Program-made: the position numbers and the translations under genes
The notes under the pieces: generated by a model
What the model saw: only the letters and a program-made list of their open reading frames with translations
Database searches by the model: none
Told to the model about the DNA's origin: nothing
Virus record (IMG/VR): IMGVR_UViG_3300031134_000466
DNA length: 64,000 nucleotides
DNA from: a virus
Lineage: Duplodnaviria > Heunggongvirae > Uroviricota > Caudoviricetes
Strand: one strand, 5' to 3'
Shown: in pieces, positions 1 through 64,000 of the stretch
Numbering within the stretch: the stretch's first letter is position 1
How the letters are laid out: each line of letters starts with the position of its first letter

Positions 1-42
1 ATCAACGGTAAGATTCGTCCTGTAGAAAAAGCTCAAGGAGCA

Positions 43-1527
43 ATGTTCCAGTTGCGTCCCCACCAGCAAGAAGGTGCAGACCTTATCAAGAAGGCAGGAG
101 CGACCGGTGGACGAGGTTTCATCGTTGCTGACGCCACTGGGGTAGGTAAGAGTCTTACAGGTCTTATAGGGGCGTCAGAGGCTGCAAGAGCTAAAGGCTT
201 CACAGCTCAGAAGAAAGCTAAAATGCTCATCATCTGCCCAAACGGGGCTGTTCCTCACTGGAAGAACACCATTCGTCACTCAGGTGTTGACAATCTTCGA
301 TGCCTGGTCATCAACTACGAGCAATACAAGAAACTACTTACCGTTCCCAAATCTGCTGAGACAGTGAAGAAGACAAAAACGAAGAACAAGCACATTGCTG
401 AATCAGGGAAACCTTACATTTTGTGGGACTTCATTATCTGTGACGAGTCGCATAAAATCAAAAATCAGACTTCCCAGCGAACGCAGGCATTCGAACGGGT
501 TGCTCAATACAGTGCTGACGCATCCCGTGCACCTTTCGTGATTTGGATGTCAGCTACCATCGGGCAGACACCCTTAGAGTTAGGTTACTTAGCCCCACTG
601 ATTGGTCAATTCGCTGGACAGAATTTGACTATGGAAACTTACCCTGCTTGGTTGCATGCGAATGGTTTCCATGTGAAGAAATCAAAGAGTGGCACTTGGA
701 CTTGGGTGAAACCAGCAAGTCCTGAAGATGCAGTATCCAGAGCTCAACAGAAGCAGGACGTTGAAAGACTTGCTGCTACTCTGTTCCATCCTAAAGCTCC
801 TTCCATCCGCCGTAAACCAGAAGACATTGCCGGCTGGCCATCAGTGAACCGCATTGCTTTGCCAGTTACTTTAGGCATGGAGGCAGAGAAGGAATACCAG
901 AAACTGTGGACAGAGTTCCGCAAAGCCATGAATTTGAAGATGAAAGGTAAAAACCCTACATCAGTTCTTGCTGAGCAACTCAGATTCTCGCAGAAAGCAT
1001 CTCTGTTACGAACTGCACAAACAGTTGACAACATTGTTGATTTGTTAGAAAACGGCTACCAGGTTGCTGTTTCGGTTCGATTCATTGAGAGTCTGGAAGC
1101 CATCAAAAGTTCACTGAGCAAACTGGGAGTGGATGTATCAGAATACTCTGGACGTAAATTCATCAACAAAGAGCATGAAAGAATTCTGTTCCAGAAAGGT
1201 GACAACAAAGTTATCTTGTTCACAGTTGAAGAAGCAGTTTCTTTCCATGCGAAAGAGCAACTCCCTGACGGTTCGTTAGCTTCGCCATTCCCACGAGCCA
1301 CTCTTATTCATGACATGCGTTACTCCGCATTGTCCATGACTCAAATTATTGGTCGTACCCACCGTGATGGCCAGTTAGCTAACGCTTACTTCTTGTACGC
1401 AGAGGGTACTGTGGAGAAGACAATTATGGATATCATGCTGAACAAGATGGAGAATATGACTATTTTGTCGGGGGATGAAGAGGAAGATTCCATTATGGAA
1501 ATCATGGAGTCTGTCCTGGCAGGCTAA
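43..1527 (+). CDS. SNF2/DExH-family helicase (possibly 5'-truncated: frame is open to nt 1)
   Basis: Motif I-like LRPHQxEG, Walker A-like GVGKS, DExH box ICDESHK, motif VI QIIGRTHRDGQ; no stop between nt 1 and the first ATG. Confidence 0.8.
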   Translation: MFQLRPHQQEGADLIKKAGATGGRGFIVADATGVGKSLTGLIGASEAARAKGFTAQKKAKMLIICPNGAVPHWKNTIRHSGVDNLRCLVINYEQYKKLLTVPKSAETVKKTKTKNKHIAESGKPYILWDFIICDESHKIKNQTSQRTQAFERVAQYSADASRAPFVIWMSATIGQTPLELGYLAPLIGQFAGQNLTMETYPAWLHANGFHVKKSKSGTWTWVKPASPEDAVSRAQQKQDVERLAATLFHPKAPSIRRKPEDIAGWPSVNRIALPVTLGMEAEKEYQKLWTEFRKAMNLKMKGKNPTSVLAEQLRFSQKASLLRTAQTVDNIVDLLENGYQVAVSVRFIESLEAIKSSLSKLGVDVSEYSGRKFINKEHERILFQKGDNKVILFTVEEAVSFHAKEQLPDGSLASPFPRATLIHDMRYSALSMTQIIGRTHRDGQLANAYFLYAEGTVEKTIMDIMLNKMENMTILSGDEEEDSIMEIMESVLAG

Positions 1528-1533
1528 CTATAA

Positions 1534-1569
1534 TGGATAAGGGTCCTCCAAAATAAGGACCCTTATCCA
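1534..1569 (+). terminator. stem-loop (13-14 bp stem) downstream of helicase gene
   Basis: Inverted repeat tggataagggtcc ... ggacccttatcca immediately after the stop codon; no strong T-tract. Confidence 0.35.
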
Positions 1570-1635
1570 TTCATGAGTATGAATTGACCGATAAAGAGTA
1601 AGTAATTTCCTTTATCCCCTTGAAAGTTTCTATTC

Positions 1636-2751
1636 ATGCTTGCCCTCAATAAGGTTTTGCAGTCCTCTAAAGCTGCTATTGATTTAGCATCAATTATGGT
1701 TGGTGTCATCATCATTGGTTTGATCGGTGGTGTTATCGCTGCTACTGTTTTCGCTGTCATTCCTTGGTCTCAAGACAAAGCAGCGAAGCAGCAGCTGGAT
1801 TCTGTCCATACTGCAGAGAACGCGTTCTTTGGTTTATCCTCTGACCCAAGCCAGAATCTTGTTGGAGGCAAAAAGAACAGCTTTACGAACTCAGCTGAAT
1901 TAGCTTCAAATAATTTGCTGACTTCAAATGCTAACTACTGCGCAGTGAACACTGTTGACGGCAAAGACTACCACGCTTATGCTAAGTCTAGTTCAGGTAA
2001 AACATTCTATGCTTTGAACAGTAACAAACAAGCCCAGGTCTTCACTGGTGCCTACCCTTGTATCACTGATGCTAACGGAGTAGTTATTGTTGACCCTACC
2101 GTCGATAACGGCACAACTCCAGTGGGAACAACTCCTGGAACTGCCCCAACTACTCCTACCCCAACACCTGGTTCAGATTACGGAGTACCAGTCGGCACAG
2201 TAGTTTATTCTACTGATTTTGAAGGAGAAGCTTTCAACGCTCTTCCAGCTGGCTGGAATTACTATAATTCCAGCGGTACTAATGGCACTGGTGCGAACTT
2301 GAAAGTTAAGACAACAGACTCTAACGCAATATCCGCTAACCGGGCTCAATACTCTGGATTGTACGCAAACTTCAGTAGAATAAACGCCACAAAAGCCCTC
2401 GAAATGCGAAACGCAGCAAATAATGGTTATATAACCGGACCTACAGTAACTCTTACTCCAGGTACATATTCAGCTTCTGGTTATACGGCAAAAGGTGCAA
2501 ACGGTTCTTGGAACACCTGGACTTTGAGTGCTAAAAAAACTACTGGTGCAACAGTAGCATCGACAACATGGACTCCAGGGTTCCAATCTAACGGAGGGAC
2601 TTCAGCTTATGTTTGGGAGACCCATGGAGTAGATTTCACTGTAACAGAAGAAGGCACTTACTATCTCAACTGGACTGGAACTGATGCAGGGGAGACTACT
2701 TCTTATCTCATGATTGACGACGTGAAGATTATTAAGACCGGAACACTCTAA
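1636..2751 (+). CDS. Pilin/pseudopilin-like (TadE-like N-terminus) membrane-anchored surface protein, paralog A
   Basis: N-term basic stretch then AAIDLAS-IMVGVIIIGLIGGVIAATVF hydrophobic helix and VIPWSQDKAAKQQL, resembling type IV pilin/TadE N-terminal helix; Thr/Pro linker TPVGTTPGTAPTTPTPTPGS; C-terminal Gly/Thr-rich domain; first ~170 aa about 75% identical to the next ORF. Confidence 0.55.
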   Translation: MLALNKVLQSSKAAIDLASIMVGVIIIGLIGGVIAATVFAVIPWSQDKAAKQQLDSVHTAENAFFGLSSDPSQNLVGGKKNSFTNSAELASNNLLTSNANYCAVNTVDGKDYHAYAKSSSGKTFYALNSNKQAQVFTGAYPCITDANGVVIVDPTVDNGTTPVGTTPGTAPTTPTPTPGSDYGVPVGTVVYSTDFEGEAFNALPAGWNYYNSSGTNGTGANLKVKTTDSNAISANRAQYSGLYANFSRINATKALEMRNAANNGYITGPTVTLTPGTYSASGYTAKGANGSWNTWTLSAKKTTGATVASTTWTPGFQSNGGTSAYVWETHGVDFTVTEEGTYYLNWTGTDAGETTSYLMIDDVKIIKTGTL

Positions 2752-2846
2752 GTTATATAAAAATACGATAGAGATTCCAACAGTCAACTTAGAATCGTCG
2801 CAACCAATATCTTATCAAAATTATCCCCTAAAGAAAGTACCTAACT

Positions 2847-4235
2847 ATGCTTACCCTGAATAAGGTTTTGCAGTCCTCCAAAGCTGCTATTGACTTAGCT
2901 TCCATTATGGTTGGTGTCATCATCATTGGTTTAATCGGTGGAGTCATCTCAGCAACAGTTTTTGCTGTTATCCCTTGGTCCCAGGACAAAGCAGCAAAAC
3001 AGCAGTTAGAATCAATTCACACAGCTGAGAACGCTTTCTACGGCTTTAGTGCTGATGCGTCGACTACGCTGAAAAATAAAACAAACAGCACCCGCGAACT
3101 CAGGAATACATTTGCCGATTCAGCTGAACTGGCTTCCAACGCACTCCTGACATCAAACCCTAACTATTGTGTTGTACCTACTGCTGATGGCAAAGACTAT
3201 CACGCTTATTCAAAGTCTGGTTCAGGTAAGACTTTCTATGCTTTGAACAGCAACAAGCAAGCACAAGTTTTCACAGGCGCTTTCCCCTGTGTCGTTGACG
3301 CCTCTACTGGTGTTGTGGGTGTCGACCCAGCTGTAGACAACGGAACCTCCCCTGTAGGTGTTACTCCAGGAAGCACTGGCGGAACAGGTGGCGGAACAAC
3401 TGCACCTGGCACTGGTTCTGGTGGCACTGGCGGAGGAACAACTCCTACGGCTCCTGTGAATCCTCTTGCTTTGACCATCAACTGCCCTGCAAATATCAAT
3501 AAATATGCAACCCCAACAATTGATTTTGTCGGTAAAGCCCTTCTCAGCGATGGAGTAGAAAAAACTTACACGTCTCCTTCTAACCCAATTTTTGATGTCA
3601 CCCCAGGCAAAACTTACACTATTCAGATGACTGGTACTTACAGTCAGATGAGCAGTATTAGTGTAGCCAGTGCCCCTTGCTTGGTAAGTGTCGATTCATG
3701 GGGAGATACTTCTAAGTTCAACAACATCGCAAACGGTTTTTACGGTTCTACTAACTTAGTATCAGTTCCAGATACATTACCTCCGCTTATTACTACTTTA
3801 GCAAACACCTTTTACGGGGCAACTAAGTTCAACAGTCCCAACGTATCCAAATGGGACACCAGTAACGTAACAAAGATGAACAACACTTTCCGAGAAAATA
3901 CTGTGTTCAACCAAGATTTGAGCAAGTGGAACACCAGTAACGTAACAGATATGGTTGGTATGTTCTGGTTAGCTAATGCTTTCAATAGCAACATTAGTTC
4001 ATGGGACACCAGTAAAGTGACTGATATGTTTGCAATGTTCTACAAAGTGACATCGTTCAACCAAGACATCAGTGGATGGAACACCGTCAATGTGACTCGT
4101 ATGGCATCTATGTTTGATGGGGCTAAAGCTTTCAAGCAAAACCTGAGTGGATGGAATGTAGCGAAAGTTACAAATTATTCCAGCTTCAATACGAACGGCT
4201 TGTTGGTTGCAGCTGAACTTCCTAAGTTCAAGTAA
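2847..4235 (+). CDS. Pilin/pseudopilin-like anchored surface protein, paralog B, with C-terminal BspA/DUF285-type repeats
   Basis: Same N-terminal 170-aa module as paralog A; Gly-rich linker GSTGGTGGGTT...; about six repeats of the x(SKW/SSW/SGW)(D/N)TSNVT(x)M..MF..A..FNQDIS type typical of the Mycoplasma/BspA-like DUF285 LRR family. Confidence 0.55.
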   Translation: MLTLNKVLQSSKAAIDLASIMVGVIIIGLIGGVISATVFAVIPWSQDKAAKQQLESIHTAENAFYGFSADASTTLKNKTNSTRELRNTFADSAELASNALLTSNPNYCVVPTADGKDYHAYSKSGSGKTFYALNSNKQAQVFTGAFPCVVDASTGVVGVDPAVDNGTSPVGVTPGSTGGTGGGTTAPGTGSGGTGGGTTPTAPVNPLALTINCPANINKYATPTIDFVGKALLSDGVEKTYTSPSNPIFDVTPGKTYTIQMTGTYSQMSSISVASAPCLVSVDSWGDTSKFNNIANGFYGSTNLVSVPDTLPPLITTLANTFYGATKFNSPNVSKWDTSNVTKMNNTFRENTVFNQDLSKWNTSNVTDMVGMFWLANAFNSNISSWDTSKVTDMFAMFYKVTSFNQDISGWNTVNVTRMASMFDGAKAFKQNLSGWNVAKVTNYSSFNTNGLLVAAELPKFK

Positions 4236-4243
4236 CACTAATT

Positions 4244-4287
4244 AAATAGTTGAAGCCCTACTGAATTCAGTAGGGCTTCAACTATTT
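4244..4287. terminator. Perfect 22-bp-arm palindrome between convergent genes (bidirectional terminator candidate)
   Basis: aaatagttgaagccctactgaa|ttcagtagggcttcaactattt centred on GAATTC. Confidence 0.5.
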
Positions 4288-5107
4288 AACGACCGACATA
4301 ATGCTCTTTCAAAGCACTCCAAGACATAGGGATGATTTCCAAATCAAGAGTTGACAACTCCAAAAGAGCAAGGTTGTTTTTCGAACCATCCATGTCCAAC
4401 CCGATGCTGTGAAGAGTGTACTCATTCAGTCCATCATTCAGCACAGTTTCATGGTCTGCAAAGAAATGGTAATGACCATGAAGGAATAAGTCAGGTTTTA
4501 CTCCATCAACAGCTTGACGCATCATTGCACGTGACTGGTTTGCGTAACGCATCTCTGTTGGAGACCAGATACCATGGTCTTCTCGATGAGACCCGAACAG
4601 GTTCACCCCTGCAGGGCAGTCATGCGCCAGCATGATGTCAGCATGACCATGCATCACTGTCTTGAAGACATCATCCAGAGTAATCTGCTCAGCCTTCCAC
4701 CAGGTTCTATTCTCGGTACGACCAGTGAAGTCAATGCTGTTTGCTCCTCCAAGAGAGACAAAGGTACGACCATTCCACTCCCACCTTGCTCCACGGTCAG
4801 CTACAAGAATGTGAGGGTACTCAGGGTTGTAACGCCAGCCAGGGAACTGTGACGGTTGCAGCTGGCTGATTTGTACATAGTCCTCATGATTGCCCAAAGT
4901 CACGTACAAAACTTGCCCATTTGCCGCGAGACGTTTGTTAGTCTTGTAAAGATACTTTTGCCCATTGTTACCTGGCCAGAAACCGAAATCACCCAGATGA
5001 AGGATGTGCTTAATTCCAAGCTCAGCAAAACGTGCGATTGCGATACCAGCCCAGCCAGTATTACCATGCCAATCGCCTGCTACGCCAACAATGTCAAAAG
5101 TTTCCAT
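4286..5107 (-). CDS. Calcineurin-like metallophosphoesterase
   Basis: GDWHGN, GDFGFWPG, GNHED, HGHYH metal-ligand motifs in canonical order. Confidence 0.8.
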   Translation of the reverse strand: METFDIVGVAGDWHGNTGWAGIAIARFAELGIKHILHLGDFGFWPGNNGQKYLYKTNKRLAANGQVLYVTLGNHEDYVQISQLQPSQFPGWRYNPEYPHILVADRGARWEWNGRTFVSLGGANSIDFTGRTENRTWWKAEQITLDDVFKTVMHGHADIMLAHDCPAGVNLFGSHREDHGIWSPTEMRYANQSRAMMRQAVDGVKPDLFLHGHYHFFADHETVLNDGLNEYTLHSIGLDMDGSKNNLALLELSTLDLEIIPMSWSALKEHYVGR

Positions 5108-5148
5108 GACACAAGTGTATCACAGATGTTTGAAGAAAAGAACAAGAC

Positions 5149-5838
5149 TTAAGAACGCACAGCGATAGGGTTCAGTAAACCGTCAGTAGTTGGTGCCACT
5201 GGAGGGTTCTGCTCATCCCGTTCGGAAGAATACTTATTGGCGTTATCCATGAAGTCTTGGAAGGTTGGTTCTGAGAAAGCCATGCATGTTTGAGTTGCTC
5301 CCCATTGACTGAAAGCAATCAAACGACCAGAAGGCATGTCAGCATCAGCTGGCCAACTCAGAACAAGTAGCTTATCTTCATGAGTGTCATTCCATTTGTC
5401 AGCAAAGTCTCGAACGAACTCATACCCATCATCAGGGTAGTTAGTGGAAGTCCAAATAACTTTGTGACCTTCCCATTCAGCACGAAGAATCTCTTCGTTA
5501 CTGTAAGGATTACCTCGTGGTTCGATGCTCTCTATAGAGTCAGCGTCAAACGGAGCGGGTGACATGTACCCGTAAGCAGGGATAATCATTGGATGGCGGG
5601 GAACTTCTTCAGTGTAGTCTTCAGGAATGGTCCCGTACTGACCGTCCTTAGGGCTGAACACGAAAGTGTCACCACACTGGGTCAGGATACCGTTAGATGC
5701 GGGCGGAACACTGATACTGCCATAAGCGCTGTTCTGCTCAAGATTAGCTGAAGGTTGACTCAACGCTCCGAAAGCAAGCATAGAAACACCTGCCAGCAGA
5801 AAGCCAGACAAGATAAGTTTAGTTCCACGGTATAGCAT
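5149..5838 (-). CDS. Secreted protein of unknown function
   Basis: N-terminal signal peptide-like hydrophobic segment LILSGFLLAGVSMLAFGALS; no recognisable catalytic motif. Confidence 0.45.
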   Translation of the reverse strand: MLYRGTKLILSGFLLAGVSMLAFGALSQPSANLEQNSAYGSISVPPASNGILTQCGDTFVFSPKDGQYGTIPEDYTEEVPRHPMIIPAYGYMSPAPFDADSIESIEPRGNPYSNEEILRAEWEGHKVIWTSTNYPDDGYEFVRDFADKWNDTHEDKLLVLSWPADADMPSGRLIAFSQWGATQTCMAFSEPTFQDFMDNANKYSSERDEQNPPVAPTTDGLLNPIAVRS

Positions 5839-5887
5839 GATGACGTACTTATCGGCTTACACGTATAACCAGCCTATAATAGAGGTT

Positions 5888-6619
5888 ATGAATGATGTGG
5901 TTAGTGTCAACAGTCTGTTAGTGAAATACGAAGAGTTCACAGCAGTGAAAGATGTTTCTTTTTCCGTGGAAGCTGGTGAAGTGCGTGGTGTTCTGGGCGG
6001 AAACGGTGCAGGTAAATCCACAACCCTTCGAGTCCTTGGTGGAGTCATTAAACCCACCGCTGGTGAAATCACCATTGGAGGAGTGAGCACGAAAAGTTTC
6101 AAAGGCGCCAACAAAGCAAGAACGCTGACAGGGTATTGTCCTGACGTAGGTGGGCTTATTTCAGGAGCCACTCCTTTGGAACATGTTCGGCTTTTAGCTT
6201 CACTCCATCGAGACAAATCGCTGTATGAAAAAGGCCAAGTTGAAATCGAACGATTCAACTTAGCCGAATTTAAAAACACTCCAGTCTCTGGGTTCTCTCA
6301 CGGAATGATGAGACGACTCAGTGTTCTCCTTGCTTACATTTCAGCAGACAAATTACTCATTCTTGATGAGCCTTTCGACGGGGTTGACCCTCTTGGTGTT
6401 GACATTATTAACGCAGCTATCAGTGATGCTCGTGAAGCAGGCACAGCTGTCATTGTTTCCACACATCTTCAGAATCTTCTTGTTGATGTGTCAGACTCGG
6501 TAAACATCATGTCCAAAGGTGAACTGTTGCAGATTATCCCAGCTTCAGAGCTCATCGGTCCTGAAGGTGTGAACCGTTACACAACCATGCTGACTACCCA
6601 CACAGAGAAGAATGCATAA
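5888..6619 (+). CDS. ABC transporter ATP-binding protein (ABC-2/DrrA-like)
   Basis: Walker A GGNGAGKST, signature-like FSHGMMRRLSV, Walker B LLILDEPFDGVD, H-loop STHL; ATG at 5888 preceded by AGAGG; longer ORF begins 5837. Confidence 0.85.
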   Translation: MNDVVSVNSLLVKYEEFTAVKDVSFSVEAGEVRGVLGGNGAGKSTTLRVLGGVIKPTAGEITIGGVSTKSFKGANKARTLTGYCPDVGGLISGATPLEHVRLLASLHRDKSLYEKGQVEIERFNLAEFKNTPVSGFSHGMMRRLSVLLAYISADKLLILDEPFDGVDPLGVDIINAAISDAREAGTAVIVSTHLQNLLVDVSDSVNIMSKGELLQIIPASELIGPEGVNRYTTMLTTHTEKNA

Positions 6620-8191
6620 ATGAAACTGTTCTTTGCTGGGTTGAACGACTCATTCACTTTACTTGCCTTCCGTTTCGCTAACGCAAAACCATGGATGCAA
6701 ATAGCAGGCTTACTCTTCTTGCTTGGTGCAATCGGGGCTATTGCAGCGTCGCTGCAGACAACCTCATTCATCAGAGCAATCATGACAGCAACTCTGCCCG
6801 ATGATCCGACAGCAGAGACAGCCAGAGAGTTACAACAATTCCTGTCTGTATACCTGGAAATGTATACGACAGGTAACATGGAAGTATTCGTAACAGTAGC
6901 TGTAGCTCTGCTGTTAGGTTCCATTATCTTCGTACCGTTCTCAGGGTACGTAATTCACGGTATGGTGTCCCATAGTGAAATGGTTATTGTCAAGAATGGT
7001 GACACTTATAAAATCGGTGACAGTGTTCTGTTCCAGGTTATTTCATCCTTCACCCTTATCCAGCTCACTGGGTTGACCATTGCTGCCCAGCTGATAACTT
7101 TCGACTCGGCCTACCCTTCCTACGCTGTCATTTTTGCTTGGGGTATCTGGGTGTTCATGACAATCGTTACTGCTTTAGTTTCCTGGGTTGTCGAGTTCAT
7201 TTCCCGTAAGTTCGGTCGCAAAATGAGACTGTTGTTCTTAGGCATGTTCGTAGCAGTACTTGGACTTGTTCTGCTGATTGACCCTAAGCACGGAACCACA
7301 TTGTTCGGTGGAGCTAACACCGTGTTCGACTTCTTGAATCAGTTAGCAACTGGTGATGGAAAACTGCTGGTTGCATCGTTGGTCATCATTGCAGGCTTGA
7401 CAGCTGTTGCCATTTCAGCGTTGTCTTTGATGGCGTCACATACATTACAAATTCCAGAACCTTTGACGGTTTCTAAGACCAATGAGAAGCAAATCTCTGG
7501 AAGCTCTGTTCCTTTGAGTCCATTAGTGCTACTTACTCGTTTACTCTTCCGTTACAGCACTGTAACCAAACCAGTCATGACTTCCCTTGCATTCTCTCTC
7601 ATCATTGTTCTTCTACTCAAAGGTGAAAATGCTTTAACCACAACAATGATTGTGTTACCTCTTGCTGTTGGTGTTTCTTTCGGAGCGAACATCTTTGGTC
7701 TGATTAGCGGTTCAATCAACTGGTTGTTGTCAATCAACAAATGGCGGAGCAAGATGTTGAACGCTGGAATGATTGTCATTCTTGCCTCAATCGTCATCAT
7801 CTACGCTATTGTTTACGGCGTTGGTTTAGCTATTGGAACCATCGAATGGGACCAGTTGGTAAAAGTGATTCCCGCACTTATTTCTGTGACATCAGCAACA
7901 ACAATCATCTCCATCTACCTTTCAGTGAAGAAGCCTTTACCATTCTCAGGTAAATCTCGTGAGAACCTCATTTCTTCACCCACAGCTTTGATTGGTTATG
8001 TGTTTGTGCTGCTTGTCGGTGCCGGCGGTGCTGGTAACGTTGCACTCTTTGCCCCATCCCCATCATCATGGATTATCGCAGGAACAACACTGTTCATCAG
8101 CGTCATGAGCTACTTGTTACTTTACCGTACATGGATGAATACTGAAAAGTACACTAAGCGACTGTTGAAAGAAACCATCAACGCCGGTTAA
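6620..8191 (+). CDS. Polytopic membrane protein, probable ABC-2-type permease partner
   Basis: ATG overlaps/abuts the ATPase stop (TAAATG coupling); at least 10 predicted hydrophobic helices. Confidence 0.55.
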   Translation: MKLFFAGLNDSFTLLAFRFANAKPWMQIAGLLFLLGAIGAIAASLQTTSFIRAIMTATLPDDPTAETARELQQFLSVYLEMYTTGNMEVFVTVAVALLLGSIIFVPFSGYVIHGMVSHSEMVIVKNGDTYKIGDSVLFQVISSFTLIQLTGLTIAAQLITFDSAYPSYAVIFAWGIWVFMTIVTALVSWVVEFISRKFGRKMRLLFLGMFVAVLGLVLLIDPKHGTTLFGGANTVFDFLNQLATGDGKLLVASLVIIAGLTAVAISALSLMASHTLQIPEPLTVSKTNEKQISGSSVPLSPLVLLTRLLFRYSTVTKPVMTSLAFSLIIVLLLKGENALTTTMIVLPLAVGVSFGANIFGLISGSINWLLSINKWRSKMLNAGMIVILASIVIIYAIVYGVGLAIGTIEWDQLVKVIPALISVTSATTIISIYLSVKKPLPFSGKSRENLISSPTALIGYVFVLLVGAGGAGNVALFAPSPSSWIIAGTTLFISVMSYLLLYRTWMNTEKYTKRLLKETINAG

Positions 8192-8236
8192 ACGAATGAA
8201 GGCTGGAAGCCATATGACTTCCAGCCTTCATTCGTT
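8191..8236. terminator. 19-bp perfect stem-loop between convergent genes
   Basis: aacgaatgaaggctggaag ... cttccagccttcattcgtt. Confidence 0.5.
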
Positions 8237-8245
8237 TGTTACAGG

Positions 8246-8998
8246 TTAGCGAATCTGACGGTTTGCACGCTGCACCTGGATGTACTCAGGGTATTCGTCA
8301 AGGAGAGCGTTGTACAGCTCGGTGCTGGTCAGCTTGTCCACATCGCCAACAGGCTTGTAGTCAGCGTTGTCCACGTAACGAGTCTTCAGGTCGTCCAGCT
8401 TCACGAGGAAGGGGAACTCCTCGCTACCGATGGAGAGGAACTGCCAGAAGATGGGGACGAAGGAAGCCTTCACCAGGGACTCCTGGGCCAGCTTACGGCT
8501 GTCAGGGCTACCGTCTGTCAGGAAGGTGACGTGAACAGGAAGCTCAGCAGGAGCGGAGAGAGGAGCGTTAGGAGTGGCAGTCTTGCCGAAGAGGCCGCCG
8601 AGACCCTTCTTGGTGGGGAAGTAGTGGTCGCGGATGAGGTCGAAGGCAGCGTGGTAAGCGGTGCTGGTCTTGCGGCGGTTGCCAAGAAGCTTAGCGAGAC
8701 CGTCACGGAAGTTGTCGATGGTCAGTTCGCCCAGGTACTCAGCCTCACGACCGAAGATGAAGATGTCAATAGCACCATCATCGTCAATCTGCGAACCGAA
8801 AGCCAGAACCTTCTCAGCAAGACGCTGCATTGCACCGCTGTTGTAGTGGTTGGTCATGGACATGGAGAAGTCAAGGCAGAGGGCAACCTTCGCACGGTGA
8901 CCCTCCAGACCCTTGCTCTTCAGGGTGTGGTTAGCGTTCTTGGAGAGACTCAGAAGCTCAGGAGCCTTCTGCTCAATCTTATCAAGTGAAATAGCCAT
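8246..8998 (-). CDS. von Willebrand factor A (vWA) domain protein
   Basis: MIDAS motif D-x-S-x-S (LDFSMSM), later Thr and LTDGSPDS; overall vWA-like order. Confidence 0.65.
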   Translation of the reverse strand: MAISLDKIEQKAPELLSLSKNANHTLKSKGLEGHRAKVALCLDFSMSMTNHYNSGAMQRLAEKVLAFGSQIDDDGAIDIFIFGREAEYLGELTIDNFRDGLAKLLGNRRKTSTAYHAAFDLIRDHYFPTKKGLGGLFGKTATPNAPLSAPAELPVHVTFLTDGSPDSRKLAQESLVKASFVPIFWQFLSIGSEEFPFLVKLDDLKTRYVDNADYKPVGDVDKLTSTELYNALLDEYPEYIQVQRANRQIR

Positions 8999-9095
8999 AA
9001 CGGGTAAACCTTTCTAAAACTAATTGTTGTTACGTAAGTATTCGGTTCAAAACTGCAATAACTAAACCTTAGTCATCACAAAAGGGAAAGTCAAG

Positions 9096-9545
9096 TCAGT
9101 CCAGCAAAGACTCAATCTTTACTACCAACGGAGTCTTAGCAAGCCAGGTGTGAGCTGTCATGTCGATACATTTAGTTGCTTCTTCAATAAAATCTCGACG
9201 CTCCTGCTCAGAAGGCTTCAAATAATCATTCATGAACAGCATGATGTTAGTAGCATACCAGTCGATAATAGCAACCTGGTAATTTTCTGCTTCATTGAAG
9301 ATGAAACCCAGCACATTCACAAGGTAATCACGGTCCATTGATTCAAGCTTGAACACATCCCCTGTAATGTTCACCCAAAACTCATCCTGCATGAACACGC
9401 GTAAGTCAATACTACCATCAGTATGCTTTTCTTTAGGTTCAGGGAACTCTGGAAGCAAACCAGCTTCCACTAACCAAGTGTCATTCTGCACCTTCAAGGG
9501 CTGCCTCCTTCTCCTTGAATGCAATCCACTTCGGGCTAACCTCAT
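9096..9545 (-). CDS. Hypothetical protein
   Basis: ORF only; overlaps upstream gene end by 65 nt (11 nt if a GTG at 9491 is used). Confidence 0.4.
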   Translation of the reverse strand: MRLARSGLHSRRRRQPLKVQNDTWLVEAGLLPEFPEPKEKHTDGSIDLRVFMQDEFWVNITGDVFKLESMDRDYLVNVLGFIFNEAENYQVAIIDWYATNIMLFMNDYLKPSEQERRDFIEEATKCIDMTAHTWLAKTPLVVKIESLLD

Positions 9546-10065
9546 CCACGTAGGTGTTCACGTGGTCAAGAAGCTCGGCAAGGGTTGCGTACTGAATCTT
9601 ACCGTCAAAGCTCGGGGCGAAAGGCTGACCCTGCCATGTCATGCGACGGTAAACCCAGCCATGCTCACGCTTAGCGAAAGTGATGGTGTTGACACCAGAG
9701 TCGATGTCAAGCGAGCGGGCTTCAACCTGCTTCAGGTACCAACCAGTAAGCTGGGTCTTACGGTAACGGATGTACTGGGCGACAAGCTTAGCGTCTTCCT
9801 CATCAGGAGCAAGGTAGTTCATGTAGTTGCTGTACTCACTGCTGTTATCAGGAACCACCAGAGCAGCGATGAAGAACGTGCCTACATGCATGTCCCTAAC
9901 GACAGGGACACGGTACTGGGCGACCCACGGGTGGTTGATGTCAACCTGGCTCAGGGTGGTCTCAGTGTAACCTTCGGCAATATCTGTACTCATTTGAAGA
10001 ACTCCAATATGATGGGGAACAGGACGTATTAGCTCTACTCTACCAGACGCAGGTTCTAAAATCAA
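9481..10065 (-). CDS. Hypothetical protein
   Basis: ORF, 4-nt overlap with downstream-strand neighbour at 10062-10065. Confidence 0.5.
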   Translation of the reverse strand: MILEPASGRVELIRPVPHHIGVLQMSTDIAEGYTETTLSQVDINHPWVAQYRVPVVRDMHVGTFFIAALVVPDNSSEYSNYMNYLAPDEEDAKLVAQYIRYRKTQLTGWYLKQVEARSLDIDSGVNTITFAKREHGWVYRRMTWQGQPFAPSFDGKIQYATLAELLDHVNTYVDEVSPKWIAFKEKEAALEGAE

Positions 10066-10685
10066 CCCTTGTTCTGTTTAGCCCATTCTACACCAGCAAG
10101 GAAAGCATCACGAGGACGCTCGTCCTTCCAGGAATCAGCAATGGCAGCAGCTTCAGGGTCAACATCGTCCTTCGTCTTCACGAAAACATCGCTCACCAGC
10201 ATGAAAGTGATACGAAGTCTATCCTGCATGAACATCACATCTCGGGAAATGTACTCAAGCCCATCTTTGTACTTGACCTGCATAGGACTCTCATTGAGAA
10301 TTCCATCAGAAATAAAGTCGTCAATCTCCCAGCCTTTTGCCTGAAGTCGCTCAGTGATTGTCGATGCGTACTCAGTACGGTAAGCGTAACGCTCTTTCTT
10401 CTTTCGGTCGAAGTACTTGTCGCCGTAGCGATATGCAACGTAAAGACCTGCTGCAATGACTGCAAAACCGATGACGGTGCCAAAGAACTCGTTCACTGTC
10501 TTACCGAACATGGTGAAAAAGGGAACAAGGATGACAAGCGAGCCCAGGATGCCGGCAAGCATGAACAGGTTAGCTCGAAGCTTCTCGTCCCAGTCACTGA
10601 GACCGTAGAATCGCTTCATGTCAGGGTCAAAACTAATCCACTGCTCTTTGTAACGAGGAACAGGCTTGAAAGTCTCTACAGACAT
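10062..10685 (-). CDS. Membrane protein (2 TM), unknown function
   Basis: Two long hydrophobic helices (LFMLAGILGSLVILVPFF; VIGFAVIAAGLYVAY). Confidence 0.5.
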   Translation of the reverse strand: MSVETFKPVPRYKEQWISFDPDMKRFYGLSDWDEKLRANLFMLAGILGSLVILVPFFTMFGKTVNEFFGTVIGFAVIAAGLYVAYRYGDKYFDRKKKERYAYRTEYASTITERLQAKGWEIDDFISDGILNESPMQVKYKDGLEYISRDVMFMQDRLRITFMLVSDVFVKTKDDVDPEAAAIADSWKDERPRDAFLAGVEWAKQNKG

Positions 10686-10758
10686 TATGAATCTCCCAAA
10701 ATAAGTCTGGCGAATAATATAGTCGTCAGTCTACCAAGGAAAAGCAGGAAAAGCAACC

Positions 10759-11367
10759 TTAGTCGTCAGATACTTGCTGCCACGCAACTGCAGCATCATT
10801 CCACTCCAGAGCATTGTCGATGTCACCAACCCATTCTCTTACTGATGGCAGCCGGTCACCATTCAAGAAGTTCCGCTTGATTTTCAAGCGTGGGACATAG
10901 AAGCCACCGACTTTTTCTAAGGAACTATGCAAGTTCTCAGTGGGAAGGAACTTGTCAAGGATAGCTGCAAATTCGGGCACAGCTAACCATAGATTGTTCA
11001 CGGAAAGGAACGGAGCAGTGTCAACATGGATAGCACGGTAGAAGTTTACGTCTGAATCGTACATGTAACCGCTTGCTATCCCACCAAAGATTTGCGGTTC
11101 AAATTTGGGGCGGTAAGTGACTTTTCTTGTTTCACTCAACGGAGCATCAATTTTTATCAAGTCAGGAACATATCTTGATGCAGACTTCTCTGTTTTTAGG
11201 TGAAGCAGGTAACCTGTTTGGTCCCAAAAGATTAGACTGTTAGGTACGCTTTTCATCTGTTTCTTGCTCAATAAGTCAAGTTTCGCAAGTTCAGATTTTA
11301 GACTCAACCGACTGATGTCAGGATCGTTCGATAGCTCTTTTGTGTAAGAGTGTGAGGTAATGTTCAT
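10759..11367 (-). CDS. Hypothetical protein
   Basis: ORF only. Confidence 0.45.
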   Translation of the reverse strand: MNITSHSYTKELSNDPDISRLSLKSELAKLDLLSKKQMKSVPNSLIFWDQTGYLLHLKTEKSASRYVPDLIKIDAPLSETRKVTYRPKFEPQIFGGIASGYMYDSDVNFYRAIHVDTAPFLSVNNLWLAVPEFAAILDKFLPTENLHSSLEKVGGFYVPRLKIKRNFLNGDRLPSVREWVGDIDNALEWNDAAVAWQQVSDD

Positions 11368-11369
11368 GA

Positions 11370-12155
11370 TTAGTTATTCACCGTTTCAAAGTAGTATCTA
11401 TTATCGTCATGTTCAACGAAGTGACGTTCAGAAATGTTCTCATTCCCATCTACATACACTTTCAGCTTCCCGCTTCGAACAGTTCCTTCTGTGATAACGG
11501 AAGACTCTCGTCTGGTGGTGCCGTATTCAGTAGAAGCAACATTGTAGTTAGTGAGAATCCATTTTTCGACATCAGTACTGCTGTTGTCAGTGAACCATCC
11601 ACCAGGTAGGAACACTGATACCACAGCCGCGACCGCAAAAATAGATGTCAGAAGAGCTACATGAGCTCCCAGCACATGACCAACAACCTCTTTCCTCTCA
11701 CCCTTAGAGAAGACAACAAAAACCATAGCTAACAAACCAGCAAAAATGACTATGGCCACAACTCGTGCCACCCAGGTGATGATAGACGTTGAACCATCAA
11801 CCCACTCTAAATATTGTGGGTTGGTATAGATCAGATGACCTTTTACCCGAGGTCCGAACAAACCAAGAGAAATAGAGGTGATGTAGAACACAACCCCCAG
11901 GATGGCTAACCAGATCAGTGCTTTTGATTTGGATTTAGAATAAGCAGTTCCAATGTCATTGGCAGTGTCTTTGAAAAATGCTTTACTGTCACCAATCATA
12001 TTTTCTGGACTCAGAGGATCAGTTGAAGTGTTGGAAACAGTTTTAGGCTCAGGCTTTTTCTCTTCAAAATCATTTTTGGAGAAGCCGGTAATAAGATCAT
12101 CAGACATAGTATGTGATCCTATCATGAGTGCATTAGACGCATGAATAAAAGTCAA
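11370..12155 (-). CDS. Membrane protein, unknown function
   Basis: Three hydrophobic segments in the central region; 3-nt spacing from downstream gene. Confidence 0.5.
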   Translation of the reverse strand: MTFIHASNALMIGSHTMSDDLITGFSKNDFEEKKPEPKTVSNTSTDPLSPENMIGDSKAFFKDTANDIGTAYSKSKSKALIWLAILGVVFYITSISLGLFGPRVKGHLIYTNPQYLEWVDGSTSIITWVARVVAIVIFAGLLAMVFVVFSKGERKEVVGHVLGAHVALLTSIFAVAAVVSVFLPGGWFTDNSSTDVEKWILTNYNVASTEYGTTRRESSVITEGTVRSGKLKVYVDGNENISERHFVEHDDNRYYFETVNN

Positions 12156-12331
12156 ATCTTTAGCAAAAGAAAGTGTTTTAGGGGAATCAAAAATACTTTC
12201 TTAGCGTTATACAAAGACCACCAATACCCGATAGTTATTAACCCCATACCGCTCAATTTATCAAGTCTCAAAAACGTGCCTCAAAACAGGACGATGGTAG
12301 ACTTCCCGTACTGAACTACTAAGAAGGAAAC

Positions 12332-13324
12332 ATGTCAGAAGAAAACAACCTCGAACCTCGTGAGCAGCAGCACCCAGCTTATGAGGCAATCAACTGGAAC
12401 AACGTCGATGAGTTCGACAACGCTGTTTGGCAGAAACTTACCAGTAACTTCTGGTTGCCAGAAAAAGTCTCTGTTTCCAACGACCGTAAAACATGGGAAA
12501 CCTTGTCTGATGCAGAAAAGAAGCTGGTTCTCCATGTCTTTACTGGTCTGACAATGCTTGACACCATTCAGGGTCGTTTCGGTGCTTTGAGTATTATGAA
12601 AGATGCAACTTCGTTGTTCGAAGAAGCTGTGTACACAAACATTGCGTTTATGGAGAATGTTCACGCTAAGAGCTACTCTTCTATCTTCTCTACTCTGTCC
12701 ACCACAAAGGACATTAACCAGTCCTTCAACTGGTCACAGCATAATGAGTTCCTTCGTAAGAAGGAAGAAATCATCATGTCCTACTACCGCGACACCGAGC
12801 ACCCTTTAGCTCCTCAGCGTCGTAAGATTGCTTCAACCCTGCTTGAATCCTTCTTGTTCTACTCAGGTTTCTACCTTCCTCTGTACATGAACTCACAGGC
12901 TAAGCTCACAAACTCAGCTGACATCATCAAGCTGATTATTCGTGACGAAGCAGTTCACGGTTTCTACATTGGTAAAAAGTACCAGGACAGCATTGAAGAA
13001 CTGGATGAGGCTACTAAAGCTGAACTCAAAGACTTCACCTACGAATTGCTTCTCGACTTGTTCGATAACGAAATTCGTTACACTCAGGACTTGTATGATG
13101 AGTTCGGTCTTACCGAAGACGTAATTGCTTTCTTGAAGTACAACGCAAACAAGGCTCTTGCTAACTTGGGCTATGAGCCTTTGTTCCCTGACCCTGAAGT
13201 ATCTGCAGCTATCACTTCGCAGCTCAACGCAGGTTCTGACACGCACGACTTCTTCAGTGGAAGTGGAGCATCCTACGTGATGACCACTCGTGAAGAGTTG
13301 GCTGAAGAGGACTGGGACTTCTAA
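12332..13324 (+). CDS. Ribonucleotide reductase class I small (beta/R2) subunit
   Basis: Two ExxH di-iron ligand motifs (MENVHAKSY, RDEAVHGFY), radical Tyr-region SYSSIF, C-terminal acidic tail EEDWDF. Confidence 0.9.
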   Translation: MSEENNLEPREQQHPAYEAINWNNVDEFDNAVWQKLTSNFWLPEKVSVSNDRKTWETLSDAEKKLVLHVFTGLTMLDTIQGRFGALSIMKDATSLFEEAVYTNIAFMENVHAKSYSSIFSTLSTTKDINQSFNWSQHNEFLRKKEEIIMSYYRDTEHPLAPQRRKIASTLLESFLFYSGFYLPLYMNSQAKLTNSADIIKLIIRDEAVHGFYIGKKYQDSIEELDEATKAELKDFTYELLLDLFDNEIRYTQDLYDEFGLTEDVIAFLKYNANKALANLGYEPLFPDPEVSAAITSQLNAGSDTHDFFSGSGASYVMTTREELAEEDWDF

Positions 13325-13347
13325 TCTACACTGACATGTAGCTTCTT

Positions 13348-13391
13348 AGGAGGGCTGACACTGAATACAAATTTTCAGTGTCAGCCCTCCT
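13348..13391 (+). terminator. 16-bp stem-loop after RNR gene
   Basis: aggagggctgacactg ... cagtgtcagccctcct. Confidence 0.5.
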
Positions 13392-13537
13392 TGTGTTAAC
13401 AGACCAGAAACGTATCCCATTAGCCGCAGACGCCCATCTGCTGCCCTAATACCCTTCATTCACTCAAGTGGACGGCTTACACTACCCAACCTCTTAGACG
13501 CCGTTTTAGTAAGAAACTGCTTTATAGGGTTACCGAG

Positions 13538-14050
13538 TTGCATTCTTCGGACCTTCCTGCTAAGGTAAGGAACATACAGTCCTTATTCGTTCCACCAGGA
13601 AGAAACAAAGCTTTTATGTTTGATGAGATTGGCTCGGCGCCTCAGACCCGGTACAAGCCCCGTGCGGGCGTTGTGCAGTTCCCTGAGAAGACTGCTCTTT
13701 CCAACCGTCAGCGTTCCTACCTGGATATTGCTGTTCGCCTCGCTGAGTCCTCGGATGCAAGCTTCAAGCACGGAGCAGTTATTGTTCGTGGCGGCAGCGT
13801 TCTTGCTGTCGGAGTGAACAAGTGGAAGAATCGTGACCTTCCTCCGACTCCCCCTGATGTGTACAACCCTGACATCACTGTCCACGCTGAGATTGATGCT
13901 CTTTCCCGAGTGAAGGACGCTCGCGGAACCACTGTCTACATTGCCCGAGTCACCCGTAGCGGCGACGAGCGTTTCTCTCGCCCCTGCAACCGTTGCGAGA
14001 AGGCTCTCATCGAGGCTGGAGTCAAGCGGGTCGTCTACACGGTAGGCTAA
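13538..14050 (+). CDS. dCMP/CMP deaminase (CDA fold)
   Basis: Zinc-binding HAE (HAEIDAL) and PCxxC (PCNRCEKAL) motifs with dCMP-deaminase spacing; true start may be an internal Met. Confidence 0.8.
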   Translation: MHSSDLPAKVRNIQSLFVPPGRNKAFMFDEIGSAPQTRYKPRAGVVQFPEKTALSNRQRSYLDIAVRLAESSDASFKHGAVIVRGGSVLAVGVNKWKNRDLPPTPPDVYNPDITVHAEIDALSRVKDARGTTVYIARVTRSGDERFSRPCNRCEKALIEAGVKRVVYTVG

Positions 14051-14127
14051 GACAAATAATTCCTAAGGCTGAACGTTTTACTGATAAAGTAAACGTTCAG
14101 CCTTATCTGTTTAACGAAAGAACCCTG

Positions 14128-14343
14128 ATGACTTGTCCACACTGTGCAATGGTAAACGAATGGCATCAATACAATTGCCCCACTGTACCCAAATTCGAAG
14201 ACATCTATGATGGACACCATTATTGGATTGCCTTCATGGATAGCCCTTATGCTTCATGTGCCTGGTGTGGAAAGATGAAAGGCAAACTTTCGTCAGCCCC
14301 AGATGCCCAATGTCGAGGAATCGTAAGAGTAGGATTACGTTAA
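14128..14343 (+). CDS. Small Cys-rich zinc-ribbon-like protein
   Basis: CPHC ... C ... CAWC arrangement; ATG at 14128 with purine-rich RBS; longer overlapping ORF from 13993 is probably not used. Confidence 0.4.
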   Translation: MTCPHCAMVNEWHQYNCPTVPKFEDIYDGHHYWIAFMDSPYASCAWCGKMKGKLSSAPDAQCRGIVRVGLR

Positions 14344-14388
14344 CTGAAAGAAGCCCTGACTTATAACCAGTCAGGGCTTCTTTCAGTT
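14342..14388. terminator. 20-bp perfect stem-loop between convergent genes
   Basis: aactgaaagaagccctgact ... agtcagggcttctttcagtt. Confidence 0.5.
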
Positions 14389-14394
14389 AATCAG

Positions 14395-16512
14395 TTACAG
14401 TTCACGACGACCTGTACGCAGTTCACGAAGCATACGCTCGTAAGCATATCCTGTCATTTCAGCGTCATTGTAAGCACGGTGAGCGCCAAGGTAAGGAACA
14501 TTGTAGCGGGCAGTGAATGAAGAGAGCTTATCGTTCGGAACATCAGTCAGAAGACGACGAGACAGTTTCAAAGTGTCAAGAATTTTGATTTTCTTGTGCT
14601 TCACAGCATCAGCAAAACCAGGAACATGTGTGGACATCCAACGCTGTTCAAAAGTCTTGTTGTGAGCCATCATGATACCAACATTTGTCAGCTGGTCAAG
14701 AACAGCAGTACCTTCAGCAGGGTTCAAGAACTGACGCTTCTTCGCAATCTGAGTTTCAGTAATACCATGCACTTCACTGTTGCCTGTGCTGCGAGTCAGG
14801 AGAGCTTTCTTCGAAAGACCGTAAAGCTTGCTTGTCTTAGCTTTCTCAGTGTCATTACGAGTCAGAGTAGAGTTACGGTAGTTGGTACGAACGGATGCAC
14901 CATACTCGATGATGCTACCTGAAGTAGGCTGAGAACCGGCAGTTTCCAAATCAACACTCACATAGTCAGGAAGCGTTTCCTGCTTAGCTGCCGTGACGTA
15001 GAGGCTACGAAGCTGAGCCGCAACATAGGTTCGGTCTTTGCGATTCTCATCATCGAAGTTGCCAGCAAACTCCTGCTCAACAACCTTAGAATCAACACCA
15101 CGCATTGTTGCAACTTCAGTGAAGATTTCCTGCTTCTCTTTGTTACTCAAGCTGGAGTTCAGAGCGTTCTGAGAGAAACCACGAGCGCGGTTACGTCCTT
15201 CCCAAGTACCAGCCTTACGGGAAGCAAGCTCGGTGTTGAACTTCTTCACAGCTTCAAGGTTGCCAGCAGCTTCCTGCTCAAGCTCAGGAGTCATAGTGAA
15301 ATGGTATTCACGGTATTCACGGTCGTCAATGACAACTGCAACCATACCACGCTTGAAACCAGCAGCCTGAGCATACCAAAGAGTCTGAGCTCGGTAAGTG
15401 TCAGGAACACCATCCAAACCATCTTCAGGGTTACCCCATTTGCCAGCAACAGAAGCAGTCTTGATTTCGACAATACCGTCAGGGTTACCATCCTTGTCAG
15501 CCATCAGACCGTCAAAGTTAGCAAACTGGAACTCGTTCTCGTTGTGCTTCCAAGAAGACTTGCAGAAAGTGATGTTGTCGTCAGGGTTGTTCTGCACAAC
15601 CTGGAGGAAGATTCGCTTCTCCCAAGCGTTACCACGACCAGCCGCGCCAGCATACTCTTCGTTGTTCAGTGCCTGCTCAGCAACCTGCTCATCAGTGATG
15701 GGTTCAAGCTTGGACTGCATGATTTCTTCATAGCTGTTGTAAGCACCCTTGACTCGCTTGATGGCTCCAACATCTGAACCACCAATACCTTTCTGACGCT
15801 GCTCAAGCCATTCACGAGTACCTGACTCGAACTCAGCAGTCTTAGTGAGTTCATTCAGCGTCTCTTTGTCATACTCACGCCATTCGCCAGCTTCACGAAG
15901 ACGGTTCTCTTCAAGGTCGGCAAGGTGAGCCACAACAGGTGCTGCAACGTCTTTGTACTCGTTAATCTGACGGCGGAGGAGACTGACTTCTTCGTTGATG
16001 TCAATCATCGCAAGTTCCTTCTGACGAACATCTTCGTAAAGGAACGCAGGGTCTTCTTCCCACTTCTTCTTCAGAAGGTCACGGTCAGCTTTAGTCTCCT
16101 CAAGAAGCTGCATGTTTGCATCACGCTTCTCAAGCAGGGCAGTAAAGTCTTCAGAGTTGATACGGTCCTGGATGAAGCTTTCCATGGCTTCCTCATCACC
16201 TGATTCAATCAGGCGGGCAGCTTCAGCTTTATCCTCTTCAACGGTCTTCAGAGCTTTCTGGTGACCGTAGGAACTAACAGGAGTGTAGGTACGCTCCATA
16301 GCTTCCTTCAAAATAGACATAGCAAGCAGGCTCTCAACATCGTTTGTGTTGTTCAGCTGCTTCTCAACCAGCTCAGCATTCTTGTGCTGATGATACTGGT
16401 ACTCAGTCATGTGTTCTCCGTTTATCAGTGTGCATTTCTTCTGTGCAGGGCAACGGACCCAATCGCCTTGCCTCTTGCCTGATTGCTGTTTATGGTAGTT
16501 CTTCATGGTCAA
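14395..16512 (-). CDS. Dual exonuclease: YqaJ/lambda-Exo-like PD-(D/E)xK domain fused to C-terminal DnaQ-like DEDDh 3'-5' exonuclease, with N-terminal coiled-coil
   Basis: GIGGSDVGAI motif, DG...DGIVEIK, Y..Q.Q (YqaJ family); then DLETAG (Exo I), AHNKTFE (Exo II), HRAYNDAEMT (Exo III, DEDDh). Confidence 0.7.
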   Translation of the reverse strand: MTMKNYHKQQSGKRQGDWVRCPAQKKCTLINGEHMTEYQYHQHKNAELVEKQLNNTNDVESLLAMSILKEAMERTYTPVSSYGHQKALKTVEEDKAEAARLIESGDEEAMESFIQDRINSEDFTALLEKRDANMQLLEETKADRDLLKKKWEEDPAFLYEDVRQKELAMIDINEEVSLLRRQINEYKDVAAPVVAHLADLEENRLREAGEWREYDKETLNELTKTAEFESGTREWLEQRQKGIGGSDVGAIKRVKGAYNSYEEIMQSKLEPITDEQVAEQALNNEEYAGAAGRGNAWEKRIFLQVVQNNPDDNITFCKSSWKHNENEFQFANFDGLMADKDGNPDGIVEIKTASVAGKWGNPEDGLDGVPDTYRAQTLWYAQAAGFKRGMVAVVIDDREYREYHFTMTPELEQEAAGNLEAVKKFNTELASRKAGTWEGRNRARGFSQNALNSSLSNKEKQEIFTEVATMRGVDSKVVEQEFAGNFDDENRKDRTYVAAQLRSLYVTAAKQETLPDYVSVDLETAGSQPTSGSIIEYGASVRTNYRNSTLTRNDTEKAKTSKLYGLSKKALLTRSTGNSEVHGITETQIAKKRQFLNPAEGTAVLDQLTNVGIMMAHNKTFEQRWMSTHVPGFADAVKHKKIKILDTLKLSRRLLTDVPNDKLSSFTARYNVPYLGAHRAYNDAEMTGYAYERMLRELRTGRREL

Positions 16513-16555
16513 TCTCTAACCTACCGCATTAACGTTTGAACCGCAAATCGAGCTT

Positions 16556-17479
16556 TTAGTGAAGATGGGAGAAGTTTTTTACAGCATCAACAGAAACACC
16601 GTTGACTAACGGCTCTAACTCTTTAAGGAAAGAGTTCAGTTCACCTTCATCAGTAGCATGGAGTGTTTTTGAAGCGATTGTCAAAGCTCTACGACCAAGA
16701 AGAAGAGCTGCAAACTGATTCAAACCGTAATCACTCACTGATCTGCCCAGAAGAGTCTCATATTCTTGACGAGCAACTGTCCACAGTTCAGGACGACGCA
16801 TCCGGTGAACCAGGTGAAGATACAGATGAGCTAAATCATATTCGCGTGGAGCAGCTCTTGATTCTTCGAAGGAAGTCCAGACAACACTGTAGTCTTCTTT
16901 CATCACTAAGTTCTCTGGTGTGGCACGTCCATGACTGACAACATTGATTTCAGGTGTTGAAGAAATCATGTTGGTAACAGGCTGAATAATTACTTTGAAC
17001 AAATCCCGTAAACGGTTCTGATTCTCAGCAGTCAAATACTTGAACGAAGGAGAACCCAGCTTCTCTCCGTAGCGTAAGTAGTCATCATTGGAGCTTTCAT
17101 TCAACTGAGGATACTTCAAGCTGTTGTGGATGTAGAACAGTTCCCGTGCTGCGTGAGCTGCTTGCATGGGGTTCATGTTAGTCCCAATTGGATACAGACG
17201 TTCCCATTCCCAAGCGGACAGTACAAGAGGTAACCCTCGTGATGACCTATGGTGAACATTGTCGAATAGAGGGTTTGTACCGTAAGTGGTGTTTACTGCG
17301 AAATCAATTTCTGTTTGCAGAGGAGCTGGGTTAGTTTCTGGCCGGAGGAGCTTGACAAATACACGTTCGTTATCACTGAGAATGTGATGAGGGGAACGGT
17401 TCAAAGAGTCTAATCTCACGATACCGTAGGTGATGTAATTCTGGCTAAGAATTCGGCACACTTCGTGAACAAGATTCAT
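16556..17479 (-). CDS. Protein-kinase-like fold (APH/choline-kinase family-like) protein, possibly with altered catalytic Asp
   Basis: HGRATPENLV resembling HGDxxPGN catalytic loop with Asp replaced by Arg; downstream SFEES and YDLAHL resembling the DFE/DLA motifs. Confidence 0.3.
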   Translation of the reverse strand: MNLVHEVCRILSQNYITYGIVRLDSLNRSPHHILSDNERVFVKLLRPETNPAPLQTEIDFAVNTTYGTNPLFDNVHHRSSRGLPLVLSAWEWERLYPIGTNMNPMQAAHAARELFYIHNSLKYPQLNESSNDDYLRYGEKLGSPSFKYLTAENQNRLRDLFKVIIQPVTNMISSTPEINVVSHGRATPENLVMKEDYSVVWTSFEESRAAPREYDLAHLYLHLVHRMRRPELWTVARQEYETLLGRSVSDYGLNQFAALLLGRRALTIASKTLHATDEGELNSFLKELEPLVNGVSVDAVKNFSHLH

Positions 17480-17597
17480 GGGGGTTGGCGACTTCTTTCT
17501 TCCAGGTGCAAAGGCGTAACCCTTCTATTATCGGGTAATGAAAGCCTTACTGCAGAAACTGTGGCAAAAAGAGTTGATCCGATAGACTATTTTTACT

Positions 17598-18269
17598 ATG
17601 ACTGATAAGAAAACCTACCCCTCCCCTTCACTCCTGGTCCTTGCTTTCCACGAAACCTACGGCCAGCCTGTTCGCACTGAACCTGTTTATGATGTTCCTG
17701 AGAAGCTTATGCGATCCGAACTGATCCTTGAAGAAGCAAGCGAGTTCTGGGACGCCAACAAAGCTAACGATTTAGTCGAAATGGCTGATGCTTTAGCTGA
17801 CCTTGTTTACGTAGCTTACGGTGCAGCAATCACCCATGGTGTCGACGTTGACGCTTCCTTCGGTGGACACAAAGAAACCCCTGCTGAGGTCTTGCGTGTT
17901 GTTCACCGCCGCCAGCGTCAGAAGATTCGTCCAATTCCAACATTGAACGTTCTTTCCCGCAACATGACTGCCTCAGGTTTGAACAAAACAGCTGTTGCTT
18001 ACGACAACTACGTTCGTCACACTCTTGAAGGTAACCCAGACCAGATTCGTGCGTTATTGACCACAATCATCTCCAGTGCTTACTTTGCAGCTTTTTCCTT
18101 AGGCATCGACTTGGATGACGTTCTGGAAGAAGTGCAGCGTTCCAACATGTCCAAGCTTGGTGAAGACGGCAAGCCAATCTACCGTGAAGATGGAAAGGTT
18201 CTCAAAGGACCAAACTTCTTCACACCTGACATTGCAGCTGTTTTGAAGCGTCAAGGTTGGAAAGGCTGA
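17598..18269 (+). CDS. MazG-like nucleoside triphosphate pyrophosphohydrolase
   Basis: EExxE...E/D metal-binding helix pattern LILEEASEFWDA ... VEMADALADLVYVAYG typical of MazG/HisE all-alpha NTP-PPase. Confidence 0.7.
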   Translation: MTDKKTYPSPSLLVLAFHETYGQPVRTEPVYDVPEKLMRSELILEEASEFWDANKANDLVEMADALADLVYVAYGAAITHGVDVDASFGGHKETPAEVLRVVHRRQRQKIRPIPTLNVLSRNMTASGLNKTAVAYDNYVRHTLEGNPDQIRALLTTIISSAYFAAFSLGIDLDDVLEEVQRSNMSKLGEDGKPIYREDGKVLKGPNFFTPDIAAVLKRQGWKG

Positions 18270-18294
18270 AAAGCCCTGAACATTGAATTGTAAT

Positions 18295-18327
18295 TTTGTC
18301 CCCCACAAGAACCTTGTGGGGGACAAA
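18295..18327 (+). terminator. 15-bp stem-loop after mazG-like gene
   Basis: tttgtcccccacaag ... cttgtgggggacaaa. Confidence 0.5.
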
Positions 18328-18429
18328 ATACTTTAATAAACTTTCACTCACCCTTGGTTCAAACTGGCTTTTGTCGGAGGTTTCCGATAGAATAAAGTAA
18401 CCCAGTAAACAAGAAAGCAGGCACATTCG

Positions 18430-21147
18430 ATGGCCACCCTCATCGGCGTATCAGGAAAAATTGCGTCAGGTAAAGATTACTTGACTGACAAGCTTGTAAA
18501 CGAACTGAAACGTCTTGGTTTTACCATCGACTACACAGCCTTCGCTGCACCCCTGAAGCAGGAACTCAACGAAATCATCTCTCTGATTCGAGCTTTCCCT
18601 GAACAGGATGAACTGACTCTTTCTTTCTCCATCGCTCGTAATCTGGACATCAACTACGATGATGCTCTTCTGATTGCTACTAATCTGAGAACAGAAGTGC
18701 TTGCAGATGAAACTCTCAACGGTTACTCACGAACAGTCAAAATTCGTGAATCTCTTCAGTATCTTGGTACAGAGATTCGCAGGAAGCAGCGTCCTGAATA
18801 CTGGACTGACTTGTTCTTGAACTTCGTCAACAATTCAGAAACAGATTTCATTTTCGTTTCAGATGCACGTTTTCCTAATGAAATGGACACGGTTGTCGAC
18901 AATCAAGGTGTTGCTCTACGTCTTGACATTCCAGAAGAAGTTCTTGCAGAGCGTCGAAACAAGCGTGACGGCATCAAATACACTGATGAGCAGTTGAATC
19001 ATATCTCAGAAACTGCACTGGATGATTACACCAAATTTGACATGATGATTGGTGTGCAGTTCAACGAACGTGAAATCGTAGAGAATATCCTGAAAAAAGT
19101 TGAACGACTTCAGGAACTTCCTGCAAAAGCTTCTCGCGTCCTGAAAGCCAAAATCGCAGAGCATACACCTTCAGTGTCAGATAAGAAAGATGTTTACCCA
19201 GAGGTGAATTTACCTGAAGGCCAGTACAAAGTGTTGTCTTTGTTTGCAGGTGCAGGTGGATTAGATTTAGGTTTTGAGTTAGCTGGATTAGAAGCAGTTC
19301 ACGGTAAAGAAAAAGTGGACGCTGCTTACAAAGACAAAAAAGCATTTGACGAGCTCCGCAAAGAGAACCTCATTCACACGGTCTACGTAAATGACAACTT
19401 CAAAGATGCAATAGCTTCCTACCGTCAGAACTTTCCTGAAACGTTTATTGACGAACGAGATATCAAAAAAATCAGCAGCTTCCCTGATGCAGACCTTCTG
19501 TTAGGTGGATTCCCTTGCTTCCCTAAAGGAACAGGTGTAGCTACAGAGACAGGTTACAAAAACATTGAAGATGTCGAGAAAGGTGATTTTGTTCTCACTC
19601 ATGAAGGTCGTTACCGTGAAGTAACAGACACCATGACACGCAATGTGAACAAATCAGCCACTCTACATGCTTACGGTTCTCTTCCTTTGGTCTCAACGGT
19701 GAATCATCCTTACTGGGTGAAAGAAACTGTCGATTCTGAACCTAAATGGGTTCATGCTGAGAACATTCAGCCAGGTTGGTTTGTGTCTCATCCAATCAGC
19801 ACATTCAGTACAGATGAAGTAACCGAAAAAGAAGCCAAGTTTGCTTACTTAGCCGGCGTCTTCGCTCAGTGTGGTACAAAAACTTTGAACGACGAGCACA
19901 AGCCAAGCTATCTCACTCCTTACAATGATGAGGAGTTCCTGGCTTTGCTGGCTGAAATTGATGCTGTCTGTTCAAAAGAAGGCAAAAACGTCATCGTCCA
20001 CAGTGAACAGCTGAACAAGATGATGAAATTGTTCGGAACTACCAAATGGAACAAAGTCATTCCTGAAGAGGTCCACCAGAAACCACGAGCTTGGCAGAAA
20101 GCTTTCCTTGACGGCTTCCTGTTCCACAACTCTGACCAGGAAGTGCACAGCAAGAACTTGGCTGTTGGCGTGGCTCGAATTATTCGTAGTTTGAACCCTA
20201 CACAGGATGTTATCGTGTCCTCACCCAAATACAGTTCCTGGATTGTAACTGCAACTGACACTACCGTAGCTCATCATGATGACAACTATGTATGGGTTCC
20301 TGTGGAGCGTTTGCAAGTAAGAAACGAAATGGGAGTACTTCCTGTTTACGATATTACTGTAGCCGAAGACGAATCATTCGTAGCAGATGGATTTGTAGTT
20401 CACAACTGCCCTGGCTTCTCAGCAGCAGGTCTTCGCATGTTAGATGACCCTCGCAACTTCCTGTACCTGCATTTCGTACGAGCTGTTGTTGACGCTCAAC
20501 CAAAGATTTTCGTAGCAGAAAACGTAAAAGGTCTACTCACTCATGGTCAAGGTGAAGCTTTCAACCAGATAGTCGAAGACTTTGCAGCAGCAGGTTACAC
20601 CATCTACTACAAGCTGATGAAAGCAATTCAGCATGGTGTACCTCAGATGAGAGAGCGATTGATTATTGTTGGTGTGCGAAACGACATTGATTTTGAATAC
20701 CAGCATCCTGCTGCCACTCATGGTGAAGGTCTACTTCCATACAAAACTCAAAGAGACGCTTTCTACGATTTGAGGGACCTGAACGATGAACACTACGAAG
20801 GAGACTTCTCTTCTCGCTACCGTTCCAGAAGGTTCAAACTGGACTGGGATGTACCGTCAAAGACCATTTTGGCAACAGGGCGGCACCTGCCTTTGCACCC
20901 TGACGGAGTGCCTCAGGAGAAGCTGGAGCAGGACTTGTGGAGTTTAGACGCTGCAGACCGTAGATTCACTGTAAGAGAAGCTGCACGAATCCAGACATTC
21001 CCTGACTGGTATGATTTCGTGACAACCTCTCGCGGAACAACCAACACAGTCCTGGAGAAACAGTACCGTCAGATAGGTAACGCTGTTCCTGTCGAACTGG
21101 GACGAGTTGTTGCTGAACCTATTGTTCAGTTCCTGAAAAGTCTGTAA
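18430..21147 (+). CDS. Fusion protein: T4 gp1-like dNMP kinase (N-terminal) + DNA (cytosine-5)-methyltransferase interrupted by an intein
   Basis: N-term GVSGKIASGKDY...AAPLKQEL and SDARFPNEMD match dNMP-kinase P-loop and DxR motifs; MTase motif I FAGAGG, motif IV GGFP-C...PGFSAAG (split by intein), ENV (motif VI), QMRER (VIII), GNAVPV (X); one continuous frame. Confidence 0.85.
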   Translation: MATLIGVSGKIASGKDYLTDKLVNELKRLGFTIDYTAFAAPLKQELNEIISLIRAFPEQDELTLSFSIARNLDINYDDALLIATNLRTEVLADETLNGYSRTVKIRESLQYLGTEIRRKQRPEYWTDLFLNFVNNSETDFIFVSDARFPNEMDTVVDNQGVALRLDIPEEVLAERRNKRDGIKYTDEQLNHISETALDDYTKFDMMIGVQFNEREIVENILKKVERLQELPAKASRVLKAKIAEHTPSVSDKKDVYPEVNLPEGQYKVLSLFAGAGGLDLGFELAGLEAVHGKEKVDAAYKDKKAFDELRKENLIHTVYVNDNFKDAIASYRQNFPETFIDERDIKKISSFPDADLLLGGFPCFPKGTGVATETGYKNIEDVEKGDFVLTHEGRYREVTDTMTRNVNKSATLHAYGSLPLVSTVNHPYWVKETVDSEPKWVHAENIQPGWFVSHPISTFSTDEVTEKEAKFAYLAGVFAQCGTKTLNDEHKPSYLTPYNDEEFLALLAEIDAVCSKEGKNVIVHSEQLNKMMKLFGTTKWNKVIPEEVHQKPRAWQKAFLDGFLFHNSDQEVHSKNLAVGVARIIRSLNPTQDVIVSSPKYSSWIVTATDTTVAHHDDNYVWVPVERLQVRNEMGVLPVYDITVAEDESFVADGFVVHNCPGFSAAGLRMLDDPRNFLYLHFVRAVVDAQPKIFVAENVKGLLTHGQGEAFNQIVEDFAAAGYTIYYKLMKAIQHGVPQMRERLIIVGVRNDIDFEYQHPAATHGEGLLPYKTQRDAFYDLRDLNDEHYEGDFSSRYRSRRFKLDWDVPSKTILATGRHLPLHPDGVPQEKLEQDLWSLDAADRRFTVREAARIQTFPDWYDFVTTSRGTTNTVLEKQYRQIGNAVPVELGRVVAEPIVQFLKSL
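19516..20406 (+). mobile_element. Intein (297 aa) with LAGLIDADG homing-endonuclease motifs, inserted at the catalytic Pro-Cys of MTase motif IV
   Basis: Starts with Cys (CFPKGTGVATETG...GDFVL block A), block B TVNH, two dodecapeptide motifs (YLAGVFAQCGT; FLDGFLFHNSD), ends VVHN followed by +1 Cys; excision restores GGFPCPGFSAAG. Confidence 0.8.
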
Positions 21148-21762
21148 TCAGTTGATGGCGTGAATGCGGTTCAACGGCCACATCACGAACTTAGGCTGGC
21201 CCAGGATGCTATCCACTGGCACGAAAGGGTCATTAGGGTGGTACCTGGAGTCAGCTGAGTTCAACCGGTTGTCGCCCAGGACAAACACTTGCCCTGCTGG
21301 GACAGTGTAAGAGAATTCTTTGTTGACATCGTTCACACCATCTTTGATGTAATTCTCATTAAGTTCCTCGCCATTGAGAAGAAGCTTCCCATCATCAGAG
21401 CAGCAAGAGATGGTGTCACCACCAACAGCTATCACACGTTTCACAAACACTGTTCCAGCAGGTTCACCCCAAGATGCTGGAGGGTTGAAAACGACAACAG
21501 TGCCACGGTCAGGAGCCTGCCTGTTGTCCAAAGCAGGAACAGATACCATGTAATCCTTGACTTGCAAAGTATTCGTCATGGAGGAAGAAGGGACAACATA
21601 GCTGTCCACGAAGAATAGATTCAGAATGATTCCTACTACCAGACCAAAGATGATCGTGTCGAGGAAACCAATTTTGTGTTTTTTCTTAGAACGAGTTACA
21701 ACCTCAGAGGAGGGGGTAATGTCGTCGTCCATCAAAATTCTTCCTATCATTACAGTAACCAT
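21148..21762 (-). CDS. Signal peptidase I (S26 family)
   Basis: N-terminal TM anchor, catalytic Ser box SSSMTNTL, Lys box VFVKRVIAVGGD, box D/E GDNRLNSADSRY. Confidence 0.8.
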   Translation of the reverse strand: MVTVMIGRILMDDDITPSSEVVTRSKKKHKIGFLDTIIFGLVVGIILNLFFVDSYVVPSSSMTNTLQVKDYMVSVPALDNRQAPDRGTVVVFNPPASWGEPAGTVFVKRVIAVGGDTISCCSDDGKLLLNGEELNENYIKDGVNDVNKEFSYTVPAGQVFVLGDNRLNSADSRYHPNDPFVPVDSILGQPKFVMWPLNRIHAIN

Positions 21763-21881
21763 TCTGGGTACTGGATCGTTCTATATGTCTGCCGTGCTGA
21801 TATTAGAAACAGCAGCAAAGTGGGCTAAATCAGAAAAACTGTAGAATAGCTACAGTGTAACACAACAAATTAGGGTTTTCA

Positions 21882-23186
21882 TTGATTTCAACACTACGAC
21901 ACTCCCAGAAATTTCAAGACAGCTTTGTTGTCTGGATTTTTGTACTTCTTTTCGCCGGTCAGGGTTTCAGGAACCTAATCGGCCTCATCTGTTACGGCAC
22001 TATCAGCCTGGTGACTGTAAGCGTAGCCGTTTGGCTCTTTTGGAATACCTGGAGTAAACGCCGAACCCCGTTTTTGCTGGGTGCTTTTGTAACTTTAGCA
22101 GCTCTGTCCACAATTTGGTCCACTTACCGTCTGGAAACATTCATAGCCAGTATCATTCTGGCGGCCACCAGCCTCATAGGACTTTTAGTTGCCTCAGCTT
22201 ACAAATGGAAAAAACTGATAGTCCTTTTAGGTTACGGACTGCAAATCTGCGTGGTCGGCAGTTTAGTCTTTGAAACAATCGTCGCCACTGTGTTTAGGAG
22301 ACCAGTTCTACCTGTCTTCATGGAATTTGTGGGCCTTACTGACATTGAGAAAAATTCTGGTGTGTTGAACTGGTCAGAGAACAATTTGTTTGCAGGTGGT
22401 CCAATTCAGGGTTTCATGGGTAACAGAAACTTGTTAGGTTTTGTTGCATTGCTTCTAATTGTTGTGTCAGTAGTGACTTTGTTGGAGAAACTCACAAACA
22501 AATGGGTGAGCCTTAGCTGGATAGCTGTAGGGTTAGGAACACATTTTCTGACAGTCTCAGCTACCATCTCTTTGGCTCTGCTGGCTGTTGTCATCATCGT
22601 TGCTGGTGCGATGTTTATACGATTTACGCCAGAAAAGTTCAGACGGATAACATCCTGGTCCTTCGTGGGACTCTGTATCGTTCTTGGTGTTGCTGCGTTG
22701 AAGAACTACGACAAACTGTTTGGTGTTTTTGACCGTGACCCGAACCTTACTAACCGCACTGAAATCTGGAAACGAGTGGCTGATCTGGCTTTGCAGAAAC
22801 CTGAAGGTTGGGGATGGGTTAGTTACTGGCCTGTATGGAAAGAGCCTTTCAACGGAATACTCACATTAGGTGGAGTGCCTGTAGCTCATGCCCATAATGC
22901 ATATTTGGATGTATGGTTCCAACTGGGTGTAGTTGGCGTCATTCTTCTAGCAGCTATGACTTTGTACATTTTAGGAAGCTCTTGGCGTTTAGTGGAACAT
23001 GCAGGAAGGAGTTCAAGCTTCTTACCTCTTGGTTTGTTCCTTCTTGGTGGTTGCTTGTTCATTCAAGCTCTTACAGAATCCCGTCTGCTACTTGAGGGTA
23101 ATTGGATGCTGTTGACTGTGTTGCTTGTGTATACGCCATCTGCTTTCCGAAAAACAAACCTGAAGGCGTTAGAGCCGATATCGTAA
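21882..23186 (+). CDS. O-antigen ligase/Wzy_C-family polytopic membrane protein (PglL/PilO-like O-oligosaccharyltransferase candidate)
   Basis: About 10 TM helices and a periplasmic-loop motif AHAHNAYLDVWFQLGVVG matching the Wzy_C H-N-x-x-L signature. Confidence 0.55.
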   Translation: MISTLRHSQKFQDSFVVWIFVLLFAGQGFRNLIGLICYGTISLVTVSVAVWLFWNTWSKRRTPFLLGAFVTLAALSTIWSTYRLETFIASIILAATSLIGLLVASAYKWKKLIVLLGYGLQICVVGSLVFETIVATVFRRPVLPVFMEFVGLTDIEKNSGVLNWSENNLFAGGPIQGFMGNRNLLGFVALLLIVVSVVTLLEKLTNKWVSLSWIAVGLGTHFLTVSATISLALLAVVIIVAGAMFIRFTPEKFRRITSWSFVGLCIVLGVAALKNYDKLFGVFDRDPNLTNRTEIWKRVADLALQKPEGWGWVSYWPVWKEPFNGILTLGGVPVAHAHNAYLDVWFQLGVVGVILLAAMTLYILGSSWRLVEHAGRSSSFLPLGLFLLGGCLFIQALTESRLLLEGNWMLLTVLLVYTPSAFRKTNLKALEPIS

Positions 23187-23188
23187 CC

Positions 23189-23380
23189 ATGACTACGAAT
23201 GACCTTGCTCCCATGCAACTACCTCCTTTTAAAGAGGGGGAAATGAAGAAAGTTGCTTTAGGGTTCCGTGAAGTTGACGGTAAAGTGGAAGTGACAGTGA
23301 CTTCACACAATATGAACGATGATATTAACGAAATTGCTGTGTTCTTGTCATTTGCGTTGGAAAAAATGCTCGAAGACTGA
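23189..23380 (+). CDS. Small hypothetical protein (63 aa)
   Basis: ATG 2 nt after upstream stop; longer in-frame ORF from 23102 overlaps the previous gene. Confidence 0.3.
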   Translation: MTTNDLAPMQLPPFKEGEMKKVALGFREVDGKVEVTVTSHNMNDDINEIAVFLSFALEKMLED

Positions 23381-23433
23381 TATGGTGTGCAGCAGATAAG
23401 ATTTTTCTTGCTATCTGTTAGGAATACAAAACT

Positions 23434-24246
23434 ATGTGCAAACGCAAACCATACCCTCGTTGCAGCTACCATGCTCGCATCAAACTTGAAGCTGCAGAAA
23501 AGTCTGGTGATCTTGAACGCATCAAGCTTGCAAGAAGGAACTATTTCACTTCATTAGCTGGTATTGCTGACCTCAAAGCTCAGGGTAAAGATGCATTAGC
23601 TGCAAAATATGAGACTCGTAGAGCAAATCTCATTGCTCAAGCTGAACGTGAGACTAACCTCCGCAAGACACCCCTGGTTTTGGCGTTGGATGTAGACAAC
23701 ACCAGTGGTGACTTCACAGAATCCATTCGTAACCATGTCATGAAGACACAAGGACTTACTCCTGAACAGGCTGAAACACTTCTTCCTAGCCCTCCAACTC
23801 ACTACTCTTTCGTAGACTCAGGCTGGTTCACTGACGTTAACTCATTCCTGGATGCTTTCCATTCAGCGGAAGAGAATGGTGTTTACTCCAAGATGAAAGC
23901 TTTTGACGGAGTAAGCAAGACTCTTCGCACTTTGGTCAGTAATCGTGACGTTGAAGTTCGTGTTGTGACGGCCCGTGGTAACAGATGGAATGAAGAGACC
24001 CGTCAGTGGTTGCGTCGTCATCGTATTCCTTTCACTTCCATCACTCACACTGAGGACAAAGAGAAAGTCCCAGGTATCGATGTGTACATTGATGACTCTG
24101 ACAAGCAGATTAACACTCTGCAGAAGAACGGTAAGACAGTTATTGCGTTCGAGAATGCATACAACGCAACTGTTCCTTCTAAGTATCGTGTAAAGAAGTG
24201 GAAAGAAGTGCCGGCAGTTCTGAAACTCATCGCACAAGCCAAATAA
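23434..24246 (+). CDS. HAD-superfamily phosphatase carrying the N-terminal Cys-KP-RCS-H module shared with the three ADP-ribosyltransferases
   Basis: N-term MCKRKPYPRCSYHA; HAD motif I LDVDNT, motif II VVTARG, motif IV YIDDSD. Confidence 0.7.
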   Translation: MCKRKPYPRCSYHARIKLEAAEKSGDLERIKLARRNYFTSLAGIADLKAQGKDALAAKYETRRANLIAQAERETNLRKTPLVLALDVDNTSGDFTESIRNHVMKTQGLTPEQAETLLPSPPTHYSFVDSGWFTDVNSFLDAFHSAEENGVYSKMKAFDGVSKTLRTLVSNRDVEVRVVTARGNRWNEETRQWLRRHRIPFTSITHTEDKEKVPGIDVYIDDSDKQINTLQKNGKTVIAFENAYNATVPSKYRVKKWKEVPAVLKLIAQAK

Positions 24247-24260
24247 CAAACCATCAATAT

Positions 24261-24300
24261 GGCGGTCCAGGATGCTAATTGTCCTGGGCCGCCCTTGTTT
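24261..24300 (+). terminator. 12-bp stem-loop (one G.U) followed by T-tract
   Basis: ggcggtccagga ... tcctgggccgcc cttgtttt. Confidence 0.5.
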
Positions 24301-24391
24301 TCTCAATTAGGTGTTATGGGAACCTGTGAAAAGCTTGTTAATTACCGATACTTTTTTCAGCTACCTAACCCCCTTAGAGAGAAGAATCTGT

Positions 24392-26083
24392 ATGTCTGCT
24401 GGCAGCACGCACCCGACTATTCAAAACTACACAAAAATACGAGCAGCTTTTAGCTCCTCACAAGCCGCTATCGACTTAGCTTCCATCATGGTGGGTGTCA
24501 TCGTAATCGGACTTATTGGTGGAGTAATCTCTGCCACAGTATTCGCTATCATTCCTTGGGCACAGGACAAAGCAGCGAAAGCATCTCTCTCCTCAGTACA
24601 CACAGCAGAATCAGCATATGCTGGGTTCAGTGTTGGTGATGACGGAGAGAAGAAACAAACTTTTGGTAACTACGACGACTTGAAAGCTGAACATGGAGGT
24701 TTGCTTCAAGAATCTGAACGTCTAATAGTTTCCACCGGAACAAACAACAAAGACTGCTATGTTGCTGTCATTACCTCAGAGACAGGAAACCGTTTCTGGA
24801 TTGACAACAAGATCAGTGCACCTCGCATGTACCAAGAAGGTGACCAGTCAGAGTGTCTGAACCTTGAAGACATGTTCGGTGATGACAACGGTGGTATTGG
24901 ATACAACTCCTCCCTTGATGGTACTTACTTCGAAGGGCAAGGTTTTGCAGCTGTTGTTCACATTCGTAACAGTGCAATCAACTATGGTGTTGAACCAGAC
25001 CCAACTTGTGAGCCTACTGACCCAGCCACACAGGTAACACAGGTAAAAGCTTACTTAGACAGTGAAGAAATTGAAATTGCTGGTAGCTGGGAATACATGC
25101 AATCATCAGACGGAATTCAGACAGCAGTAGGCATCCAAACCACTAACGGATACATTGGTGCTACCACAGAGGAAGCTCAAACTTTCGCTGAAAGAGGACA
25201 AGTAATTTTCTTACCAGCTGGTTGTGCTGATTCAATCACCATCAACGTATCAGGAACATCCACTCCTCCAGGTGGTGACGACGGCGGTGGTGACCAACCT
25301 GTTGAACTATGCAGCAAGTACAATAACATGTTCACTGACGCCCAAACAACCAGTGAAACCACTGGAACTACTTTCTATGTTGACCCAAGCTGCAACACCA
25401 GCATGACTGCAATGTTCACATCCTTTGAGTCGATGTTCCAAACAATGGGACAGCCAACACTTACCGCTCGTACTGACGGTTGCTGGTCAGAACAGGGAAC
25501 TTATAAGAAAGTTGCCTGTGACCCAACAGGACAAGCTTACTACTACAGCCCAGGAAGCATGGAACAGTTCTGGACTTCAGCTAACGGAACAACAGTTGAA
25601 TTGTACCTCAACGGTTCAAGTACCCCATTCTTCTCCCAGGCATCAAACACTCCAAGTGAGTTCTACTACGAAGTTCCTCGTGAAGATAGGACAGATTCCT
25701 ACACTCAGAGCTCATACAACGCTGACGCTCCAACTGTCGGAATTGATGTCACAAGTAGCTACAGAATGACCAACTTCTACCGTGCAGCTAAACCAGCTGC
25801 AGGAACAACTTCAAACTCTTGCTTGGATGAACTTCAAGCGGGTAAGCTTCCAACCACTTACCAAGGCGAGTATGGTGTAGCTAACTGCCAAGGTGAAGAT
25901 GACTTCCGTATCTATGACTGGGACATCTCAGGTAACTTCGGTAATGCCGATGAAGCAACTTACGAAAACATCAAAACAGTCAGTGAACAAGGCGGTATGG
26001 TCAAGTTCACAACAACAGAAGGTAAAACTTCAACCATCCAGCTGAACCCAGGAGCTTTGAACCCAGAACCACAAGCTTCATAA
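24392..26083 (+). CDS. Pilin/pseudopilin-like anchored surface protein, paralog C, with Cys-rich C-terminal domain
   Basis: SSSQAAIDLASIMVGVIVIGLIGGVISATVFAIIPWAQDKAAK...VHTAESAYAGF matches first 60 aa of paralogs A/B; rest unrelated, at least 10 Cys; ATG 24392 chosen over the longer TTG-initiated ORF at 24311. Confidence 0.55.
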   Translation: MSAGSTHPTIQNYTKIRAAFSSSQAAIDLASIMVGVIVIGLIGGVISATVFAIIPWAQDKAAKASLSSVHTAESAYAGFSVGDDGEKKQTFGNYDDLKAEHGGLLQESERLIVSTGTNNKDCYVAVITSETGNRFWIDNKISAPRMYQEGDQSECLNLEDMFGDDNGGIGYNSSLDGTYFEGQGFAAVVHIRNSAINYGVEPDPTCEPTDPATQVTQVKAYLDSEEIEIAGSWEYMQSSDGIQTAVGIQTTNGYIGATTEEAQTFAERGQVIFLPAGCADSITINVSGTSTPPGGDDGGGDQPVELCSKYNNMFTDAQTTSETTGTTFYVDPSCNTSMTAMFTSFESMFQTMGQPTLTARTDGCWSEQGTYKKVACDPTGQAYYYSPGSMEQFWTSANGTTVELYLNGSSTPFFSQASNTPSEFYYEVPREDRTDSYTQSSYNADAPTVGIDVTSSYRMTNFYRAAKPAAGTTSNSCLDELQAGKLPTTYQGEYGVANCQGEDDFRIYDWDISGNFGNADEATYENIKTVSEQGGMVKFTTTEGKTSTIQLNPGALNPEPQAS

Positions 26084-26095
26084 ATAACCAAACTG

Positions 26096-26136
26096 TTGAA
26101 GCCTCCCACCTGTAGTAATAAGGTGGGAGGCTTCAA
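26096..26136 (+). terminator. 16-bp perfect stem-loop
   Basis: ttgaagcctcccacct ... aggtgggaggcttcaa. Confidence 0.5.
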
Positions 26137-26336
26137 CCATGCTAAGATGTATGAAACCCCATACCTAACGAAAGAAATCTATGGACGAGTATTCAGCTTT
26201 TGAGAAACGAAACAAAGTAATTCGAGTCGTCGCAATTGTCACAGTAATAGCTGTTGCCGGCTCAGGAATCGCAGCAGCCTTCTTCGGAGCATTCTAAAAA
26301 TACCTGATGAGAGCGTCTTTTTGATTCAAAATTAGA

Positions 26337-26365
26337 GTTGCAAACCTCCGAAAACGTGCTATAAT
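26337..26365 (+). promoter_or_regulatory. Near-consensus sigma-A/sigma-70-type promoter (TTGC(C)A - 16/17 nt - TATAAT) ending about 7 nt before the PARP ATG; implies a leaderless transcript
   Basis: ttgc(c)aaacctccgaaaacgtgc TATAAT aagagc ATG; no room for a Shine-Dalgarno. Confidence 0.45.
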
Positions 26366-26371
26366 AAGAGC

Positions 26372-27676
26372 ATGGGAAAAATCATTGAAGAGACAATGCT
26401 TGTCATGGTTGACACAAAGAACAACAACAACAAGTTCTACCATGTCACATTGGATGATGCTAACGTCGTCACCAAGCGCTGGGGACGTGTAGGAGCTGAA
26501 GGAGCGAGTTCCGTCGAGACAACAGGCAAGATTGGTTACGAGCGAGCCATCAAGTCCAAAGAGAAAAAGGGCTACAAGGTCTCACCTATTGTTAGCACAG
26601 GTGTCACAGTCAAGAGTTCTGTCAACCACCTTGACGAAGTAGCTAAGAAGTTTCTGTCCAAGGACAGCGGAGACAGCCTTATCAGCAACCTCATTGACCG
26701 ACTCATCGCATCAAACCAGCACCAGATTATGGAGCAGTCCGGTGGTATGATTAAGATTACCGACGACGGAACCGTAAAGACCGCTCTCGGTGTTGTTGAC
26801 CTTTGCTCCATCAACTCTGCCCGAGACCTCATTGGTGAGATGCAGAAGAAGAAAACAGGGCAGACCAAGCTCCTGGAAGATTACCTCACCCTCATTCCTC
26901 AGAACATTGGGTACCGTCGTGGTTGGGAAGAGGACTTCCTGAAGACGGAAAACTTTGCCAAGCAGATGGACTTCTTGAAGCAGCTTGAGGATTCTGTGCA
27001 GTGGCGAAACACCACCGCACAGGTCACCACAGATGACGAAGACAAGTTCGACATCGATGCTCACAAAGACCTGTTCCGCATGAACCTTGCGAAGATTTCC
27101 GACAGCGGAAAAGACTTCGACCGTATCAACAAGATGTTTAAAGAAACACGCAACAACATGCACACATCACGTAACCTCAAACTTGTGAACGTGTATGCAG
27201 TGGAAGATGTCAAGGGCAAGGAAGCTTACGAAGCTGCTCAGAAGAAGTATGGAAACGTACGTGAACTCTGGCACGGAACAAAAGCCTCCAATGTTCTCTC
27301 CATTCTCACAAAGGGATTGTTCGTGCCTAACGCAGGTAGCGGTATCCCTGTGACAGGAAGAATGTTCGGTGATGGTGTCTACTTCAGTGACCAGAGCACC
27401 AAAAGCTTGAACTACGCCAACGGTTACTGGGATGGTTCACGCACCAGCCAGAACTGTTTCATGCTTCTGAACGATGTTGTCATGGGTCATGAGTACCGCC
27501 CTCAGCGTTGGGACTACAGCTCTCTCCGTCAGGCACACAAGGGCGTTGGAACTTCAGGTAAGCCTTACCAGTCCATCAGCGTTCGTGGTGGAACCTGTAA
27601 CGTTCGAAACAACGAAATGATTATTTGGAACACTGACCAGGTGGCTGTACGTTACCTCTGCGAATTTGGTAGCTAA
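26372..27676 (+). CDS. Poly(ADP-ribose) polymerase (PARP)-like protein: WGR domain + helical regulatory region + catalytic domain with H-Y-E triad
   Basis: WGR motif KFYHVTL...VVTKRWGRVGAEG...KKGYKV; catalytic LWHGTKASNVLSIL (His), GVYFSDQSTKS (Tyr), YANGY, NEMIIWN (Glu) in PARP order. Confidence 0.85.
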   Translation: MGKIIEETMLVMVDTKNNNNKFYHVTLDDANVVTKRWGRVGAEGASSVETTGKIGYERAIKSKEKKGYKVSPIVSTGVTVKSSVNHLDEVAKKFLSKDSGDSLISNLIDRLIASNQHQIMEQSGGMIKITDDGTVKTALGVVDLCSINSARDLIGEMQKKKTGQTKLLEDYLTLIPQNIGYRRGWEEDFLKTENFAKQMDFLKQLEDSVQWRNTTAQVTTDDEDKFDIDAHKDLFRMNLAKISDSGKDFDRINKMFKETRNNMHTSRNLKLVNVYAVEDVKGKEAYEAAQKKYGNVRELWHGTKASNVLSILTKGLFVPNAGSGIPVTGRMFGDGVYFSDQSTKSLNYANGYWDGSRTSQNCFMLLNDVVMGHEYRPQRWDYSSLRQAHKGVGTSGKPYQSISVRGGTCNVRNNEMIIWNTDQVAVRYLCEFGS

Positions 27677-27745
27677 TTGACAGCTTTTAGCCTATCTGCT
27701 GAAAATCACCAGAAAAGAAATATCGTATCAGTGATGCTGGTAAAG

Positions 27746-28399
27746 CTAATTGTGTTTTTTTGCAGGTACAGGTCTACTCATTGAATTTGCACTTCCTAAT
27801 ATGAATATTAACGCTGTGCTGGCTAAATTCAATATATTACTAAACGTTAAAACTAAATTTAGCCTTGATTGTTTTGTTTCACGGATTTCAGGATTGTAAA
27901 CATATTCTGGTACTTCTGCCAAGCATTTTTCTTTAGGAGTTAGGTTGTTGTACCAGGCAGCTGTTTGGGGCATGGAACCGGCACTATTTGAAACATTCGC
28001 ACATCGTTCGGCGGGAGTCATATTCTCTATTCGGGCGTCATTCAAAGAAGTTCCAATTACAATACTTTGCAGAAGGAAAGATATAACACTCAAAGTCAAG
28101 ATAAGACCAGGTAATTTTGATAAAGATTTTGTGTCATTGCCTCTTCTAAACCATAGGCTAATTGTAGGGGCTAAAATAGCTATAGTGAATATCAACGTGA
28201 GTACGTAAAATTGTTTCGTACTTATAAACTCAGCATATCGCATAAGTAACAAAACGATATTTACAGAAACATAAAATAACATCCAATACCAAAATTCACT
28301 TTTACTGGCTGTTCCTTGGGGCTTGAAACTACGTTCAAATCCATGGCGTATTGCTCTGAAAAAATTAACAGATTCTGCAACAGGGGGTATATAAGTCAT
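27746..28399 (-). CDS. Membrane protein (4-5 TM), unknown function
   Basis: Multiple hydrophobic helices; no motif recognised. Confidence 0.45.
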   Translation of the reverse strand: MTYIPPVAESVNFFRAIRHGFERSFKPQGTASKSEFWYWMLFYVSVNIVLLLMRYAEFISTKQFYVLTLIFTIAILAPTISLWFRRGNDTKSLSKLPGLILTLSVISFLLQSIVIGTSLNDARIENMTPAERCANVSNSAGSMPQTAAWYNNLTPKEKCLAEVPEYVYNPEIRETKQSRLNLVLTFSNILNLASTALIFILGSANSMSRPVPAKKHN

Positions 28400-28538
28400 A
28401 CATCTATATTCGGTTCAAAAGAACAAAATAACACTTAGATAACAGGCTATTGATCGGATGTAGAGAGGATGACATGTTTCTATAGTGCGTGTATCTCAGA
28501 TAATCTAAGGTTGTAATTCGCCTTGTTAGACATAAACT

Positions 28539-29579
28539 ATGACCACTGCTACTAAATGTGCCAAACCAAAAGGGGTATATTGCCGTTTGCACAACCCTGA
28601 ACCTCGTGGGTATGCTTCTGCATCAGAAGCGTTAAATAAAGCAGAGCAGGACTTCAACAAAGCCAACCCGATCAAATCTTCTTCTCCTGGTGTTTCTTTT
28701 CATAAAAACGGTGAGACTCGCACATTGCACAAAAGTGTTCCAGAGAACATTGCTGACCATATTGCTTTGAATCAAGAACAACTGTCTCACTTGTCAGACA
28801 TGCAGAAGAAAGCTTTGAACGGTTACACCGGCTTTGCTGCAGGTGTTTGCAATAGTGTGTTGTTAGCAAAAGAATTCGCTTATGAGTATTACGAAGATGC
28901 CCCTCTATGGAAAGAAGCCCCAGGAGGAGCGTGTGACTTTGTTTCTCGTGAAGATTTAGTTGACTACATGGAAACAATGGATGGTATCCTTGCTTCCCGC
29001 CAGGAACAATCCCGAGTTCTATACCGTGGTATTCCTATTTACTCAGAACTGCATGACGAGATTGGTAATGGCATAGGTAAAAAGCTGCCTTTCGCTGATG
29101 CTACTGGCTTAGCAGAGGGTTTGAGTGAATATTACAAGCCTGGTACTGTCATTAAGCATGACCATTACTTGTCCACAACAGCATCAGCGTATTATGCAGC
29201 TGACCGTACAGACAATTCCATCGGGACAAAAAAGAGCTATTACGATAGCAATGATGTACCAGTCGGTATTGTCTTTGAGCTGAAAACCAATGCTGGTTTG
29301 GATGTTACAGCTGCAGCTCGTCATCATTCTTATGAACGTGAAGTGGTGTTACCTCGTGAAACTTACTTCAAAGTTGTCAACGTGGACGTGAATCCACAAG
29401 CTTATGACACTGTTTCAGGATTCGATACGCTCAACCATCCTGAGGAGCGAGAGCAGAAAACTTTCACTCGCTTAGCTGCTGTTGTTCAGATGGTCGAAGT
29501 AGACAAAAACGGCAAAGAAATAACAGGTACTGCACCTCATAATCCAGAGAGAAAAATCAGCGACATCATTCCTGGATGA
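28539..29579 (+). CDS. Mono-ADP-ribosyltransferase (R-S-E class) with N-terminal Cys-KP-C-H module
   Basis: N-term KCAKPKGVYCRLH; Arg motif VLYRGI, Ser-Thr motif YLSTTAS, catalytic YEREVVLPRETYFKVV (E-x-E). Confidence 0.7.
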   Translation: MTTATKCAKPKGVYCRLHNPEPRGYASASEALNKAEQDFNKANPIKSSSPGVSFHKNGETRTLHKSVPENIADHIALNQEQLSHLSDMQKKALNGYTGFAAGVCNSVLLAKEFAYEYYEDAPLWKEAPGGACDFVSREDLVDYMETMDGILASRQEQSRVLYRGIPIYSELHDEIGNGIGKKLPFADATGLAEGLSEYYKPGTVIKHDHYLSTTASAYYAADRTDNSIGTKKSYYDSNDVPVGIVFELKTNAGLDVTAAARHHSYEREVVLPRETYFKVVNVDVNPQAYDTVSGFDTLNHPEEREQKTFTRLAAVVQMVEVDKNGKEITGTAPHNPERKISDIIPG

Positions 29580-29610
29580 CAGCACCTTTGTTGGATTACT
29601 CCAAATATAG

Positions 29611-29660
29611 TTAAAAAGCTGTGGCGCCACCTCTACAAAGGTGGCGCCACAGCTTTTTAA
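29611..29660. terminator. 21-bp perfect stem-loop between convergent genes
   Basis: ttaaaaagctgtggcgccacc tctacaaa ggtggcgccacagctttttaa. Confidence 0.55.
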
Positions 29661-29884
29661 CTTCTCATTTTCCTCTTATTAGCCATCTCCAATATTCTGT
29701 TGTATTCAACAACCTGCAGTAGAGCAGCACGTAGAGTATCTTCTAAGAACGCACCGTCTTTGTTTCGGTAGTCGGTACTGACTGAGATGTGATTGCCGTT
29801 CACAGTGAAGCGGATGAAGTTGGCTTCATGAGGCTGTGAGGCCGGGGATGGTTTTCCGAGGTGGAGTGATACGTTTTTTGACAT
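29657..29884 (-). CDS. Small hypothetical protein (75 aa)
   Basis: ATG at 29884 with GAAAGGA RBS; longer ORF to 29953 lacks RBS. Confidence 0.35.
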   Translation of the reverse strand: MSKNVSLHLGKPSPASQPHEANFIRFTVNGNHISVSTDYRNKDGAFLEDTLRAALLQVVEYNRILEMANKRKMRS

Positions 29885-30049
29885 GGTTATCCTTTCAGTT
29901 GGTGTTATTGACTGAAAAGATAAATTTGCGTTACATGTCTTAGATAGTATCACATTCGTTTAGGACTCGGACAGAATCACTTATCGGCTACTTGCTCGAA
30001 AGTGTGATGTTTTCAACTAAGCTGCATTCAAATATGGTAACCTGTAATT

Positions 30050-30460
30050 ATGACTAACGAAAACCTGACCATGCATGATGTCGAAGTTGATGACCAAGTA
30101 GAAATTATTTTCACTAACGGTGACCGAATCACAGGGACTGTGACTTCTCCTAACATCAGCTCCACAATGCGTATCCAGACCATTTTTGCTGGGGACACAT
30201 ACATCTCTTTGCACAACGTAGACAGCTACACGGTAAAGAAGGTCCACGACAAGCAGGAACCTTTCGAACCTGAAGGTGAAGGAGAAATCTGGGGTTACAT
30301 CCAGTACCAGGTTCGAGGTTTCGCTGCAATCAACAAGAAGCAGGTCCACCGTGACGCTAAGGGGCTATGGCACATGGATGGCAAGTCAGGAACCTGGGCG
30401 AGACTTCAGTTCAACATTGGTCAGGACTTCACATTTGTTCAGTTGGTGGAAGCTAACTGA
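30050..30460 (+). CDS. Hypothetical protein
   Basis: ORF only. Confidence 0.45.
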   Translation: MTNENLTMHDVEVDDQVEIIFTNGDRITGTVTSPNISSTMRIQTIFAGDTYISLHNVDSYTVKKVHDKQEPFEPEGEGEIWGYIQYQVRGFAAINKKQVHRDAKGLWHMDGKSGTWARLQFNIGQDFTFVQLVEAN

Positions 30461-30499
30461 GGTTGGTAGCATATGCTTACATCTTGTTAGAGATTAGGT

Positions 30500-31465
30500 A
30501 TGTGCTACCCCAAACCTGGTCCTCGCTGTTCAGCTCATGCTGCAGTTAAACTGGCGACTGTAAAACTCGCTTCTACCAGCGGTAGTCAAGATTTTGCCGA
30601 GTACTTAGCTCATCAGGAGCGTCTTGAAGAAGCTCAGCTGGAGTATGACATCACGCCAGCAGGTTTGAAAGATTTACAGGATTTAGTGGGTCAACGAAAT
30701 GACCCTGACGCTGAGCTCCGTTATTCCAAAGCTAAAGCCCTGAGAGCAAAGAAGTTGGCTTTGTTGCATGAAGACCAGAAACAAGAGCAAGGTCATACTC
30801 TTGCAAGGGTTCAAGGGGTAAATGAAGATTTTTGTTCTGATGAAATTGTTCGTTCTAACAAAGATGCTGGAATCACATCCGCAGCTTTAGTAGCTGAAGC
30901 TGAACCGTGGTTTAATCAGTTGAACGATGATGAACTTTCTCAAATGCACTGGATGACCGACTATGGTTCAATGGAAGCTAATACGCACATCGCAGGAACC
31001 AATGACCATAAACGTTTTGGTGGTCTATTCTCTGCAGAGAACTTGGAATCTCGTATGGTTCAAGTTGACTCGGCTTTGAGTAAGTTTGAGTCACATCATG
31101 ATGAAGTTGTCTACAGGGGCTTTCGTGAAGGCTCTCTTCCCTCTGCTATGGCAAACAACTACCGGGTATCAGATGATGTGAAGCAAGCTGCAGTTCTGAA
31201 ATCTTTCACCGTAGGTGAAGTCTACAAGTCTGATTTCTACATGCCAACTTCTGTACAGCCTGAAGAGGCTGCTCGTTTTGCTGATTTCGGTTGCGTCATG
31301 GAAATCAAAACCCGCAAAGCTGCTCCTGTATCTGCCATTTCTGAAGTTCCCCGTGAGTCAGAAAAACTGATTGGTCGTAACAGTGAATTCAAAGTCGTGG
31401 CAATCAAAGAGAACATCATGTACGGCATTAAGAGAATGACTGTTGTTCAGTTAGAGCAACTCTAA
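30500..31465 (+). CDS. Mono-ADP-ribosyltransferase (R-S-E class) with N-terminal MCYPKPGPRCSAHA module
   Basis: Arg motif VVYRGF, Ser-Thr motif YMPTSV, catalytic PRESEKLIGRNSEFKVV (E-x-E). Confidence 0.7.
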   Translation: MCYPKPGPRCSAHAAVKLATVKLASTSGSQDFAEYLAHQERLEEAQLEYDITPAGLKDLQDLVGQRNDPDAELRYSKAKALRAKKLALLHEDQKQEQGHTLARVQGVNEDFCSDEIVRSNKDAGITSAALVAEAEPWFNQLNDDELSQMHWMTDYGSMEANTHIAGTNDHKRFGGLFSAENLESRMVQVDSALSKFESHHDEVVYRGFREGSLPSAMANNYRVSDDVKQAAVLKSFTVGEVYKSDFYMPTSVQPEEAARFADFGCVMEIKTRKAAPVSAISEVPRESEKLIGRNSEFKVVAIKENIMYGIKRMTVVQLEQL

Positions 31466-31547
31466 TTTTCATTCATAAGCCTTTTCTGAGGCGTTTCACA
31501 AGAATCTGCTAGGCTCCTGCTAAGAAACATTAGTTAAGGAGACTCTC

Positions 31548-32480
31548 TTGGTCGGTTTCATTATTTTTGCAGTGATCGCGTTCATCGCTGTTATTGTTTG
31601 GCGTAAATTCTCTAAACAGTCAAAACTTGTCAGTCGCACAGCCGGCGGTGCAGGTGTTCTGTTCGGTCTGATCGCTGCAGCATGCCTGGTAGGGGCTATG
31701 GCGTACACTCAGGACCCTGGTGAGGCTGTTGTGCAGCGTGACACCATCACAGGTAAGATCGTCGGTCAGACGACCACTGAAGGCTTGTACTTCAAAGCTC
31801 CTTGGGTTGACACTGTGACTTTCAACATTCGAAACCAGAAAGTATCTTTCGCTGGAAGTGCTGAGACCGGCTACAACGACAACGCTGGTGGTGCAGCTGA
31901 CGGAGCTCAGGTCACTGTGCAGGACAAAGAAGGTGTTTCTTCCAACATTGACATCACCTTACGTTATTCGATCAAAGCTGATTCAGTGACTGACATCTAC
32001 CGTCAGTTCAAAGATGAAGACAACTTCAAGAGTTCCTTCATTACTCAGGACATCCGTTCCGTAGTTCGTTCAGTGCCAACACAGTTCACAACCCTTGAAC
32101 TCATCACTAAGCGAGGCGAAATCGAAGCTCAGATTCTTGAAGCTTTGGAAGACCGTTGGAAATCAGAAGGCGTCATCATTGATTCAATCTCCTTACAGGA
32201 AATCCGAGTACCTGAAAGCGTGAAAGAAGCTTACGCTTCAGCCCAAGAAGCTCAGATTAACGTTGAGAAAGAACGATCCAACTTGGAAGCTGAAGAAGTG
32301 AAAGCTCAGCAGAAAGTCGCTAACGCTACAGCTGAAGCAGAAGCTAACCGACTGCTTACCGAATCTTTGAACGACAACGTTCTGAAGCAGCGATACCTGG
32401 ACACTTTGAGTGAACTTGGTAAAGACGGTAACGTCATTGTTGTTCCTGAAGGATTCAACGCTTTAGGTTCAATCAAGTAA
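31548..32480 (+). CDS. SPFH/Band-7 (stomatin/prohibitin/HflK-like) membrane protein
   Basis: N-terminal TM helix, SPFH core, C-terminal Ala/Glu-rich coiled coil (EAQINVEKERSNLEAEEVKAQQKVANATAEAEANRLL). Confidence 0.7.
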   Translation: MVGFIIFAVIAFIAVIVWRKFSKQSKLVSRTAGGAGVLFGLIAAACLVGAMAYTQDPGEAVVQRDTITGKIVGQTTTEGLYFKAPWVDTVTFNIRNQKVSFAGSAETGYNDNAGGAADGAQVTVQDKEGVSSNIDITLRYSIKADSVTDIYRQFKDEDNFKSSFITQDIRSVVRSVPTQFTTLELITKRGEIEAQILEALEDRWKSEGVIIDSISLQEIRVPESVKEAYASAQEAQINVEKERSNLEAEEVKAQQKVANATAEAEANRLLTESLNDNVLKQRYLDTLSELGKDGNVIVVPEGFNALGSIK

Positions 32481-32486
32481 TTTCTC

Positions 32487-32542
32487 CTTAACTAAGTAAC
32501 GGGAACCCATAGATATTACTGGGTTCCCGTTACTTAGTTAAG
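32487..32542. terminator. 23-bp perfect stem-loop between convergent genes
   Basis: cttaactaagtaacgggaaccca ... tgggttcccgttacttagttaag. Confidence 0.55.
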
Positions 32543-32545
32543 CTG

Positions 32546-32866
32546 TTAGTCGCAGCCGCCGCCTCCACCGCTGTCGCTACTGCCGCCTGAATCGCTTCCG
32601 CCAGAGTAACCTCCGCTGGAGCCGCTGTCACCAGAGTAGCTGCTGAACCAGGTGGAAGTTCCAGAATCTGAAGAACTTGAGCTGAAAGATGAACGAGACG
32701 AACGACCAGCGCTTGAACGGTGAGTGGTCTGAGTTGAGTTGAAACTCTCAGAAAGAGTAGGCTCTCGGTACGTCTGCGAAGATGACCTACTGCGGAACAC
32801 CAGCACTGCGATAACAGCTACAACAGCGATAGCTGCCAGAATCAGGATAATAGTAAGGGTTGTCAT
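32546..32866 (-). CDS. Small single-TM protein with Ser/Gly-rich low-complexity tail
   Basis: MTTLTIILILAAIAVVAVIAVLVF anchor then SSxSSSDSGGG repeats. Confidence 0.4.
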   Translation of the reverse strand: MTTLTIILILAAIAVVAVIAVLVFRSRSSSQTYREPTLSESFNSTQTTHRSSAGRSSRSSFSSSSSDSGTSTWFSSYSGDSGSSGGYSGGSDSGGSSDSGGGGGCD

Positions 32867-32920
32867 GGTCTGATGCTAACATAGAAGGAAGGCAAAAGTC
32901 AACAACCCGATAAGGTAGAC

Positions 32921-33580
32921 ATGGTAGACGTAAAGATTTTAGACTCATTTCCTTCTTCTGAAGAGCTGCAAAAGCGTGCAGAGTTGTCAGTAGAGATTCA
33001 GTTAGCGTTAGAAGAAAGTCAAGGCTGGACTCATCCGTTCAGTAAGAAAGATTTGTTTTCTCAGAAGTCAGACTCGGTTGGTGGTTACACTGAATACCAT
33101 TGGGAAGATGGTGGTGGACAGTCACTGACAATTTTCTTTGCAGACAACCAAATTCTCTTACTGGCTTATGACCACGAATGCTCATCTAACTTCTATTCAG
33201 GGGAAGACGAAGATATTGCTAATCAAATTGCTATGTATGAAGGCGTACCAGAAAACCTGATGCGTTTTGTCTCTAACGTAGATGAAAATCCTTGGAATCT
33301 GAACATCGAACTGGATGATGACGGAGAAAAGACAATCTCTTCTGCTTCGTTCGTTGCATGGTTTGATGGTGAAAAGTGGAACCATGCACCTAACCTGGAA
33401 CAGTTACTGGGTAGATACAATGAAGACGGCGGGTTAGGGTATTGTTCAGCACATCTCGTCCCAGAAGAAAAGGTTCTGTCCGAAGAAAGCGTTCGTCAGT
33501 ACTATTTCGAAGCTGGTTATGACGAAGACGAACTGCTGGAGGTAGTTGTAGCAACGTACAGAAAGTTCATGGCTTCATGA
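32921..33580 (+). CDS. Hypothetical acidic protein
   Basis: ORF; 4-nt overlap with next gene. Confidence 0.45.
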   Translation: MVDVKILDSFPSSEELQKRAELSVEIQLALEESQGWTHPFSKKDLFSQKSDSVGGYTEYHWEDGGGQSLTIFFADNQILLLAYDHECSSNFYSGEDEDIANQIAMYEGVPENLMRFVSNVDENPWNLNIELDDDGEKTISSASFVAWFDGEKWNHAPNLEQLLGRYNEDGGLGYCSAHLVPEEKVLSEESVRQYYFEAGYDEDELLEVVVATYRKFMAS

Positions 33581-34143
33581 GAGAACAAGAAGAACTGTTC
33601 TTCCAAGCACTAAGAGCTAAACACAACAAAGCAGCCATCCTCAAAGAAGTCACCATGCCTGACGAACCAGCTGCATTAATTTACCGCACTCGTCAAGCAC
33701 AATCGTCTCCACGGTACAGAGCCTGGTTCGATAAAAAAGGACTTACTTACGATGGTGTGGTTCCTGATGATTACGACATGGCTAAAGCTAAGCTCACCAG
33801 ACGTATTGACTTTCTCATGTTCGAAGGCCCCTCAGTAACAGCCATCGAGATGAAAGTTTCCAAAGCTGATTTCAGAAGAGATACTGAGGACAAAAGGAGA
33901 GCTTGGAAAGCTGTCACAAACCGATTTGTTTACCTCACGCCTAAAGGATTGTTATCCCCTGAGGATATCCCCGAAGGTTGCGGGTTGTGGGAGTTTGAGA
34001 ATGGAAAAATTGTTGTCATCAAAAAGTCTAAAACGAATAACGATCCAGAGCCTTTCCCAGCATCCATGGTGAAATATTTTGCTTGGAGAGCCTTCGCTGC
34101 TGAAGCAACTAATCCAAGAAGAGCCAGAAGACGTAGACGCTAA
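33577..34143 (+). CDS. Hypothetical protein, possible PD-(D/E)xK nuclease-like core, basic C-terminal tail
   Basis: D...EMKVSKADF arrangement; RRARRRRR tail; weak call. Confidence 0.3.
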   Translation: MREQEELFFQALRAKHNKAAILKEVTMPDEPAALIYRTRQAQSSPRYRAWFDKKGLTYDGVVPDDYDMAKAKLTRRIDFLMFEGPSVTAIEMKVSKADFRRDTEDKRRAWKAVTNRFVYLTPKGLLSPEDIPEGCGLWEFENGKIVVIKKSKTNNDPEPFPASMVKYFAWRAFAAEATNPRRARRRRR

Positions 34144-34350
34144 ATCGCTGAAAATGACTTTACCTCAAAAAAGCTGTTAAACTTATGGGGCAGTAGAAAA
34201 ACGGCAAGCGTCATCAAATTTCTTTTGAAGAAAATACCTTTTAGTTCGGTTAAGGATGAAAATCGTCCGATAACATTAAAAGGTTAGTTCTTCTTGATTC
34301 GGGGGATAAAGAAAACTGATGACATGTGTAACTTTCTTCCGTTACACACT

Positions 34351-34392
34351 GCGGGGCCCAGGTACTAAGTACTTGGGCCCCGCATCTTTTTT
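34351..34392 (+). terminator. GC-rich 16-bp stem-loop followed by T6 run (classic intrinsic terminator)
   Basis: gcggggcccaggtact aa agtacttgggccccgc atctttttt. Confidence 0.55.
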
Positions 34393-34403
34393 ACCTGTAA
34401 CAG

Positions 34404-35891
34404 TTAGCCTACGAAGGTTACTCCAGTAGTGGTTCTGTCATACTGTGTCCATGTTGTTCCGTTGGATGGTCCATAGAAATGGGTAGTCAAACTACCTGTC
34501 TTTGTATCAAACTCCAGAGTTCGTACAGGGTTGGTGGTGTTTGAATGGAATGTTCCCAGGTAAGAAACAATCTTGTTGCCGTTCACTCCCACATCTTCAC
34601 GGTAACCAGCTTCACCGACATGGCCAGATAAGACAACTTTGATGTTTGGGTACTGCTTGACAAGGTTGTCATACACATACTGAGCTGAGTTACTTCCATA
34701 ACTGGCTGACTGGTCAATACTTCCATCACCGTTCAAATACGAATGAGTGGAAACAATAACATTGTAGTCAGGATGTGCAGCTACGACAGTTTTTGCCCAG
34801 TCAACGACCTCAGTGCGTGGCCAGAGTTCCAGAGTCAAAACCAACCACTTTTTGTCAGCAGCGTTGAAAGTCTGGTAAGCATTGTCAACTTTTCCAGTTT
34901 CGAAGGTTGTGATACCTGGGTAACGTGAAGGACTGAAGTAGCTATTGAAAGTGGTGGTGTTTCGCACTAAAGTGCGAGTGTTCTTAGGGTCAGCAGCAGA
35001 ACCGCCAACACCTACAGCAGCTGTATCATGGTTTCCGATGGTAAGAGAATTCTGGATTTTGTTGTCATCTAACACCTTCATGGCTTTGGATGCAACAGCG
35101 TACTGTTCGTGATTTGGAGTATCCCAATTGACGACATCACCAGTATGGTTCACATATCGCAAATCTAAAGCGTTTTTGTTATCAACAAGCCATTGTGTAC
35201 GGTTCACAAATCGAGTGTCTGTTCCAACTTCTTGTTGGGTGTCTGGAATCACAGCCATTGTGAACTTGCCGTCAGCATCAGCAGGATTTACTGGCGGAGT
35301 TGTTGGTGGTGTAACAACAGGGGAAGGTTTAGCTCCGTAGAATGAGATTCCTTCGGCTGCCCAGCCGGCTGTTGTCAGGGCAGTTCTTTCGGCTTCAGTT
35401 GTCGCATAACGATGCTTACCACTTTTTTGGAAACGGTAGACTGGTTGGCTGCCAGAAAGGTTTTTGGTTGAAGCGTAGAAATTGATTCCTTGCTCTGTGT
35501 AACCATATTTACTTTGGGCAACGGCAAGTTCATTAGAGGAAGAAGATTTTGCTATCCAGATGAAATCGCCGTTCTTGTGAAGACGGTAGACTGGCACTAA
35601 CCCTGTTTTTTGGTCGTGGTTAGCTTTGAAAACAATCCCTTTGGTTTCTGTGAAGCCATAGCTGTTTTTAGCACTGTCAATTTCTTTTGAGTTGACAGTG
35701 AGTAGATTAGCTTGGCTTTTAGGGTTGATTGACTGATAAACATCTGTCGTCATTGAAGACAGAATAGATGCATCAGAGGGAGCGGTCGCAGCTGAAGCGG
35801 ATGTAGCTGTAGCGAAAGGTAGAACAAGTGTAGCTAATAGTACGACGCCTAAAGTCCTAAATCGGACAGGTTGCGTTTGATTGTGGTTCAC
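34404..35891 (-). CDS. Secreted metallophosphoesterase with N-terminal tandem ~45-aa repeats
   Basis: Signal peptide; repeats PVYR(L/F)xKxG....Y....E........GW..EGI.FY x2-3; C-terminal AVIPDTQQE, NHTGDVVN, GNHD, STHSY, GHVGE phosphoesterase motifs. Confidence 0.7.
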   Translation of the reverse strand: MNHNQTQPVRFRTLGVVLLATLVLPFATATSASAATAPSDASILSSMTTDVYQSINPKSQANLLTVNSKEIDSAKNSYGFTETKGIVFKANHDQKTGLVPVYRLHKNGDFIWIAKSSSSNELAVAQSKYGYTEQGINFYASTKNLSGSQPVYRFQKSGKHRYATTEAERTALTTAGWAAEGISFYGAKPSPVVTPPTTPPVNPADADGKFTMAVIPDTQQEVGTDTRFVNRTQWLVDNKNALDLRYVNHTGDVVNWDTPNHEQYAVASKAMKVLDDNKIQNSLTIGNHDTAAVGVGGSAADPKNTRTLVRNTTTFNSYFSPSRYPGITTFETGKVDNAYQTFNAADKKWLVLTLELWPRTEVVDWAKTVVAAHPDYNVIVSTHSYLNGDGSIDQSASYGSNSAQYVYDNLVKQYPNIKVVLSGHVGEAGYREDVGVNGNKIVSYLGTFHSNTTNPVRTLEFDTKTGSLTTHFYGPSNGTTWTQYDRTTTGVTFVG

Positions 35892-35979
35892 GTATTACCC
35901 CTTTATTATCCCCTGTTTAGGTTGCAAAGGTAATCGGCTTCTATCCCTCGTTTGGGGGTCAAGAACGTGAATTTATTAT

Positions 35980-36441
35980 TTAATACTCTGTACGCAGCTG
36001 ATACTCGCCCCAAGTCGTGAAAGGCTGAACAGAATTGTCCAGGATAATTCGTTCAGCAACATCACCAGATGCAAGCTTCTCATAAAATGCTGCATCGTCA
36101 AAACCAGCATTCGCCGCATCATAACGGTCAGCAGAAAACACAATACGGTCAACACGAGACCATAAAGCAGCACCTAAACACATAGGGCAAGGTTCACAGG
36201 ATGAATAAAGAACACATCCTTCCAGGTTGAACACTTTAGCCTTGGCACAAGCAGCCCTAATAGCATTCACTTCCGCATGAGCGGTAGGGTCAATCGTGGT
36301 GGTGACAGAGTTTCCCGCAGCAACCGTGCTGCCGTTAGGGAAAAGGATTACAGCCCCAAAAGGTCCACCATTGCCGCTTTCCACGTTCTTTACAGCTGTA
36401 TCAATAGCAAGCTTAAGATAGTCAGCGTCGTTCATATTCAA
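35980..36441 (-). CDS. CDA-fold nucleoside/nucleotide deaminase (TadA/guanine-deaminase-like)
   Basis: HAEVNAIR and CEPCPMCLGA zinc-binding motifs. Confidence 0.8.
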   Translation of the reverse strand: MNMNDADYLKLAIDTAVKNVESGNGGPFGAVILFPNGSTVAAGNSVTTTIDPTAHAEVNAIRAACAKAKVFNLEGCVLYSSCEPCPMCLGAALWSRVDRIVFSADRYDAANAGFDDAAFYEKLASGDVAERIILDNSVQPFTTWGEYQLRTEY

Positions 36442-36526
36442 AACTCCTCAATAGTGACAACTTCATTTTATGGCACTTTTCAGGTAAAAGCAAATCGCAG
36501 CAACAAACCTGTTAGAATGAATCATC

Positions 36527-37519
36527 ATGCTTACAGTCTCCTCTTCCCTGAAAAGCTATAAAGCGTCAGGGTTATTCTTTGGGAGTCTACTACTCATACT
36601 GGCAGCGTTTGCTCTACTCCCTAAGAAGAGCTTCACTGGGTTGCTGAATGATTTCTTCATGCTTAGCTTCAGTGTGATTGTTGAATCTGTGCCGTTCTTG
36701 ATCCTGGGTAGCGTCCTTGCTGCACTGGTGCAAATTTTTGTCTCGTTTACCTGGCTGACAAGAATACTCCCTAACAACCCTCACCTGAAACGCTTCTTCC
36801 TGTCATTGTTCGGTGTTTTCTTACCGGTATGCGAATGCGGGAACATTCCTATGGCTCGGGGACTGATGCTAAAAGGATTCACTGTGTCAGAAGCAATGGT
36901 CTTTTTGCTCGCTGCACCCATTGTTAACCCTGTCACCATAATCACAACCCATCAAGCTTTTGGATGGGATTCAGGCATCCTCATTTGCCGTATTTTAGGT
37001 GGACTTGCCATAGCGAACTTCATTGGCTGGCTCTTCTCCCGCCAACAAGATGCAACCCAGTTTCTCACCCCTTCATTCGAACATTCATGTCGAGTTGAAG
37101 CAGGCGTTGTAGAAAAGAAAAGCATTTTCAACATAGCAAACAAAACAGCCTCGGAGCTGATCCTTCTATTCCCAGCTTTGATCGTGGGTGCAGGCATTGC
37201 TGCGTTCATTCAAGTGATTGTACCGAGGAGTACATTGTTAGCCATTGGTGAAGACCCAGTACTCTCAGTTCTTGTTATGCTCCTACTGGGAATCATCGTA
37301 GCAATATGTTCAAACGTGGATTCATTCTTTGCTCTATCATTCGCTAGCACTTTCACGAATGGAAGCCTCATCACATTCCTTCTGGCAGGTCCCTTAGTCG
37401 ATGTGAAGATGATCGCATTGATGAAATCCACTTTCACATCCAGAGCTGTCCTATATATTGTACTACTGGTGGTATGTGCCAGCGTTAGCATTGGGTTAGG
37501 AGTCAATCTTGTCTCTTGA
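36527..37519 (+). CDS. DUF318-family (ArsP-like) permease
   Basis: 8 TM helices and the family's VCECGNIP Cys-x-Cys motif in a loop. Confidence 0.65.
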   Translation: MLTVSSSLKSYKASGLFFGSLLLILAAFALLPKKSFTGLLNDFFMLSFSVIVESVPFLILGSVLAALVQIFVSFTWLTRILPNNPHLKRFFLSLFGVFLPVCECGNIPMARGLMLKGFTVSEAMVFLLAAPIVNPVTIITTHQAFGWDSGILICRILGGLAIANFIGWLFSRQQDATQFLTPSFEHSCRVEAGVVEKKSIFNIANKTASELILLFPALIVGAGIAAFIQVIVPRSTLLAIGEDPVLSVLVMLLLGIIVAICSNVDSFFALSFASTFTNGSLITFLLAGPLVDVKMIALMKSTFTSRAVLYIVLLVVCASVSIGLGVNLVS

Positions 37520-38231
37520 TAAGATAACTAAAACCCTACAATGGGTGACACTTGCAGTAACTATGAGCTTCATCCTCTGGCTCATATTCACAGGTAAGCT
37601 GTCATTGTTCATTCATCCTCGATATAACCTCTTCACCGCCATCATGGTTATTCTGGGAGCAGCTTTAGTGACAATAAGCTTTACTAAGAAGCAACCTTCA
37701 GGACATGAACATCAGCATGATGAGAAAAAGAACCCAAAACAGAAGCTGGTGATTGCTGCAATCGTTTTGGTAGCCACTTCCAGCATGTTCGTTGTCGCCC
37801 CAGGAGCTTTATCTTCCACCTTTGCTTCAGATAAAGTTGTCAACGGAGGGGTAGTGTCCACAAATCAAGACCTTGCTAATCCTGAAGGAGACTACCAAGA
37901 TTTTACTGTCAAAGACTGGGCTTTACTTGCCGAATCTGACATCAAGTATGAGTTCACAGGAAAAGAAGTCGATTTAGTAGGATTTGTTGTTCCCATTGAT
38001 GAAAACAATTTCTACTTGTCTCGATTTGTTGTGTACTGCTGTGCTGTTGACGCCCAACCAGTTGGTGTGCCAGTACATCAAGAGAATTGGCAGCAAGATT
38101 TCCAAGAAAATGATTGGGTTGAAGTGAAAGGGGAGTTCAGTGATACTACAAGTAACAGCGGTTATCAAGCTGAGCTCATCCCTGTTCGTGTTACTAAAAC
38201 TGTAGAACCAGAGGCTCCTTATGAGTACTGA
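37509..38231 (+). CDS. TIGR03943-like membrane protein, conserved partner of DUF318 permeases
   Basis: Two N-terminal TM helices, His-rich loop, C-terminal VVYCCAVDAQP Cys pair; 11-nt overlap with permease gene. Confidence 0.5.
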   Translation: MSLDKITKTLQWVTLAVTMSFILWLIFTGKLSLFIHPRYNLFTAIMVILGAALVTISFTKKQPSGHEHQHDEKKNPKQKLVIAAIVLVATSSMFVVAPGALSSTFASDKVVNGGVVSTNQDLANPEGDYQDFTVKDWALLAESDIKYEFTGKEVDLVGFVVPIDENNFYLSRFVVYCCAVDAQPVGVPVHQENWQQDFQENDWVEVKGEFSDTTSNSGYQAELIPVRVTKTVEPEAPYEY

Positions 38232-39276
38232 ACAAACCAAATCTCAGCATAGTCTAAACCGCAGTATAGTGGTGTCATTGTTACTCGTCCTGGCGTTAGT
38301 TGCTGCTTTGTTCGTCAAAGATGGCATCGCTCAGCAAACAAAAGTAAACAATGTTGACGGCTACTATTTAGCTGATTCCTCTTTCTACCATCAAAAAGGA
38401 ACCAACCCAGGTGAGGAAGTCTACTCTGGTCCAGAGTCAATTCTTTCTTTTTCATTGACTCATTCACATGCGTTACTCGTTACCTCTGCCCAGAAGATAC
38501 TACTTGTAGATTTAGCTTCAGGTAAATCTGAGGACATCACTACTCCTGGTTGTTCTGTACTTCAGACCAGCTCTGCATTCGACAGGTATTTTGTGTACCT
38601 AAACTCTTGCGATACAGACACAACAGCCCAACGTTTTGTTTCATATGACACTCAAACGAATAAGGAAACAACAACAGAAGTACAAGCATCCTCACAATGG
38701 CAAGTGAACCCTAAAACAGGAAACGTTGTATACCAGGCTGGTTTGACCAGTACTGTTTATTCAGGAAACATGGATAAGTCTGGCCAATGGCAACCGTTTG
38801 TGCAGTTAGGTCAGATGGGTTATCTCGGAGGTTTCTACAACAAAGGGAACACTTTGTTCTTATGGGGAACCGAAGCTGATGCTTCAACCCCAATCTCGTA
38901 TAACCTAAACGACTTGAATACTGTGAAGCTAGTTTTACCTGAAGCTGCAGATTCTAAAACACAGATAGCGTCAGGAACAACTGCTATTGATAGAACCAGT
39001 ATTTTGTGGGCTGTGACCGCTTATTCTCCAGAAGAAGATGCATATTACGAGTACGTCATCAAAGACACAAATCTTGGAGCTACTTTACTGGTTGACTTAT
39101 CTACTCTCGGGTATACGTTAGGTAACCGATTATCGTATGATGCAAAGAATGATGTAGTTGCAATTCCGGTGACACAGTACAACGGCGGGGATGTGTCTAC
39201 ACTGTTTGCTGATGCAGAAACAGGAAAAATTCTTTACCAGTTGCAGTTCACTACAGCGTTTCAATTTGCACCTTAA
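38221..39276 (+). CDS. N-terminally anchored extracytoplasmic protein, unknown function
   Basis: Single N-terminal TM (IVVSLLLVLALVAALFV); overlaps upstream gene by 11 nt. Confidence 0.45.
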   Translation: MSTEQTKSQHSLNRSIVVSLLLVLALVAALFVKDGIAQQTKVNNVDGYYLADSSFYHQKGTNPGEEVYSGPESILSFSLTHSHALLVTSAQKILLVDLASGKSEDITTPGCSVLQTSSAFDRYFVYLNSCDTDTTAQRFVSYDTQTNKETTTEVQASSQWQVNPKTGNVVYQAGLTSTVYSGNMDKSGQWQPFVQLGQMGYLGGFYNKGNTLFLWGTEADASTPISYNLNDLNTVKLVLPEAADSKTQIASGTTAIDRTSILWAVTAYSPEEDAYYEYVIKDTNLGATLLVDLSTLGYTLGNRLSYDAKNDVVAIPVTQYNGGDVSTLFADAETGKILYQLQFTTAFQFAP

Positions 39277-39277
39277 A

Positions 39278-39326
39278 TTATGAAAGCCGACCCGACAGAA
39301 ATTCTTTGTCAGGTCGGCTTTCATAA
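39278..39326. terminator. 15-bp stem-loop between convergent genes
   Basis: ttatgaaagccgacc ... ggtcggctttcataa. Confidence 0.5.
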
Positions 39327-39327
39327 T

Positions 39328-40449
39328 TCAGTCAGCAGTTTTTCCGTTCAAGTTCCAGAATGGCTTCTCAAACTCAGGCTGAATCATTTTCCAGATGATG
39401 TCAGAGATTTTCTTCTCAGACCTGGTATCAAAATGACCTCCGCTGTGACGAGAGAATAACAAACCAGTAATGCGTTTGTCTTCTTTCTGTACAGCTGCAG
39501 CGTAGTCCTTCTGAGTGTATCCTTCAGGAAGTTCAGAAAGAATACGGTTGTAAGTTTCCTCAACTGTTGCACGCAATTCAGCATGCTCTGCAAGTAGTCG
39601 GTCACGAGTTGTTTCGACATACTCAACGAACTCATCAGGGAGACCAACAATCCATGAAGTGAAGTCACCGTCAGCTACAAGCAGCTCCCAGATGCGACGC
39701 GAAGAAGCACCTGTGATGACACGGTGAAGCTGAACGTAGTCATCCTGTTTCACTTTCACTCGAACATCACTATCCAGGAAGTGAACAACAACGCCTTCTT
39801 TGTTCTCACGACCAGGAGCGGCCAAAGCTTCAGTAAGGCTGTTGTATTCAAACTGCTCAACCTTCAACCAAGTCCATTCATCAACCTGTGATGCTGGTAC
39901 AGAGCGACCTGTTGCTGTGTTCACTCGGGCAATCAAGATGAGGTCATCCAAATCACCGTAGTTAACAACGATACGGTTTGTAGGGTAGATGATTTCCCAG
40001 ATGTAAGTTTCACCAGCAAGTGGCTCCCATTTTCCGTCGTACAGCTCCTGGTAACGTGCTGTGGCATGCAGAGCCTGCTCAGAGCTGAATGAACCTCGTG
40101 TGGAGATGTTCAGTCGACCAGTTTCAGGGTTTACATATGAAACACCCATAGAACCATCTGCTTTGTCTGTGACAACGATAGGTCCAGTCAGTGCATCCTG
40201 AGGAACATCTGGTTCGCCGTGGTTAAAGAACTTACCAAGAGGGCGGGAGACAATCTCCTGGGTGGAACCGTCAACGATAAGTCCTCGTGAAGCTAATGTT
40301 GCAGCGTTCCAGGCTCGGTCAAACTGGCATACCTGTGAGTAGTCAAAGATAGCCAGGTCAAGCGTAGGGTGAACCTGACGATTGATGTGCTTGTTCTGGA
40401 ATTCAGCTGCCCAAAGTTCAGCAGGAGCGATATCGTAAATGTGTACCAT
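39328..40449 (-). CDS. ATP-dependent RNA ligase (Rnl family), paralog 1
   Basis: Nucleotidyltransferase motif I TDKADGSMG (KxDG), same order of downstream motifs as ORF 54122. Confidence 0.7.
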   Translation of the reverse strand: MVHIYDIAPAELWAAEFQNKHINRQVHPTLDLAIFDYSQVCQFDRAWNAATLASRGLIVDGSTQEIVSRPLGKFFNHGEPDVPQDALTGPIVVTDKADGSMGVSYVNPETGRLNISTRGSFSSEQALHATARYQELYDGKWEPLAGETYIWEIIYPTNRIVVNYGDLDDLILIARVNTATGRSVPASQVDEWTWLKVEQFEYNSLTEALAAPGRENKEGVVVHFLDSDVRVKVKQDDYVQLHRVITGASSRRIWELLVADGDFTSWIVGLPDEFVEYVETTRDRLLAEHAELRATVEETYNRILSELPEGYTQKDYAAAVQKEDKRITGLLFSRHSGGHFDTRSEKKISDIIWKMIQPEFEKPFWNLNGKTAD

Positions 40450-40536
40450 GATGGTTCTTTCGTTAGATCAGTATTTCATCAACGATAGCAGAAGACAGGT
40501 CTCCAAGTCAACTAATATGCATCCGATTGTTTAGAG

Positions 40537-40809
40537 ATGGATGTTAGAAGAATGAGCGTTACTGATTTAGTAGCGATTGTCGTGGCTGCGGGCAAAAAAC
40601 CTCGACATGCTCAAAATGTTTTGCTTCGTCATGTTGTTACTGAACAGGTTGCTGTTACTTCCGATCATTACATTGAAGACAGTGAAGGCTCAGTATCAAC
40701 AATGCTATTGTTCTTTTTTGCTAAGTATAAGATTGATTACGATAAGCTCATCGATCATCCGGAGTTGAGTTTCGAAATCAAACAAAGGCTTTATCAACTT
40801 ACGGTATAA
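40537..40809 (+). CDS. Hypothetical protein
   Basis: ORF only. Confidence 0.35.
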   Translation: MDVRRMSVTDLVAIVVAAGKKPRHAQNVLLRHVVTEQVAVTSDHYIEDSEGSVSTMLLFFFAKYKIDYDKLIDHPELSFEIKQRLYQLTV

Positions 40810-40813
40810 AAGA

Positions 40814-41173
40814 TTGGTTATGACGTTTATGAATACTACAACACTATGGCGCCCAGTAGGACCAAAAGAACTGGAACTAATAGCTCAGACTGGATTTACC
40901 CATTTCCCACCCAGATTACCAGAACAACCCATTTTTTATCCTGTGCTGAATCAGGAATACGCAGTAAAGATTGCTAAAGAATGGAACGTAAAACATGATG
41001 GTGCTGGTTATGTGAGCGAATTCCAAGTAGAAACCAGCTTTTTGTCTAATTACCCTATCCAGCAAGCTGGAGGTAGAACCATTCTCGAATATTGGATACC
41101 TGCAGAGGATTTAGATGCTTTCAACGATTCGATAGTGGGTATTATTAAAATCGTCAACACTTTTCTTTCTTGA
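40814..41173 (+). CDS. Hypothetical protein
   Basis: ORF only. Confidence 0.45.
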   Translation: MVMTFMNTTTLWRPVGPKELELIAQTGFTHFPPRLPEQPIFYPVLNQEYAVKIAKEWNVKHDGAGYVSEFQVETSFLSNYPIQQAGGRTILEYWIPAEDLDAFNDSIVGIIKIVNTFLS

Positions 41174-41178
41174 AACCT

Positions 41179-41213
41179 TTATGTTGTAGTTTTTTACAGA
41201 TACTACAACATAA
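41179..41213 (+). terminator. 12-bp AT-rich stem-loop
   Basis: ttatgttgtagt ... actacaacataa. Confidence 0.4.
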
Positions 41214-41293
41214 GGAACCGCCTAATTTGCTTGTCATTGAAATATAATGTAAGCTGGTGCTAACGTTCAAAATACGGAAAGATTACTGTTATT

Positions 41294-42706
41294 ATGCCAA
41301 TTGGTCAAAAAATTGTAGGAGTAGCTGTAGCAGCTACAGTTTCATTAAGTGCGGTAGCTTTTGTGGCTTCTCCAGCACTTGCTGATGAGGCAGCTCCTAC
41401 GACAACACAAGACGTTCCTACGGAAGTAGAAACTGGGACTGAGGGAGTTGCTCCAGCAGCTGACCCTGTTGAGGAAGAAGTACCTGCTCCTGAGGTTGCA
41501 GTACCAGAAGAGACTGAACCTGAAGTAGTTGTTCCATCTGAAGAAGCACCAGTAGAAGAAGTACCTACTGAAGAAGCACCTGTTGAAGAAGTTCCTGTCG
41601 AAGAGGTCCCTGCAGAGGAAAATGCTTTGGTAGCAACAACATTTGCTTTGACTTTTGGTGGTGACACATCAACTGTTCCTGAAAACCTGACACTTGAAGT
41701 TCACTATACTTCTTTGGTGAATGATGAAGTGCAGGATAATGTTGTTTACCTAACCCGCGATGTCCCTCCTACTGCCATTGACATCCCTGAAGGTTCTACA
41801 GTTCAGGTTTCAGTAACTGGTTTACCTGACATCGAAAACACAACACTAAACCCAGTTGTTCTGCTCAATGGGAATCCTTTGCCTGCTGATGGTGTTACAT
41901 TAGTGTCTGGTGAAGTGTATGATTTTTCTGTAGCTATTGATGCAGTAACAGAAAACCCTGCACCTTCAGACGCTCCTGCTATTCAGCAGGATGAAGCTCT
42001 TCCTGTTGATGTAGAAAACCTTATTTCTGTAAATGCTGCAGTTGCTTTCCCTGGTGACACTATAACTGTTTCTGCTTCAAGCGTTGCTACTCCTGAATCT
42101 TGGGTTTCAGTATGGCTTCATTCCACTCCTGTGCTTCTCGCTGGTTGGGTTCAGACTGACGTGAATGGAAACATTGATGTCACAATTCCAGCAGGTACCG
42201 AAACTGGTGAACACCGTATTGTTGTGTCTGACGCAGACAACAACATTGTAGGTTGGACAAGCATTCTTGTTGTCAACCAGGATGATGAAGTTATCGTTCC
42301 TGGAGAAGACCCTGAAACCCCTGTAGACCCTGAAACGCCTACAGACCCTACCCTTCCTGTGGACCCTACAACTCCTACTGACCCAGAAGTGCCAGTTACT
42401 CCTACAAACCCAGATGCAGGAGTAACTCCTGAGACTGAACCAGAAACAACTCCTCGTGACCCTTCTTCTGGCGGAGTATCCATCATTCCTGAGGAAGAGT
42501 TCAACACTGGAGGTTACGACAATGATGAGTTGGGTAACGTAACAGACCGTGGTGACCGCTCAGACATTAACACCAGAGCTTTGGCTTACACTGGTTCTGA
42601 CTCCAACTCCACGGTGTTCCTCACCTTCATGGGTGGTCTCATGTTGATTGGTGGTTTCGTCCTCCGCAGACTTCCTCGTCTGCGTGCTGCACGTCGCAAT
42701 AGCTGA
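41294..42706 (+). CDS. Cell-wall-anchored surface protein with LAxTG sorting signal and acidic Pro/Glu/Val repeats
   Basis: Signal peptide; EEAPVEEVPTEEAPVEEVPVEEVPAEE repeats; DPxTPTDP repeats; C-terminal LAYTG + hydrophobic segment + RRLPRLRAARRNS tail. Confidence 0.75.
   Translation: MPIGQKIVGVAVAATVSLSAVAFVASPALADEAAPTTTQDVPTEVETGTEGVAPAADPVEEEVPAPEVAVPEETEPEVVVPSEEAPVEEVPTEEAPVEEVPVEEVPAEENALVATTFALTFGGDTSTVPENLTLEVHYTSLVNDEVQDNVVYLTRDVPPTAIDIPEGSTVQVSVTGLPDIENTTLNPVVLLNGNPLPADGVTLVSGEVYDFSVAIDAVTENPAPSDAPAIQQDEALPVDVENLISVNAAVAFPGDTITVSASSVATPESWVSVWLHSTPVLLAGWVQTDVNGNIDVTIPAGTETGEHRIVVSDADNNIVGWTSILVVNQDDEVIVPGEDPETPVDPETPTDPTLPVDPTTPTDPEVPVTPTNPDAGVTPETEPETTPRDPSSGGVSIIPEEEFNTGGYDNDELGNVTDRGDRSDINTRALAYTGSDSNSTVFLTFMGGLMLIGGFVLRRLPRLRAARRNS
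41527..41625 (+). repeat. Imperfect ~30-nt tandem repeats encoding (E/V)E(A/V)P(V/T)EE
   Basis: gaagaagcaccagtagaagaagtacctact / gaagaagcacctgttgaagaagttcctgtc / gaagaggtccctgcagaggaa. Confidence 0.5.
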
Positions 42707-42720
42707 GAATAGCAAATAAG

Positions 42721-42751
42721 AAAAACCTGAGTCACCACGACTCAGGTTTTT
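42721..42751 (+). terminator. 13-bp stem-loop followed by T-rich tract
   Basis: aaaaacctgagtc accacg gactcaggttttt cttattt. Confidence 0.55.
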
Positions 42752-42761
42752 CTTATTTAAT

Positions 42762-42790
42762 TTGTCTTATCCCCCAAAATGGTGTACTAT
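42762..42790 (+). promoter_or_regulatory. Candidate promoter TTGTCT-17-TACTAT upstream of dnaK, containing the TTATCCCCC motif
   Basis: ttgtct tatcccccaaaatggtg tactat; about 35-nt leader with AAAGAAAGGG RBS. Confidence 0.3.
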
Positions 42791-42792
42791 GA

Positions 42793-44685
<1,893 letters not shown>

Positions 44686-44697
44686 TTTCTGAGATAC

Positions 44698-44741
44698 TCT
44701 GAAAGGGACGCTACTGTGATAATGGTAGCGTCCCTTTCAGA
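44698..44741 (+). terminator. 17-bp perfect stem-loop after dnaK
   Basis: tctgaaagggacgctac ... gtagcgtccctttcaga. Confidence 0.5.
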
Positions 44742-44761
44742 TTGCATTTAAACGATAAAGT

Positions 44762-44795
44762 AGAAAGGCCCTGACTAAAGAGTCAGGGCCTTTCT
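44762..44795. terminator. Second 15-bp stem-loop between dnaK and convergent gene
   Basis: agaaaggccctgact aaag agtcagggcctttct. Confidence 0.45.
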
Positions 44796-44797
44796 AC

Positions 44798-45427
44798 TTA
44801 GTTCTTTTTAGCTATGTATTCCCAGGTGATGATACCTTTTTCACAAGTCAGAACATAATGGCTATTGTACCATTCTCCACCTGCGTTGTAGTTATATTCA
44901 TGATAACCAGTTGTGTATCCTTTTGCTACCCATGTGTCTGCAGATGGAGGAACATCTTGATGAGGTCGAGCGTCAGAAGGCTGGAAGCTTTGTACCTGAT
45001 TGATTCGTAACTTCAATTCCTTATGAAGTTCTTCGAACTTGATAGCGACAGACTTACGTCCCTGTTCATCTTCATTCACATACAGAGAAGTATCACTTTC
45101 GTTCCAACCATTGCTGTCACCTAACATGCTCAGGCGGTAAGAAATAACCACAGTAACCTGAAGTTCTGCTCCTGTGCGTTGAGCTTCAAAGATTTCATCT
45201 AAAGTCAATGCAGTGACTACTCGTGTAGCTTCAGGAACTGGGATAAGCTTAGCCCATTCGCCATGAGCGTAATGAGCAAGTTCTCTTTTAGGTAATGTGC
45301 CGAGGACATCAGCTATTTTAGCTGGTCGTTTGTTCGTTTCTTTAGCCATTAGGTGTTTCAACCATTCTGTCTTGGTATCCAAGTATATCAAACAAATTAG
45401 GTAAAAGGCATAAATAGTGTGGAACAA
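44798..45427 (-). CDS. Hypothetical protein
   Basis: ORF begins with TTG; internal ATG at 45349 (MAKETNK...) may be the true start. Confidence 0.4.
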   Translation of the reverse strand: MFHTIYAFYLICLIYLDTKTEWLKHLMAKETNKRPAKIADVLGTLPKRELAHYAHGEWAKLIPVPEATRVVTALTLDEIFEAQRTGAELQVTVVISYRLSMLGDSNGWNESDTSLYVNEDEQGRKSVAIKFEELHKELKLRINQVQSFQPSDARPHQDVPPSADTWVAKGYTTGYHEYNYNAGGEWYNSHYVLTCEKGIITWEYIAKKN

Positions 45428-45511
45428 AGAAATGGCATAGTTCGGCCTGGGTCATCACCATTGTGTTACAATTGACCTGTACAACACCAATAAAGCGTAA
45501 CAGGAGTTACC

Positions 45512-46171
45512 ATGGACAACATTAAAGTAGAAGCTAACGGTAAATGGGTCAAGCTGGTAGAAAAAGCAGCATATGATGCACCTCCTACGTGGCATTTGGA
45601 AACCCCAGAGGGCGAGTTCCATATTTCTGTACCTATGCAGTCCACTCAGTTTGAATTGGTAAAACAATACCAGCGTGTATATGACAGTCAGAAAGATATA
45701 GGAATTCCTATTGCTGACGACTTAATGGTTGAGTTAGTTGAATCCGACTGGGGTTTTGTCGGTAACGAAGATGATGTATGGAAGTTCATCTTTACTTCTG
45801 TTGGTTATGACCAGAAGAATCTGATTGAGGACAAAGCAGAGCTGAAAGAACTGGTTCAGGATGCAGCTGAGCAGTTAGAAATCCTCAAACATGATGTTGA
45901 AGCCTCTGCTATCAGCTTCGACCCTGAAGTTGACACTAACACTGGCGATTTCTTTGAGTTTACATCTGCAACATTGAGTGATATGACAAAGCTACTTGCT
46001 GAAACTAAAAAGTCTTTGAAGCGTTACAAGGTACTTTTAGAAGCAGCTGAAAGATGGGTAGCTAAAGAATCGATGGGCCTGAACTGGACTAACGAGACAT
46101 TCCTTAGTAACTATGGTGAAACTCCTGAAGCTAAAAGGCTAATGGCTACGTACGAAGCACACCAAAAGTAG
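45512..46171 (+). CDS. Hypothetical acidic protein
   Basis: ORF with AGGAG RBS 8 nt upstream. Confidence 0.5.
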   Translation: MDNIKVEANGKWVKLVEKAAYDAPPTWHLETPEGEFHISVPMQSTQFELVKQYQRVYDSQKDIGIPIADDLMVELVESDWGFVGNEDDVWKFIFTSVGYDQKNLIEDKAELKELVQDAAEQLEILKHDVEASAISFDPEVDTNTGDFFEFTSATLSDMTKLLAETKKSLKRYKVLLEAAERWVAKESMGLNWTNETFLSNYGETPEAKRLMATYEAHQK

Positions 46172-46365
46172 CGAACAACATACCAAAAAGTTGTCAGAGT
46201 GGAGTAAAGATGGTAGACTTGTCTCAGTTGGCGATAACAGTCGCCCGTCTCAAGTGGTTACTCCTACGCGGTTTCGCTGTTGAGAGCAAGGTCCCGAGGA
46301 TTCTGTTATCTCACCATCATTCTATTTGACGGTTGAGCGTAGGTTGACTGTCAGAAAATAGGTAA

Positions 46366-47154
46366 ATGATGACTACAAACAGTTTCCAGAAAAAAGCCAT
46401 TCGTGAACGAATGAAGCACACTGGTGAACCGTACCTCGAAGCTTCCCGCCAGCTTTATGGAACCTCTGACAAGTTTCCTACTCCATGGTCTGAACTCAAT
46501 AAAGTTTTGGACGGTGGACTAAGAAAAGGTTCAGTTACTCTTCTTGGCTCTGGACCAGGAGGAGGTGCCACAAGCACAGCTATCAGCATCGCAGAAGGTG
46601 CTAAAAATAAGAGAGCTTTGTATGTTTCCTCGGAAATCTATGGACAAGAATTTCGCACTTTGGACAGTAAGCGGGATGATGATTCTTCTGACCTTATTTT
46701 CATCTACATCGGGCGAGAACAGTTTGGTAACTTAGTCGGCTCTTTGAAAGGGATGGTGTCATCAGTACATGACATCAAAGATGAACCTGATGTCGAGCTT
46801 ATTGTTATTGACTCTTTCGACTTTCTGACTCCTGAACTGCCTACGGTCCAAGAAGCAGCTGCTATGTCTGCTCAAATTAAGAAAATGGCTATCGAGCTTA
46901 ACCTTCCAGTAGTTCTTCTTACTCATTTGAGTACACAATCTGCACACGAAAAAAACCACTTCAGACATTCTTCTGATTTGGTCCAAGACTCTGATGTAAT
47001 ACTCACCTCTCATGTTGAAGGAGAGGGTGTCAACTTAGTTGTTCGCAAAAACAGATTCGGGGACTACGGTCAAAAGATTGCTTTAGATTGGGACAAAAAG
47101 AACTGCTTAATGACATCGAAAAAGTCTACTAATAACTCCTCAGAAACCAACTGA
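46366..47154 (+). CDS. DnaB-helicase C-terminal-domain-like (RecA-fold) protein with degenerate Walker A
   Basis: LNKVLDGGLRKGSVTLLGSGPGGGATS (Walker A without Lys), Walker B ELIVIDSFDFL, LPVVLLTHLS, and DnaB hallmark VVRKNRFGDYGQKIALDWD; no N-terminal DnaB domain. Confidence 0.55.
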   Translation: MMTTNSFQKKAIRERMKHTGEPYLEASRQLYGTSDKFPTPWSELNKVLDGGLRKGSVTLLGSGPGGGATSTAISIAEGAKNKRALYVSSEIYGQEFRTLDSKRDDDSSDLIFIYIGREQFGNLVGSLKGMVSSVHDIKDEPDVELIVIDSFDFLTPELPTVQEAAAMSAQIKKMAIELNLPVVLLTHLSTQSAHEKNHFRHSSDLVQDSDVILTSHVEGEGVNLVVRKNRFGDYGQKIALDWDKKNCLMTSKKSTNNSSETN

Positions 47155-47248
47155 CGTTAGATATAGTAGTGCAGGTAAAACTGTGTTATCTAACTCCTTT
47201 ATTGCGCCGCCTTCTCACTGAGGCGGCGCAATTGGTTAAATTGCCGAC

Positions 47249-47668
47249 ATGAAGAAAACAAGCTATAATCATTGCATGCTCCCTGAAGGTATAATCACCC
47301 ATCGTAAGATCATTCAACTGCAATTTACTGATATTGCAGGCGATAATTACAGTATTGCTCAAATGGATGACAGCAATGCAGCTGTTGGACATTGCGAAGA
47401 TGTTTCCAGAACCATTCTCAACTCAGGTCTTCTTGAAAATGCTGAGTTAGTAAGTGTCGAAGCTCTCACAGGGAGTGAAGTCTGGTGGCATGTAGCGGTA
47501 GGTATCACTGATCCTGTTTCAGAAGAGCTCACAGTGTACGACTACACTGCACGTCAATTCAGTGCTAATTTGCCTTTCCCTTTAATTCAGCATTATGACA
47601 CATGGGTAAACACCATTGAAACACACGCTAAGAAAGGAACGCTGGCTTTCAGCGAACTCGTATGGTAA
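47249..47668 (+). CDS. Hypothetical protein
   Basis: ORF only. Confidence 0.4.
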   Translation: MKKTSYNHCMLPEGIITHRKIIQLQFTDIAGDNYSIAQMDDSNAAVGHCEDVSRTILNSGLLENAELVSVEALTGSEVWWHVAVGITDPVSEELTVYDYTARQFSANLPFPLIQHYDTWVNTIETHAKKGTLAFSELVW

Positions 47669-48114
47669 ACATGACCCCAACACTTGACTTGAAAGAAAGT
47701 TTCACAGTCCAACGCTTCTACTCTGAGCTGAAAAGGCTAATCAGTTCTTTGGAAGCTGGCACACCAGTTACTGATGACGAGCGTATTTGGCTTATCGTGT
47801 TGAATGCAGGACTTGATAACTTCCAAGGCAGTTTCTATGCAGCAGAAGAACCTCAGCCAGACACTGTAGAAAACTGGTTACTTTTTGCGAACAACATTCA
47901 GATTAGCTTGTACGCATTATCCGATGAACAAGGATGGTTCTTCTTTAGAACAGGAACTCCAGGTGCAACGGTAAAAGAACTGCTCAAGTCTGAAGTGTCA
48001 TCCAACCTTCTTTCATCTACTGATTGGGATGCTTTGGTGTCCCAGCTGGAGAATGATGAGAGTAACGAAATGTTTATCGATGGCGAAGTGTACGTTTGTA
48101 ACGTGCGGTTCTAA
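47662..48114 (+). CDS. Hypothetical protein
   Basis: ORF; 7-nt overlap with upstream ORF. Confidence 0.4.
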   Translation: MVNMTPTLDLKESFTVQRFYSELKRLISSLEAGTPVTDDERIWLIVLNAGLDNFQGSFYAAEEPQPDTVENWLLFANNIQISLYALSDEQGWFFFRTGTPGATVKELLKSEVSSNLLSSTDWDALVSQLENDESNEMFIDGEVYVCNVRF

Positions 48115-48133
48115 GAATCCGATATAGGTCGAC

Positions 48134-48655
48134 ATGAATAAACTTGTAGTTGCCTGTGATGGTTCATGCCTAAAAAATCCAGGCGGCGCAATTGGATGGT
48201 CCTGGGCGGACAGCAAAGGACGCTGGCAAGCAAACGGTTTACCCACCGGGACAAACCAGGTAGCTGAACTTATTGGGTTATTGTCTGTCCTTTACGCTTT
48301 TCCTAATACAGACCTTCACATCAAAATTGACTCACGTTACGCTATGGACATCTCAACCAAATGGATGTTTACCTGGAAGAAGAATGGTTGGTGGCGTGAC
48401 ACTCAGCAGACAAAAGCAGTTAGCAACCTCACCCACGTGAAAGCTCTTTATGAAGCTCTTCGAATTAGAAAAAAGAAGAACCTTGTAACAACATTCGAAT
48501 GGGTGAAAGGCCATGCTTCTGACACTTTGAACAACAAAGCCGACAAAGAAGCTCAAGCAGCTGCCAGGCGAGTCAAAGCCGGCAAACTAGCGTATGCTGA
48601 CTCAGCAAAGAACACAACTTCTGAACGACAAACAAGAATGTTAGAAACCCTGTGA
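48134..48655 (+). CDS. rnhA: Ribonuclease HI
   Basis: DEDD catalytic set in RNase H order: VACDGSC..NPG.GG, NQVAEL, IKIDSRY, KGHASDTLNNKADKEA. Confidence 0.85.
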   Translation: MNKLVVACDGSCLKNPGGAIGWSWADSKGRWQANGLPTGTNQVAELIGLLSVLYAFPNTDLHIKIDSRYAMDISTKWMFTWKKNGWWRDTQQTKAVSNLTHVKALYEALRIRKKKNLVTTFEWVKGHASDTLNNKADKEAQAAARRVKAGKLAYADSAKNTTSERQTRMLETL

Positions 48656-49461
48656 CTCTCACTATTGCTTCATACAACATCCAAGTGCCTGCCGCTAAAG
48701 CTGAATTCCATGGCTGGGAGGGGAGGAAAGAAGAACTGTTGGCAACGTTGCCAACTTTAGGTGATCTGTTTGGTTTACAAGAAGTTTCATACGTAGATAC
48801 TCAAGGGTCAGAGGTTTCAACCCAGCTACGTAACAACGGATTTGATGGTTATGAACCTTCACATAACGACTTTAGCGAATATGATGACGAATTCCATCAG
48901 AGAAATCCTATCTTCTGGAAAGCTGACAAATTTGAACTCAAACAAAGCCATGTAAGGCTACTCACTACAGGAACTGTCGAAGAGCAGCAAGAGCTTCCCA
49001 ATATTGAAAACAGATACAGCACTCACGTATTGCTGGAGCATGTTTCAGGTGATTTGATCCATTTCTTCAACCTTCACCAGCAGCATGTTCCCATTGAACT
49101 AACAGATGAAGAACTCATTGCCAAATATGCAGCGGTGCAGGTAAAAGGTCTGATAGCTTTGCACGAATTTGCTCAGGAAGTCAACCCAGAAAATAATCCT
49201 GCAATCATTGTTGGAGATTTCAACTCTGTTTCCCCAACTGTCATGGGGTTCACCTGTGCCAAGAAAGCCGCTAACGAAAACGTGAATGGCCAGTACAACA
49301 GCTACCACGGCTATGTAGAAGAAACGGCTGCTAACGGTGACTACATAATTGACCATATACTGTCAAATTTCCCAGCTGGTGACATTCTTCGCACTGAGAC
49401 TTTGATAGAAGACAAAGGCAGCGACCATTACCCTCTGCAAGCATCATTCAAACACTGCTGA
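48652..49461 (+). CDS. Endonuclease/exonuclease/phosphatase (EEP) family protein
   Basis: TIASYNIQ N-terminus, GDFNS, SDHYPL motifs; 4-nt overlap with rnhA. Confidence 0.7.
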   Translation: MTLTIASYNIQVPAAKAEFHGWEGRKEELLATLPTLGDLFGLQEVSYVDTQGSEVSTQLRNNGFDGYEPSHNDFSEYDDEFHQRNPIFWKADKFELKQSHVRLLTTGTVEEQQELPNIENRYSTHVLLEHVSGDLIHFFNLHQQHVPIELTDEELIAKYAAVQVKGLIALHEFAQEVNPENNPAIIVGDFNSVSPTVMGFTCAKKAANENVNGQYNSYHGYVEETAANGDYIIDHILSNFPAGDILRTETLIEDKGSDHYPLQASFKHC

Positions 49462-49519
49462 CGATAGTAAAAAATAGACTTCCGGTAGACTTGAACTCTG
49501 CCTAACCAGATTTGGAACC

Positions 49520-50176
49520 ATGAGAATAGTAGTAGCTGATTGTTCAGTCATTTACACAGGAAGAGGAGACACCCGTCTTCCCCGAGCAGTCCGAGCGATC
49601 ATTGTCAAAGATGATGGTTCAATCTCAGTGCATAACGACAAAAGTAACAAACCTTTGAACTATATGGGTAAAGGTAACGAGCTTTCAGAAGTTGAGCTGG
49701 AAGATTGTAAACTATGGTTCTTTGACACAAGGCAAGAAAGTCTCCGCATTACTTTACATGAAGTTATTTCTGACACTGATTTCCTCCTTGATCGAAACGA
49801 TGAAGGACTGATCCGTGACGGCACAGAGAAGCAGCTGCAGGCTTGGTTAGCAGAGAACCCAGAAGCATTAGGTGAAGGCTATACTTTCGTTCAAAGAGAA
49901 TATCAGACAGGTGCAGGAGCTGTTGATTTGTTAGTCACTGACCCTGAAGGTAACCCTGTGGCGGTAGAAGTGAAACGAGTGGCCATGATTAACAGTGTGA
50001 GCCAGACACAACGTTATGTTGAGTCGATGAAAGAGGACCCTGAGTTTGCCAATACCACTGGCATTATCGCCGCTTTAGACATTCGACCTAACACTGTGAA
50101 GTTAGCGGACAAAAAGAAAATCCGCTGTGTCACTTTACCAACATGGTGGCGTGACCCAGCGGATACTTCAATGTAA
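49520..50176 (+). CDS. NucS/EndoMS-like PD-(D/E)xK nuclease
   Basis: N-terminal beta-rich region then GAVDLLVTDPEGNPVAVEVKR (D...EVK) C-terminal RecB-like core. Confidence 0.5.
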   Translation: MRIVVADCSVIYTGRGDTRLPRAVRAIIVKDDGSISVHNDKSNKPLNYMGKGNELSEVELEDCKLWFFDTRQESLRITLHEVISDTDFLLDRNDEGLIRDGTEKQLQAWLAENPEALGEGYTFVQREYQTGAGAVDLLVTDPEGNPVAVEVKRVAMINSVSQTQRYVESMKEDPEFANTTGIIAALDIRPNTVKLADKKKIRCVTLPTWWRDPADTSM

Positions 50177-50177
50177 T

Positions 50178-50666
50178 TCAGCCGTCAAACTTTTCGACAT
50201 CTTGAGGTGCTACACGGTAAGCGTATTCTGTTTTTGCTGACAGGTAGTACACGTACAGCTTGTCAGTTTTGTCAGTACTGGTTTCCAGAATGTAATTACG
50301 TTTTGCATCTTCATCCAAGAACCCGTTCTGATTGTGAAGCATCTCAAGCGATTCTTCTTTTGTAAGGCCAAGATAAGAGTAGTTCTTGTCAAACCATTTC
50401 AAATAGCTTTTTTCTGAAATAGCTACTTTCTGTTGGGGCTGGAAGAATGAAATGTGCCAGAAGCTGAAACCGGCAGCTCCTACAAGAAGGAGAGTGAATA
50501 GCCAGGTCAGGATAACAGGAAGTTGCCTGATGGCAGGGATAATCATGCCCAGGATGAGTAACCCTGCTGGGATGAGGAGGAACCAGAAGTTGAAGTTCTC
50601 ATACCCAGATAGATCATGAGGAGGCAACCAACCAGTGAGGTCTTCCAGTGTGATGTCGTTGGGCAT
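50178..50666 (-). CDS. Membrane protein (3 TM), unknown
   Basis: Hydrophobic helices in N-terminal half. Confidence 0.45.
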   Translation of the reverse strand: MPNDITLEDLTGWLPPHDLSGYENFNFWFLLIPAGLLILGMIIPAIRQLPVILTWLFTLLLVGAAGFSFWHISFFQPQQKVAISEKSYLKWFDKNYSYLGLTKEESLEMLHNQNGFLDEDAKRNYILETSTDKTDKLYVYYLSAKTEYAYRVAPQDVEKFDG

Positions 50667-50800
50667 GATTCTAATGTTCCTTAATCGTTGTCAGCTTTAT
50701 GAGCGGTCAAAGAATTCTATCATCAACGGCTAAAGCACATAGTATTTGACAGCTGGCTGGGTTTCATGGTAAGTTGGAGTATCTTAAGTTAGGAAACAAA

Positions 50801-51706
50801 ATGTCACAGATAATGCGGATTCACCGTGGAGTGCAAGGCTCTGGTAAATCCACAGAAGCCATCCGTTGGGTGAACCAGGACCCGTTAAACCGTGCCCGTG
50901 TGAACCGTGATGACATTCGTCTCAGCCAGTTCGGCTCCTACGAGCTTCCTCAGGAACTCGAAGTTGCTGTTACCAAAGTAGAGCATGCCATCATCACCGC
51001 ACTTCTTGCTGCACGCAAAAGTGTTGTTGTTGACAATGTGAACCTGAAAGCCAAGTACGTTAAAGAGTACCTGCTTATTGCGGAGAAAGCCAACGTACCT
51101 GTTGTGCATCAGGACTTCCCTGTGGAGTTGGAGACAGCTCTTGCTCGTAACGCTGCTCGTGACCGTAAAGTCCCTGCACATGTGATTGAGACAACATTCA
51201 AGCGTTACATTCAGAGTGGCAAGTTCCCTCCGTTCCCCGTACTTGACTACGAAGCCGCTGCAGCAGGAATCTATGTTCCTGATGAGACTCTGCCTAAAGC
51301 TATCCTTTTGGATGTTGACGGCACAGCCATGAAGATGGGTTCACATCGTGGACCGTTTGACTGGCACAAAGTCATTGATGACGAGCCTAACCCGCCTGTT
51401 GTTGAAACAGTAAAAGCTTTGCATGCTCAGGGCTACAAAGTTGTTGTCATGTCTGGTCGTGATGAAGTCTGCAAAACAGACACGTTACTTTCTCTGGAAG
51501 TAGCTGGTGTTCCTGTGGATGAAATCTACATGAGACCCCACAACGATTACCGTAAAGACAACATCATCAAGCGTGAACTTTTTGATGCTCACATTCGGGA
51601 GCGTTTCAACATCCTGTTAGCTTTGGATGACCGGAACCAGGTTGTGGACGCTTACCGTCGTGAGCTGGGTCTTCCTGTCTTTCAGGTTGACTACGGAGAC
51701 TTCTAA
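50801..51706 (+). CDS. Polynucleotide 5'-kinase/3'-phosphatase (T4 Pnkp architecture)
   Basis: N-terminal P-loop GVQGSGKST and kinase core, C-terminal HAD phosphatase LLDVDGT ... MSGRDE ... LDDRNQ; ATG 50801 with AGGAAA RBS. Confidence 0.8.
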   Translation: MSQIMRIHRGVQGSGKSTEAIRWVNQDPLNRARVNRDDIRLSQFGSYELPQELEVAVTKVEHAIITALLAARKSVVVDNVNLKAKYVKEYLLIAEKANVPVVHQDFPVELETALARNAARDRKVPAHVIETTFKRYIQSGKFPPFPVLDYEAAAAGIYVPDETLPKAILLDVDGTAMKMGSHRGPFDWHKVIDDEPNPPVVETVKALHAQGYKVVVMSGRDEVCKTDTLLSLEVAGVPVDEIYMRPHNDYRKDNIIKRELFDAHIRERFNILLALDDRNQVVDAYRRELGLPVFQVDYGDF

Positions 51707-51717
51707 GTCAGCATGAG

Positions 51718-51752
51718 TAAAGCCCCGAATCGTAACTTGATTCGGGGCTTTA
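51718..51752. terminator. 14-bp stem-loop between convergent genes
   Basis: taaagccccgaatc ... gattcggggcttta. Confidence 0.5.
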
Positions 51753-51757
51753 CCTGT

Positions 51758-52729
51758 TTAAATTTCTCGCAGCTGCACAATTGTCAGTTCAGTTGCTTCA
51801 CCTTTTTTATTGACCCTTTTGACTTTCACATCATTAGCAACAACTTCGAATTTTGCACCACGAGGAATGATGAACTCATACTCTCTTGGACCTTGCGATG
51901 AAATAGCTGTGATTGGGGCTCCACTTTTTGTAAGAATCTGTAAAGAAACATTGATGTTGTCTTTGGAAGGTAAATCTTGAGGATTCAAACTTGTCGATAA
52001 GAAGAATTTAGGTTCGTAAGTGCTACCAACAGGGAAATGTTTGTCGAGGTTTTGAGCGTCATCACTTGAATGATATCCTTTTTCATCATAAAGATGATGA
52101 CGGCGGTAAACCATCACGCCTTCTTCTGCTGGTTCGTGTTTAGCAAAAGCATCATCCAGGATAGTTACAGCTGCATCCAACGTTTCAGGTGCAACATTTT
52201 TTGCGTACGGATTTGTTGAAGCTGAAAGATGGCCGTTGATGTCAGCATAGCCATCTTCTGAATACCAGCGAAGAGTAGCTATTTCAGTATCATCCAGTTT
52301 GGCACTCCAGTTTTGGGAATCTGCCATGCTGTTCAACAGGTCAGCATGTTTGTAATGCATCTCTTCAAGAGTGTCACCAGTTTCGAAAAACGTCGGAGAA
52401 GTGTAAGCAGCTTTTTGTGCTTTTTTGTGGGTGATGACTTTACGATCCGCAACAGCAGCTAATCTTCTGGCTCGTTCTTGAGAAAGCGCTTCGTATTCTT
52501 CTGCATGCCATTCCTGCGTTGGATTCTTTTTGATCTGTCTTTCCAAAGACTTTAGATAAGCTGGTGTTAGTTTGTACTCTGCTTCAGCTTTTCTTCTTAC
52601 CGCTATTAGCTTCTCAAGCTCTGGGTCTTTGCGGTTGTCCATGAAAGCACTGAGAACCGCTTGATGAGCTTTAGCGTAGGTGGCTGCAGCATGAGCTGAA
52701 CAACGGGGACCAGGTTTTGGGTAACACAT
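51758..52729 (-). CDS. Mono-ADP-ribosyltransferase (R-S-E class) with N-terminal MCYPKPGPRCSAHA module
   Basis: Arg motif MVYRRH, classic STS motif FLSTSLN, catalytic PREYEFIIPRGAKFEVV (E-x-E); N-terminal 100 aa paralogous to ORF 30500. Confidence 0.7.
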   Translation of the reverse strand: MCYPKPGPRCSAHAAATYAKAHQAVLSAFMDNRKDPELEKLIAVRRKAEAEYKLTPAYLKSLERQIKKNPTQEWHAEEYEALSQERARRLAAVADRKVITHKKAQKAAYTSPTFFETGDTLEEMHYKHADLLNSMADSQNWSAKLDDTEIATLRWYSEDGYADINGHLSASTNPYAKNVAPETLDAAVTILDDAFAKHEPAEEGVMVYRRHHLYDEKGYHSSDDAQNLDKHFPVGSTYEPKFFLSTSLNPQDLPSKDNINVSLQILTKSGAPITAISSQGPREYEFIIPRGAKFEVVANDVKVKRVNKKGEATELTIVQLREI

Positions 52730-52811
52730 GCTCCATTTCTAACAGCTTGACATCCCATCATTTATCCGATACTGTTGTTACTATACGAACCGAATAGCAG
52801 ATTGAGGTTAT

Positions 52812-53015
52812 ATGCCTGGAATGATGGCTTCCAACAAGAACCGTGCCGTGAACAACGTTGACAGCACTATGTTCGATGATGGTTTCTGGCAGCACCGACA
52901 CTTCAAAGGTAAGCGTCGCACTGGAGCTGCAACTGGTGGTCGCGGTTGGCGTCGAGCTCTTCGCAAGAAGGAGAAGCAGAGCGTCAAAAAGGACATCCGT
53001 AACGACGAAATGTGA
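52812..53015 (+). CDS. Small highly basic protein (67 aa)
   Basis: Lys/Arg-rich (GKRRTGAATGGRGWRRALRKKEKQ); followed directly by a terminator hairpin; alternative antisense ORF exists. Confidence 0.3.
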   Translation: MPGMMASNKNRAVNNVDSTMFDDGFWQHRHFKGKRRTGAATGGRGWRRALRKKEKQSVKKDIRNDEM

Positions 53016-53021
53016 ACTGTA

Positions 53022-53065
53022 AATAGGGTCAAAATCCTGATAAACTCAAGGATTTTGACCCTATT
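53022..53065 (+). terminator. 16-bp stem-loop followed by T-tract
   Basis: aatagggtcaaaatcc ... ggattttgaccctatt ttgtt. Confidence 0.5.
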
Positions 53066-53146
53066 TTGTTGCTGGATACCGTGTTCTGTGGTAGACTTGA
53101 GTAACATACAACGCAGCATCACACAGTTCACTGAAAGGGTTCCATT

Positions 53147-54028
53147 ATGACTACAAATTTAGGTTTCAGAGCTGAGGTCTCATACGACGCAGTGAAAGAT
53201 TTGACTCTCATGAGTTCATCATCTTCAGACTTCTCTTCTCCTCTTAACTTTGCCCTCACACGAGGTTCTGACGAGGACAAAGCCGTCAGGGCTCTCCTCG
53301 AAGACCAGGGACGAGTAGAATTCGTCAAGTCAGCGGTTTCTTTGAACAACCTTTCCCAGGTAGGTTCTTTCGGTGTTAGAACAGACGGTAATCCTTCCCG
53401 AGCTGACCTGGGTGTTCACAAGAACCTCACTATCGCAGGTAAAGATGGTTCAGGTGTTCTGAACTTCGTCAGAAACTATCTTCTTTGGGCTTACGCTACA
53501 AACACTCGAATCTATGCTGTGAACGCTCCAGCTGACATGTACGGTGCTGTGAATTACTTGCGTACTGACAAACTGGTTCGTATCGACTCAGGAGATGAGC
53601 CGAACATTGATTCCATCTGGAGTCAGTACGATGCTGATGTTGCTGCTGGTCGTCCTGTGCTTGTGTTGGTGAACAGCATTGGTGATATCGAAGACCAGGA
53701 TGAGGTGGTTGCAAGTTTCCTTGCCCATGTTGACACACGCAAGTTCGAAGTTTACGCTCTTTCTTTCTCAACATTCCAGGAAGAGCTTCCAGAAGACACT
53801 CATTACGAGAACTTCTTCTGGCGAGTTGGTGTTGACGCTGAGCACACTACAGGTTTCATTGGTGACACTCTTCCTGAGATTGCATCTTACATGATGAAAG
53901 AACATGTAGGAATTCCTCATGAGAACCCTCGTGGCGTGCTGTGGTTAAACAGAAATGCTGAGCGTTACGAACGAGTTATCACCTATGTGGTGCCTCGTCG
54001 TTTCTGGGAAGACAGCCTGAACTTCTGA
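53147..54028 (+). CDS. Hypothetical protein
   Basis: ORF only. Confidence 0.5.
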   Translation: MTTNLGFRAEVSYDAVKDLTLMSSSSSDFSSPLNFALTRGSDEDKAVRALLEDQGRVEFVKSAVSLNNLSQVGSFGVRTDGNPSRADLGVHKNLTIAGKDGSGVLNFVRNYLLWAYATNTRIYAVNAPADMYGAVNYLRTDKLVRIDSGDEPNIDSIWSQYDADVAAGRPVLVLVNSIGDIEDQDEVVASFLAHVDTRKFEVYALSFSTFQEELPEDTHYENFFWRVGVDAEHTTGFIGDTLPEIASYMMKEHVGIPHENPRGVLWLNRNAERYERVITYVVPRRFWEDSLNF

Positions 54029-54037
54029 TTTCAGACA

Positions 54038-54080
54038 ATTGAGGGACCTGTGCTTGTAATTAAAGTGCAGGTCCCTCAAT
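54038..54080 (+). terminator. 13-bp stem-loop followed by T5 (intrinsic terminator)
   Basis: attgagggacctg ... caggtccctcaat tttttg. Confidence 0.55.
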
Positions 54081-54121
54081 TTTTTGTATTCTGCTGTCTG
54101 TTTCTTTGTTAGTAATAGGGC

Positions 54122-55363
54122 ATGTCAACTACAAGAAAACCTCCTTATCATCACAGCGATGGTACAAACTGCTGGACTAAAGATTGTTCGATCAGAGGCC
54201 GTGAAGATACAGAAAAAGCTGCTTTCTTCAAGCAAGTAGAAACAGCTGCTGAGACTGTTGTTCCAACCAATGAATTGCCTCCTCTGTCAGCTTTTCAGAA
54301 AGCCTATGATGATGGTCGCATTGAGTGCAGCCGCCACCCTGAACATCCTTATGTGACTTACAAGTATTCCAGAACAACTCAGTTTGCTTCTGACTGGGAT
54401 GATGTGACCTTAGCGTCTCGTGGTGTCATCTTCAATGAGGAGACAGGCGAGATTGTTGCTCGTCCATTTGCTAAGTTCTTCAACCATAACGAACCGTCAG
54501 TTCCCAGAGACAAATTACATGGCCGTATTAGTGTAACTGACAAGCTGGACGGTTCTTTAGGAATTGGTTATGTTGATGAGAACGGTAAGTTCAACATTGC
54601 AACCTCTGGAAGCTTTATCTCTGAACAGGCAAAACGTTCTACAGAGCTCTATCATGAGCGTTATGAAGGCAACTGGAAGCCAAATCCTAAGTTGACCTAC
54701 ATGTGGGAAATCATCTACCCAGAAAATCGTGTCGTGGTCAACTATGGCGATGAAGATGACTTGCATCTCATCGGTGCTGTCAACAAACGAACTGGTAAAT
54801 CAGTTCCGTTGCGTGACATCAAAGAATGGAAGTGGAAAAGAGCTGAAGAGTACAAAGACTTCTCCTCCTTGGATGCTGTTCTTCACTCTCCTGAAAGAGA
54901 AAACCGTGAAGGTTTCATTGTTCATTACATCGATACTGATACCCGCGTGAAATACAAGCATGCAGATTATCTTGAGCTCCATCGTAACCGTACTGGCGTG
55001 ACTTCCAAAACTATCTGGCGTAAAATGCGTATGGGTGAAGATATGGCAGGTTGGAAAGAGAACATGCCTGAAGAGTTCAGTGAGTTCGTATCCACTCGTC
55101 AAGCTAAAATCACTGCCGGATATAACAAAGAAATTGCCCAAATTACTGATGAGCATGGCACTTTCAAAGCAACTCTTCCTGCTGGTTATGACCGTAAGAC
55201 TTTTGCTACCACTTTGAAAAACTCACCTCTTGTACCAGCCGAAAACAAAGCTTTCGTCATGAACCTTGAGTTCAACGGCAGTGCTGTTGGAAGTGTTGTT
55301 CAATCTCATAAGATTTGGGACCGTGTGAAACCTGAGGACGAGAACACCTTGTGGAACATGTAA
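54122..55363 (+). CDS. ATP-dependent RNA ligase (Rnl family), paralog 2
   Basis: Motif I TDKLDGSLG; collinear with ORF 39328 (SRG..F..E....ARP.AKFFNH.EP, GSF.SEQA, YMWEIIYPENRVVVNYGD, REG.VVH). Confidence 0.7.
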   Translation: MSTTRKPPYHHSDGTNCWTKDCSIRGREDTEKAAFFKQVETAAETVVPTNELPPLSAFQKAYDDGRIECSRHPEHPYVTYKYSRTTQFASDWDDVTLASRGVIFNEETGEIVARPFAKFFNHNEPSVPRDKLHGRISVTDKLDGSLGIGYVDENGKFNIATSGSFISEQAKRSTELYHERYEGNWKPNPKLTYMWEIIYPENRVVVNYGDEDDLHLIGAVNKRTGKSVPLRDIKEWKWKRAEEYKDFSSLDAVLHSPERENREGFIVHYIDTDTRVKYKHADYLELHRNRTGVTSKTIWRKMRMGEDMAGWKENMPEEFSEFVSTRQAKITAGYNKEIAQITDEHGTFKATLPAGYDRKTFATTLKNSPLVPAENKAFVMNLEFNGSAVGSVVQSHKIWDRVKPEDENTLWNM

Positions 55364-55364
55364 T

Positions 55365-55652
55365 TCAAGTAAAGAGGTTCCACAAAAAGTCTCCGACCCC
55401 GAAGATAATAAAGAACAAGTTTATCATTAGAGCAGAAAAGAAAATTTTTTGCGAAACATTGGAGGCTTGACTTTGATTATCAATAAGATTACCAGCTCCA
55501 GCAAATAAGAGGACCAAACCCCACCAAGCCGCTCCCTTAAAAACAAAAATATAAATTACAGCCAGAACAACCAAGATAACATAATAAAACGCGGCAAAAT
55601 AAAGAAGTGCTTGAGTATCTTGTTGTTCTTCATTGGTAGAATTAGTTTTCAC
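55365..55652 (-). CDS. Small membrane protein (2 TM)
   Basis: Two hydrophobic helices. Confidence 0.35.
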   Translation of the reverse strand: MKTNSTNEEQQDTQALLYFAAFYYVILVVLAVIYIFVFKGAAWWGLVLLFAGAGNLIDNQSQASNVSQKIFFSALMINLFFIIFGVGDFLWNLFT

Positions 55653-55746
55653 CTTGGACCTCCTAATTTTAAATCGGCTGATTATTTTACGAATTGTACT
55701 GTAATTATAGTCATTCTGACGATAAAGATGGTATGATTAGGATGTT

Positions 55747-56412
55747 ATGAAGAACACATACGGAATTCTCGGCGGATATGGGGCGGTAGCCACCCTACAT
55801 CTCCAGCAGCTGCTCGTGAAGCGAGTCCTCAGCACTGGACAGTACGCTGATATTGCCTTCCCTCGTATGGTAATTTCCAATCTGCCTGAAGACATCATCA
55901 ATGCTGAAGGACATATCAGCAGCCTTGGTAGCCTGCGGACTGAACTTGGTAAAACAGCTCCTCTATTCCAAGGAGCCACAGATGTTTATGTCATTTGTAA
56001 CACCTTCCATGTCGAAGAAGAGTTCATGCAGCGAGTCTTCGCTAACAAACTACATTCTGTTCCGGCTTTAACCAGTCAAGCTGTCGTAGATGCTGGATAC
56101 TCCAAACCTCTTATCGTAGGTTCCAAGCTGACTTCTCAGGATAACCTGTACAGTCATACAGCTTACACCTCAACTAACATGTTTGCGGATGAGCTAATCA
56201 CTGCTGGAATGAAGTACCAGACATCTCACTCTCAGCTGGCAGATGTCATAGCTGCTGCCAAACAGGCTAGCTCAGACTGCATTGTTTTAGGTTGCACAGA
56301 TTTGTCCGTGATGGCTGACACTCTCCGAACCATGACTGCACTTCCCGTAATCGACTCCGTTGAAGCAGTCGCCAACCATATTTACAACTCCCATACGAAA
56401 GATGAATCGTGA
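55747..56412 (+). CDS. Asp/Glu/hydantoin racemase-family protein
   Basis: N-terminal ILGGYGAVATLH (GGMG-type motif) and second-half VLGCTDLS (GCTE-type) with the two catalytic-Cys-region positions. Confidence 0.65.
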   Translation: MKNTYGILGGYGAVATLHLQQLLVKRVLSTGQYADIAFPRMVISNLPEDIINAEGHISSLGSLRTELGKTAPLFQGATDVYVICNTFHVEEEFMQRVFANKLHSVPALTSQAVVDAGYSKPLIVGSKLTSQDNLYSHTAYTSTNMFADELITAGMKYQTSHSQLADVIAAAKQASSDCIVLGCTDLSVMADTLRTMTALPVIDSVEAVANHIYNSHTKDES

Positions 56413-57374
56413 AAGTCTACAACGACACAGTAACCATGACTGCAGAGCTGGCTCAGACCTTAGAGCAATTGAGAGCTGTGCGGGCTTTTGACGCTACAGA
56501 ATGGATTGAGCGTAAGGTTGTCCTAATCAACCAGTACTTCGCTCAGAACAAGCTCTCAGGGGCTGTAGTAGGTGTTTCTGGTGGCATCGACTCAGCTGTA
56601 GCCCTTTCACTTCTTGTCAAAGCATCCCAGCAAGACAACAGCCCAATTCAGAAGATTGTCCCTCTTCTACTTCCTGCTCTTTCTTACGAAGGTGCAACTA
56701 ACCAAGACGGGGCAGTTCAGCAGGCTACTGACCTATGCCAGAACCTTGGACTGAAGCCAGCTGTTTTCACTAAGCTCACATCTCTTTCCCAAGTGATTAC
56801 TTCTGAACTGGAAGACATTCTGGACATCAAATCAACAGACTGGGCTAAAGGACAGCTAGTGGCTTACACCAGAACCCCAGTCCTGTACAACACCTGCTCA
56901 ATCCTTACTGACGCCGGCTACCCTGCACTGGTTGTAGGAACCACAAACCTTTCCGAAGGTGGATACCTCGGTTATGTCGGAAAAGCTTCAGATGGTATGG
57001 TTGACCTGCAAGTAATTTCTGATTTGTACAAGTCAGAAGTGTACAAAGTCGCAGCTTTACTTGAAGTTCCTGAAAGCGTTATGAAAGCTACTCCTACAGG
57101 GGACATGTACGACGGTCGTGAAGATGAAACAGTTTTCGGAGCTTCTTACGACTTCGTAGAGCTGTTTCATCTATGGCTACAGGCACGCAGCGTCCCATTG
57201 AAACTTCTTCGAGATGCCCACTTTGTCACAGGAGCTAAAAACCTGCAAAAACTGCACGACTACAACGCACATAAGTACACCTACGGAACTCCATCCATTC
57301 ACCTGGACATTATGAACGCAGCAATCCCAAACGGATGGAACAATCAGCCTTGGAGGCCCCAGAATGGCAACTAA
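56409..57374 (+). CDS. Divergent NAD+ synthetase (NadE)-like PP-loop amidotransferase
   Basis: PP-loop VGVSGGIDSAVA; GTTNLSEGGYLGYVGKASDGMVDLQVISDLYKSEVYKVA matches NadE GT.N.SE...GY.TKYGDG..D..P; 4-nt overlap with upstream gene. Confidence 0.7.
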   Translation: MKVYNDTVTMTAELAQTLEQLRAVRAFDATEWIERKVVLINQYFAQNKLSGAVVGVSGGIDSAVALSLLVKASQQDNSPIQKIVPLLLPALSYEGATNQDGAVQQATDLCQNLGLKPAVFTKLTSLSQVITSELEDILDIKSTDWAKGQLVAYTRTPVLYNTCSILTDAGYPALVVGTTNLSEGGYLGYVGKASDGMVDLQVISDLYKSEVYKVAALLEVPESVMKATPTGDMYDGREDETVFGASYDFVELFHLWLQARSVPLKLLRDAHFVTGAKNLQKLHDYNAHKYTYGTPSIHLDIMNAAIPNGWNNQPWRPQNGN

Positions 57375-58104
57375 ATTCGTAAACCAAGTCAACTTCGAAA
57401 TCCCTACTGTTGCTCACACAGTTCAAGTGAGACCGTTCCCTGAACTTGACCGTACAGCGGTAGTGATTCCTGAACTCGTCCCTGCCGAGGAAAAAGTCAG
57501 TATCATGGCAGCGTTGGAAGACTCCAACTGGCAGCCAGTGTCAGTGACAGGAATGTCAGGAAACTGGAAAGAAGGTGACCCTATTGGTTCTTACCGTGCT
57601 TCCAACTACACTCCTGAGTATGCTGAAGTTCTGTGGAACAGAATCAAACACGGTTTCCCTACTGTACGCACATTCACAGATGCTGATAACACCGACTTCG
57701 ATGGTCATGAGCTGTGGGAACCCATTGGCGTGTCACCTCTTCTTCGATTCATCAAATATGAAGAAGGCGGCTGGCTTGTAGTTCATTACGATGCTCCGTA
57801 TGTCGAATCAGAAGATGTTCGCACACTCCAAAGCCTTGTCGTATATCTGGAACACCCAGGTGAACTTCACGGAGGAGCAACCCGCTACCTTCATGACCCT
57901 CAGGCTCATCTTCCTGTTACTCAGCGTGAACTCAACGACGAATACCGTGCTGCTGAAGAAGATGAAGTGAGACTCCGCTTCGCTCCTGAAGATGGAACAG
58001 CTGTAGTCTTCGACCACCGCCTTCTGCATGACGCTGAAAAGGTCACAGGAACTGGCACAAAAACAATCATTCGAACAGACATTATGTACAGGAAAGTACG
58101 ATGA
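57364..58104 (+). CDS. 2OG-Fe(II) oxygenase-superfamily-like protein
   Basis: HYDAPY (HxD) and downstream His (LEHPGELHGG) with distal RxS-like region; weak call. Confidence 0.4.
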   Translation: MATKFVNQVNFEIPTVAHTVQVRPFPELDRTAVVIPELVPAEEKVSIMAALEDSNWQPVSVTGMSGNWKEGDPIGSYRASNYTPEYAEVLWNRIKHGFPTVRTFTDADNTDFDGHELWEPIGVSPLLRFIKYEEGGWLVVHYDAPYVESEDVRTLQSLVVYLEHPGELHGGATRYLHDPQAHLPVTQRELNDEYRAAEEDEVRLRFAPEDGTAVVFDHRLLHDAEKVTGTGTKTIIRTDIMYRKVR

Positions 58105-59624
58105 ATTTAGACAGATACTTCCAGGCTCTTTACGAAAGAACCAATAGTAAGCAGGACTTAGTAACAGCAGGTTGGATTGAAAACAAGCCGCTACGCATCA
58201 ACCCGCATGTGCGATTCTACACAACCCCTCTGCAAGCTATTCGTGACGCGGGCAAAAAGGACGTATCTGTCTTGTTCTACCCTGGTTGTTTCGCTCCAGT
58301 CCATGAAGGTCACCTTGGGGCTATGAGGCTGGCCAAAGAAGCAATTGAAACCCAGACAGGCGAGACTGTAGCTGCAGGCTATTTCACCCCTGACCATGAT
58401 AACTACATCATGCGTAAAACTCATGACGAACGTTTCATCGCACCTAACCGCATCGCTCTTCTCCATGAAGCAGTAGAAAATGAACCCTGGATGCAGGTGG
58501 ACGACTGGGCTTCACTGTACGCTCCCACTGATTTGAACTTCACAACACTATATGACAGGTTCAACCTTTACCTGAAGCGTTGGTTACCTGACTTGAACAT
58601 CAAGCTGTACATGGTTTTTGGTGGAGACAACTACATGTTTGCGAACAGTTTCACTGAATACGGACACGGTGTTTGTGTGCCAAGAGAAGGAGCTCAGATG
58701 GACTTGAGCTTAGTTCACCCTGATGCCAAAAAGCGGGTTATTTTCAGCGAAAAAGTCTGTACAGACCATTCTTCTACAGCTGCACGAGCAGCAAACCCTG
58801 GAGCTATCGATATCCACGGCAGAAGTGCATTAGGTTCCACCTATGTACTTCGTGAAGACTTGGACTTAGCTTTCCGAGAGAACCCTACTACTTACTCGAA
58901 CAAAATTATTGCTGACTCTGTAGCTATTCTTTTGCAGGCGCATGTGCCGTACGAGAAAGTCAAAGTGAAAAGAGTTCCCATTATCAGGCAGATGGCTAAC
59001 CATACTGAGACAGAGAATGTGATTTCCTTAGACTGTTTCTGGAAAGCAGAGCAGAACCTTGAAATTTCTCGCCTGTTTTCAACTGGAGGCAGTCAGCACC
59101 ATGCCATCAAATACGTCAACCGTCCTGGCTCGCCGGCTCTTCAAGAGCAGGTAGAAGCAATTCCTGCTGGAGTGTACACTCTCGTAGATGATGACATTGC
59201 TACTGGGGAGACAATGAGTTTTGTTTCCAACATGCTGGAAACGCACGATGTTGTTGTTGATAAGCAGGACAGCCTGATTTCCGAGCTGGGTTCTGACTTG
59301 TACGATGTAGTTGATTTGCGAGACTTTGTTCTTGGAACCGAACACGGCGGACTGACGGTTGCAACTCCTACAGGAGAAACGACAAGAATGCCTTACATCG
59401 CTCCTTATGTGAATCTTGTAAGCCGTGCTCGCATTAACCCTGACCGGGTGTTCAGTTTCTCCACCGAACTGTGGAAATTGAACTATGCACTTTACCGTAA
59501 TACGAAAACTACAGTAGGTGACATCAAAGAACATCAGGACTTCACCATGTTCGGTTTTGCCGAAGACATGACAGTGGCTGACTTGTGCCAAAAGCATCTT
59601 CAATTGATGACTGAATTGCAGTAA
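58101..59624 (+). CDS. Bifunctional NMN/NaMN adenylyltransferase (NadM-type) fused to a type I phosphoribosyltransferase-like domain
   Basis: Nucleotidyltransferase (H/T)xGH motif FYPGCFAPVHEGH and C-terminal SSTAARA motif; second domain with PRPP-binding loop VYTLVDDDIATGETM. Confidence 0.7.
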   Translation: MNLDRYFQALYERTNSKQDLVTAGWIENKPLRINPHVRFYTTPLQAIRDAGKKDVSVLFYPGCFAPVHEGHLGAMRLAKEAIETQTGETVAAGYFTPDHDNYIMRKTHDERFIAPNRIALLHEAVENEPWMQVDDWASLYAPTDLNFTTLYDRFNLYLKRWLPDLNIKLYMVFGGDNYMFANSFTEYGHGVCVPREGAQMDLSLVHPDAKKRVIFSEKVCTDHSSTAARAANPGAIDIHGRSALGSTYVLREDLDLAFRENPTTYSNKIIADSVAILLQAHVPYEKVKVKRVPIIRQMANHTETENVISLDCFWKAEQNLEISRLFSTGGSQHHAIKYVNRPGSPALQEQVEAIPAGVYTLVDDDIATGETMSFVSNMLETHDVVVDKQDSLISELGSDLYDVVDLRDFVLGTEHGGLTVATPTGETTRMPYIAPYVNLVSRARINPDRVFSFSTELWKLNYALYRNTKTTVGDIKEHQDFTMFGFAEDMTVADLCQKHLQLMTELQ

Positions 59625-59641
59625 GATGATAGACATGATGC

Positions 59642-60238
59642 ATGCTTGAAATACTTACAGCGGTAGGTCTTGCTTTAGCGGCAGGGTTGAACGCTTACAT
59701 TCCTCTGATTGCTGTCAGTTTGTTATCAAAGTTCACTGATTTTTTCACTCTTCCAGGAAACTGGTCATGGATGGAAGACAACTGGACATTAGCGATCTTG
59801 ATTGCTTTAGCTTTAGTAGAGTTCTTTGCTGACAAAATAGCTGCAGTTGACTCGTTGAATGATGTCATCCAAACAGCAGTCCGTCCAACATCAGGCGGAT
59901 TGCTGTTTGCTGCAGGTACCCATGTAACAGATGTTCCTGTGACTCAGATTAGTAATTTTGTGAGTTCTCCAGGCTTTCCTATGTTCATCATTGGTTTGAC
60001 TGTTGCTTTGCTTCCTCATTTGATGAAGATGTTCATCAGGCCGCTTATTAACGCAACGATGAGTGGAATGGTGACACCCATTGTCAGTTTTGGTGAAAAC
60101 ATTCTTACAGTAGGTTTGGTTGCTATGGCTATATTCATTCCAGTGCTGGTACCAGTAGCAGTAATACTGGTCATTGTTATAGGAGTACGGATTTTCCGAA
60201 ACCTCACCGCGAAAAAGAGTAAAACAGCAACAGCCTGA
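59642..60238 (+). CDS. DUF4126-like membrane protein
   Basis: LALAAGLNAYIPLIAVSLL ... LVEFFADKIAAVDSLNDVIQTAVRPTSGGL matches the DUF4126 pattern from memory. Confidence 0.45.
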   Translation: MLEILTAVGLALAAGLNAYIPLIAVSLLSKFTDFFTLPGNWSWMEDNWTLAILIALALVEFFADKIAAVDSLNDVIQTAVRPTSGGLLFAAGTHVTDVPVTQISNFVSSPGFPMFIIGLTVALLPHLMKMFIRPLINATMSGMVTPIVSFGENILTVGLVAMAIFIPVLVPVAVILVIVIGVRIFRNLTAKKSKTATA

Positions 60239-60330
60239 AGTTGTTCCGATAGACTGAGTTAGCATGCTTAGCATGTCTGCCCTGGCAGTAAACCAGTTTA
60301 TTCGATTTAGACAACAAAGGAGTACCTATC

Positions 60331-61548
60331 ATGGTGCAAAAACCAGAACGCGGGCGTTACTTAGAGCTTGAAGGTGTACGTGTTTCGTATAAACACAAAG
60401 ATGATTCCATCCACCTCACAGCAACAGACCCAGATGTTCCTCAGATAAACATCACCCTAAACAAAGGGACAGCGACAGAAGATTCGCTTAGAGATTTGCT
60501 CGTAGAGTACGGTTTAATTAGAGAATCAGAGTCTAATGCTGTTACCGAAATGGAACCTATCCCATATTACGCGGGTAACCCATTCTCAGCATTGCTGGCA
60601 GAATCACATATCCCGTCAGACAGAGCCAAGAACATTCTTCTTACAGGACAGCCAGGTTCAGGTAAAACCGTGGCCGCATCCTATGCAGCATTTCTTGCAC
60701 AAGGAATGAACATGCCTACTTTCGTCATGGGGCTTGCAGTTGACTATCTGAAAACGCTCAATGAAGACACCCAGGTTCTGATGCTGACAAAAATGGAATC
60801 AGGCTACCTGAATCCATTCAAAACAAAAATGTCAACAGAGCAGATTCTTCACTTTATCAACACTTTGACACTTCCAAGAGATGCTTACTATCAAGCACGA
60901 GCAAACCAGACGATAACAACACTCATCAAACAACAGTATGAAACTAAGCAGCCTTCATTGACTGGACTGCTACAAGTAATCAGCAAGTATGAAGAACTCC
61001 AATATGAAACAGCTGCTCTTTCCCATTTGGGTCTTAGCCCTGTAGGAGCTCCATTCTTTGGATACTCAGAGAACGTATTAGTGATTGATCCTGACAAGGA
61101 TTATGTCTTTGATGCCGCTGAAGTTCCGCTTGTAGCACCAGTAGAAGCATTGGACACTACTCAGGCAAGACAGAACACTGCAATCATTCAAGCAGTGTTC
61201 CATTTTGTTAGACAGCATTCACGACCAAGTAGTCAACCAAAAATGCTGATTGTCGACGGGAGGAATTACCAGTATGTTACTGAACTGAACCAGCTCAGTA
61301 GGTTAGCCCGAAGCCTAAATTTGGTTATGCTCACAGTAGGTGAACTTGAAGAAAATAACAGTCAATACTCTGACTTCATGGCTTACCGCTCTTCAACCGC
61401 AGAGACATCTGAACTTTTTGGTAAAAGGCTTGACACGCTTTCTTCAGGTCAATCTTATTGGAGAAACGAAGACGGAGAGGTCTTCTTTGTCCCTCGACCT
61501 ACCCTTCCAGCATCGTTTGCAAGAATTTTTGACACAATACCCAGATAA
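60331..61548 (+). CDS. P-loop NTPase of unknown function
   Basis: Walker A LLTGQPGSGKTVAAS; Walker B-like LIVIDPD/MLIVDG. Confidence 0.45.
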   Translation: MVQKPERGRYLELEGVRVSYKHKDDSIHLTATDPDVPQINITLNKGTATEDSLRDLLVEYGLIRESESNAVTEMEPIPYYAGNPFSALLAESHIPSDRAKNILLTGQPGSGKTVAASYAAFLAQGMNMPTFVMGLAVDYLKTLNEDTQVLMLTKMESGYLNPFKTKMSTEQILHFINTLTLPRDAYYQARANQTITTLIKQQYETKQPSLTGLLQVISKYEELQYETAALSHLGLSPVGAPFFGYSENVLVIDPDKDYVFDAAEVPLVAPVEALDTTQARQNTAIIQAVFHFVRQHSRPSSQPKMLIVDGRNYQYVTELNQLSRLARSLNLVMLTVGELEENNSQYSDFMAYRSSTAETSELFGKRLDTLSSGQSYWRNEDGEVFFVPRPTLPASFARIFDTIPR

Positions 61549-61590
61549 TACCTGCCAAACACACAGGTTATCTCATGGTAGAATAGTTAA

Positions 61591-62238
61591 ATGAACACCA
61601 TCCAGTTCCACGCCCAACACGGTGAAGACCCAAACACTGTAACTATTCAGCCCAGTGAAAGTAGCAAGTTTGCTGACATTATCAACAATATAGGTAAAGC
61701 TTTTCTTCAGCCTGCCTGGAATCAAGACATCCTTCGTAAAGCAATAGCAGCAGAGAACTCTCTTTCGCAAGAGACAAGAGATATAGTGCGCTGGGCTGAA
61801 CAGTTCACCACTAAGTTCAATAACAAGGAATTCAACCTTGTTGTAGAAGAGCAGGTATTGGATAGTTACAGTATCAACTTGAACACAGTGCAAAGCGTTG
61901 GCAACAACAGTATGAAACTCCTTGCCAGGCTTCACCATGCGACCCGAATGTGGATTGCTGTAGAAGATACAGACTGGGTAGCAGATATCATCCAAGATGC
62001 CCACCCCGACATCTTTCAGAAGGACAAAGGCTGGCTGGATGTCATCAATCTTCTCAGACAGAATCATGCTGTCCCTGTCATTGTCACCAGTAATAACAAC
62101 AGTTGGAATTGGAACACAGATAAGGCTGAAGAGTTGACGTTTGAACAGCAGCTCACTCCGCACACATGGGAAAGTTACATGTATGGGCACGGATATGATG
62201 CATTGGCAGTCGTTCGAAAACTTTCTCAAAGGAAATAG
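61591..62238 (+). CDS. Hypothetical protein
   Basis: ORF only. Confidence 0.45.
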
Positions 62239-62312
62239 TCACAAAAACGTGCTTTTTCGTCAATATGACGATATACTGTAATAAGAATGGTCTAAGGAAG
62301 GAAACCCGTATC

Positions 62313-63158
62313 ATGACCAAGCTCCAGAAACAGATTATTAACACTCTTGGGGTAAAACCCGTCATCAATGCCGAACAGGAGCTACGCACTCGTGTAGATT
62401 TCCTCAAAGACTTCACCCGTAATGCTGGCACCAGAGGATTTGTACTTGGAATCAGTGGTGGACAGGACTCTGCTCTTGCCGGCTACATTGCACAGACAGC
62501 TGTCCGTGAACTCCGCGACGAGACGGGTGAGAACTACCAGTTCTTAGCTCTTCTTCTTCCTTACGGGACTCAGAAAGACGCTGATGATGCAATCACCATC
62601 GCCCGTGACTTCATCAAGGCTGACCAGGTAATTGAGTACAACATCAAGCCTGCAGTGGATGCTTTCACTGACCAGTACAATGACATCGCTGGCTGGTCAG
62701 GCGATGAAGCTGATAACCTCAGCGATTACCATAAAGGTAACGTCAAAGCCCGCACCCGTGCCGTAACACAGTACGCTTACGCTGGTACCCATCAGCTGCT
62801 TGTTGTAGGTACAGACCATGCTGCTGAGGCAGTATCAGGCTTCTTCACCAAGTTCGGTGACGGTGCAGCTGACGTTCTCCCTTTGAGCGGTTTGAACAAA
62901 CGTCAGGGCAAAGAGCTTCTTCGCTTGGCAGGTGCTCCCGAGTTCGTCATCACCAAAGCTCCCACAGCGGACCTTCTGGACAACAAAGCAGGTCAGGCTG
63001 ATGAGACTGAGCTGGGTATTACATACGATGTTCTTGACGACTACCTTGAAGGTAAAGATGTCAATGTAGTTGCAGCTCAGAAAATTGAACTGCGTTACCT
63101 GATGACAGAACACAAGCGTCAACTCCCAGTTGACCCTGCAGCAACATGGTGGAAGTGA
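62313..63158 (+). CDS. nadE: NH3-dependent NAD+ synthetase
   Basis: Near-collinear with E. coli NadE from the N-terminus ([34 protein letters not shown]...[13 protein letters not shown]); ATG 62313 with AAGGAAGG RBS. Confidence 0.9.
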
Positions 63159-63173
63159 CCCTCTACTGAACAA

Positions 63174-63224
63174 TAGCGTTAGTGCTACAACTCCGTGTGA
63201 TATGGATTTGTAGCACTAACGCTA
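63174..63224 (+). terminator. 17-bp stem with 19-nt loop after nadE
   Basis: tagcgttagtgctacaa ... ttgtagcactaacgcta. Confidence 0.4.
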
Positions 63225-63269
63225 CTTAATGGGTGTGTCAACTAAGTGTGGGCTACTCTTGAATAGAGA

Positions 63270-63632
63270 ATGCTGTTACCTACAATTCGAGGTAGCAAAG
63301 TTGACAAGTTGAGCAAAGGTAAAAACGTGGACAGTTACATCTTTTGGAGAGTGTCCAACTCAGAAGACAATATCTCATGGATAGCCGCTCAAGAAGATTT
63401 TGGTGAACACCGAATTTTCGTGTGGGTAGGCAATACAAGACTTTGGCATCATCACGACGATTTGGAAAATGATTTCTATAACCGTGACAGAATAATGACC
63501 TACCTAAGGATCACTGCTGAAGAAGTAAATAGTCAGCTACCGTTCCAAGCATTGTTTGGTGAACGAACTGAGTGGATTTTGGACATTCTAAAGCAAGCTC
63601 CTGTTCGAACACATCAAGAAATAGGGTTATAA
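63270..63632 (+). CDS. Hypothetical protein
   Basis: ORF only. Confidence 0.4.
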   Translation: MLLPTIRGSKVDKLSKGKNVDSYIFWRVSNSEDNISWIAAQEDFGEHRIFVWVGNTRLWHHHDDLENDFYNRDRIMTYLRITAEEVNSQLPFQALFGERTEWILDILKQAPVRTHQEIGL

Positions 63633-63655
63633 CAATTTGACTTACTTTCAACTGA

Positions 63656-63973
63656 ATGGTAGAATCAGATATGACTATCAATATTGCTATTAACAGTCCC
63701 CTTACCGAGAACTATTCTTTGGATCAGAAGAACGCTTTAGCTAAACAAATTCTTGCTTTGATTGAAGCCAACAAAATCGATTTTGTCACCACTGTTGGAG
63801 AAGCTCGTCCTTACATTGGTCGGAATATCAGCATGTGGAGTTTTTCTGGGAACGATATTGAAGGTGTCCTGGAGCAGGTTGGATTCTCCGCTCAGGATAA
63901 TCGAGACTACGTTGTCGTAGACGGTAAAACTCATTACACTATCAAATCTTTCCCTATTACTGTAAAGCCTTAG
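63656..63973 (+). CDS. Hypothetical protein
   Basis: ORF only. Confidence 0.4.
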   Translation: MVESDMTINIAINSPLTENYSLDQKNALAKQILALIEANKIDFVTTVGEARPYIGRNISMWSFSGNDIEGVLEQVGFSAQDNRDYVVVDGKTHYTIKSFPITVKP

Positions 63974-64000
63974 CCTGGAGTCCCCTACCCTCATCATGAT

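What the first reader, a model, noticed from the sequence alone, without database searches (positions are those of the whole stretch)
1636..4235. Family of three pilin/pseudopilin-like anchored proteins with a conserved N-terminal module and swapped C-terminal tips
ORFs 1636-2751, 2847-4235 and (20 kb away) 24392-26083 share the same first ~60 aa. This is a short polar leader, then AAIDLASIMVGVI(I/V)IGLIGGVI(A/S)ATVFA(V/I)IPW(S/A)QDKAAK...VHTAE(N/S)A(F/Y). It looks like the N-terminal helix of type IV pilins/TadE pseudopilins, with an acidic residue near the start, a hydrophobic helix, and I-P-aromatic about 28 aa in. Paralogs A and B also share the next ~110 aa (DGKDYHAY.KS.SGKTFYALNSNKQAQVFTGA.PC). 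The N-terminal 200 nt are about 85% identical at DNA level, which gives a recombinogenic direct repeat. After Thr/Pro- or Gly-rich linkers the C-termini are unrelated: a Gly/Thr/Asn-rich domain in A, BspA/DUF285 repeats in B, and a 10-Cys domain in C. This is the architecture of a polymorphic adhesin or minor-pilin cassette system, which is unexpected in a phage-like element. It could supply tip proteins for a host pilus or pseudopilus, or act as variable receptor-binding or exclusion proteins.
Basis: partly seen in the sequence, partly recalled or inferred. Interest (0 to 1): 0.75.

Follow-up and report, generated by a model that had tools for sequence, protein, structure and literature searches.

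The report
Modular type IV pilins, giant phage-like replicon
Three genes in this window encode type IV pilus subunits that each carry a different binding domain at the far end, and they belong to a set of 20 or more such genes on a giant, probably viral, 0.8-Mb genome that also encodes its own pilus-building machinery.

Summary
ORFs 1636-2751 (A), 2847-4235 (B) and 24392-26083 (C) are paralogs sharing an N-terminal module of about 150 aa, with unrelated C-termini.

The module is a type IV pilin:
- It has a class III signal peptide: a polar leader ending in Ala, then about 25 hydrophobic residues.
- Short homologs sit in tandem arrays beside PilB/PilT-like ATPases, a PilC-like platform protein and a divergent A24 prepilin peptidase.
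- It matches neither Pfam N_methyl nor TadE.

The C-terminal modules differ. A has a CBM-like beta-sandwich, B has DUF285 repeats, and C has an orphan Cys-rich domain.

So these are modular pilins, a known kind, in a family that signature-based searches miss. The family occurs in cellular Microbacteriaceae and is greatly expanded on 0.8-0.9 Mb contigs. One such contig carries near-identical copies of A, B and C, 21 Ala(-1) modular pilin genes and a full pilus gene cluster.

Several features make that replicon most likely a giant actinophage, but this is not proven: rIIA/rIIB, T4-like auxiliary enzymes, a 38-tRNA array, suppressor tRNAs and absence from the genome collection.

The function as swappable pilus-tip adhesins is inferred.

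The parts
1588..1594 (+). CCGATAA motif 48 nt upstream of the ATG of A. Candidate promoter element.
   Evidence: Seven of the 8 window matches to CCGATA[AC] are intergenic once C is started at ATG 24392, in a window that is 92% coding; the eighth (5849-5855, minus strand) lies in the first codons of a divergent gene. The same motif lies 47 nt upstream of C and upstream of many family genes in other loci. Promoter function is inferred.
1636..1674 (+). A: 13-residue polar leader MLALNKVLQSSKA, the leader part of a class III signal peptide. Predicted cleavage is between Ala13 and Ala14.
   Evidence: Alignment with 116 homologs that have Gly at this position. Leaders of type 4 pilins end in Gly or Ala (PMC10191384). 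Cleavage itself was not tested.
1675..2112 (+). A: pilin module (aa 14-159). It comprises the hydrophobic alpha1N helix AIDLASIMVGVIIIGLIGGVIAATVFAVIPW, alpha1C, a small beta-sheet head and the Cys102/Cys142 pair.
2113..2193 (+). A: Thr/Pro-rich linker (aa 160-186).
   Evidence: Sequence TTPVGTTPGTAPTTPTPTPGSDYGVP. pLDDT is below 50 in both models.
2194..2751 (+). A: C-terminal beta-sandwich module of carbohydrate-binding-module type (aa 187-371), plus the stop codon.
2847..2885 (+). B: 13-residue leader MLTLNKVLQSSKA.
2886..3344 (+). B: pilin module (aa 14-166) with the Cys108/Cys148 pair.
   Evidence: 77% identical to A over 171 aa. GspG weak hit. Cys positions.
3345..3470 (+). B: Gly/Thr/Pro-rich linker (aa 167-208).
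   Evidence: Read directly from the sequence.
3471..4235 (+). B: C-terminal DUF285 / PARCEL (BspA-like) repeat module, plus the stop codon.
   Evidence: Pfam PF03382 E 1.3e-54. TIGR02167 PARCEL repeats E 2.4e-30. PHROG 17273 E 6.6e-41.
4246..4290 (.). Hairpin AAATAGTTGAAGCCCTACTG-AATT-CAGTAGGGCTTCAACTATTT between B and the convergent metallophosphatase gene. Likely a bidirectional terminator. It is also the right-hand boundary of the cassette indel.
   Evidence: Sequence. In L024 a 1,423-bp segment carrying a third paralog sits between the B stop codon and this hairpin.
24345..24351 (+). CCGATAC motif 47 nt upstream of the ATG of C.
24392..24466 (+). C: 25-residue leader MSAGSTHPTIQNYTKIRAAFSSSQA. 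It has the length and AF motif of the Gly-class leaders but ends in Ala.
   Evidence: The ATG at 24392 is preceded by a purine-rich GAGAGAAG. The alternative GTG at 24311 would add 27 aa.
24467..24889 (+). C: pilin module (aa 26-166) with the Cys122/Cys155 pair.
   Evidence: 49% identical to A over 128 aa. GspG weak hit E 0.002. Cys positions.
24890..26083 (+). C: orphan C-terminal region of about 400 aa with 8 Cys and an internal Pro/Gly/Asp linker (PPGGDDGGGD), plus the stop codon.
   Evidence: No Pfam, NCBIfam or PHROG hit. No homolog outside its own 90% cluster.

Best explanation
A, B and C are modular type IV pilins.

**Parts of each protein**
- A class III signal peptide: a 13- or 25-residue polar leader ending in Ala.
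- A hydrophobic alpha1N helix almost identical to that of the major pilins of the same lineage.
- A small disulfide-containing pilin head.
- A flexible Thr/Pro/Gly linker.
- A different C-terminal effector module in each: a carbohydrate-binding-type beta-sandwich in A, DUF285/BspA-like repeats in B, and an orphan Cys-rich domain in C.

**Proposed mechanism (inferred)**
1. The prepilin is inserted in the membrane.
2. A divergent A24 prepilin peptidase with no methylase domain removes the leader at the cytoplasmic face, between Ala and Ala-Ile-Asp.
3. The subunit joins the filament through its alpha1N helix, driven by a PilB/PilC-type machine.
4. The bulky module makes packing in the filament body unlikely, so each modular pilin should sit at the tip or sparsely along the filament. 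This gives the pilus one of many alternative binding heads.

**Genomic setting**
The three genes belong to a repertoire of about 20 such genes per replicon. That replicon also encodes the assembly ATPases, the platform protein, the peptidase and a tandem array of short major-type pilins. It is most likely a giant phage of about 0.8 Mb infecting Microbacteriaceae-like actinobacteria.

**Shown versus inferred**
- Shown: homology, fold, leader classes, gene neighbourhoods, module types and repertoire size.
- Inferred: cleavage, assembly into pili, tip location, ligand binding and the viral nature of the replicon.
For: **Pilin identity**
- The leader plus hydrophobic stretch fits the definition in PMC10191384.
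- AF2 of A residues 1-172 with a 120-sequence alignment gives pLDDT 82.5, with a 65-residue helix plus a beta-sheet.
- All three proteins give weak GspG N-terminal hits, E 0.002-0.02.

**Genetic association with pilus machinery**
- Homologs of 150-200 aa form tandem arrays next to two T2SSE ATPases, one T2SSF protein and a membrane protein with a GSGGDLKF motif that hits Peptidase_A24 at E 2e-4 and 7e-4.
- In Leifsonia and a Microbacteriaceae MAG, a T2SSE Walker A motif lies 2-3 kb upstream of the short pilin gene.

**Same replicon**
- Cluster mates (>=90% identity) of A, B, C and the window's Hsp70 lie on JGI contig Ga0308164_10000007 (788,683 bp). The A/B locus is at 408-429 kb and the pilus cluster at 145-166 kb.

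**Constraint on the module**
- Codons 1-66 of A and B differ at 24 synonymous against 5 non-synonymous codons.
- AIDLAS and most of alpha1N are invariant in 120 sequences.

**Modularity and polymorphism**
- 103 genes with Ala at -1 in 73 metagenome loci all have long mature parts of 290-720 aa where complete. There are 21 on one contig.
- A Pfam census of 55 of them gives DUF285 in 15, CBM_4_9 in 8, RCC1 in 5, He_PIG in 2 and Sortilin/BNR in 2.
- Leifsonia sp. Leaf264 has 8 such genes carrying the same module types.
- A related replicon has a third tandem paralog after B.

**Phage nature of the replicon**
- An rIIB-like gene (PHROG E 7e-50), preceded by a 737-aa HATPase_c gene that I read as rIIA-like (not tested), lies directly upstream of SNF2-A-B. 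Its best matches are 186-194 kb Microbacterium and Arthrobacter phages.
- The window holds T4-like auxiliary genes: dNMP kinase, dCMP deaminase, two RNA ligases, PNKP, RNase H, Nrd and three ADP-ribosyltransferase-like genes.
- There are 38 tRNAs within 10 kb, and tRNA(CUA) genes in two loci.
- Many ORFs match neither Pfam nor PHROGs.
- The low-GC form of the family is absent from 185,579 species-representative genomes.
Against: - There is no hit to the curated pilin signatures (Pfam N_methyl PF07963, TadE PF07811) at E<=1.
- A profile of the family finds no significant match among PDB sequences, and Foldseek against PDB is not significant.
- The residue at +5 is Ser, not Glu.
- The window itself holds no pilus machinery. 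The link rests on near-identical genes on another contig.
- The full-length model of A is only moderately confident (pLDDT 61).
- No capsid, portal or terminase gene was seen in about 0.64 Mb of fetched, redundant sequence, so a cellular origin of the 0.8 Mb contigs is not excluded.
- No relative was found in IMG/VR or in GenBank phages.
- Nothing here shows expression, cleavage or assembly.
Confidence: 0.72

Rival explanations
1. Same molecules, different purpose: superinfection exclusion. Phage-encoded minor or tip pilins are built into the pilus to mask or replace the tip that competing pilus-binding phages recognise. The high diversity of C-terminal modules would then reflect phage-versus-phage competition rather than adhesion.
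For: - Prophage FimU-like minor pilins are incorporated into P. aeruginosa pili and block tip-binding phages, and they are highly diverse (PMC12952977).
- The replicon looks viral.
- The repertoire is hypervariable, with cassette gain and loss.
Against: - The known examples are plain minor pilins that replace one host subunit.
- Here there are 20 or more large modular pilins plus a complete machinery and a major-pilin array on the same replicon.
- The same two-class family with the same module types exists in the cultured bacterium Leifsonia sp. Leaf264. This argues for a cellular function such as adhesion that the replicon shares or acquired.
- CBM, DUF285, RCC1 and BNR modules are typical ligand-binding domains.
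Confidence: 0.15
2. The 0.8 Mb contigs are chromosomes, or large chromosome fragments, of an uncultured small-genome actinobacterium. On this reading A, B and C are ordinary chromosomal modular pilins lying in a phage-derived or flexible genomic island.
For: - Contig sizes vary from 0.64 to 0.88 Mb.
- Pilus clusters are normally cellular.
- The family is present in cellular Microbacteriaceae.
- The window encodes actinobacterial-type DnaK and NucS.
- No virion gene was found.
Against: - The A/B locus is flanked by an rIIB-like gene and a putative rIIA-like HATPase_c gene.
- A 38-tRNA array with triplicated isoacceptors and tRNA(CUA) genes are present.
- Pfam coverage is low (18-50% of genes) in every fetched piece.
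- The 21 modular pilin genes are spread over 14 separately fetched pieces of that one contig.
- No match to these exact peptide motifs at 45% GC occurs in 185,579 species representatives, although the contigs recur in many metagenomes.
- No ribosomal, RNA polymerase, EF-Tu or rRNA motif occurs in 644 kb of fetched sequence (a weak, regex-only test).
Confidence: 0.25
3. They are simple signal-anchored (type II membrane) surface proteins. The conserved N-terminus only tethers the variable ectodomain to the membrane, and they are never polymerised.
For: - There is no canonical N_methyl signature and no Glu at +5.
- One N-terminal hydrophobic helix is all that is needed for anchoring.
Against: - An anchor would not need near-identity to the major pilin alpha1N, an invariant AIDLAS junction, a conserved alpha1C plus beta-sheet head with a pilin fold, or a leader class aligned with the Gly(-1) cleavage site of pilins in pilus operons.
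- In a thick-walled monoderm, a membrane-tethered 300-aa ectodomain would hardly reach the surface (general knowledge).
Confidence: 0.08
4. They are TadE/TadF-type pseudopilins of a Tad/Flp pilus.
For: - The candidate peptidase lacks a methylase domain, as TadV-type enzymes do (PMC10191384).
- The mature N-terminus starts with small residues.
Against: - There is no PF07811 hit at E<=1.
- The platform is a single PilC-like protein of 408-424 aa, not a TadB/TadC pair, and there are two T2SSE ATPases of 438 and 716 aa.
- The head domain matches T4a pilins and GspG/K-type pseudopilins.
- Flp-type pilins are far smaller (general knowledge).
Confidence: 0.03

Closest known systems
Modular type IV pilins (S. 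sanguinis PilB with a vWA module and PilC with a lectin module; Raynaud et al. 2021, PMC8179133; Shahin et al. 2023, PMC9934059)
   Same: - An N-terminal pilin module is joined by a short linker to a bulky functional module.
- Carbohydrate-binding folds are among the commonest modules.
- The organism is a monoderm.
- The module is proposed to be tip-exposed.
- Major pilins have long leaders and modular or minor pilins have short ones.
   Different: - This family lacks the IPR012902/N_methyl signature used to catalogue modular pilins, so it is invisible to that census.
- The leader ends in Ala for a whole subclass, Asp at +3 replaces Glu at +5, and the peptidase has no methylase domain.
- The repertoire per replicon (>=21) is far larger than the one or two per genome of the model systems.
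- The carrier is probably a virus.
Prophage-encoded FimU-like minor pilins of P. aeruginosa phages, and PilA-like genes in Xylella prophages and lytic phages (Sztanko et al. 2026, PMC12952977)
   Same: Pilin genes carried by phage genomes. The products use the pilus assembly pathway and are highly diverse between related phages.
   Different: - Those are single, non-modular pilins that rely entirely on host machinery, and they act as anti-phage defence.
- Here there are tens of pilins, most of them modular, plus ATPases, a platform protein and a peptidase on the same replicon.
SNJ2 provirus pilins PilA1/PilA2 of Natrinema (Xiang et al. 2025, PMC12426801)
   Same: Virus-encoded type IV pilins that form the dominant filaments on the host surface and change adhesion and motility.
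   Different: That system is archaeal, has two plain pilins and hijacks host machinery. It has no modular tips.
GspG/PulG-type major pseudopilins (TIGR01710; COG2165, the label JGI gives to the short homologs)
   Same: The best, though weak, HMM match for the N-terminal 45-50 residues, with a similar alpha1 helix.
   Different: - Scores of 15-18 bits are far below the 88.85-bit cutoff.
- The organisms are monoderm with no outer membrane to secrete across.
- The arrays of paralogs and the modular C-termini are not T2SS features.
DUF285 / PARCEL (BspA-like) repeat surface proteins
   Same: The C-terminal module of B, and of 15 of the 55 surveyed paralogs, is a bona fide DUF285 repeat domain.
   Different: These are usually anchored as lipoproteins or by other signals. 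Here the anchor or carrier is a pilin module.

Membership tests
Type IV pilin (type 4 filament subunit) | Class III signal peptide: a hydrophilic leader ending in Gly or Ala, followed by 20-25 mainly hydrophobic residues | tested here: met
   A and B have MLxLNKVLQSSKA|AIDLASIMVGVIIIGLIGGVIAATVFAVIPW. C has a 25-aa leader ending in SSSQA|. The definition is from PMC10191384.
Type IV pilin (type 4 filament subunit) | Match to curated signatures (Pfam N_methyl PF07963 / IPR012902) | tested here: not met
   No hit at E<=1 in Pfam for A, B or C. N_methyl is not among the families reported at E<=0.001 for the 10 cellular or 55 metagenomic paralogs. NCBIfam gives only sub-threshold GspG hits.
Type IV pilin (type 4 filament subunit) | Glu at position +5 of the mature protein (frequent, not universal) | tested here: not met
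   Position +5 is Ala or Ser depending on register. An invariant Asp sits at +3 (AID) in 120 of 120 sequences.
Type IV pilin (type 4 filament subunit) | 'Lollipop' fold: a long N-terminal alpha-helix packed against an antiparallel beta-sheet head | tested here: met
Type IV pilin (type 4 filament subunit) | Genetic association with the assembly ATPase, platform protein and prepilin peptidase | tested here: met
   This holds not in the window but on the replicon type that carries near-identical A, B and C. L023 has T2SSE x2, T2SSF, an A24-like peptidase and a pilin array. The same holds in L003 and in cellular Leifsonia and a Microbacteriaceae MAG.
Type IV pilin (type 4 filament subunit) | Leader cleavage by the prepilin peptidase and polymerisation into filaments | not testable with these tools
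   Needs biochemistry: N-terminal mass spectrometry, pilus purification and peptidase mutants.
Modular pilins (sensu Raynaud et al. 2021) | [quoted passage not shown] | tested here: met
   A has a Thr/Pro linker plus a CBM-like sandwich. B has a Gly/Thr linker plus DUF285. C has an orphan region of about 400 aa. In 55 paralogs the modules are DUF285, CBM_4_9, RCC1, He_PIG and BNR.
Modular pilins (sensu Raynaud et al. 2021) | The module is displayed by the filament and mediates binding | not testable with these tools
   Inferred only, by analogy with PilB and PilC of S. sanguinis (PMC8179133).
TadE/TadF pseudopilins (Tad/Flp pili) | TadE-like N-terminal domain (PF07811) | tested here: not met
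   No hit at E<=1.
TadE/TadF pseudopilins (Tad/Flp pili) | Tad-type locus (TadA ATPase, TadB plus TadC platform pair, TadV peptidase without a methylase domain) | tested here: inconclusive
   The peptidase lacks a methylase domain, which is Tad-like. The platform, however, is one PilC-like protein of 408-424 aa with two T2SSF stretches, and there are two ATPases. No phylogeny was made.
Phage-encoded pilins acting in superinfection exclusion (P-FimU type) | Encoded by a phage genome | tested here: inconclusive
   Strong phage-like signals come from the rIIB-like gene with a putative rIIA-like neighbour, T4-like enzymes, the tRNA array and suppressor tRNA. No virion genes were seen.
Phage-encoded pilins acting in superinfection exclusion (P-FimU type) | Replaces a host minor pilin and blocks adsorption of pilus-binding phages | not testable with these tools
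   Requires infection assays.
DUF285 / PARCEL repeat proteins (protein B only) | Tandem DUF285 repeats above the Pfam gathering score | tested here: met
   PF03382 at 183.5 bits against a cutoff of 25. TIGR02167 at 103.8 bits against a cutoff of 30.

The most novel reading that the evidence does not exclude
The window is part of a 0.8-0.9 Mb bacteriophage of Microbacteriaceae-like actinobacteria, which would be among the largest phage genomes known. On this reading the phage encodes a complete type IV pilus system: extension- and retraction-type ATPases, a platform protein, a methylase-less prepilin peptidase, a tandem array of major pilins and canonical minor pilins. It also carries 20 or more modular pilins with interchangeable CBM, DUF285, RCC1, BNR, Ig or orphan heads. 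The virus would then re-equip the infected cell with its own programmable adhesive or uptake filaments, rather than only tweaking the host pilus.
Probability: 0.45. Interest if true: 0.9.

Novelty: new variant of a known kind. Interest (0 to 1): 0.66.

Why it matters
- Modular pilins are a recently recognised way of making one filament do many jobs. This family shows that signature-based catalogues miss whole lineages. It has no N_methyl hit, an Ala(-1) leader and Asp at +3.
- It also shows that the strategy can be pushed to 20 or more interchangeable heads per replicon.
- Leifsonia sp. Leaf264 is a cultured strain with the same two-class system, which makes the biology testable.
- If the carrier is a phage, it would be the first virus seen with its own full pilus apparatus. 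That would change how we think about what giant phages do to the cell surface, including adhesion, aggregation, DNA or nutrient capture and exclusion of rivals. It would also extend the upper size range of phage genomes.

Tried and rejected
1. **TadE/N_methyl membership.** No Pfam hit at E<=1, so rejected.
3. **Family profile against PDB sequences.** Nothing significant; PilE1 scored E 0.3.
4. **Relatives in IMG/VR.** Searched by peptide patterns and by an exact DNA pattern; none found.
5. **Relatives in GenBank phages.** tblastn with the module found none. Megablast of 20 kb of the window found none.
6. **Homologs of the C-terminal modules.** For A and C, none were found with the word-indexed search. 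Three distant relatives of A's module turned up only in the exhaustive search.
7. **Signal peptidase I cleavage at SKA|A or SQA|A.** The window does encode an S26 peptidase. This was rejected because the site lies on the cytoplasmic side, before the hydrophobic segment.
8. **Recombination between the N-terminal repeats as the source of the observed cassette indel.** Rejected for this event because the indel ends lie after the B stop codon and at the terminator.
9. **Virion genes.** PHROGs on 30 proteins and tblastx against the structural region of Microbacterium phage Zooman found none in the fetched pieces.
10. **Cellular hallmark motifs and rRNA.** A regex search of 644 kb found none, which is only weakly informative.
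11. **Rfam and tRNA scans of the window.** Nothing found.
12. **Strict 'Ala(-1) = long, Gly(-1) = short' rule.** It holds only one way. All Ala(-1) members are modular, but many Gly(-1) cluster representatives are long too.

Full report
**1.

- The three ORFs are at the stated coordinates: A 1636-2751 (371 aa), B 2847-4235 (462 aa) and C 24392-26083 (563 aa from the ATG; a GTG at 24311 would add 27 aa).
- blastp gives A/B 77% identity over 171 aa (E 1e-73) and A/C 49% over 128 aa (E 1e-27). A tblastn with the first 70 residues finds only these three copies in the window.
- C therefore shares the whole N-terminal module with A and B, not just about 60 residues.
- At DNA level, A and B are 83.5% identical over the first 200 nt, with a longest exact run of 29 nt. 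Codons 1-66 differ at 24 synonymous and 5 non-synonymous codons, which indicates purifying selection.
- A/C and B/C are 70-71% identical over the module core.
- All three modules contain a conserved Cys pair: A C102/C142, B C108/C148 and C C122/C155. C has eight further Cys.

**2. The N-terminal module is a type IV pilin that curated signatures do not recognise**

- Pfam gives no N_methyl or TadE hit at E<=1. The only Pfam domain is DUF285 in B (E 1.3e-54).
- NCBIfam gives weak, sub-threshold GspG hits over residues 17-62 in all three (E 0.002-0.02). It also gives a sub-threshold choice-of-anchor-J hit in A and PARCEL repeats in B.
- A homology search with A residues 1-160 returned 223 proteins, mostly 150-200 aa. 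JGI labels many of them 'pseudopilin PulG'.
- AlphaFold2 of A residues 1-172 with 120 homologs gave pLDDT 82.5, with a helix over residues 4-68 followed by a small beta-sheet.
- Foldseek against PDB was not significant, although pilins ranked first. A family profile found nothing significant among PDB sequences.
- The N-terminus fits the definition of a class III signal peptide: a hydrophilic leader that 'invariably ends with Gly or Ala', then 20-25 hydrophobic residues, 'often, but not always' with Glu at +5 (PMC10191384). Here the leader ends in Ala, the mature protein would start AIDLAS..., and an invariant Asp sits at +3.

**3. Gene neighbourhoods tie the family to pilus machinery**

- On a 637-kb JGI contig (L003), eleven tandem paralogs follow two T2SSE ATPases, a T2SSF platform protein and a 271-aa membrane protein. 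Seven are short and four are 330-360 aa with a CBM_4_9-type C-terminus. All carry ...AF(K/R)NE(A/E)G|AIDLASIMVG....
- That membrane protein and its homolog in L023 carry a GSGGDLKF motif. They match Peptidase_A24 over the whole profile at E 2e-4 and 7e-4, below the gathering score, and have no methylase domain.
- In cellular genomes the family is confined to Microbacteriaceae: Leifsonia sp. Leaf264, Frigoribacterium, Curtobacterium and two MAGs. The one exception is a 1.5-kb contig binned as Armatimonadota.
- In Leifsonia and one MAG, a T2SSE Walker A motif lies 2-3 kb upstream of the short pilin gene.

**4. There are two leader classes**

- Among 117 database homologs, 116 have Gly at -1 with a 25-residue leader.
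- The window's three proteins have Ala at -1. So do P0047 and eight long proteins (360-1057 aa) scattered in Leifsonia sp. Leaf264. This class usually has Arg or Lys at -2 and a 13-residue leader of the form ML+LxxxL+SS(R/K)A.
- The Leifsonia proteins carry RCC1, BNR/Sortilin propellers, DUF285 and CBM_4_9 modules.
- A metagenome scan for DNA encoding AAIDLASIMVG found 73 loci with 103 Ala(-1) genes. Every complete one has a mature length of 290-720 aa.
- A Pfam census of 55 non-redundant members gave DUF285 in 15, CBM_4_9 in 8, RCC1 in 5, He_PIG in 2 and Sortilin/BNR in 2. About half had no hit.
- An exhaustive profile search found 729 clusters at 50% identity (646 at E<=1e-10). All 54 new Ala(-1) representatives are modular. 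Gly(-1) representatives include both short and long forms.
- The rule therefore runs one way only: an Ala(-1) short leader always goes with a modular protein.
- C is a hybrid, with a 25-residue leader of the Gly-class pattern that ends in Ala.

**5. The C-terminal modules**

- *B:* a Gly/Thr linker is followed by DUF285/PARCEL repeats.
- *C:* about 400 residues with an internal PPGGDDGGGD linker and no homolog outside its own 90% cluster.
- This is the architecture defined as 'modular pilins' by Raynaud et al. They found more than 1,200 such proteins and 264 architectures through the IPR012902 signature, and argued that the modules are tip-exposed (PMC8179133). The present family would have been missed by that census.

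**6. What carries these genes**

- The window has no tRNA and no Rfam family. It is 92% coding.
- Its gene content is:

| Group | Genes |
|---|---|
| Helicase / DNA modification | SNF2 helicase; dNMP kinase-intein-C5 methylase fusion |
| Nucleotide metabolism | NT5C; dCMP deaminase; RNR small subunit; MazG |
| ADP-ribosylation | PARP with WGR domain; three ADP-ribosyltransferase-like genes |
| DNA/RNA repair and nucleases | RecE/YqaJ plus DEDDh exonuclease; two T4-type RNA ligases; PNKP; RNase H; NucS |
| Chaperone | Hsp70 |

- Many other ORFs match neither Pfam nor PHROGs.
- Cluster mates (>=90% identity) of A, B, C and the Hsp70 lie on JGI contig Ga0308164_10000007 (788,683 bp). On it the A/B locus is at 408-429 kb and the pilus cluster at 145-166 kb.
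- That pilus cluster holds ATPases of 716 and 438 aa, a platform protein, the peptidase, five short Gly(-1) pilins, several minor-pilin-like proteins and, immediately after them, four tRNAs.
- The same contig has 21 Ala(-1) modular pilin genes on 14 separately fetched pieces. Two other contigs, of 883 and 879 kb, have 15 and 11-12.
- Directly upstream of SNF2-A-B lie a 737-aa HATPase_c protein and a 576-aa protein that matches RIIB (PHROG 609, E 7e-50). I read these as an rIIA/rIIB pair; the rIIA assignment was not tested.
- The RIIB-like protein's best GenBank matches are 186-194 kb Microbacterium and Arthrobacter phages, at 39-44% identity.
- A related 78.5-kb contig has 38 tRNA genes in 10 kb, with duplicated and triplicated isoacceptors. 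tRNA(CUA) genes occur in two loci. TAG is a rare stop codon in the window, at 4 of 68.
- Pfam coverage of called genes in the fetched pieces is 18-50%.
- The low-GC (45-46%) form of the family does not appear in any of 185,579 species-representative genomes, although it recurs in many metagenomes.
- Together this points to a very large actinophage. However, no capsid, portal or terminase gene was found in the fetched pieces, and neither IMG/VR nor GenBank phages hold a relative. I put the viral reading at about 0.7 and a cellular chromosome at about 0.25.

**7. Cassette dynamics**

- The window and L024 are collinear at 93-96% identity, except for a clean 1,423-bp segment present only in L024. 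It lies between the B stop codon and the terminator hairpin (window 4246-4290).
- That segment carries a third tandem paralog of 425 aa, with an SSKA|AIDLAS leader, a He_PIG domain and a CBM-like end. Its first 430 nt are 80% identical to A.
- Whole-gene gain or loss therefore occurs at this locus. Its ends are in intergenic or terminator-like sequence, not in the N-terminal repeats.
- The module repeats share at most 29 identical bases, so the 'recombinogenic repeat' idea is possible but unsupported.

**8. Mechanism**

*Shown:* pilin fold, class III-type leader, conservation of alpha1N with the co-resident major pilins, co-occurrence with a complete assembly gene set, modular C-termini of ligand-binding types, large polymorphic repertoires, and presence of the same system in cultured Microbacteriaceae.

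*Inferred:*
1. The A24-like peptidase cleaves after Ala or Gly.
2. The PilB/PilC machine inserts the subunits through alpha1N.
3. The bulky modules restrict them to the tip or to sparse positions.
4. Each pilus therefore presents one of many alternative heads, for example glycan binding in the case of A.

- A function-level rival is superinfection exclusion, by analogy with prophage FimU-like pilins that are built into pili and block tip-binding phages (PMC12952977).
- Virus-encoded pilins that form the dominant filaments of the host are also known in Archaea (PMC12426801).
- Both precedents involve one or two plain pilins that use host machinery. Neither involves tens of modular pilins with a dedicated apparatus.

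**9. Verdict**

- The proteins are modular type IV pilins. That is a known kind, but here in a signature-negative family with an unusual leader class and an exceptional expansion.
- The probable giant-phage context, with its own pilus system, is the most interesting and least secure part.
- Overall interest is 0.66, and I class it as a new variant of a known kind.

Noticed in passing
L023 1-20564 (contig Ga0308164_10000007, 145-166 kb); also L003, L090/L067: A complete pilus gene cluster lies on the same replicon type as the window. It holds T2SSE proteins of 716 and 438 aa, a T2SSF protein, a divergent A24 peptidase without a methylase domain, a tandem array of short Gly(-1) pilins and four minor-pilin-like genes including an 844-aa one. 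A tRNA cluster follows immediately.
   Followed up: partly
L067 730-10008 (contig Ga0247807_10000090); L046 4329-4401; L057 10656-10728: There is an array of 38 tRNA genes in about 10 kb with duplicated and triplicated isoacceptors (Phe x3, Asn x3, Trp x2 and others). tRNA genes with a CUA anticodon (amber-suppressor type) occur in two loci. In the window only 4 of 68 predicted genes end in TAG.
   Followed up: partly
L024 3400-7833 (immediately upstream of the window's left end): A 737-aa HATPase_c protein and a 576-aa RIIB-like protein (PHROG 609, E 7e-50) look like an rIIA/rIIB pair just upstream of SNF2-A-B; the rIIA assignment rests on domain content only. The best GenBank matches of the RIIB-like protein are 186-194 kb Microbacterium and Arthrobacter phages.
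   Followed up: partly
window 1588, 5849, 17528, 24345, 29981, 32907, 34267, 52766: The motif CCGATA[AC] occurs 8 times. Seven matches are intergenic once C is started at ATG 24392, in a window that is 92% coding; the eighth lies in the first codons of a divergent gene. They typically lie 14-55 nt upstream of a start codon, including those of A and C. The motif also precedes many family genes in other loci, so it is a candidate promoter element of the replicon. Most Ala(-1) genes also have CCCC...GAAAG 8-20 nt before the ATG.
   Followed up: partly
window 21148-21762 (-), 21882-23186 (+), 41294-42706 (+): Three cell-envelope genes sit in an otherwise phage-like window: a signal peptidase I (Peptidase_S26, E 1e-36), an O-antigen-ligase-like Wzy_C protein 1.2 kb upstream of pilin C, and a secreted protein with an LPXTG-type anchor. 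Wzy_C enzymes include the pilin O-glycosyltransferases PilO and PglL (from general knowledge), and the Thr/Pro linkers of A and B would be plausible targets. This was not tested.
   Followed up: no
window 23434-24246, 28539-29579, 30500-31465, 51758-52729 (looser matches at 14395-16512 and 54122-55363): A shared N-terminal tag C-x7-8-C-x1-2-H (for example MCYPKPGPRCSAHAA) heads four otherwise unrelated enzymes, three ADP-ribosyltransferase-like proteins and an NT5C nucleotidase. There are no matches beyond residue 60 in 15.5k residues. Similar N-termini occur in other loci of the replicon. It may be a metal-binding or targeting tag.
   Followed up: partly
window 18430-21147 (+): A single 905-aa ORF combines a dNMP-kinase-like N-terminus, an intein (Hint and intein-splicing domains) and a C-5 cytosine DNA methylase.
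   Followed up: no
L024 12603-14025 versus window 4237-4241: A related replicon has a third tandem modular pilin (425 aa, He_PIG plus a CBM-like end) after B. The 1,423-bp indel is bounded by the B stop codon and the terminator hairpin, with a terminator-arm-like remnant (CAACTATTTAAC) at the left junction.
   Followed up: yes
window 26372-27676, 28539-29579, 30500-31465, 51758-52729, 56409-59624, 62265-63158: The window is rich in NAD-related genes: a PARP catalytic domain with WGR, three ADP-ribosyltransferase-like proteins, a 507-aa protein with a cytidylyltransferase-like (NMNAT-type) domain (58101-59624), and two paralogous ORFs (56409-57374 and 62265-63158) that look like NAD synthetase by eye but were not scanned. 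This recalls the NAD+ systems reported in jumbo phages.
   Followed up: no
L008-L018 (Leifsonia sp. Leaf264, NZ_LMMR01000005.1 and NZ_LMMR01000001.1): A cultured leaf isolate carries at least eight scattered Ala(-1) modular pilins (360-1057 aa; RCC1, two BNR propeller proteins, DUF285, CBM-like and others). It also has one short Gly(-1) pilin next to a T2SSE ATPase, which makes it a ready experimental model for this family.
   Followed up: partly

Follow-up and report, generated by a model that had tools for sequence, protein, structure and literature searches.

The 64,000-nt stretch of viral DNA analysed here (the window) carries long palindromes at the ends of its genes. This raises the question of what they do: whether they end transcription, direct the processing of transcripts, act in the DNA itself, or belong to a repeat family spread through intergenic regions.

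Number and position of the palindromes

The window was found to contain 22 strong stem-loops, with arms of 12-24 nt (median 18) and loops of median 8 nt. The whole stems have a median length of 44 nt and a dG of about -35 kcal/mol, the range being -27 to -47 kcal/mol by RNA folding. With the loop limited to 12 nt, the window contains 18, 17, 15, 12 and 6 perfect inverted repeats with arms of at least 10, 12, 15, 17 and 20 nt, respectively, against means of 0.5, 0.05, 0, 0 and 0 in 40 dinucleotide-preserving shuffles. Non-coding DNA makes up 9% of the window, yet it holds 17 of the 18 repeats with arms of at least 10 nt. The 15 or more long stem-loops reported by a first-pass annotation are real: 15 are perfect with arms of at least 15 nt, a class that is empty in the shuffles, and all seven of its examples proved to be perfect or near-perfect inverted repeats, with ends right to within 1-2 nt. 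The check that it had proposed, RNA folding on both strands, gave single hairpins a dG between -29 and -46 kcal/mol and, for either strand, a z-score between -7.5 and -14.3. Two hairpins beyond its range (1532-1571 and 63174-63224) had been overlooked. Rfam covariance models, applied to the whole window at gathering thresholds, returned no match.

Of the 12 convergent junctions, 9 carry a hairpin, as do 12 of the 43 tandem ones, but none of the 12 divergent ones does (Fisher p = 3e-4 for convergent versus divergent). They are confined to gene 3′ ends, mostly 0-15 nt past the stop codon, and some contain the stop codon. Of the convergent junctions, almost every one of which was earlier said to be marked, three are without a hairpin: 21147/21148 and 50176/50178, both with zero intergenic space, and 27676/27746. 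Placing them between tail-to-tail genes fits these nine junctions but overlooks the 12 hairpins at tandem junctions. With 22 hairpins per approximately 68 genes, only the ends of multi-gene units are marked. Genes on the same strand overlap by 4 nt (start/stop) in five cases and by 11 nt in three, which points to operons of the bacterial type. Genes heading transcription units carry a TGTTAG motif 9 nt upstream of the ATG, for example at 54107, downstream of hairpin 54037-54081; this motif is a predicted start signal and is often the next element after a hairpin.

At the convergent junctions, where no single strand is assigned, the following elements are found. The two-way hairpin 4242-4289 (junction 4235/4286; 24-nt perfect arms; dG -35/-36, z -12) carries the minus-strand gene's stop codon (4286-4288) within an arm, and 14340-14390 (two-way; junction 14343/14395; 22-nt perfect arms; dG -38, z -12) does the same with the TAA stop at 14341-14343. 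Hairpin 8190-8237 (two-way; junction 8191/8246) has 20-nt perfect arms and a loop that is inverted in strain L001. The most stable of the set, with a dG of -44/-46, is the two-way hairpin 29609-29662 (junction 29579/29657), whose 24-nt perfect arms read AAAAAGC...GCTTTTT. Two-way hairpin 32487-32542, 3′ of the Band_7 gene (junction 32480/32546; 23-nt arms), differs among strains by two compensatory pair changes and an inverted loop, and relatives at 80% identity have another palindrome at the same junction. Hairpin 34350-34384 (junction 34143/34404) has 17-nt arms with one G.T pair and is followed by TCTTTTTT on the plus strand. At the junction of a 351-aa ORF and the RNA ligase gene (39276/39328), the 22-nt arms of the two-way hairpin 39276-39328 touch both stop codons, and strains L091 and L092 carry six compensatory pair changes. 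Two hairpins lie 3′ of dnaK (junction 44685/44798): 44698-44741, whose 17-nt arms are invariant among strains while the loop differs at 4 of 10 bases, and 44758-44799, with 19-nt arms and one compensatory change from G-C to C-G. Finally, the two-way hairpin 51717-51753 has 15-nt arms and lies between the PNKP and ADP-ribosyltransferase genes (51706/51758).

The remaining hairpins lie at tandem junctions, all on the plus strand. Those 3′ of the SNF2-like gene (43-1527) and the NAD synthase gene are 1532-1571 (16-nt arms, 8-nt loop, dG -28) and 63174-63224 (21-nt arms, one mismatch, no T-rich tail). The genes for the ribonucleotide reductase small chain and a 590-aa ORF are followed by 13348-13391 (18-nt arms) and 26095-26137 (17-nt arms), both with a weak T tail; a MazG-like gene is followed by 18293-18329 (17-nt arms, no T-rich tail). 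Hairpin 14064-14105 (15-nt arms) begins 13 nt past the dCMP deaminase gene (13538-14050); a small Cys-rich ORF (14128-14343) comes after it. Hairpin 24261-24293, 3′ of an NT5C-like gene, has 13-nt arms followed by CTTGTTTTCT and is more stable on the sense strand (-29.6 versus -21.7); 47201-47232, 3′ of a DnaB_C-like gene, has 12-nt GC-rich arms, no T-rich tail and likewise a dG advantage on the sense strand. Upstream of dnaK, 42714-42758 has 20-nt arms (AAGAAAAACC...GGTTTTTCTT) and a loop that is exactly inverted in L003, L004, L005, L091 and L092. Hairpin 53021-53066 (18-nt arms) starts 5 nt past a small 67-aa ORF (52812-53015); it was considered as an operator in a divergent region, which was ruled out because it is 3′ of this ORF, called as a gene in L004 too. 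Hairpin 54037-54081, 3′ of a 293-aa ORF, has 19 pairs followed by TTTTGT; a U.G and a G.U wobble are among these, and the two wobbles pair on the sense strand only. A weaker element, 41179-41213 (12-nt arms, 11-nt loop, dG -18), lies 3′ of a 119-aa gene; that gene is missing in strains L003 and L004.

Stem anatomy and divergence among strains

Typically, the hairpins have a GC-rich inner stem, a T-rich outer 3′ arm and an A-rich mirror in the outer 5′ arm. The inner stem is 60-87% GC, with the maximum (80-87%) lying 7-9 nt from the loop, and T makes up 50-67% of 3′ arm positions 11-23. The 10 nt past the GC core contain a mean of 5.2 T versus 2.7 expected; most of these tails begin with TT, and about 16 of 22 have at least five T, in interrupted tracts. 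About 6 of 22 are without a T-rich tail (18293, 26095, 47201, 63174, 13348 and, on the minus strand, 34350). In the outer 3′ arm, eight of the convergent palindromes have more T than A and one has more A than T. The outer A-rich and T-rich stretches of these palindromes are perfectly complementary, so a mirrored A-tract is present. Over all 22, the T-over-A polarity is 13 versus 5 and not significant (p = 0.10), and the tandem hairpins have none (5 versus 4). The first-pass annotation had stated that many hairpins lack a T-tract. A T-run is indeed usually absent past the palindrome, but T is enriched in the outer half of the 3′ arm in about 16 of 22; hence, the missing tract is largely an artefact of inspecting only the sequence past the palindrome, the T-rich tract being within the arms. 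A simple terminator scan picked up only about 8 of the 22.

Close strains, approximately 90% identical to the window, were then compared. Relative to L091 and L092, the arms diverge by 7-8%, third codon positions by 20-21% and the loops by 43-49%. Nine stem pairs are altered on both sides with pairing kept, as against 0-1 in slid controls, and 99.2% of stem cells are still paired across strains. Purifying selection maintains the base pairing. The hairpins keep orthologous positions between strains and change by substitution. Of 9 orthologous hairpins, 4-5 have a loop that lies in opposite orientations in close strains, and several of these inversions are exact. Relatives at 67-80% protein identity have different palindromes of 19-24 nt at like junctions and none at divergent ones. 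The feature is thus conserved family-wide without conservation of its sequence.

Genome context and probable host

The window is 45% GC and has virus-like gene content. It comes from circular, virus-like replicons that measure 0.79-0.88 Mb, carry genes of the actinophage type and are inferred to be phages. Affinities of its DnaK, RNA ligase and PNKP indicate that the host is probably an actinobacterium. The host-derived DnaK is 73-77% identical to that of high-GC Actinobacteria, mostly Microbacteriaceae; the RNA ligase, PNKP and exonuclease have their best homologues in actinophages; the closest phage homologues are those of Arthrobacter, Streptomyces, Gordonia and Propionibacterium phages; and the window has a gene module in common with Streptomyces phage Paradiddles. 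The earlier comparison with terminators "as used in Actinobacteria" is borne out indirectly, through these signs of the host, but the sequence itself is virus-like: an actinobacterial or Firmicute chromosome was ruled out by the 45% GC, the virus-like genes and zero tRNA and Rfam matches. Contigs of approximately 0.88 Mb with an 80%-identical DnaK were also rejected as the host chromosome, being syntenic with the window. A eukaryotic giant virus (NCLDV) obeying a hairpin rule was considered for the Hsp70, PARP and SNF2-like genes and the genome size; same-strand overlaps of 4 and 11 nt speak against it, as do the actinophage homologues (RNA ligase, PNKP, exonuclease) and the Paradiddles module, and a GAAAG motif before start codons, which may be a ribosome-binding motif, would disfavour it further.

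Other searches added little. A scan of genome contigs did not recover the nearest relatives of DnaK; its main outcome was further confirmation of the actinobacterial affinity. Nothing informative came from megablast of 24 kb against phage genomes, from PHROGs with ten proteins without a Pfam family, or from PDB sequence searches with four large ORFs; IMG/VR scans gave only relatives at about 35%, and a Pfam scan of L096, a relative at 67%, found neither capsid nor terminase. Look-ups of proteins at the window edges gained only 1-2 kb.

Readings of the hairpins and comparison with known systems

We consider it fairly probable (about 0.6) that the palindromes are hairpins setting the 3′ ends of transcription units, as intrinsic terminators of the factor-independent type; most likely they are ordinary elements of a known kind that are unusually long and stable. 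Bidirectional terminators, as the first-pass annotation had proposed, are the best-supported reading in view of the position, the GC core with T-rich tail, the A-mirror, the compensatory changes and the absence from divergent junctions. On the transcribed strand, the inner, GC-rich part of the stem, about 10 bp long, would be followed by a U-rich stretch, namely the outer half of the 3′ arm, and here RNA polymerase, probably the actinobacterial host enzyme, would terminate. At a tail-to-tail junction, a single element would halt polymerases coming from either side. Such two-sided stopping requires that the U-rich tail be mirrored by an A-rich stretch across the stem, adding 7-12 complementary bases to each arm, and since each G.U pair becomes a C.A mismatch in RNA from the opposite strand, G.U pairs are forbidden at two-way sites. 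The length and perfection of the arms would thus arise because the tails are mirrored and G.U is disallowed. Mirrored A-tracts are a mark of bidirectional terminators, and in Streptomyces Term-seq the actinobacterial intrinsic terminators stand out by hairpins of the greatest length and stability, with only 3-4 U in the 10 nt downstream (PMC12207403); bidirectional terminators are also under tighter constraint than one-way ones and undergo compensatory evolution (PMC5381666). The released RNA would keep the full stem (up to 24 bp) at its 3′ end, where it would block 3′-to-5′ exonucleases and may stabilise the transcript, making the suggested role as RNA-stability elements plausible. At one-way sites, the sense-only wobbles of 54037-54081 and the sense dG advantages of 24261 and 47201 are signs for action at the RNA level. 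Several observations count against terminators: the stems far exceed even those of Streptomyces, the U-rich tails are interrupted or, in about 6 of 22, missing, the polarity over the whole set is not significant, the terminator scan recovered few of the hairpins, many one-way hairpins are perfect palindromes too, which the two-strand constraint leaves unexplained, and a ribosome at a stop codon inside a stem would melt the base of the hairpin.

Polymerase might instead read through the hairpins, which would then be signals for RNA 3′-end processing or stability, cut by an RNase III-type enzyme or blocking a 3′ exonuclease. Either way, the 3′ ends would be defined and protected, a logic also seen in chloroplast 3′ inverted repeats and in the "hairpin rule" of Mimiviridae. 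Stems of 20-24 perfect bp are an ideal double-stranded RNA substrate, far beyond what termination needs; the sequences are unique and the structure alone is conserved, as in Mimivirus (PMC4402537); about 6 of 22 hairpins are without a U-rich tail; and the genome is of giant-virus size. We nevertheless find this unlikely, if worth keeping in view, since the GC-core and T-tail polarity at convergent sites is predicted by termination and superfluous for a nuclease that recognises duplexes, the hairpins stand only at the ends of multi-gene units with the five 4-nt overlaps indicating bacterial operons, and neither an RNase III nor a poly(A) polymerase gene lies within the window. A related proposal, which we regard as rather improbable, is that in near-megabase actinophage-like viruses every unit ends in a unique perfect 15-24-bp palindrome that serves as an obligatory 3′-end signal, read by a virus or host factor of the RNase III type or another kind rather than acting as a plain intrinsic terminator. 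Giant viruses of bacteria would then possess an independently arisen counterpart of the Mimiviridae rule, with template-switch "self-correction" in the DNA, seen as loop inversions, keeping the palindromes perfect.

The loop inversions also bear on a role in the DNA alone, as cruciform or hairpin sites for recombination, replication or packaging that are merely tolerated at gene ends. An inversion requires exchange between the arms in DNA, the loops change at twice the synonymous rate, and one-way hairpins are often perfect as well. To this extent the first-pass annotation's "recombination hotspots" find limited support, but larger rearrangements caused by the palindromes are without evidence. 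This role has only a slim chance of being the explanation: divergent junctions, though equally tolerant of insertions, have no hairpin, the GC-core/T-tail polarity and the G.U pairs on the sense strand only are RNA features, and no common sequence is offered for recognition by a protein. Hardly credible is a mobile or repeated palindrome family (REP/BIME- or MITE-like) spread through intergenic regions. Short cores of the GAAG/GCCC type are common to several hairpins, and a 14-15-nt arm base, TTAAATAGTTGAAG, is common to 4242-4289 and a non-orthologous junction in L086. Yet comparing the stems for the family resemblance suggested by GGGC/GCCC cores gave a longest substring of 9 nt common to any two of 21 hairpins, below the up to 10 nt of random 45-mers from the window; no arm is found again elsewhere in the window, and between strains the positions are orthologous and change is driven by substitution. 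This reading was rejected for lack of a consensus sequence.

Returning to termination, the gain from the palindromes themselves is modest: 22 predicted transcription-unit boundaries, backed by evolution, in an uncultured virus; an explanation of the over-long, perfect look of two-way terminators by mirrored tails and disallowed wobbles; and candidate parts for Actinobacteria in the form of very strong, sequence-diverse predicted two-way terminators. The frequent loop inversions indicate that the palindromes are dynamic in DNA too. The genome context is the larger point and merits separate study; the largest phage genome described is 735 kb (PMC7162821), a record that the 0.79-0.88-Mb replicons would exceed if they are phages.

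Several known systems resemble these hairpins in part. Enterobacterial REP/BIME elements are likewise intergenic palindromes, often between convergent genes and able to stabilise upstream mRNA, but form a sequence family with hundreds of similar copies, whereas the hairpins here have no common sequence. The "hairpin rule" of Mimiviridae and Pithovirus, where the hairpin is a site of mRNA cleavage and polyadenylation, shares unique palindromes at transcript ends, a very large viral genome and conserved structure. In those viruses, however, AT-rich hairpins follow nearly every monocistronic gene, the host is eukaryotic, and the system depends on a poly(A) polymerase and an RNase III-like enzyme of the virus; here, with 22 hairpins for about 68 genes and overlaps that indicate operons, only operon-like unit ends are marked, a U-rich tail mostly follows the GC core, and bacterial-type overlaps and actinophage-like genes are found. 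Bidirectional Rho-independent terminators of bacteria and phages (Term-seq of Bacillus, Enterococcus and E. coli) agree in the GC-rich stem, in the upstream A-tract mirror of a U-rich tract, which about 16 of the 22 hairpins here have in interrupted form, and also in their placement at convergent genes and operon ends and in compensatory stem evolution (PMC12207403, PMC5381666). Relative to these Term-seq sets, stem length is about doubled here (median 44 versus 20-28 nt), and so is stability (about -35 versus -13 to -17 kcal/mol); the loops have a median of 8 versus 4, the U-tracts are interrupted and hold U at 5-6 rather than 7-9 of 10 positions, and stop codons often lie in the stem. The terminators of Streptomyces, at 32-35 nt, -24 to -26 kcal/mol and a median loop of 4, are also far shorter and less stable. 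The "I-shaped" and Streptomyces Term-seq terminators of Actinobacteria are similar in being long and very stable with few downstream U, and an actinobacterial host is probable here. As a set, however, the hairpins are not of the U-tract-less "I-shaped" kind, since only about 6 of 22 are without a U-rich trail; and while the published actinobacterial sets come from 70% GC genomes and reportedly have no A-tracts, the present hairpins belong to a 45% GC genome and have longer stems, mostly with a T-rich outer arm and its A-mirror.

Anatomy and position of the palindromes

An inverted-repeat search recovered perfect or near-perfect palindromes at every site listed by the first-pass annotation, with ends agreeing to within 1-2 nt: 4242-4289 and 29609-29662 (24-nt arms), 32487-32542 (23 nt), 14340-14390 (22 nt), 8190-8237 (20 nt), 44698-44741 (17 nt) and 51717-51753 (15 nt). 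With loops limited to 12 nt or less, the window holds 18, 17, 15, 12 and 6 perfect inverted repeats with arms of at least 10, 12, 15, 17 and 20 nt, versus means of 0.5, 0.05, 0, 0 and 0 in 40 dinucleotide-preserving shuffles. Non-coding DNA makes up 9% of the window, yet it holds 17 of the 18 repeats with arms of at least 10 nt. When folded as RNA, single hairpins reach a dG of -29 to -46 kcal/mol (z -7.5 to -14.3), on both strands where tested.

To place these elements relative to genes, all junctions were folded on a map of 66 genes plus two small ORFs added later (based on long ORFs, codon-usage score and Pfam matches), and a hairpin was called strong at a dG of -27 or lower. Strong hairpins occur at 9/12 convergent, 12/43 tandem and 0/12 divergent junctions (convergent versus divergent, Fisher p = 3e-4). 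Convergent junctions 21147/21148 and 50176/50178 have none because their stop codons abut and leave no room; the third convergent junction lacking a strong hairpin is 27676/27746. Hence, the claim that palindromes mark almost every convergent junction is borne out for nine of the twelve but is too narrow: the elements mark gene 3′ ends generally, and tandem sites are as numerous. In most cases the hairpin starts 0-15 nt past the stop codon, and stop codons lie in or overlap the arms at 4286-4288, 8189-8191, 14341-14343, 29657-29659, 39274-39276, 39328-39330 and 44798-44800. The hairpin at 14064-14105 is downstream of a dCMP deaminase gene, with a small Cys-rich ORF between it and the convergent hairpin at 14340-14390. 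Placement of hairpin 53021-53066 in a divergent region was rejected, as it starts 5 nt past a 67-aa ORF that is a called gene in a related strain too.

Alignment of the 3′ arms on the loop shows a GC-rich inner stem, with a GC maximum of 80-87% at 7-9 nt from the loop, followed by an outer arm in which T makes up 50-67% of positions 11-23; complementarity of the arms makes the outer 5′ arm A-rich. The 10 nt past the GC core contain a mean of 5.2 T (2.7 expected), and TT opens most tails. Since this T-rich stretch is the outer part of the 3′ arm, the T-tract sits inside the palindrome, as in AAAAAGC...GCTTTTT at 29609 and GAAAGGCCC...GGGCCTTTC at 44758, and was overlooked when many hairpins were described as lacking one. 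That description does hold for about 6 of the 22 strong hairpins (18293, 26095, 47201, 63174, 13348, and 34350 on the minus strand). T exceeds A in 8 convergent palindromes versus 1 with the reverse, and in 5 versus 4 tandem ones (13 versus 5 for all 22, p = 0.10); polarity is thus distinct at convergent sites and not at tandem sites. A simple terminator scan recognises about 8 of the hairpins. The succession of A-rich outer arm, GC core and T-rich outer arm is the layout expected of a bidirectional intrinsic terminator.

Selection on pairing, and alternative functions

Three other lineages of about 90-92% nucleotide identity, spanning 29.6-54.6 kb of the window, were used for comparison. Against two of them, L091 and L092, divergence is 0.21 and 0.20 at third codon positions, 0.08 and 0.07 in hairpin arms, 0.49 and 0.43 in loops, and 0.07 and 0.05 in other intergenic DNA. 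The low value outside hairpins (5-7% versus 20% at third codon positions, over 29662-50721) implies dense regulatory constraint. Among 130 pairs in seven hairpins of the close strains, nine changed on both sides with pairing kept, six of them within the single hairpin 39276-39328. Pairing is retained in 99.2% of all cells, while sliding the structures by 1-3 columns leaves 0-1 compensatory pairs and 36-48% pairing. Two pairs are broken, each in some strain, and one of these closes the loop.

More distant relatives (L086, L093, L094 and L096; 67-80% protein identity) have palindromes of 19-24 nt that differ from those of the window; these stand at most of their convergent junctions, among them the ones downstream of Band_7 and DnaK that also carry a palindrome in the window, and at no divergent junction. 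In relatives at 80% identity, a 14-nt-arm palindrome lies inside the last NucS codons, which encode an acidic tail (L086 15283-15320, L088 7154-7191, L094 3908-3945), at the exact point where convergent genes abut with no spacer; it has no counterpart at window junction 50176/50178. In 41 kb examined of the Streptomyces phage Paradiddles, a cultured relative, there are only six palindromes, of 10-11 nt, and the dnaK regions of two high-GC Actinobacteria are nearly free of palindromes. Given the compensatory changes and the different palindromes in relatives, the comparison indicates that pairing is under selection, that sequence is free, and that the feature is family-wide.

Sequence freedom is also seen within the window. 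The comparison of stems for family resemblance proposed by the first-pass annotation shows none: no two of 21 hairpins share more than 9 nt, while random 45-mers reach 10 nt, and the arms do not recur elsewhere. A repeat family or mobile element was rejected on this basis, as were protein operators, the sequence being different at every site. Separately, the outer 14-15 nt of one arm, TTAAATAGTTGAAG, is identical at window 4242-4255 and L086 7211-7224 (also in L093 and L094), at non-orthologous junctions in two lineages whose flanks lack homology; this may reflect chance or a transferred terminator module.

Between strains 90-98% identical, loops are reverse-complemented with arms unchanged in 4-5 of 9 cases (8210-8217, 32510-32519, 39298-39306, 42734-42738 and possibly 44777-44780); the inversion is exact at 42734-42738 (ACCAC to GTGGT) and at 8210-8217 (CCATATGA to TCATATGG). 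These inversions mean that, in DNA, the two arms of a palindrome exchange with each other or serve for template switching, and a loop divergence of 43-49% against 20% at synonymous sites points to such events being frequent; the exchange may help keep the palindromes perfect. To this limited extent an earlier remark on recombination is supported. Nevertheless, it is very improbable that the palindromes function at the DNA level, for they are absent from divergent junctions, while both the polarity of GC core and T tail and the wobble pairs found on the sense strand only at 54037-54081 favour RNA as the selected level. RNA processing or stabilisation that does not involve termination, of the "hairpin rule" type (PMC4402537), is a less remote but still doubtful alternative. 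RNase III readily accepts perfect duplexes of 20-24 bp, and the hairpins with no U-rich tail would suit such a role; however, the hairpins stand at operon ends instead of after every gene, and the polarity of the convergent sites fits termination.

Genome context and candidate start-site signals

The window has a GC content of 44-48%, and neither tRNA genes nor Rfam families were found in its 64 kb. Its genes are virus-like: ribonucleotide reductase, two dCMP deaminases, MazG, a YqaJ-type exonuclease, RNase H, NucS, PNKP, two T4-type RNA ligases, PARP, three ADP-ribosyltransferases, NAD synthases and many ORFs of no known family. In a 905-aa ORF (18430-21147), a dNMP-kinase-like N-terminus is joined to a C5 cytosine methylase into which a Hint/intein domain is inserted. 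Four loci within 26 kb (26372-27676, 28539-29579, 30500-31465 and 51758-52729) comprise a PARP catalytic plus WGR domain, two clear exoenzyme-type ADP-ribosyltransferases and, at 28539-29579, a weak, sub-threshold match; two NAD synthases and a cytidylyltransferase-family gene, possibly of NMN-adenylyltransferase type, lie within 56409-63158. NAD and ADP-ribosylation thus appear to be a large investment of this genome.

DnaK (42826-44685) is full-length and has neither grpE nor dnaJ beside it. The protein is 99-100% identical to metagenome-contig proteins, about 80% to proteins of 0.83-0.88 Mb contigs and 73-77% to DnaK of high-GC Actinobacteria (mostly Microbacteriaceae), which makes acquisition of this chaperone gene from a host probable. 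Also encoded is NucS (49520-50176), a protein characteristic of Actinobacteria and Archaea. Among phages, the closest homologues come from actinophages: Arthrobacter phages for RNA ligase (44%), Streptomyces phages for PNKP (47%), and Propionibacterium and Gordonia phages for the exonuclease. A module of genes for band-7, RNA ligase, polynucleotide kinase, dCMP deaminase, phosphoesterase and DnaQ-like exonuclease is common to the window and Paradiddles. Same-strand gene overlaps (five of 4 nt, three of 11 nt) and GAAAG enrichment before starts indicate bacterial-type operons. We conclude that the window likely belongs to a very large virus that infects Actinobacteria and does not come from an actinobacterium itself; as neither a capsid nor a terminase gene is seen in the 64 kb, the virus is a phage by inference.

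The same family of virus-like replicons with actinophage-like genes was assembled repeatedly, in several samples: L086 and L087 (880,409 and 880,970 bp), L092 (Ga0308164_10000007, 788,683 bp, whose RNA ligase matches that of the window at 97% identity), L094 (883,042 bp) and L095 (878,612 bp). The 0.88-Mb contigs were rejected as host chromosomes, being syntenic with the window. The differing contig coordinates of the shared region suggest that these 0.79-0.88 Mb replicons are complete circular or circularly permuted genomes. The family was not found in IMG/VR, and it is possible that the replicons are cellular or plasmid in nature. If they are phages, they surpass the largest phage genome on record, 735 kb (PMC7162821). 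This context is more surprising than the palindromes, a modest result in themselves.

TGTTAG precedes the start codon by 7-12 nt, most often 9, in genes heading transcription units, at 23416, 28524, 30485, 36510, 48639 and 54107 (plus strand), at 32876 and 52739 (minus strand) and at about 20465 in L086; the window's eight sites compare with about 0.1 expected, and GTTAG is 9-fold enriched upstream of starts. Should TAGnnn act as a -10 element, mRNAs would begin at the A of ATG and so be leaderless, as is common in Actinobacteria. GAAAG is 6-fold enriched before start codons (12 window genes, positions -20 to -9), and classical GGAGG is rare. As GAAAG is complementary to CUUUC at the 3′ end of Gram-positive-type 16S rRNA, it may be a ribosome-binding motif. 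At 30446-30514, a structure predicted on the plus strand only (dG -27.0 versus -12.4 on the minus strand), in which GGTAGCATATGCTTA pairs with TTAGGTATGTGCTACC, encloses TGTTAG and the ATG of gene 30500-31465; it resembles a regulatory fold that sequesters the start site more than it resembles a terminator.

Proposed termination and comparison with mapped terminators

In the mechanism we propose for the hairpins, RNA polymerase, probably the host's, would transcribe first the A-rich outer arm and the GC core, then the loop and the other half of the core. The GC-rich hairpin would close at the moment when the active site holds the weak rU:dA hybrid formed on the T-rich outer arm, and the transcript would be released within that arm. 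At tail-to-tail junctions one DNA element would serve both strands; for this the A and T tracts must mirror each other and G.U pairs have no place, which would yield long perfect palindromes. After release, pairing of the A-rich and U-rich stretches would lengthen the stem and should shield the 3′ end from exonucleases; the hairpins would thus both terminate and stabilise transcripts. As the stems begin at the stop codons or within them, a ribosome that has reached the stop would melt the stem base, and we infer that the polymerase is by then far in front of the ribosome.

The preferred reading, to which we give a probability of roughly 0.6, is therefore that the hairpins are bidirectional intrinsic terminators of a known kind in an unusually long and stable form. 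The first-pass interpretation is partly supported: it stands as to this layout at tail-to-tail junctions, its comparison with Actinobacteria would apply indirectly, through the probable host, and the T-tract that it found missing lies inside the arms of most hairpins. Terminators mapped by Term-seq measure 20-28 nt and -13 to -17 kcal/mol in most bacteria and 32-35 nt and -24 to -26 kcal/mol in Streptomyces, with a median loop of 4 nt (PMC12207403). With median arms of 18 nt, a loop of 8 nt, a total length of 44 nt and a dG of about -35 kcal/mol, the window hairpins are extreme in size even beside those of Streptomyces.

Follow-up and report, generated by a model that had tools for sequence, protein, structure and literature searches.

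Gene, domains and predicted structure

In the window, by which we mean the whole 64-kb stretch of DNA analysed here, positions 14395..16512 of the minus strand constitute a single open reading frame of 705 codons, running from a TTG at 16512 to the stop TAA at 14397-14395. The other two minus-strand frames across the gene contain 28 and 83 stops. An in-frame ATG is found at 16506, two codons past the listed TTG. Since the homologues have N-termini of the form MK(K/N)YH and the resulting 703 aa is the length of P0001, the ATG is the likelier of the two and is probably the true start. Five nucleotides past the stop codon, a 22-bp perfect stem with a 7-nt loop (14340..14390, minus strand) was computed at -37.7 kcal/mol with a z of -10.3, and none of 200 shuffles was equally stable. 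This hairpin sits between convergent genes, lacks a T-run and resembles a terminator. On the upstream side, a gene for a 307-aa protein (16556..17479, minus strand) ends 49 nt ahead of ATG 16506 and is possibly co-transcribed with the fusion gene. The 307-aa gene is kept in the closest clade only, with 50% identity in L092. It is one of 10 unannotated ORFs of the window for which the PHROG and Pfam scans gave no match, and a PDB search with it returned insignificant matches only.

The first-pass annotation had proposed that a single polypeptide combines a YqaJ-type with a DnaQ-like (DEDDh) exonuclease domain. The motifs that it quoted for the two domains were found at the residues it gave, and the concern that only one of the domains would find support was not borne out, as both are backed by HMMs and by structure. 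The first, at residues 229-433 (15214..15828, minus strand), is a PD-(D/E)XK domain of the YqaJ/lambda-exonuclease type. The Pfam YqaJ model (PF09588) matched residues 234-386 with an E of 1.4e-13 and 51.8 bits against a cut-off of 22, and PHROG 434, 'RecE-like recombination exonuclease', matched residues 222-414 at 3.5e-27. The NCBIfam lambda-exonuclease family model TIGR03033 reached 58.2 bits, which is under its cut-off of 68.05. The lambda-exonuclease fold was recovered, and fold comparison links this half to lambda Exo and LHK-Exo; the half alone had no sequence-detectable relative in the PDB, and the link to lambda Exo is by fold comparison only. The PD-(D/E)XK triad and the QxxxY motif are nearly without exception in the alignment of 86 family sequences, with D334, E349, K351 and Q376 present in 86/86 and Y380 in 85/86. 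W235 and R239, both in the stretch EWLEQRQ, are invariant across the fusion alignment. They may be the counterparts of W24 and R28 of lambda Exo, of which Arg28 binds the 5'-phosphate.

The second domain, at residues 513-700 (14413..14976, minus strand), is a 3'-5' exonuclease domain for which the DEDDh fold was confirmed. Pfam RNase_T (PF00929) matched residues 518-690 (E 5.3e-12, 47 bits against a cut-off of 24), and PHROG 192, 'DNA polymerase exonuclease subunit', matched residues 494-698 at 9.2e-22. The NCBIfam models that matched this half are those of PolC, DinG and epsilon. Among the exonucleases compared, the domain scored best against that of PolC (E 1.7e-23), followed by DinG (1.5e-14) and epsilon (2.5e-09), with RNase T at 0.002 and oligoribonuclease at 0.01 and weaker. 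The DEDDh half also matches Cas2-DEDDh structures. PADLOC reported only a generic CRISPR-associated DEDDh model and a part of the model for the candidate system PDC-S48, both matching through this half, and detected no cas genes or other defence-system proteins. D521 and E523 of Exo I and H678 and D683 of Exo III are present in all 86 aligned sequences, as is N618 of Exo II, which reads H617-N618..E622. The acidic residue of Exo II is therefore Glu622 and not the usual Asp, AHNKTFE standing against AHNANFD of PolC, and on a strict reading the site is D-E-E-D-h. Glu occupies this position in 85 of the 86 aligned relatives; among the 191 fused proteins it is found in 186, and among the 15 relatives that have the DEDDh domain only, in every one. 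HNxxFE is thus a mark of this DEDDh subfamily. Because an acidic side chain is retained, activity of the site with Glu622 is plausible, as judged from its sequence.

Ahead of both nuclease domains lies a small module at residues 3-36 (16405..16506, minus strand), which forms three short strands in the model and carries H7, C21, C27 and H34. This His-Cys-Cys-His module is probably a zinc knuckle. It matched no Pfam family in a scan of ten peptides, of which three count for nothing because a few of their C-terminal residues were extrapolated, and it gave no tblastn match in GenBank phages, and the same module is found at the N-terminus of several neighbouring proteins of the PNKP/RNA-repair type. 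Residues 37-228 (15829..16404, minus strand) make up a helical region with 16.7% Glu and two long helices, 121-153 and 160-207. It is conserved family-wide, with R117, R130, R163 and Y186 nearly invariant. The linker between the nuclease domains, residues 434-512 (14977..15213, minus strand), consists of a coil of about 24 residues (434-457) followed by helices 458-471, 475-484 and 494-509, all modelled by AlphaFold2 at pLDDT 88-97. It is the least conserved part, with 25% mean identity, and its length is nearly constant at 64-99 residues.

The AlphaFold2 model of the whole protein, computed with 86 family sequences, has a mean pLDDT of 92.9 and a pTM of 0.88, and no segment falls below 50. 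Such values point to a single ordered body and not to domains strung together loosely. The helical N-terminal region and the structured linker are predicted to hold both nuclease domains in one compact body. No full-length match was found in BFVD, where the best TM was 0.30 normalised to the query. We consider it very probable from the conserved residues that the protein is one architecture of both domains, with two sites that look catalytically competent.

Conservation and carriers of the fusion

Well over a hundred sequence clusters keep the fusion, and their sources are phage-like genomes of very large size and megaplasmids of Actinobacteria. When 5.8 billion proteins were searched by word index, 87 relatives with 24-99% identity were retrieved (YqaJ recorded in 87/87, RNase_T in 85/87), and an exhaustive search with a profile through 1.84 billion cluster representatives gave 372 proteins at E <= 1e-30. 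Per-domain HMMs were built from the fusion family and run on 224 sequences for classification. Both domains were found in 191 of them, including 104 of the 137 new 50%-identity representatives, and the order YqaJ followed by DEDDh was kept in 190 of the 191. Among the others of the 224, 17 have the YqaJ domain but no DEDDh domain, and the opposite holds for 15. The pairwise identities of the two halves correlate with an r of 0.853, a value reached in none of 999 permutations, which indicates that the halves have been inherited together.

The first-pass annotation had allowed that a frameshift might have merged two genes. This was ruled out, together with an assembly merger and a pseudogene, since the uninterrupted architecture recurs in a single frame in 191 of 224 relatives, from independent assemblies and finished plasmids; with a linker that is modelled with confidence and with D334, E349, K351, Q376, D521, E523, N618, H678 and D683 invariant in the 86-sequence alignment, the chance that the gene is an artefact or a decaying pseudogene is negligible.

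The fusion had also been called unusual. That description is fair in so far as no GenBank phage record, BFVD model or paper searched contains it, but has to be tempered in so far as it belongs to a sizeable metagenomic family that extends to cultured actinobacterial megaplasmids. Among GenBank phage records the count was 0/50,697. The papers searched yielded no such fusion of YqaJ with DnaQ, DEDD or epsilon, and the fusion is absent from a comparative survey of jumbo phages. JGI automatic annotation labels both halves in some members. The YqaJ-DEDDh architecture is previously undescribed, while its parts belong to the known YqaJ and DEDDh superfamilies.

Many of the contigs that carry the fusion are very long, at 782, 482, 637, 885, 696, 617, 725 and 828 kb, and the window matches the 782-kb JGI contig. 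An alignment-based scan of IMG/VR found the full fusion on six contigs of 197-398 kb; the other 74 listed matches were YqaJ-only and lay on contigs of at most 50 kb. A single-sequence scan of the same collection found no fusion relatives, the alignment-based scan being required. Three short conserved peptides searched against species-representative genomes gave one full match, on a 14-kb MAG contig, a figure that understates the distribution because such peptides would not pick up divergent members, the Rhodococcus proteins among them. The window encodes a PARP-WGR protein, three ADP-ribosyltransferases, two T4-type RNA ligases, NAD synthetase-like proteins, DnaK, RNR and an SNF2 helicase. It contains no tRNA and no Rfam match, and capsid and terminase genes were not found within its 64 kb. 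Judged by this gene content, which is that of giant phages, its replicon is probably giant and phage-like. Huge-phage genomes have been published up to 841 kb (10.1101/2025.01.14.633092). T4 rIIA/rIIB-like genes were seen on the contig of one relative.

Among plasmids in PLSDB, one of 228 kb from Dietzia sp. oral taxon 368 encodes WP_106386856.1 (649 aa), which has both Pfam domains above threshold and retains both sites. Rhodococcus plasmids of 216-423 kb encode WP_064112218.1 (740 aa), in which the YqaJ catalytic residues are lost (GGSD to PGTH, FDG to LTA and EIK to IVK) and the DEDDh residues are kept. The reverse case is found on the 670-kb contig L090, which is syntenic with L089 and has a YqaJ-only version in the position of the fusion. 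These two variants show that the two activities are not strictly interdependent. A 349-aa ORF that follows the YqaJ-only gene on L090 was considered as a split-off DEDDh half and rejected as unrelated.

Gene neighbourhoods of the fusion

The surroundings of the fusion differ from clade to clade. In the clade of the window, whose fusions are 63-99% identical (window, L001 and L092), the gene order is MazG-like, the 307-aa gene, the fusion, dCMP deaminase and RNR small subunit, with NT5C and a kinase-like P-loop protein nearby. In a second clade (L003 and L093), with fusions 41-45% identical to the query, the order is T2SSE ATPase, fusion, C5 methylase, dCMP deaminase, DHFR and thymidylate synthase. 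The closeness to nucleotide genes is weak evidence of function because phages commonly cluster all their DNA-metabolism genes. On deeper branches, genes for PNKP, 2H-SAK phosphoesterase, Thg1, HD_4 and RNA ligase are found within a few kb; L089, L007, L010 and L093 are loci with genes of this set. RecX, RNase H and PurA are near the fusion in L087. On the Dietzia plasmid the neighbours are SSB, RusA and DnaB, with DnaG also encoded on the plasmid, and on the Rhodococcus plasmids they are RusA and DnaB.

The RecT, ERF and Rad52 families are absent from every fusion context examined, namely the window, the relatives' loci and the plasmids. In contrast, the closest stand-alone YqaJ genes are immediately followed by a RecT-like gene in 4/4 control phages (Propionibacterium PFR1, Gordonia Bantam, Geobacillus GBSV1 and Fusobacterium JD-Fnp3). 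An all-against-all BLASTP of the flanking unannotated ORFs from 11 loci gave matches within clades only and no partner across clades. Several neighbouring ORFs have no family match and could hide an unrecognised annealing protein. That no recognisable annealing protein is encoded next to the fusion in any of them speaks against its acting as a classical Red/RecET nuclease. A polymerase gene adjoins the fusion in none of the contexts examined.

Possible roles of the paired nucleases

Profile, fold and motifs agree in placing the fusion within the YqaJ and DEDDh superfamilies, the Exo II Glu excepted, and it lies outside the Red/RecET, polymerase-proofreading and helicase-nuclease classes because the features that define these were tested and not found. 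Compared with lambda Exo, RecE and LHK-Exo, it adds about 230 N-terminal residues and the C-terminal DEDDh domain, and it has no recognised annealing protein next to it, unlike the YqaJ genes of the four control phages. Compared with the DEDDh domains of PolC, DnaQ (epsilon) and DinG, its partner is a nuclease instead of a polymerase or helicase-like domain, and its Exo II residue is Glu, not Asp; Pfam and NCBIfam found no polymerase domain in the protein. AddAB and AdnAB use one nuclease site per strand, and AddAB, AdnAB and RecBCD process both strands of one end. The likeness of the fusion to these enzymes is one of functional analogy only, as its 3'-5' half is not homologous to theirs and it is devoid of a helicase or ATPase. 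Neither a P-loop nor a helicase family was detected by Pfam or NCBIfam in the 705 aa, nor were the marks of a Superfamily-1 motor. Any processivity would therefore have to be driven by hydrolysis alone, as lambda Exo does it. T4 breaks down host DNA and salvages nucleotides with denA, gp46/47 and DexA, and denA adjoins the nrd, td and frd genes. Those are separate proteins of different families, whereas the fusion is a single chain, and an endonuclease partner for it was not identified. In CRISPR adaptation, Cas4, a PD-(D/E)XK nuclease, and Cas2-DEDDh cooperate in trimming two end types of one fragment. The same nuclease pairing is found in the fusion, whose DEDDh half matches the CRISPR-associated DEDDh model; however, Cas4 has an Fe-S cluster, whereas the PD-(D/E)XK half of the fusion is of the lambda-Exo type and the two nucleases of the fusion are on one polypeptide.

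The suggestion of the first-pass annotation that the enzyme can resect both strands, be it for recombination or for degrading the DNA of the host, is an inference with which all of the findings are compatible. The mechanism and role that we tentatively prefer, at somewhat less than an even chance, are a coupled degradation of the two strands. By family membership, the YqaJ domain would digest the 5'-phosphorylated strand of duplex DNA in the 5'->3' direction, and the DEDDh domain would remove nucleotides from a 3'-OH end in the 3'->5' direction. The enzyme would then work at double-strand DNA ends. At such an end the 5' end of one strand lies beside the 3' end of the other and both digestions would move inward in the same direction, making it the sole geometry in which two rigidly coupled sites could advance together. 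Lambda-type enzymes unpair terminal base pairs, and proofreading-type DEDDh enzymes prefer single-stranded DNA. The YqaJ domain would thus leave the end of the 3' strand single-stranded for the DEDDh site, and the net outcome would be an ATP-independent recession of both strands to mononucleotides (dNMPs), resembling what AddAB or RecBCD do in their degradative mode but without a helicase. In the element of the window the likely targets would be linear DNA, such as pieces of a host chromosome that has been cut, and DNA that is broken or foreign. An exonuclease that requires ends does not by its nature endanger a circular chromosome. The dNMP products would feed the enzymes encoded nearby, dCMP deaminase, RNR small subunit, NT5C and the MazG-like protein, and PNKP, a frequent neighbour, would make the 5'-P and 3'-OH ends required by both sites. 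Against a degradative role, the SSB-RusA-DnaB module of the Dietzia and Rhodococcus plasmids suggests replication and recombination more than bulk degradation, breaking down host DNA would not serve a resident plasmid, and natural variants exist with a single working half (L090 and Rhodococcus).

An extended form of coupled degradation is unlikely. The protein would be a helicase-free, ATP-independent end shredder that splits the strands inside one rigid polypeptide or its toroidal oligomer, lambda Exo-type enzymes being toroidal trimers or tetramers; the lambda-Exo site would cut the 5' strand, and the emerging 3' strand would be fed straight into the Glu-variant DEDDh site. The shared His-Cys-Cys-His module would mark co-recruited end-processing enzymes, so that the fusion, PNKP, RNA ligase, 2H phosphoesterase and HD protein would share a recruitment site or partner. 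If true, this would be a minimal single-chain counterpart of AddAB/RecBCD that evolved in giant phages and megaplasmids.

The strongest rival explanation, which we hold possible though rather doubtful, is that the fusion is the replicon's own nuclease for recombination or repair. YqaJ would resect 5' strands and so leave 3' tails, in the manner of RecE and lambda Exo. DEDDh would only edit 3' ends, clearing away 3' flaps and any terminal nucleotides that are damaged, mismatched or non-homologous, to allow extension or ligation of annealed or invaded ends. The partner for annealing or strand exchange, which could be an SSAP, RecA or UvsX, would be encoded elsewhere or supplied by the host. The characterised YqaJ relatives, as represented by PHROG 434, TIGR03033, lambda Exo and LHK-Exo, are recombination exonucleases. 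The gene company on the megaplasmids (SSB, the Holliday-junction resolvase RusA and DnaB), RecX and RNase H close by in L087 and helicase genes near the fusion in several loci point the same way, and PNKP neighbours fit end repair. However, an annealing protein gene beside that of the exonuclease, a near-universal arrangement that all four controls show, is missing from every fusion context, and different clades share no partner gene. A 3'-5' exonuclease beside the resecting site would also tend to destroy the recombinogenic 3' tail, and the rigid, compact prediction (pTM 0.88) suits the trimming of distant flaps less well.

It is improbable that the DEDDh domain is the main activity, providing proofreading or 3'-trimming in trans for replication while YqaJ serves mainly for end binding or as a scaffold. 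The best relatives of the C-terminal half are indeed PolC, epsilon and DinG, with the match to PHROG 192, the Rhodococcus homologues have lost the YqaJ catalytic residues with DEDDh intact, and DnaB lies near the fusion on both plasmids, DnaG being encoded as well on that of Dietzia. Yet the YqaJ catalytic residues are as invariant as those of DEDDh in the 86 closest relatives, the L090 variant in syntenic position has kept YqaJ only, and no adjoining polymerase gene was seen in any context examined. Even less probable, to the point that we give it little weight, is RNA-end processing within an RNA/tRNA repair module, in which DEDDh would trim RNA 3' ends like RNase T and work with PNKP, 2H phosphoesterase, Thg1 and RNA ligase against the anticodon nucleases of the host. 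The genes for these partners and HD_4 do lie within a few kb in L089, L007, L010 and L093, and several of the proteins carry the same N-terminal His-Cys-Cys-His module, but the association is missing in the window's own clade, the DEDDh half scores far better against DNA exonucleases than against RNase T or oligoribonuclease, and the characterised YqaJ/lambda-Exo enzymes act on DNA.

YqaJ and DEDDh enzymes are usually separate proteins with opposing effects on recombination, since 3' tails are produced by the former and destroyed by the latter. A fusion that is conserved, modelled as rigid and with both sites under strict selection would imply an unstudied mode of DNA-end processing, and its carriers are chiefly the largest extrachromosomal replicons known. 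The architecture is a clean one made from familiar parts, and the question is directly testable because Dietzia WP_106386856.1, from a cultured strain, keeps both sites. If both sites act on one end, the fusion would be the simplest known ATP-free enzyme that processively degrades both strands of a duplex. Such an activity would bear on the nucleotide supply of giant phages or on the exclusion of competitors, and the enzyme would be a potentially useful reagent.

A short N-terminal module shared among nucleic-acid enzymes

A short His-Cys-Cys-His module with the pattern M..[YF]H-x7-13-C-x5-7-C-x6-10-H[FY] occupies the N-terminus of several different nucleic-acid enzymes encoded by the fusion-carrying elements, namely the fusion nuclease, a T4 Rnl1-like RNA ligase, PNKP, a 2H phosphoesterase and an HD_4 protein. 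When the pattern was run as a regular expression over nine loci, it matched 13 times, always at the predicted start of a protein and never inside one. The matches include two in the window (16405..16506, minus strand; 54122..54256, plus strand), three on the large fusion-bearing contig L089 (2129, 8368 and 14851), four on the IMG/VR contig L007 (8218, 15817, 18447 and 20214) and one each at loci L008 (7598) and L005 (4358). The module had no match to any Pfam family. Other members of the fusion family begin with different N-termini, which read NPYHDxxGRFxSR, MCxSKAEGGxRC or MSHLTPVxIxDKNGKxTTVH.

Exonuclease homologues on actinobacterial plasmids

The fusion homologue WP_064112218.1, encoded on the Rhodococcus sp. 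YL-1 plasmid pYLC1 (L096 9221..11443), has lost the YqaJ catalytic residues by decay (GGSD to PGTH, FDG to LTA and EIK to IVK), with the DEDDh site left intact. This protein is a natural half-dead form of the fusion. The fusion-bearing Dietzia plasmid encodes a second exonuclease, WP_106386813.1 (L097 6988..9249), which lies outside the fusion family. Its DEDDh domain likewise carries the Glu variant of the Exo II motif, HNxxFE, and the lengthy C-terminal extension beyond this domain resembles a helicase by eye.

Gene content around the fusion in the window

Immediately upstream of the fusion on the same strand lies a 307-aa gene (16556..17479, minus strand) with 50% identity to the counterpart that adjoins the fusion in L092, a relative from the same clade. 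Its product matched nothing in Pfam or PHROG and had only insignificant hits in the PDB. The protein contains the sequence HGRATPENLV, which, together with an insignificant match to aminoglycoside phosphotransferase (E 1.2), hints at a kinase-like fold. On the other side, between the fusion and the dCMP deaminase gene, a small Cys-rich, zinc-ribbon-like ORF (CPHC ... CAWC; 13993..14343, plus strand) converges on a hairpin at 14340..14390. At the corresponding place in locus L002 a 78-aa gene was called; relative to the fusion, it lies on the other strand from the Cys-rich ORF and is therefore distinct from it.

A 905-aa protein (18430..21147, plus strand) joins a P-loop kinase-like N-terminus, with faint dNMP-kinase-type matches, to a C5 DNA methyltransferase that is interrupted by an intein (Hint_2 / Intein_splicing). 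The kinase-like part is a standalone 230-aa gene in L092. The window also encodes two T4 Rnl1-type RNA ligases (39328..40449, minus strand; 54122..55363, plus strand), two NAD synthetase-like proteins (56409..57374; 62265..63158), a full-length Hsp70/DnaK (42826..44685, plus strand; 771 bits) and a 262-aa protein that matches DnaB-like helicases in their C-terminal part only (46366..47154, plus strand). On the Dietzia plasmid, too, the fusion has an Hsp70-family gene and DnaB in its vicinity. This single 64-kb window also brings together a PARP catalytic domain, accompanied by a WGR domain, and three ADP-ribosyltransferase (ADPrib_exo_Tox) paralogues (26372..27676, 28539..29579, 30500..31465 and 51758..52729).

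Size and nature of the carrier contigs

The largest published phage genome is 841 kb (10.1101/2025.01.14.633092). Several of the contigs that carry the fusion are, individually, near or above this size: L089 (828,236 bp), a cluster of fusion relatives whose longest contig is 885,359 bp (P0028), and the 782-kb contig matched by the window itself (L001). Six further carriers (L007-L012) are contigs of 197-398 kb that are viral by IMG/VR classification. In these a gene for a putative M78-peptidase protein adjoins the fusion, and structural genes were not seen in the 20 kb examined. Because the Dietzia plasmid carries the fusion, some of these six may be megaplasmids instead of jumbo phages.
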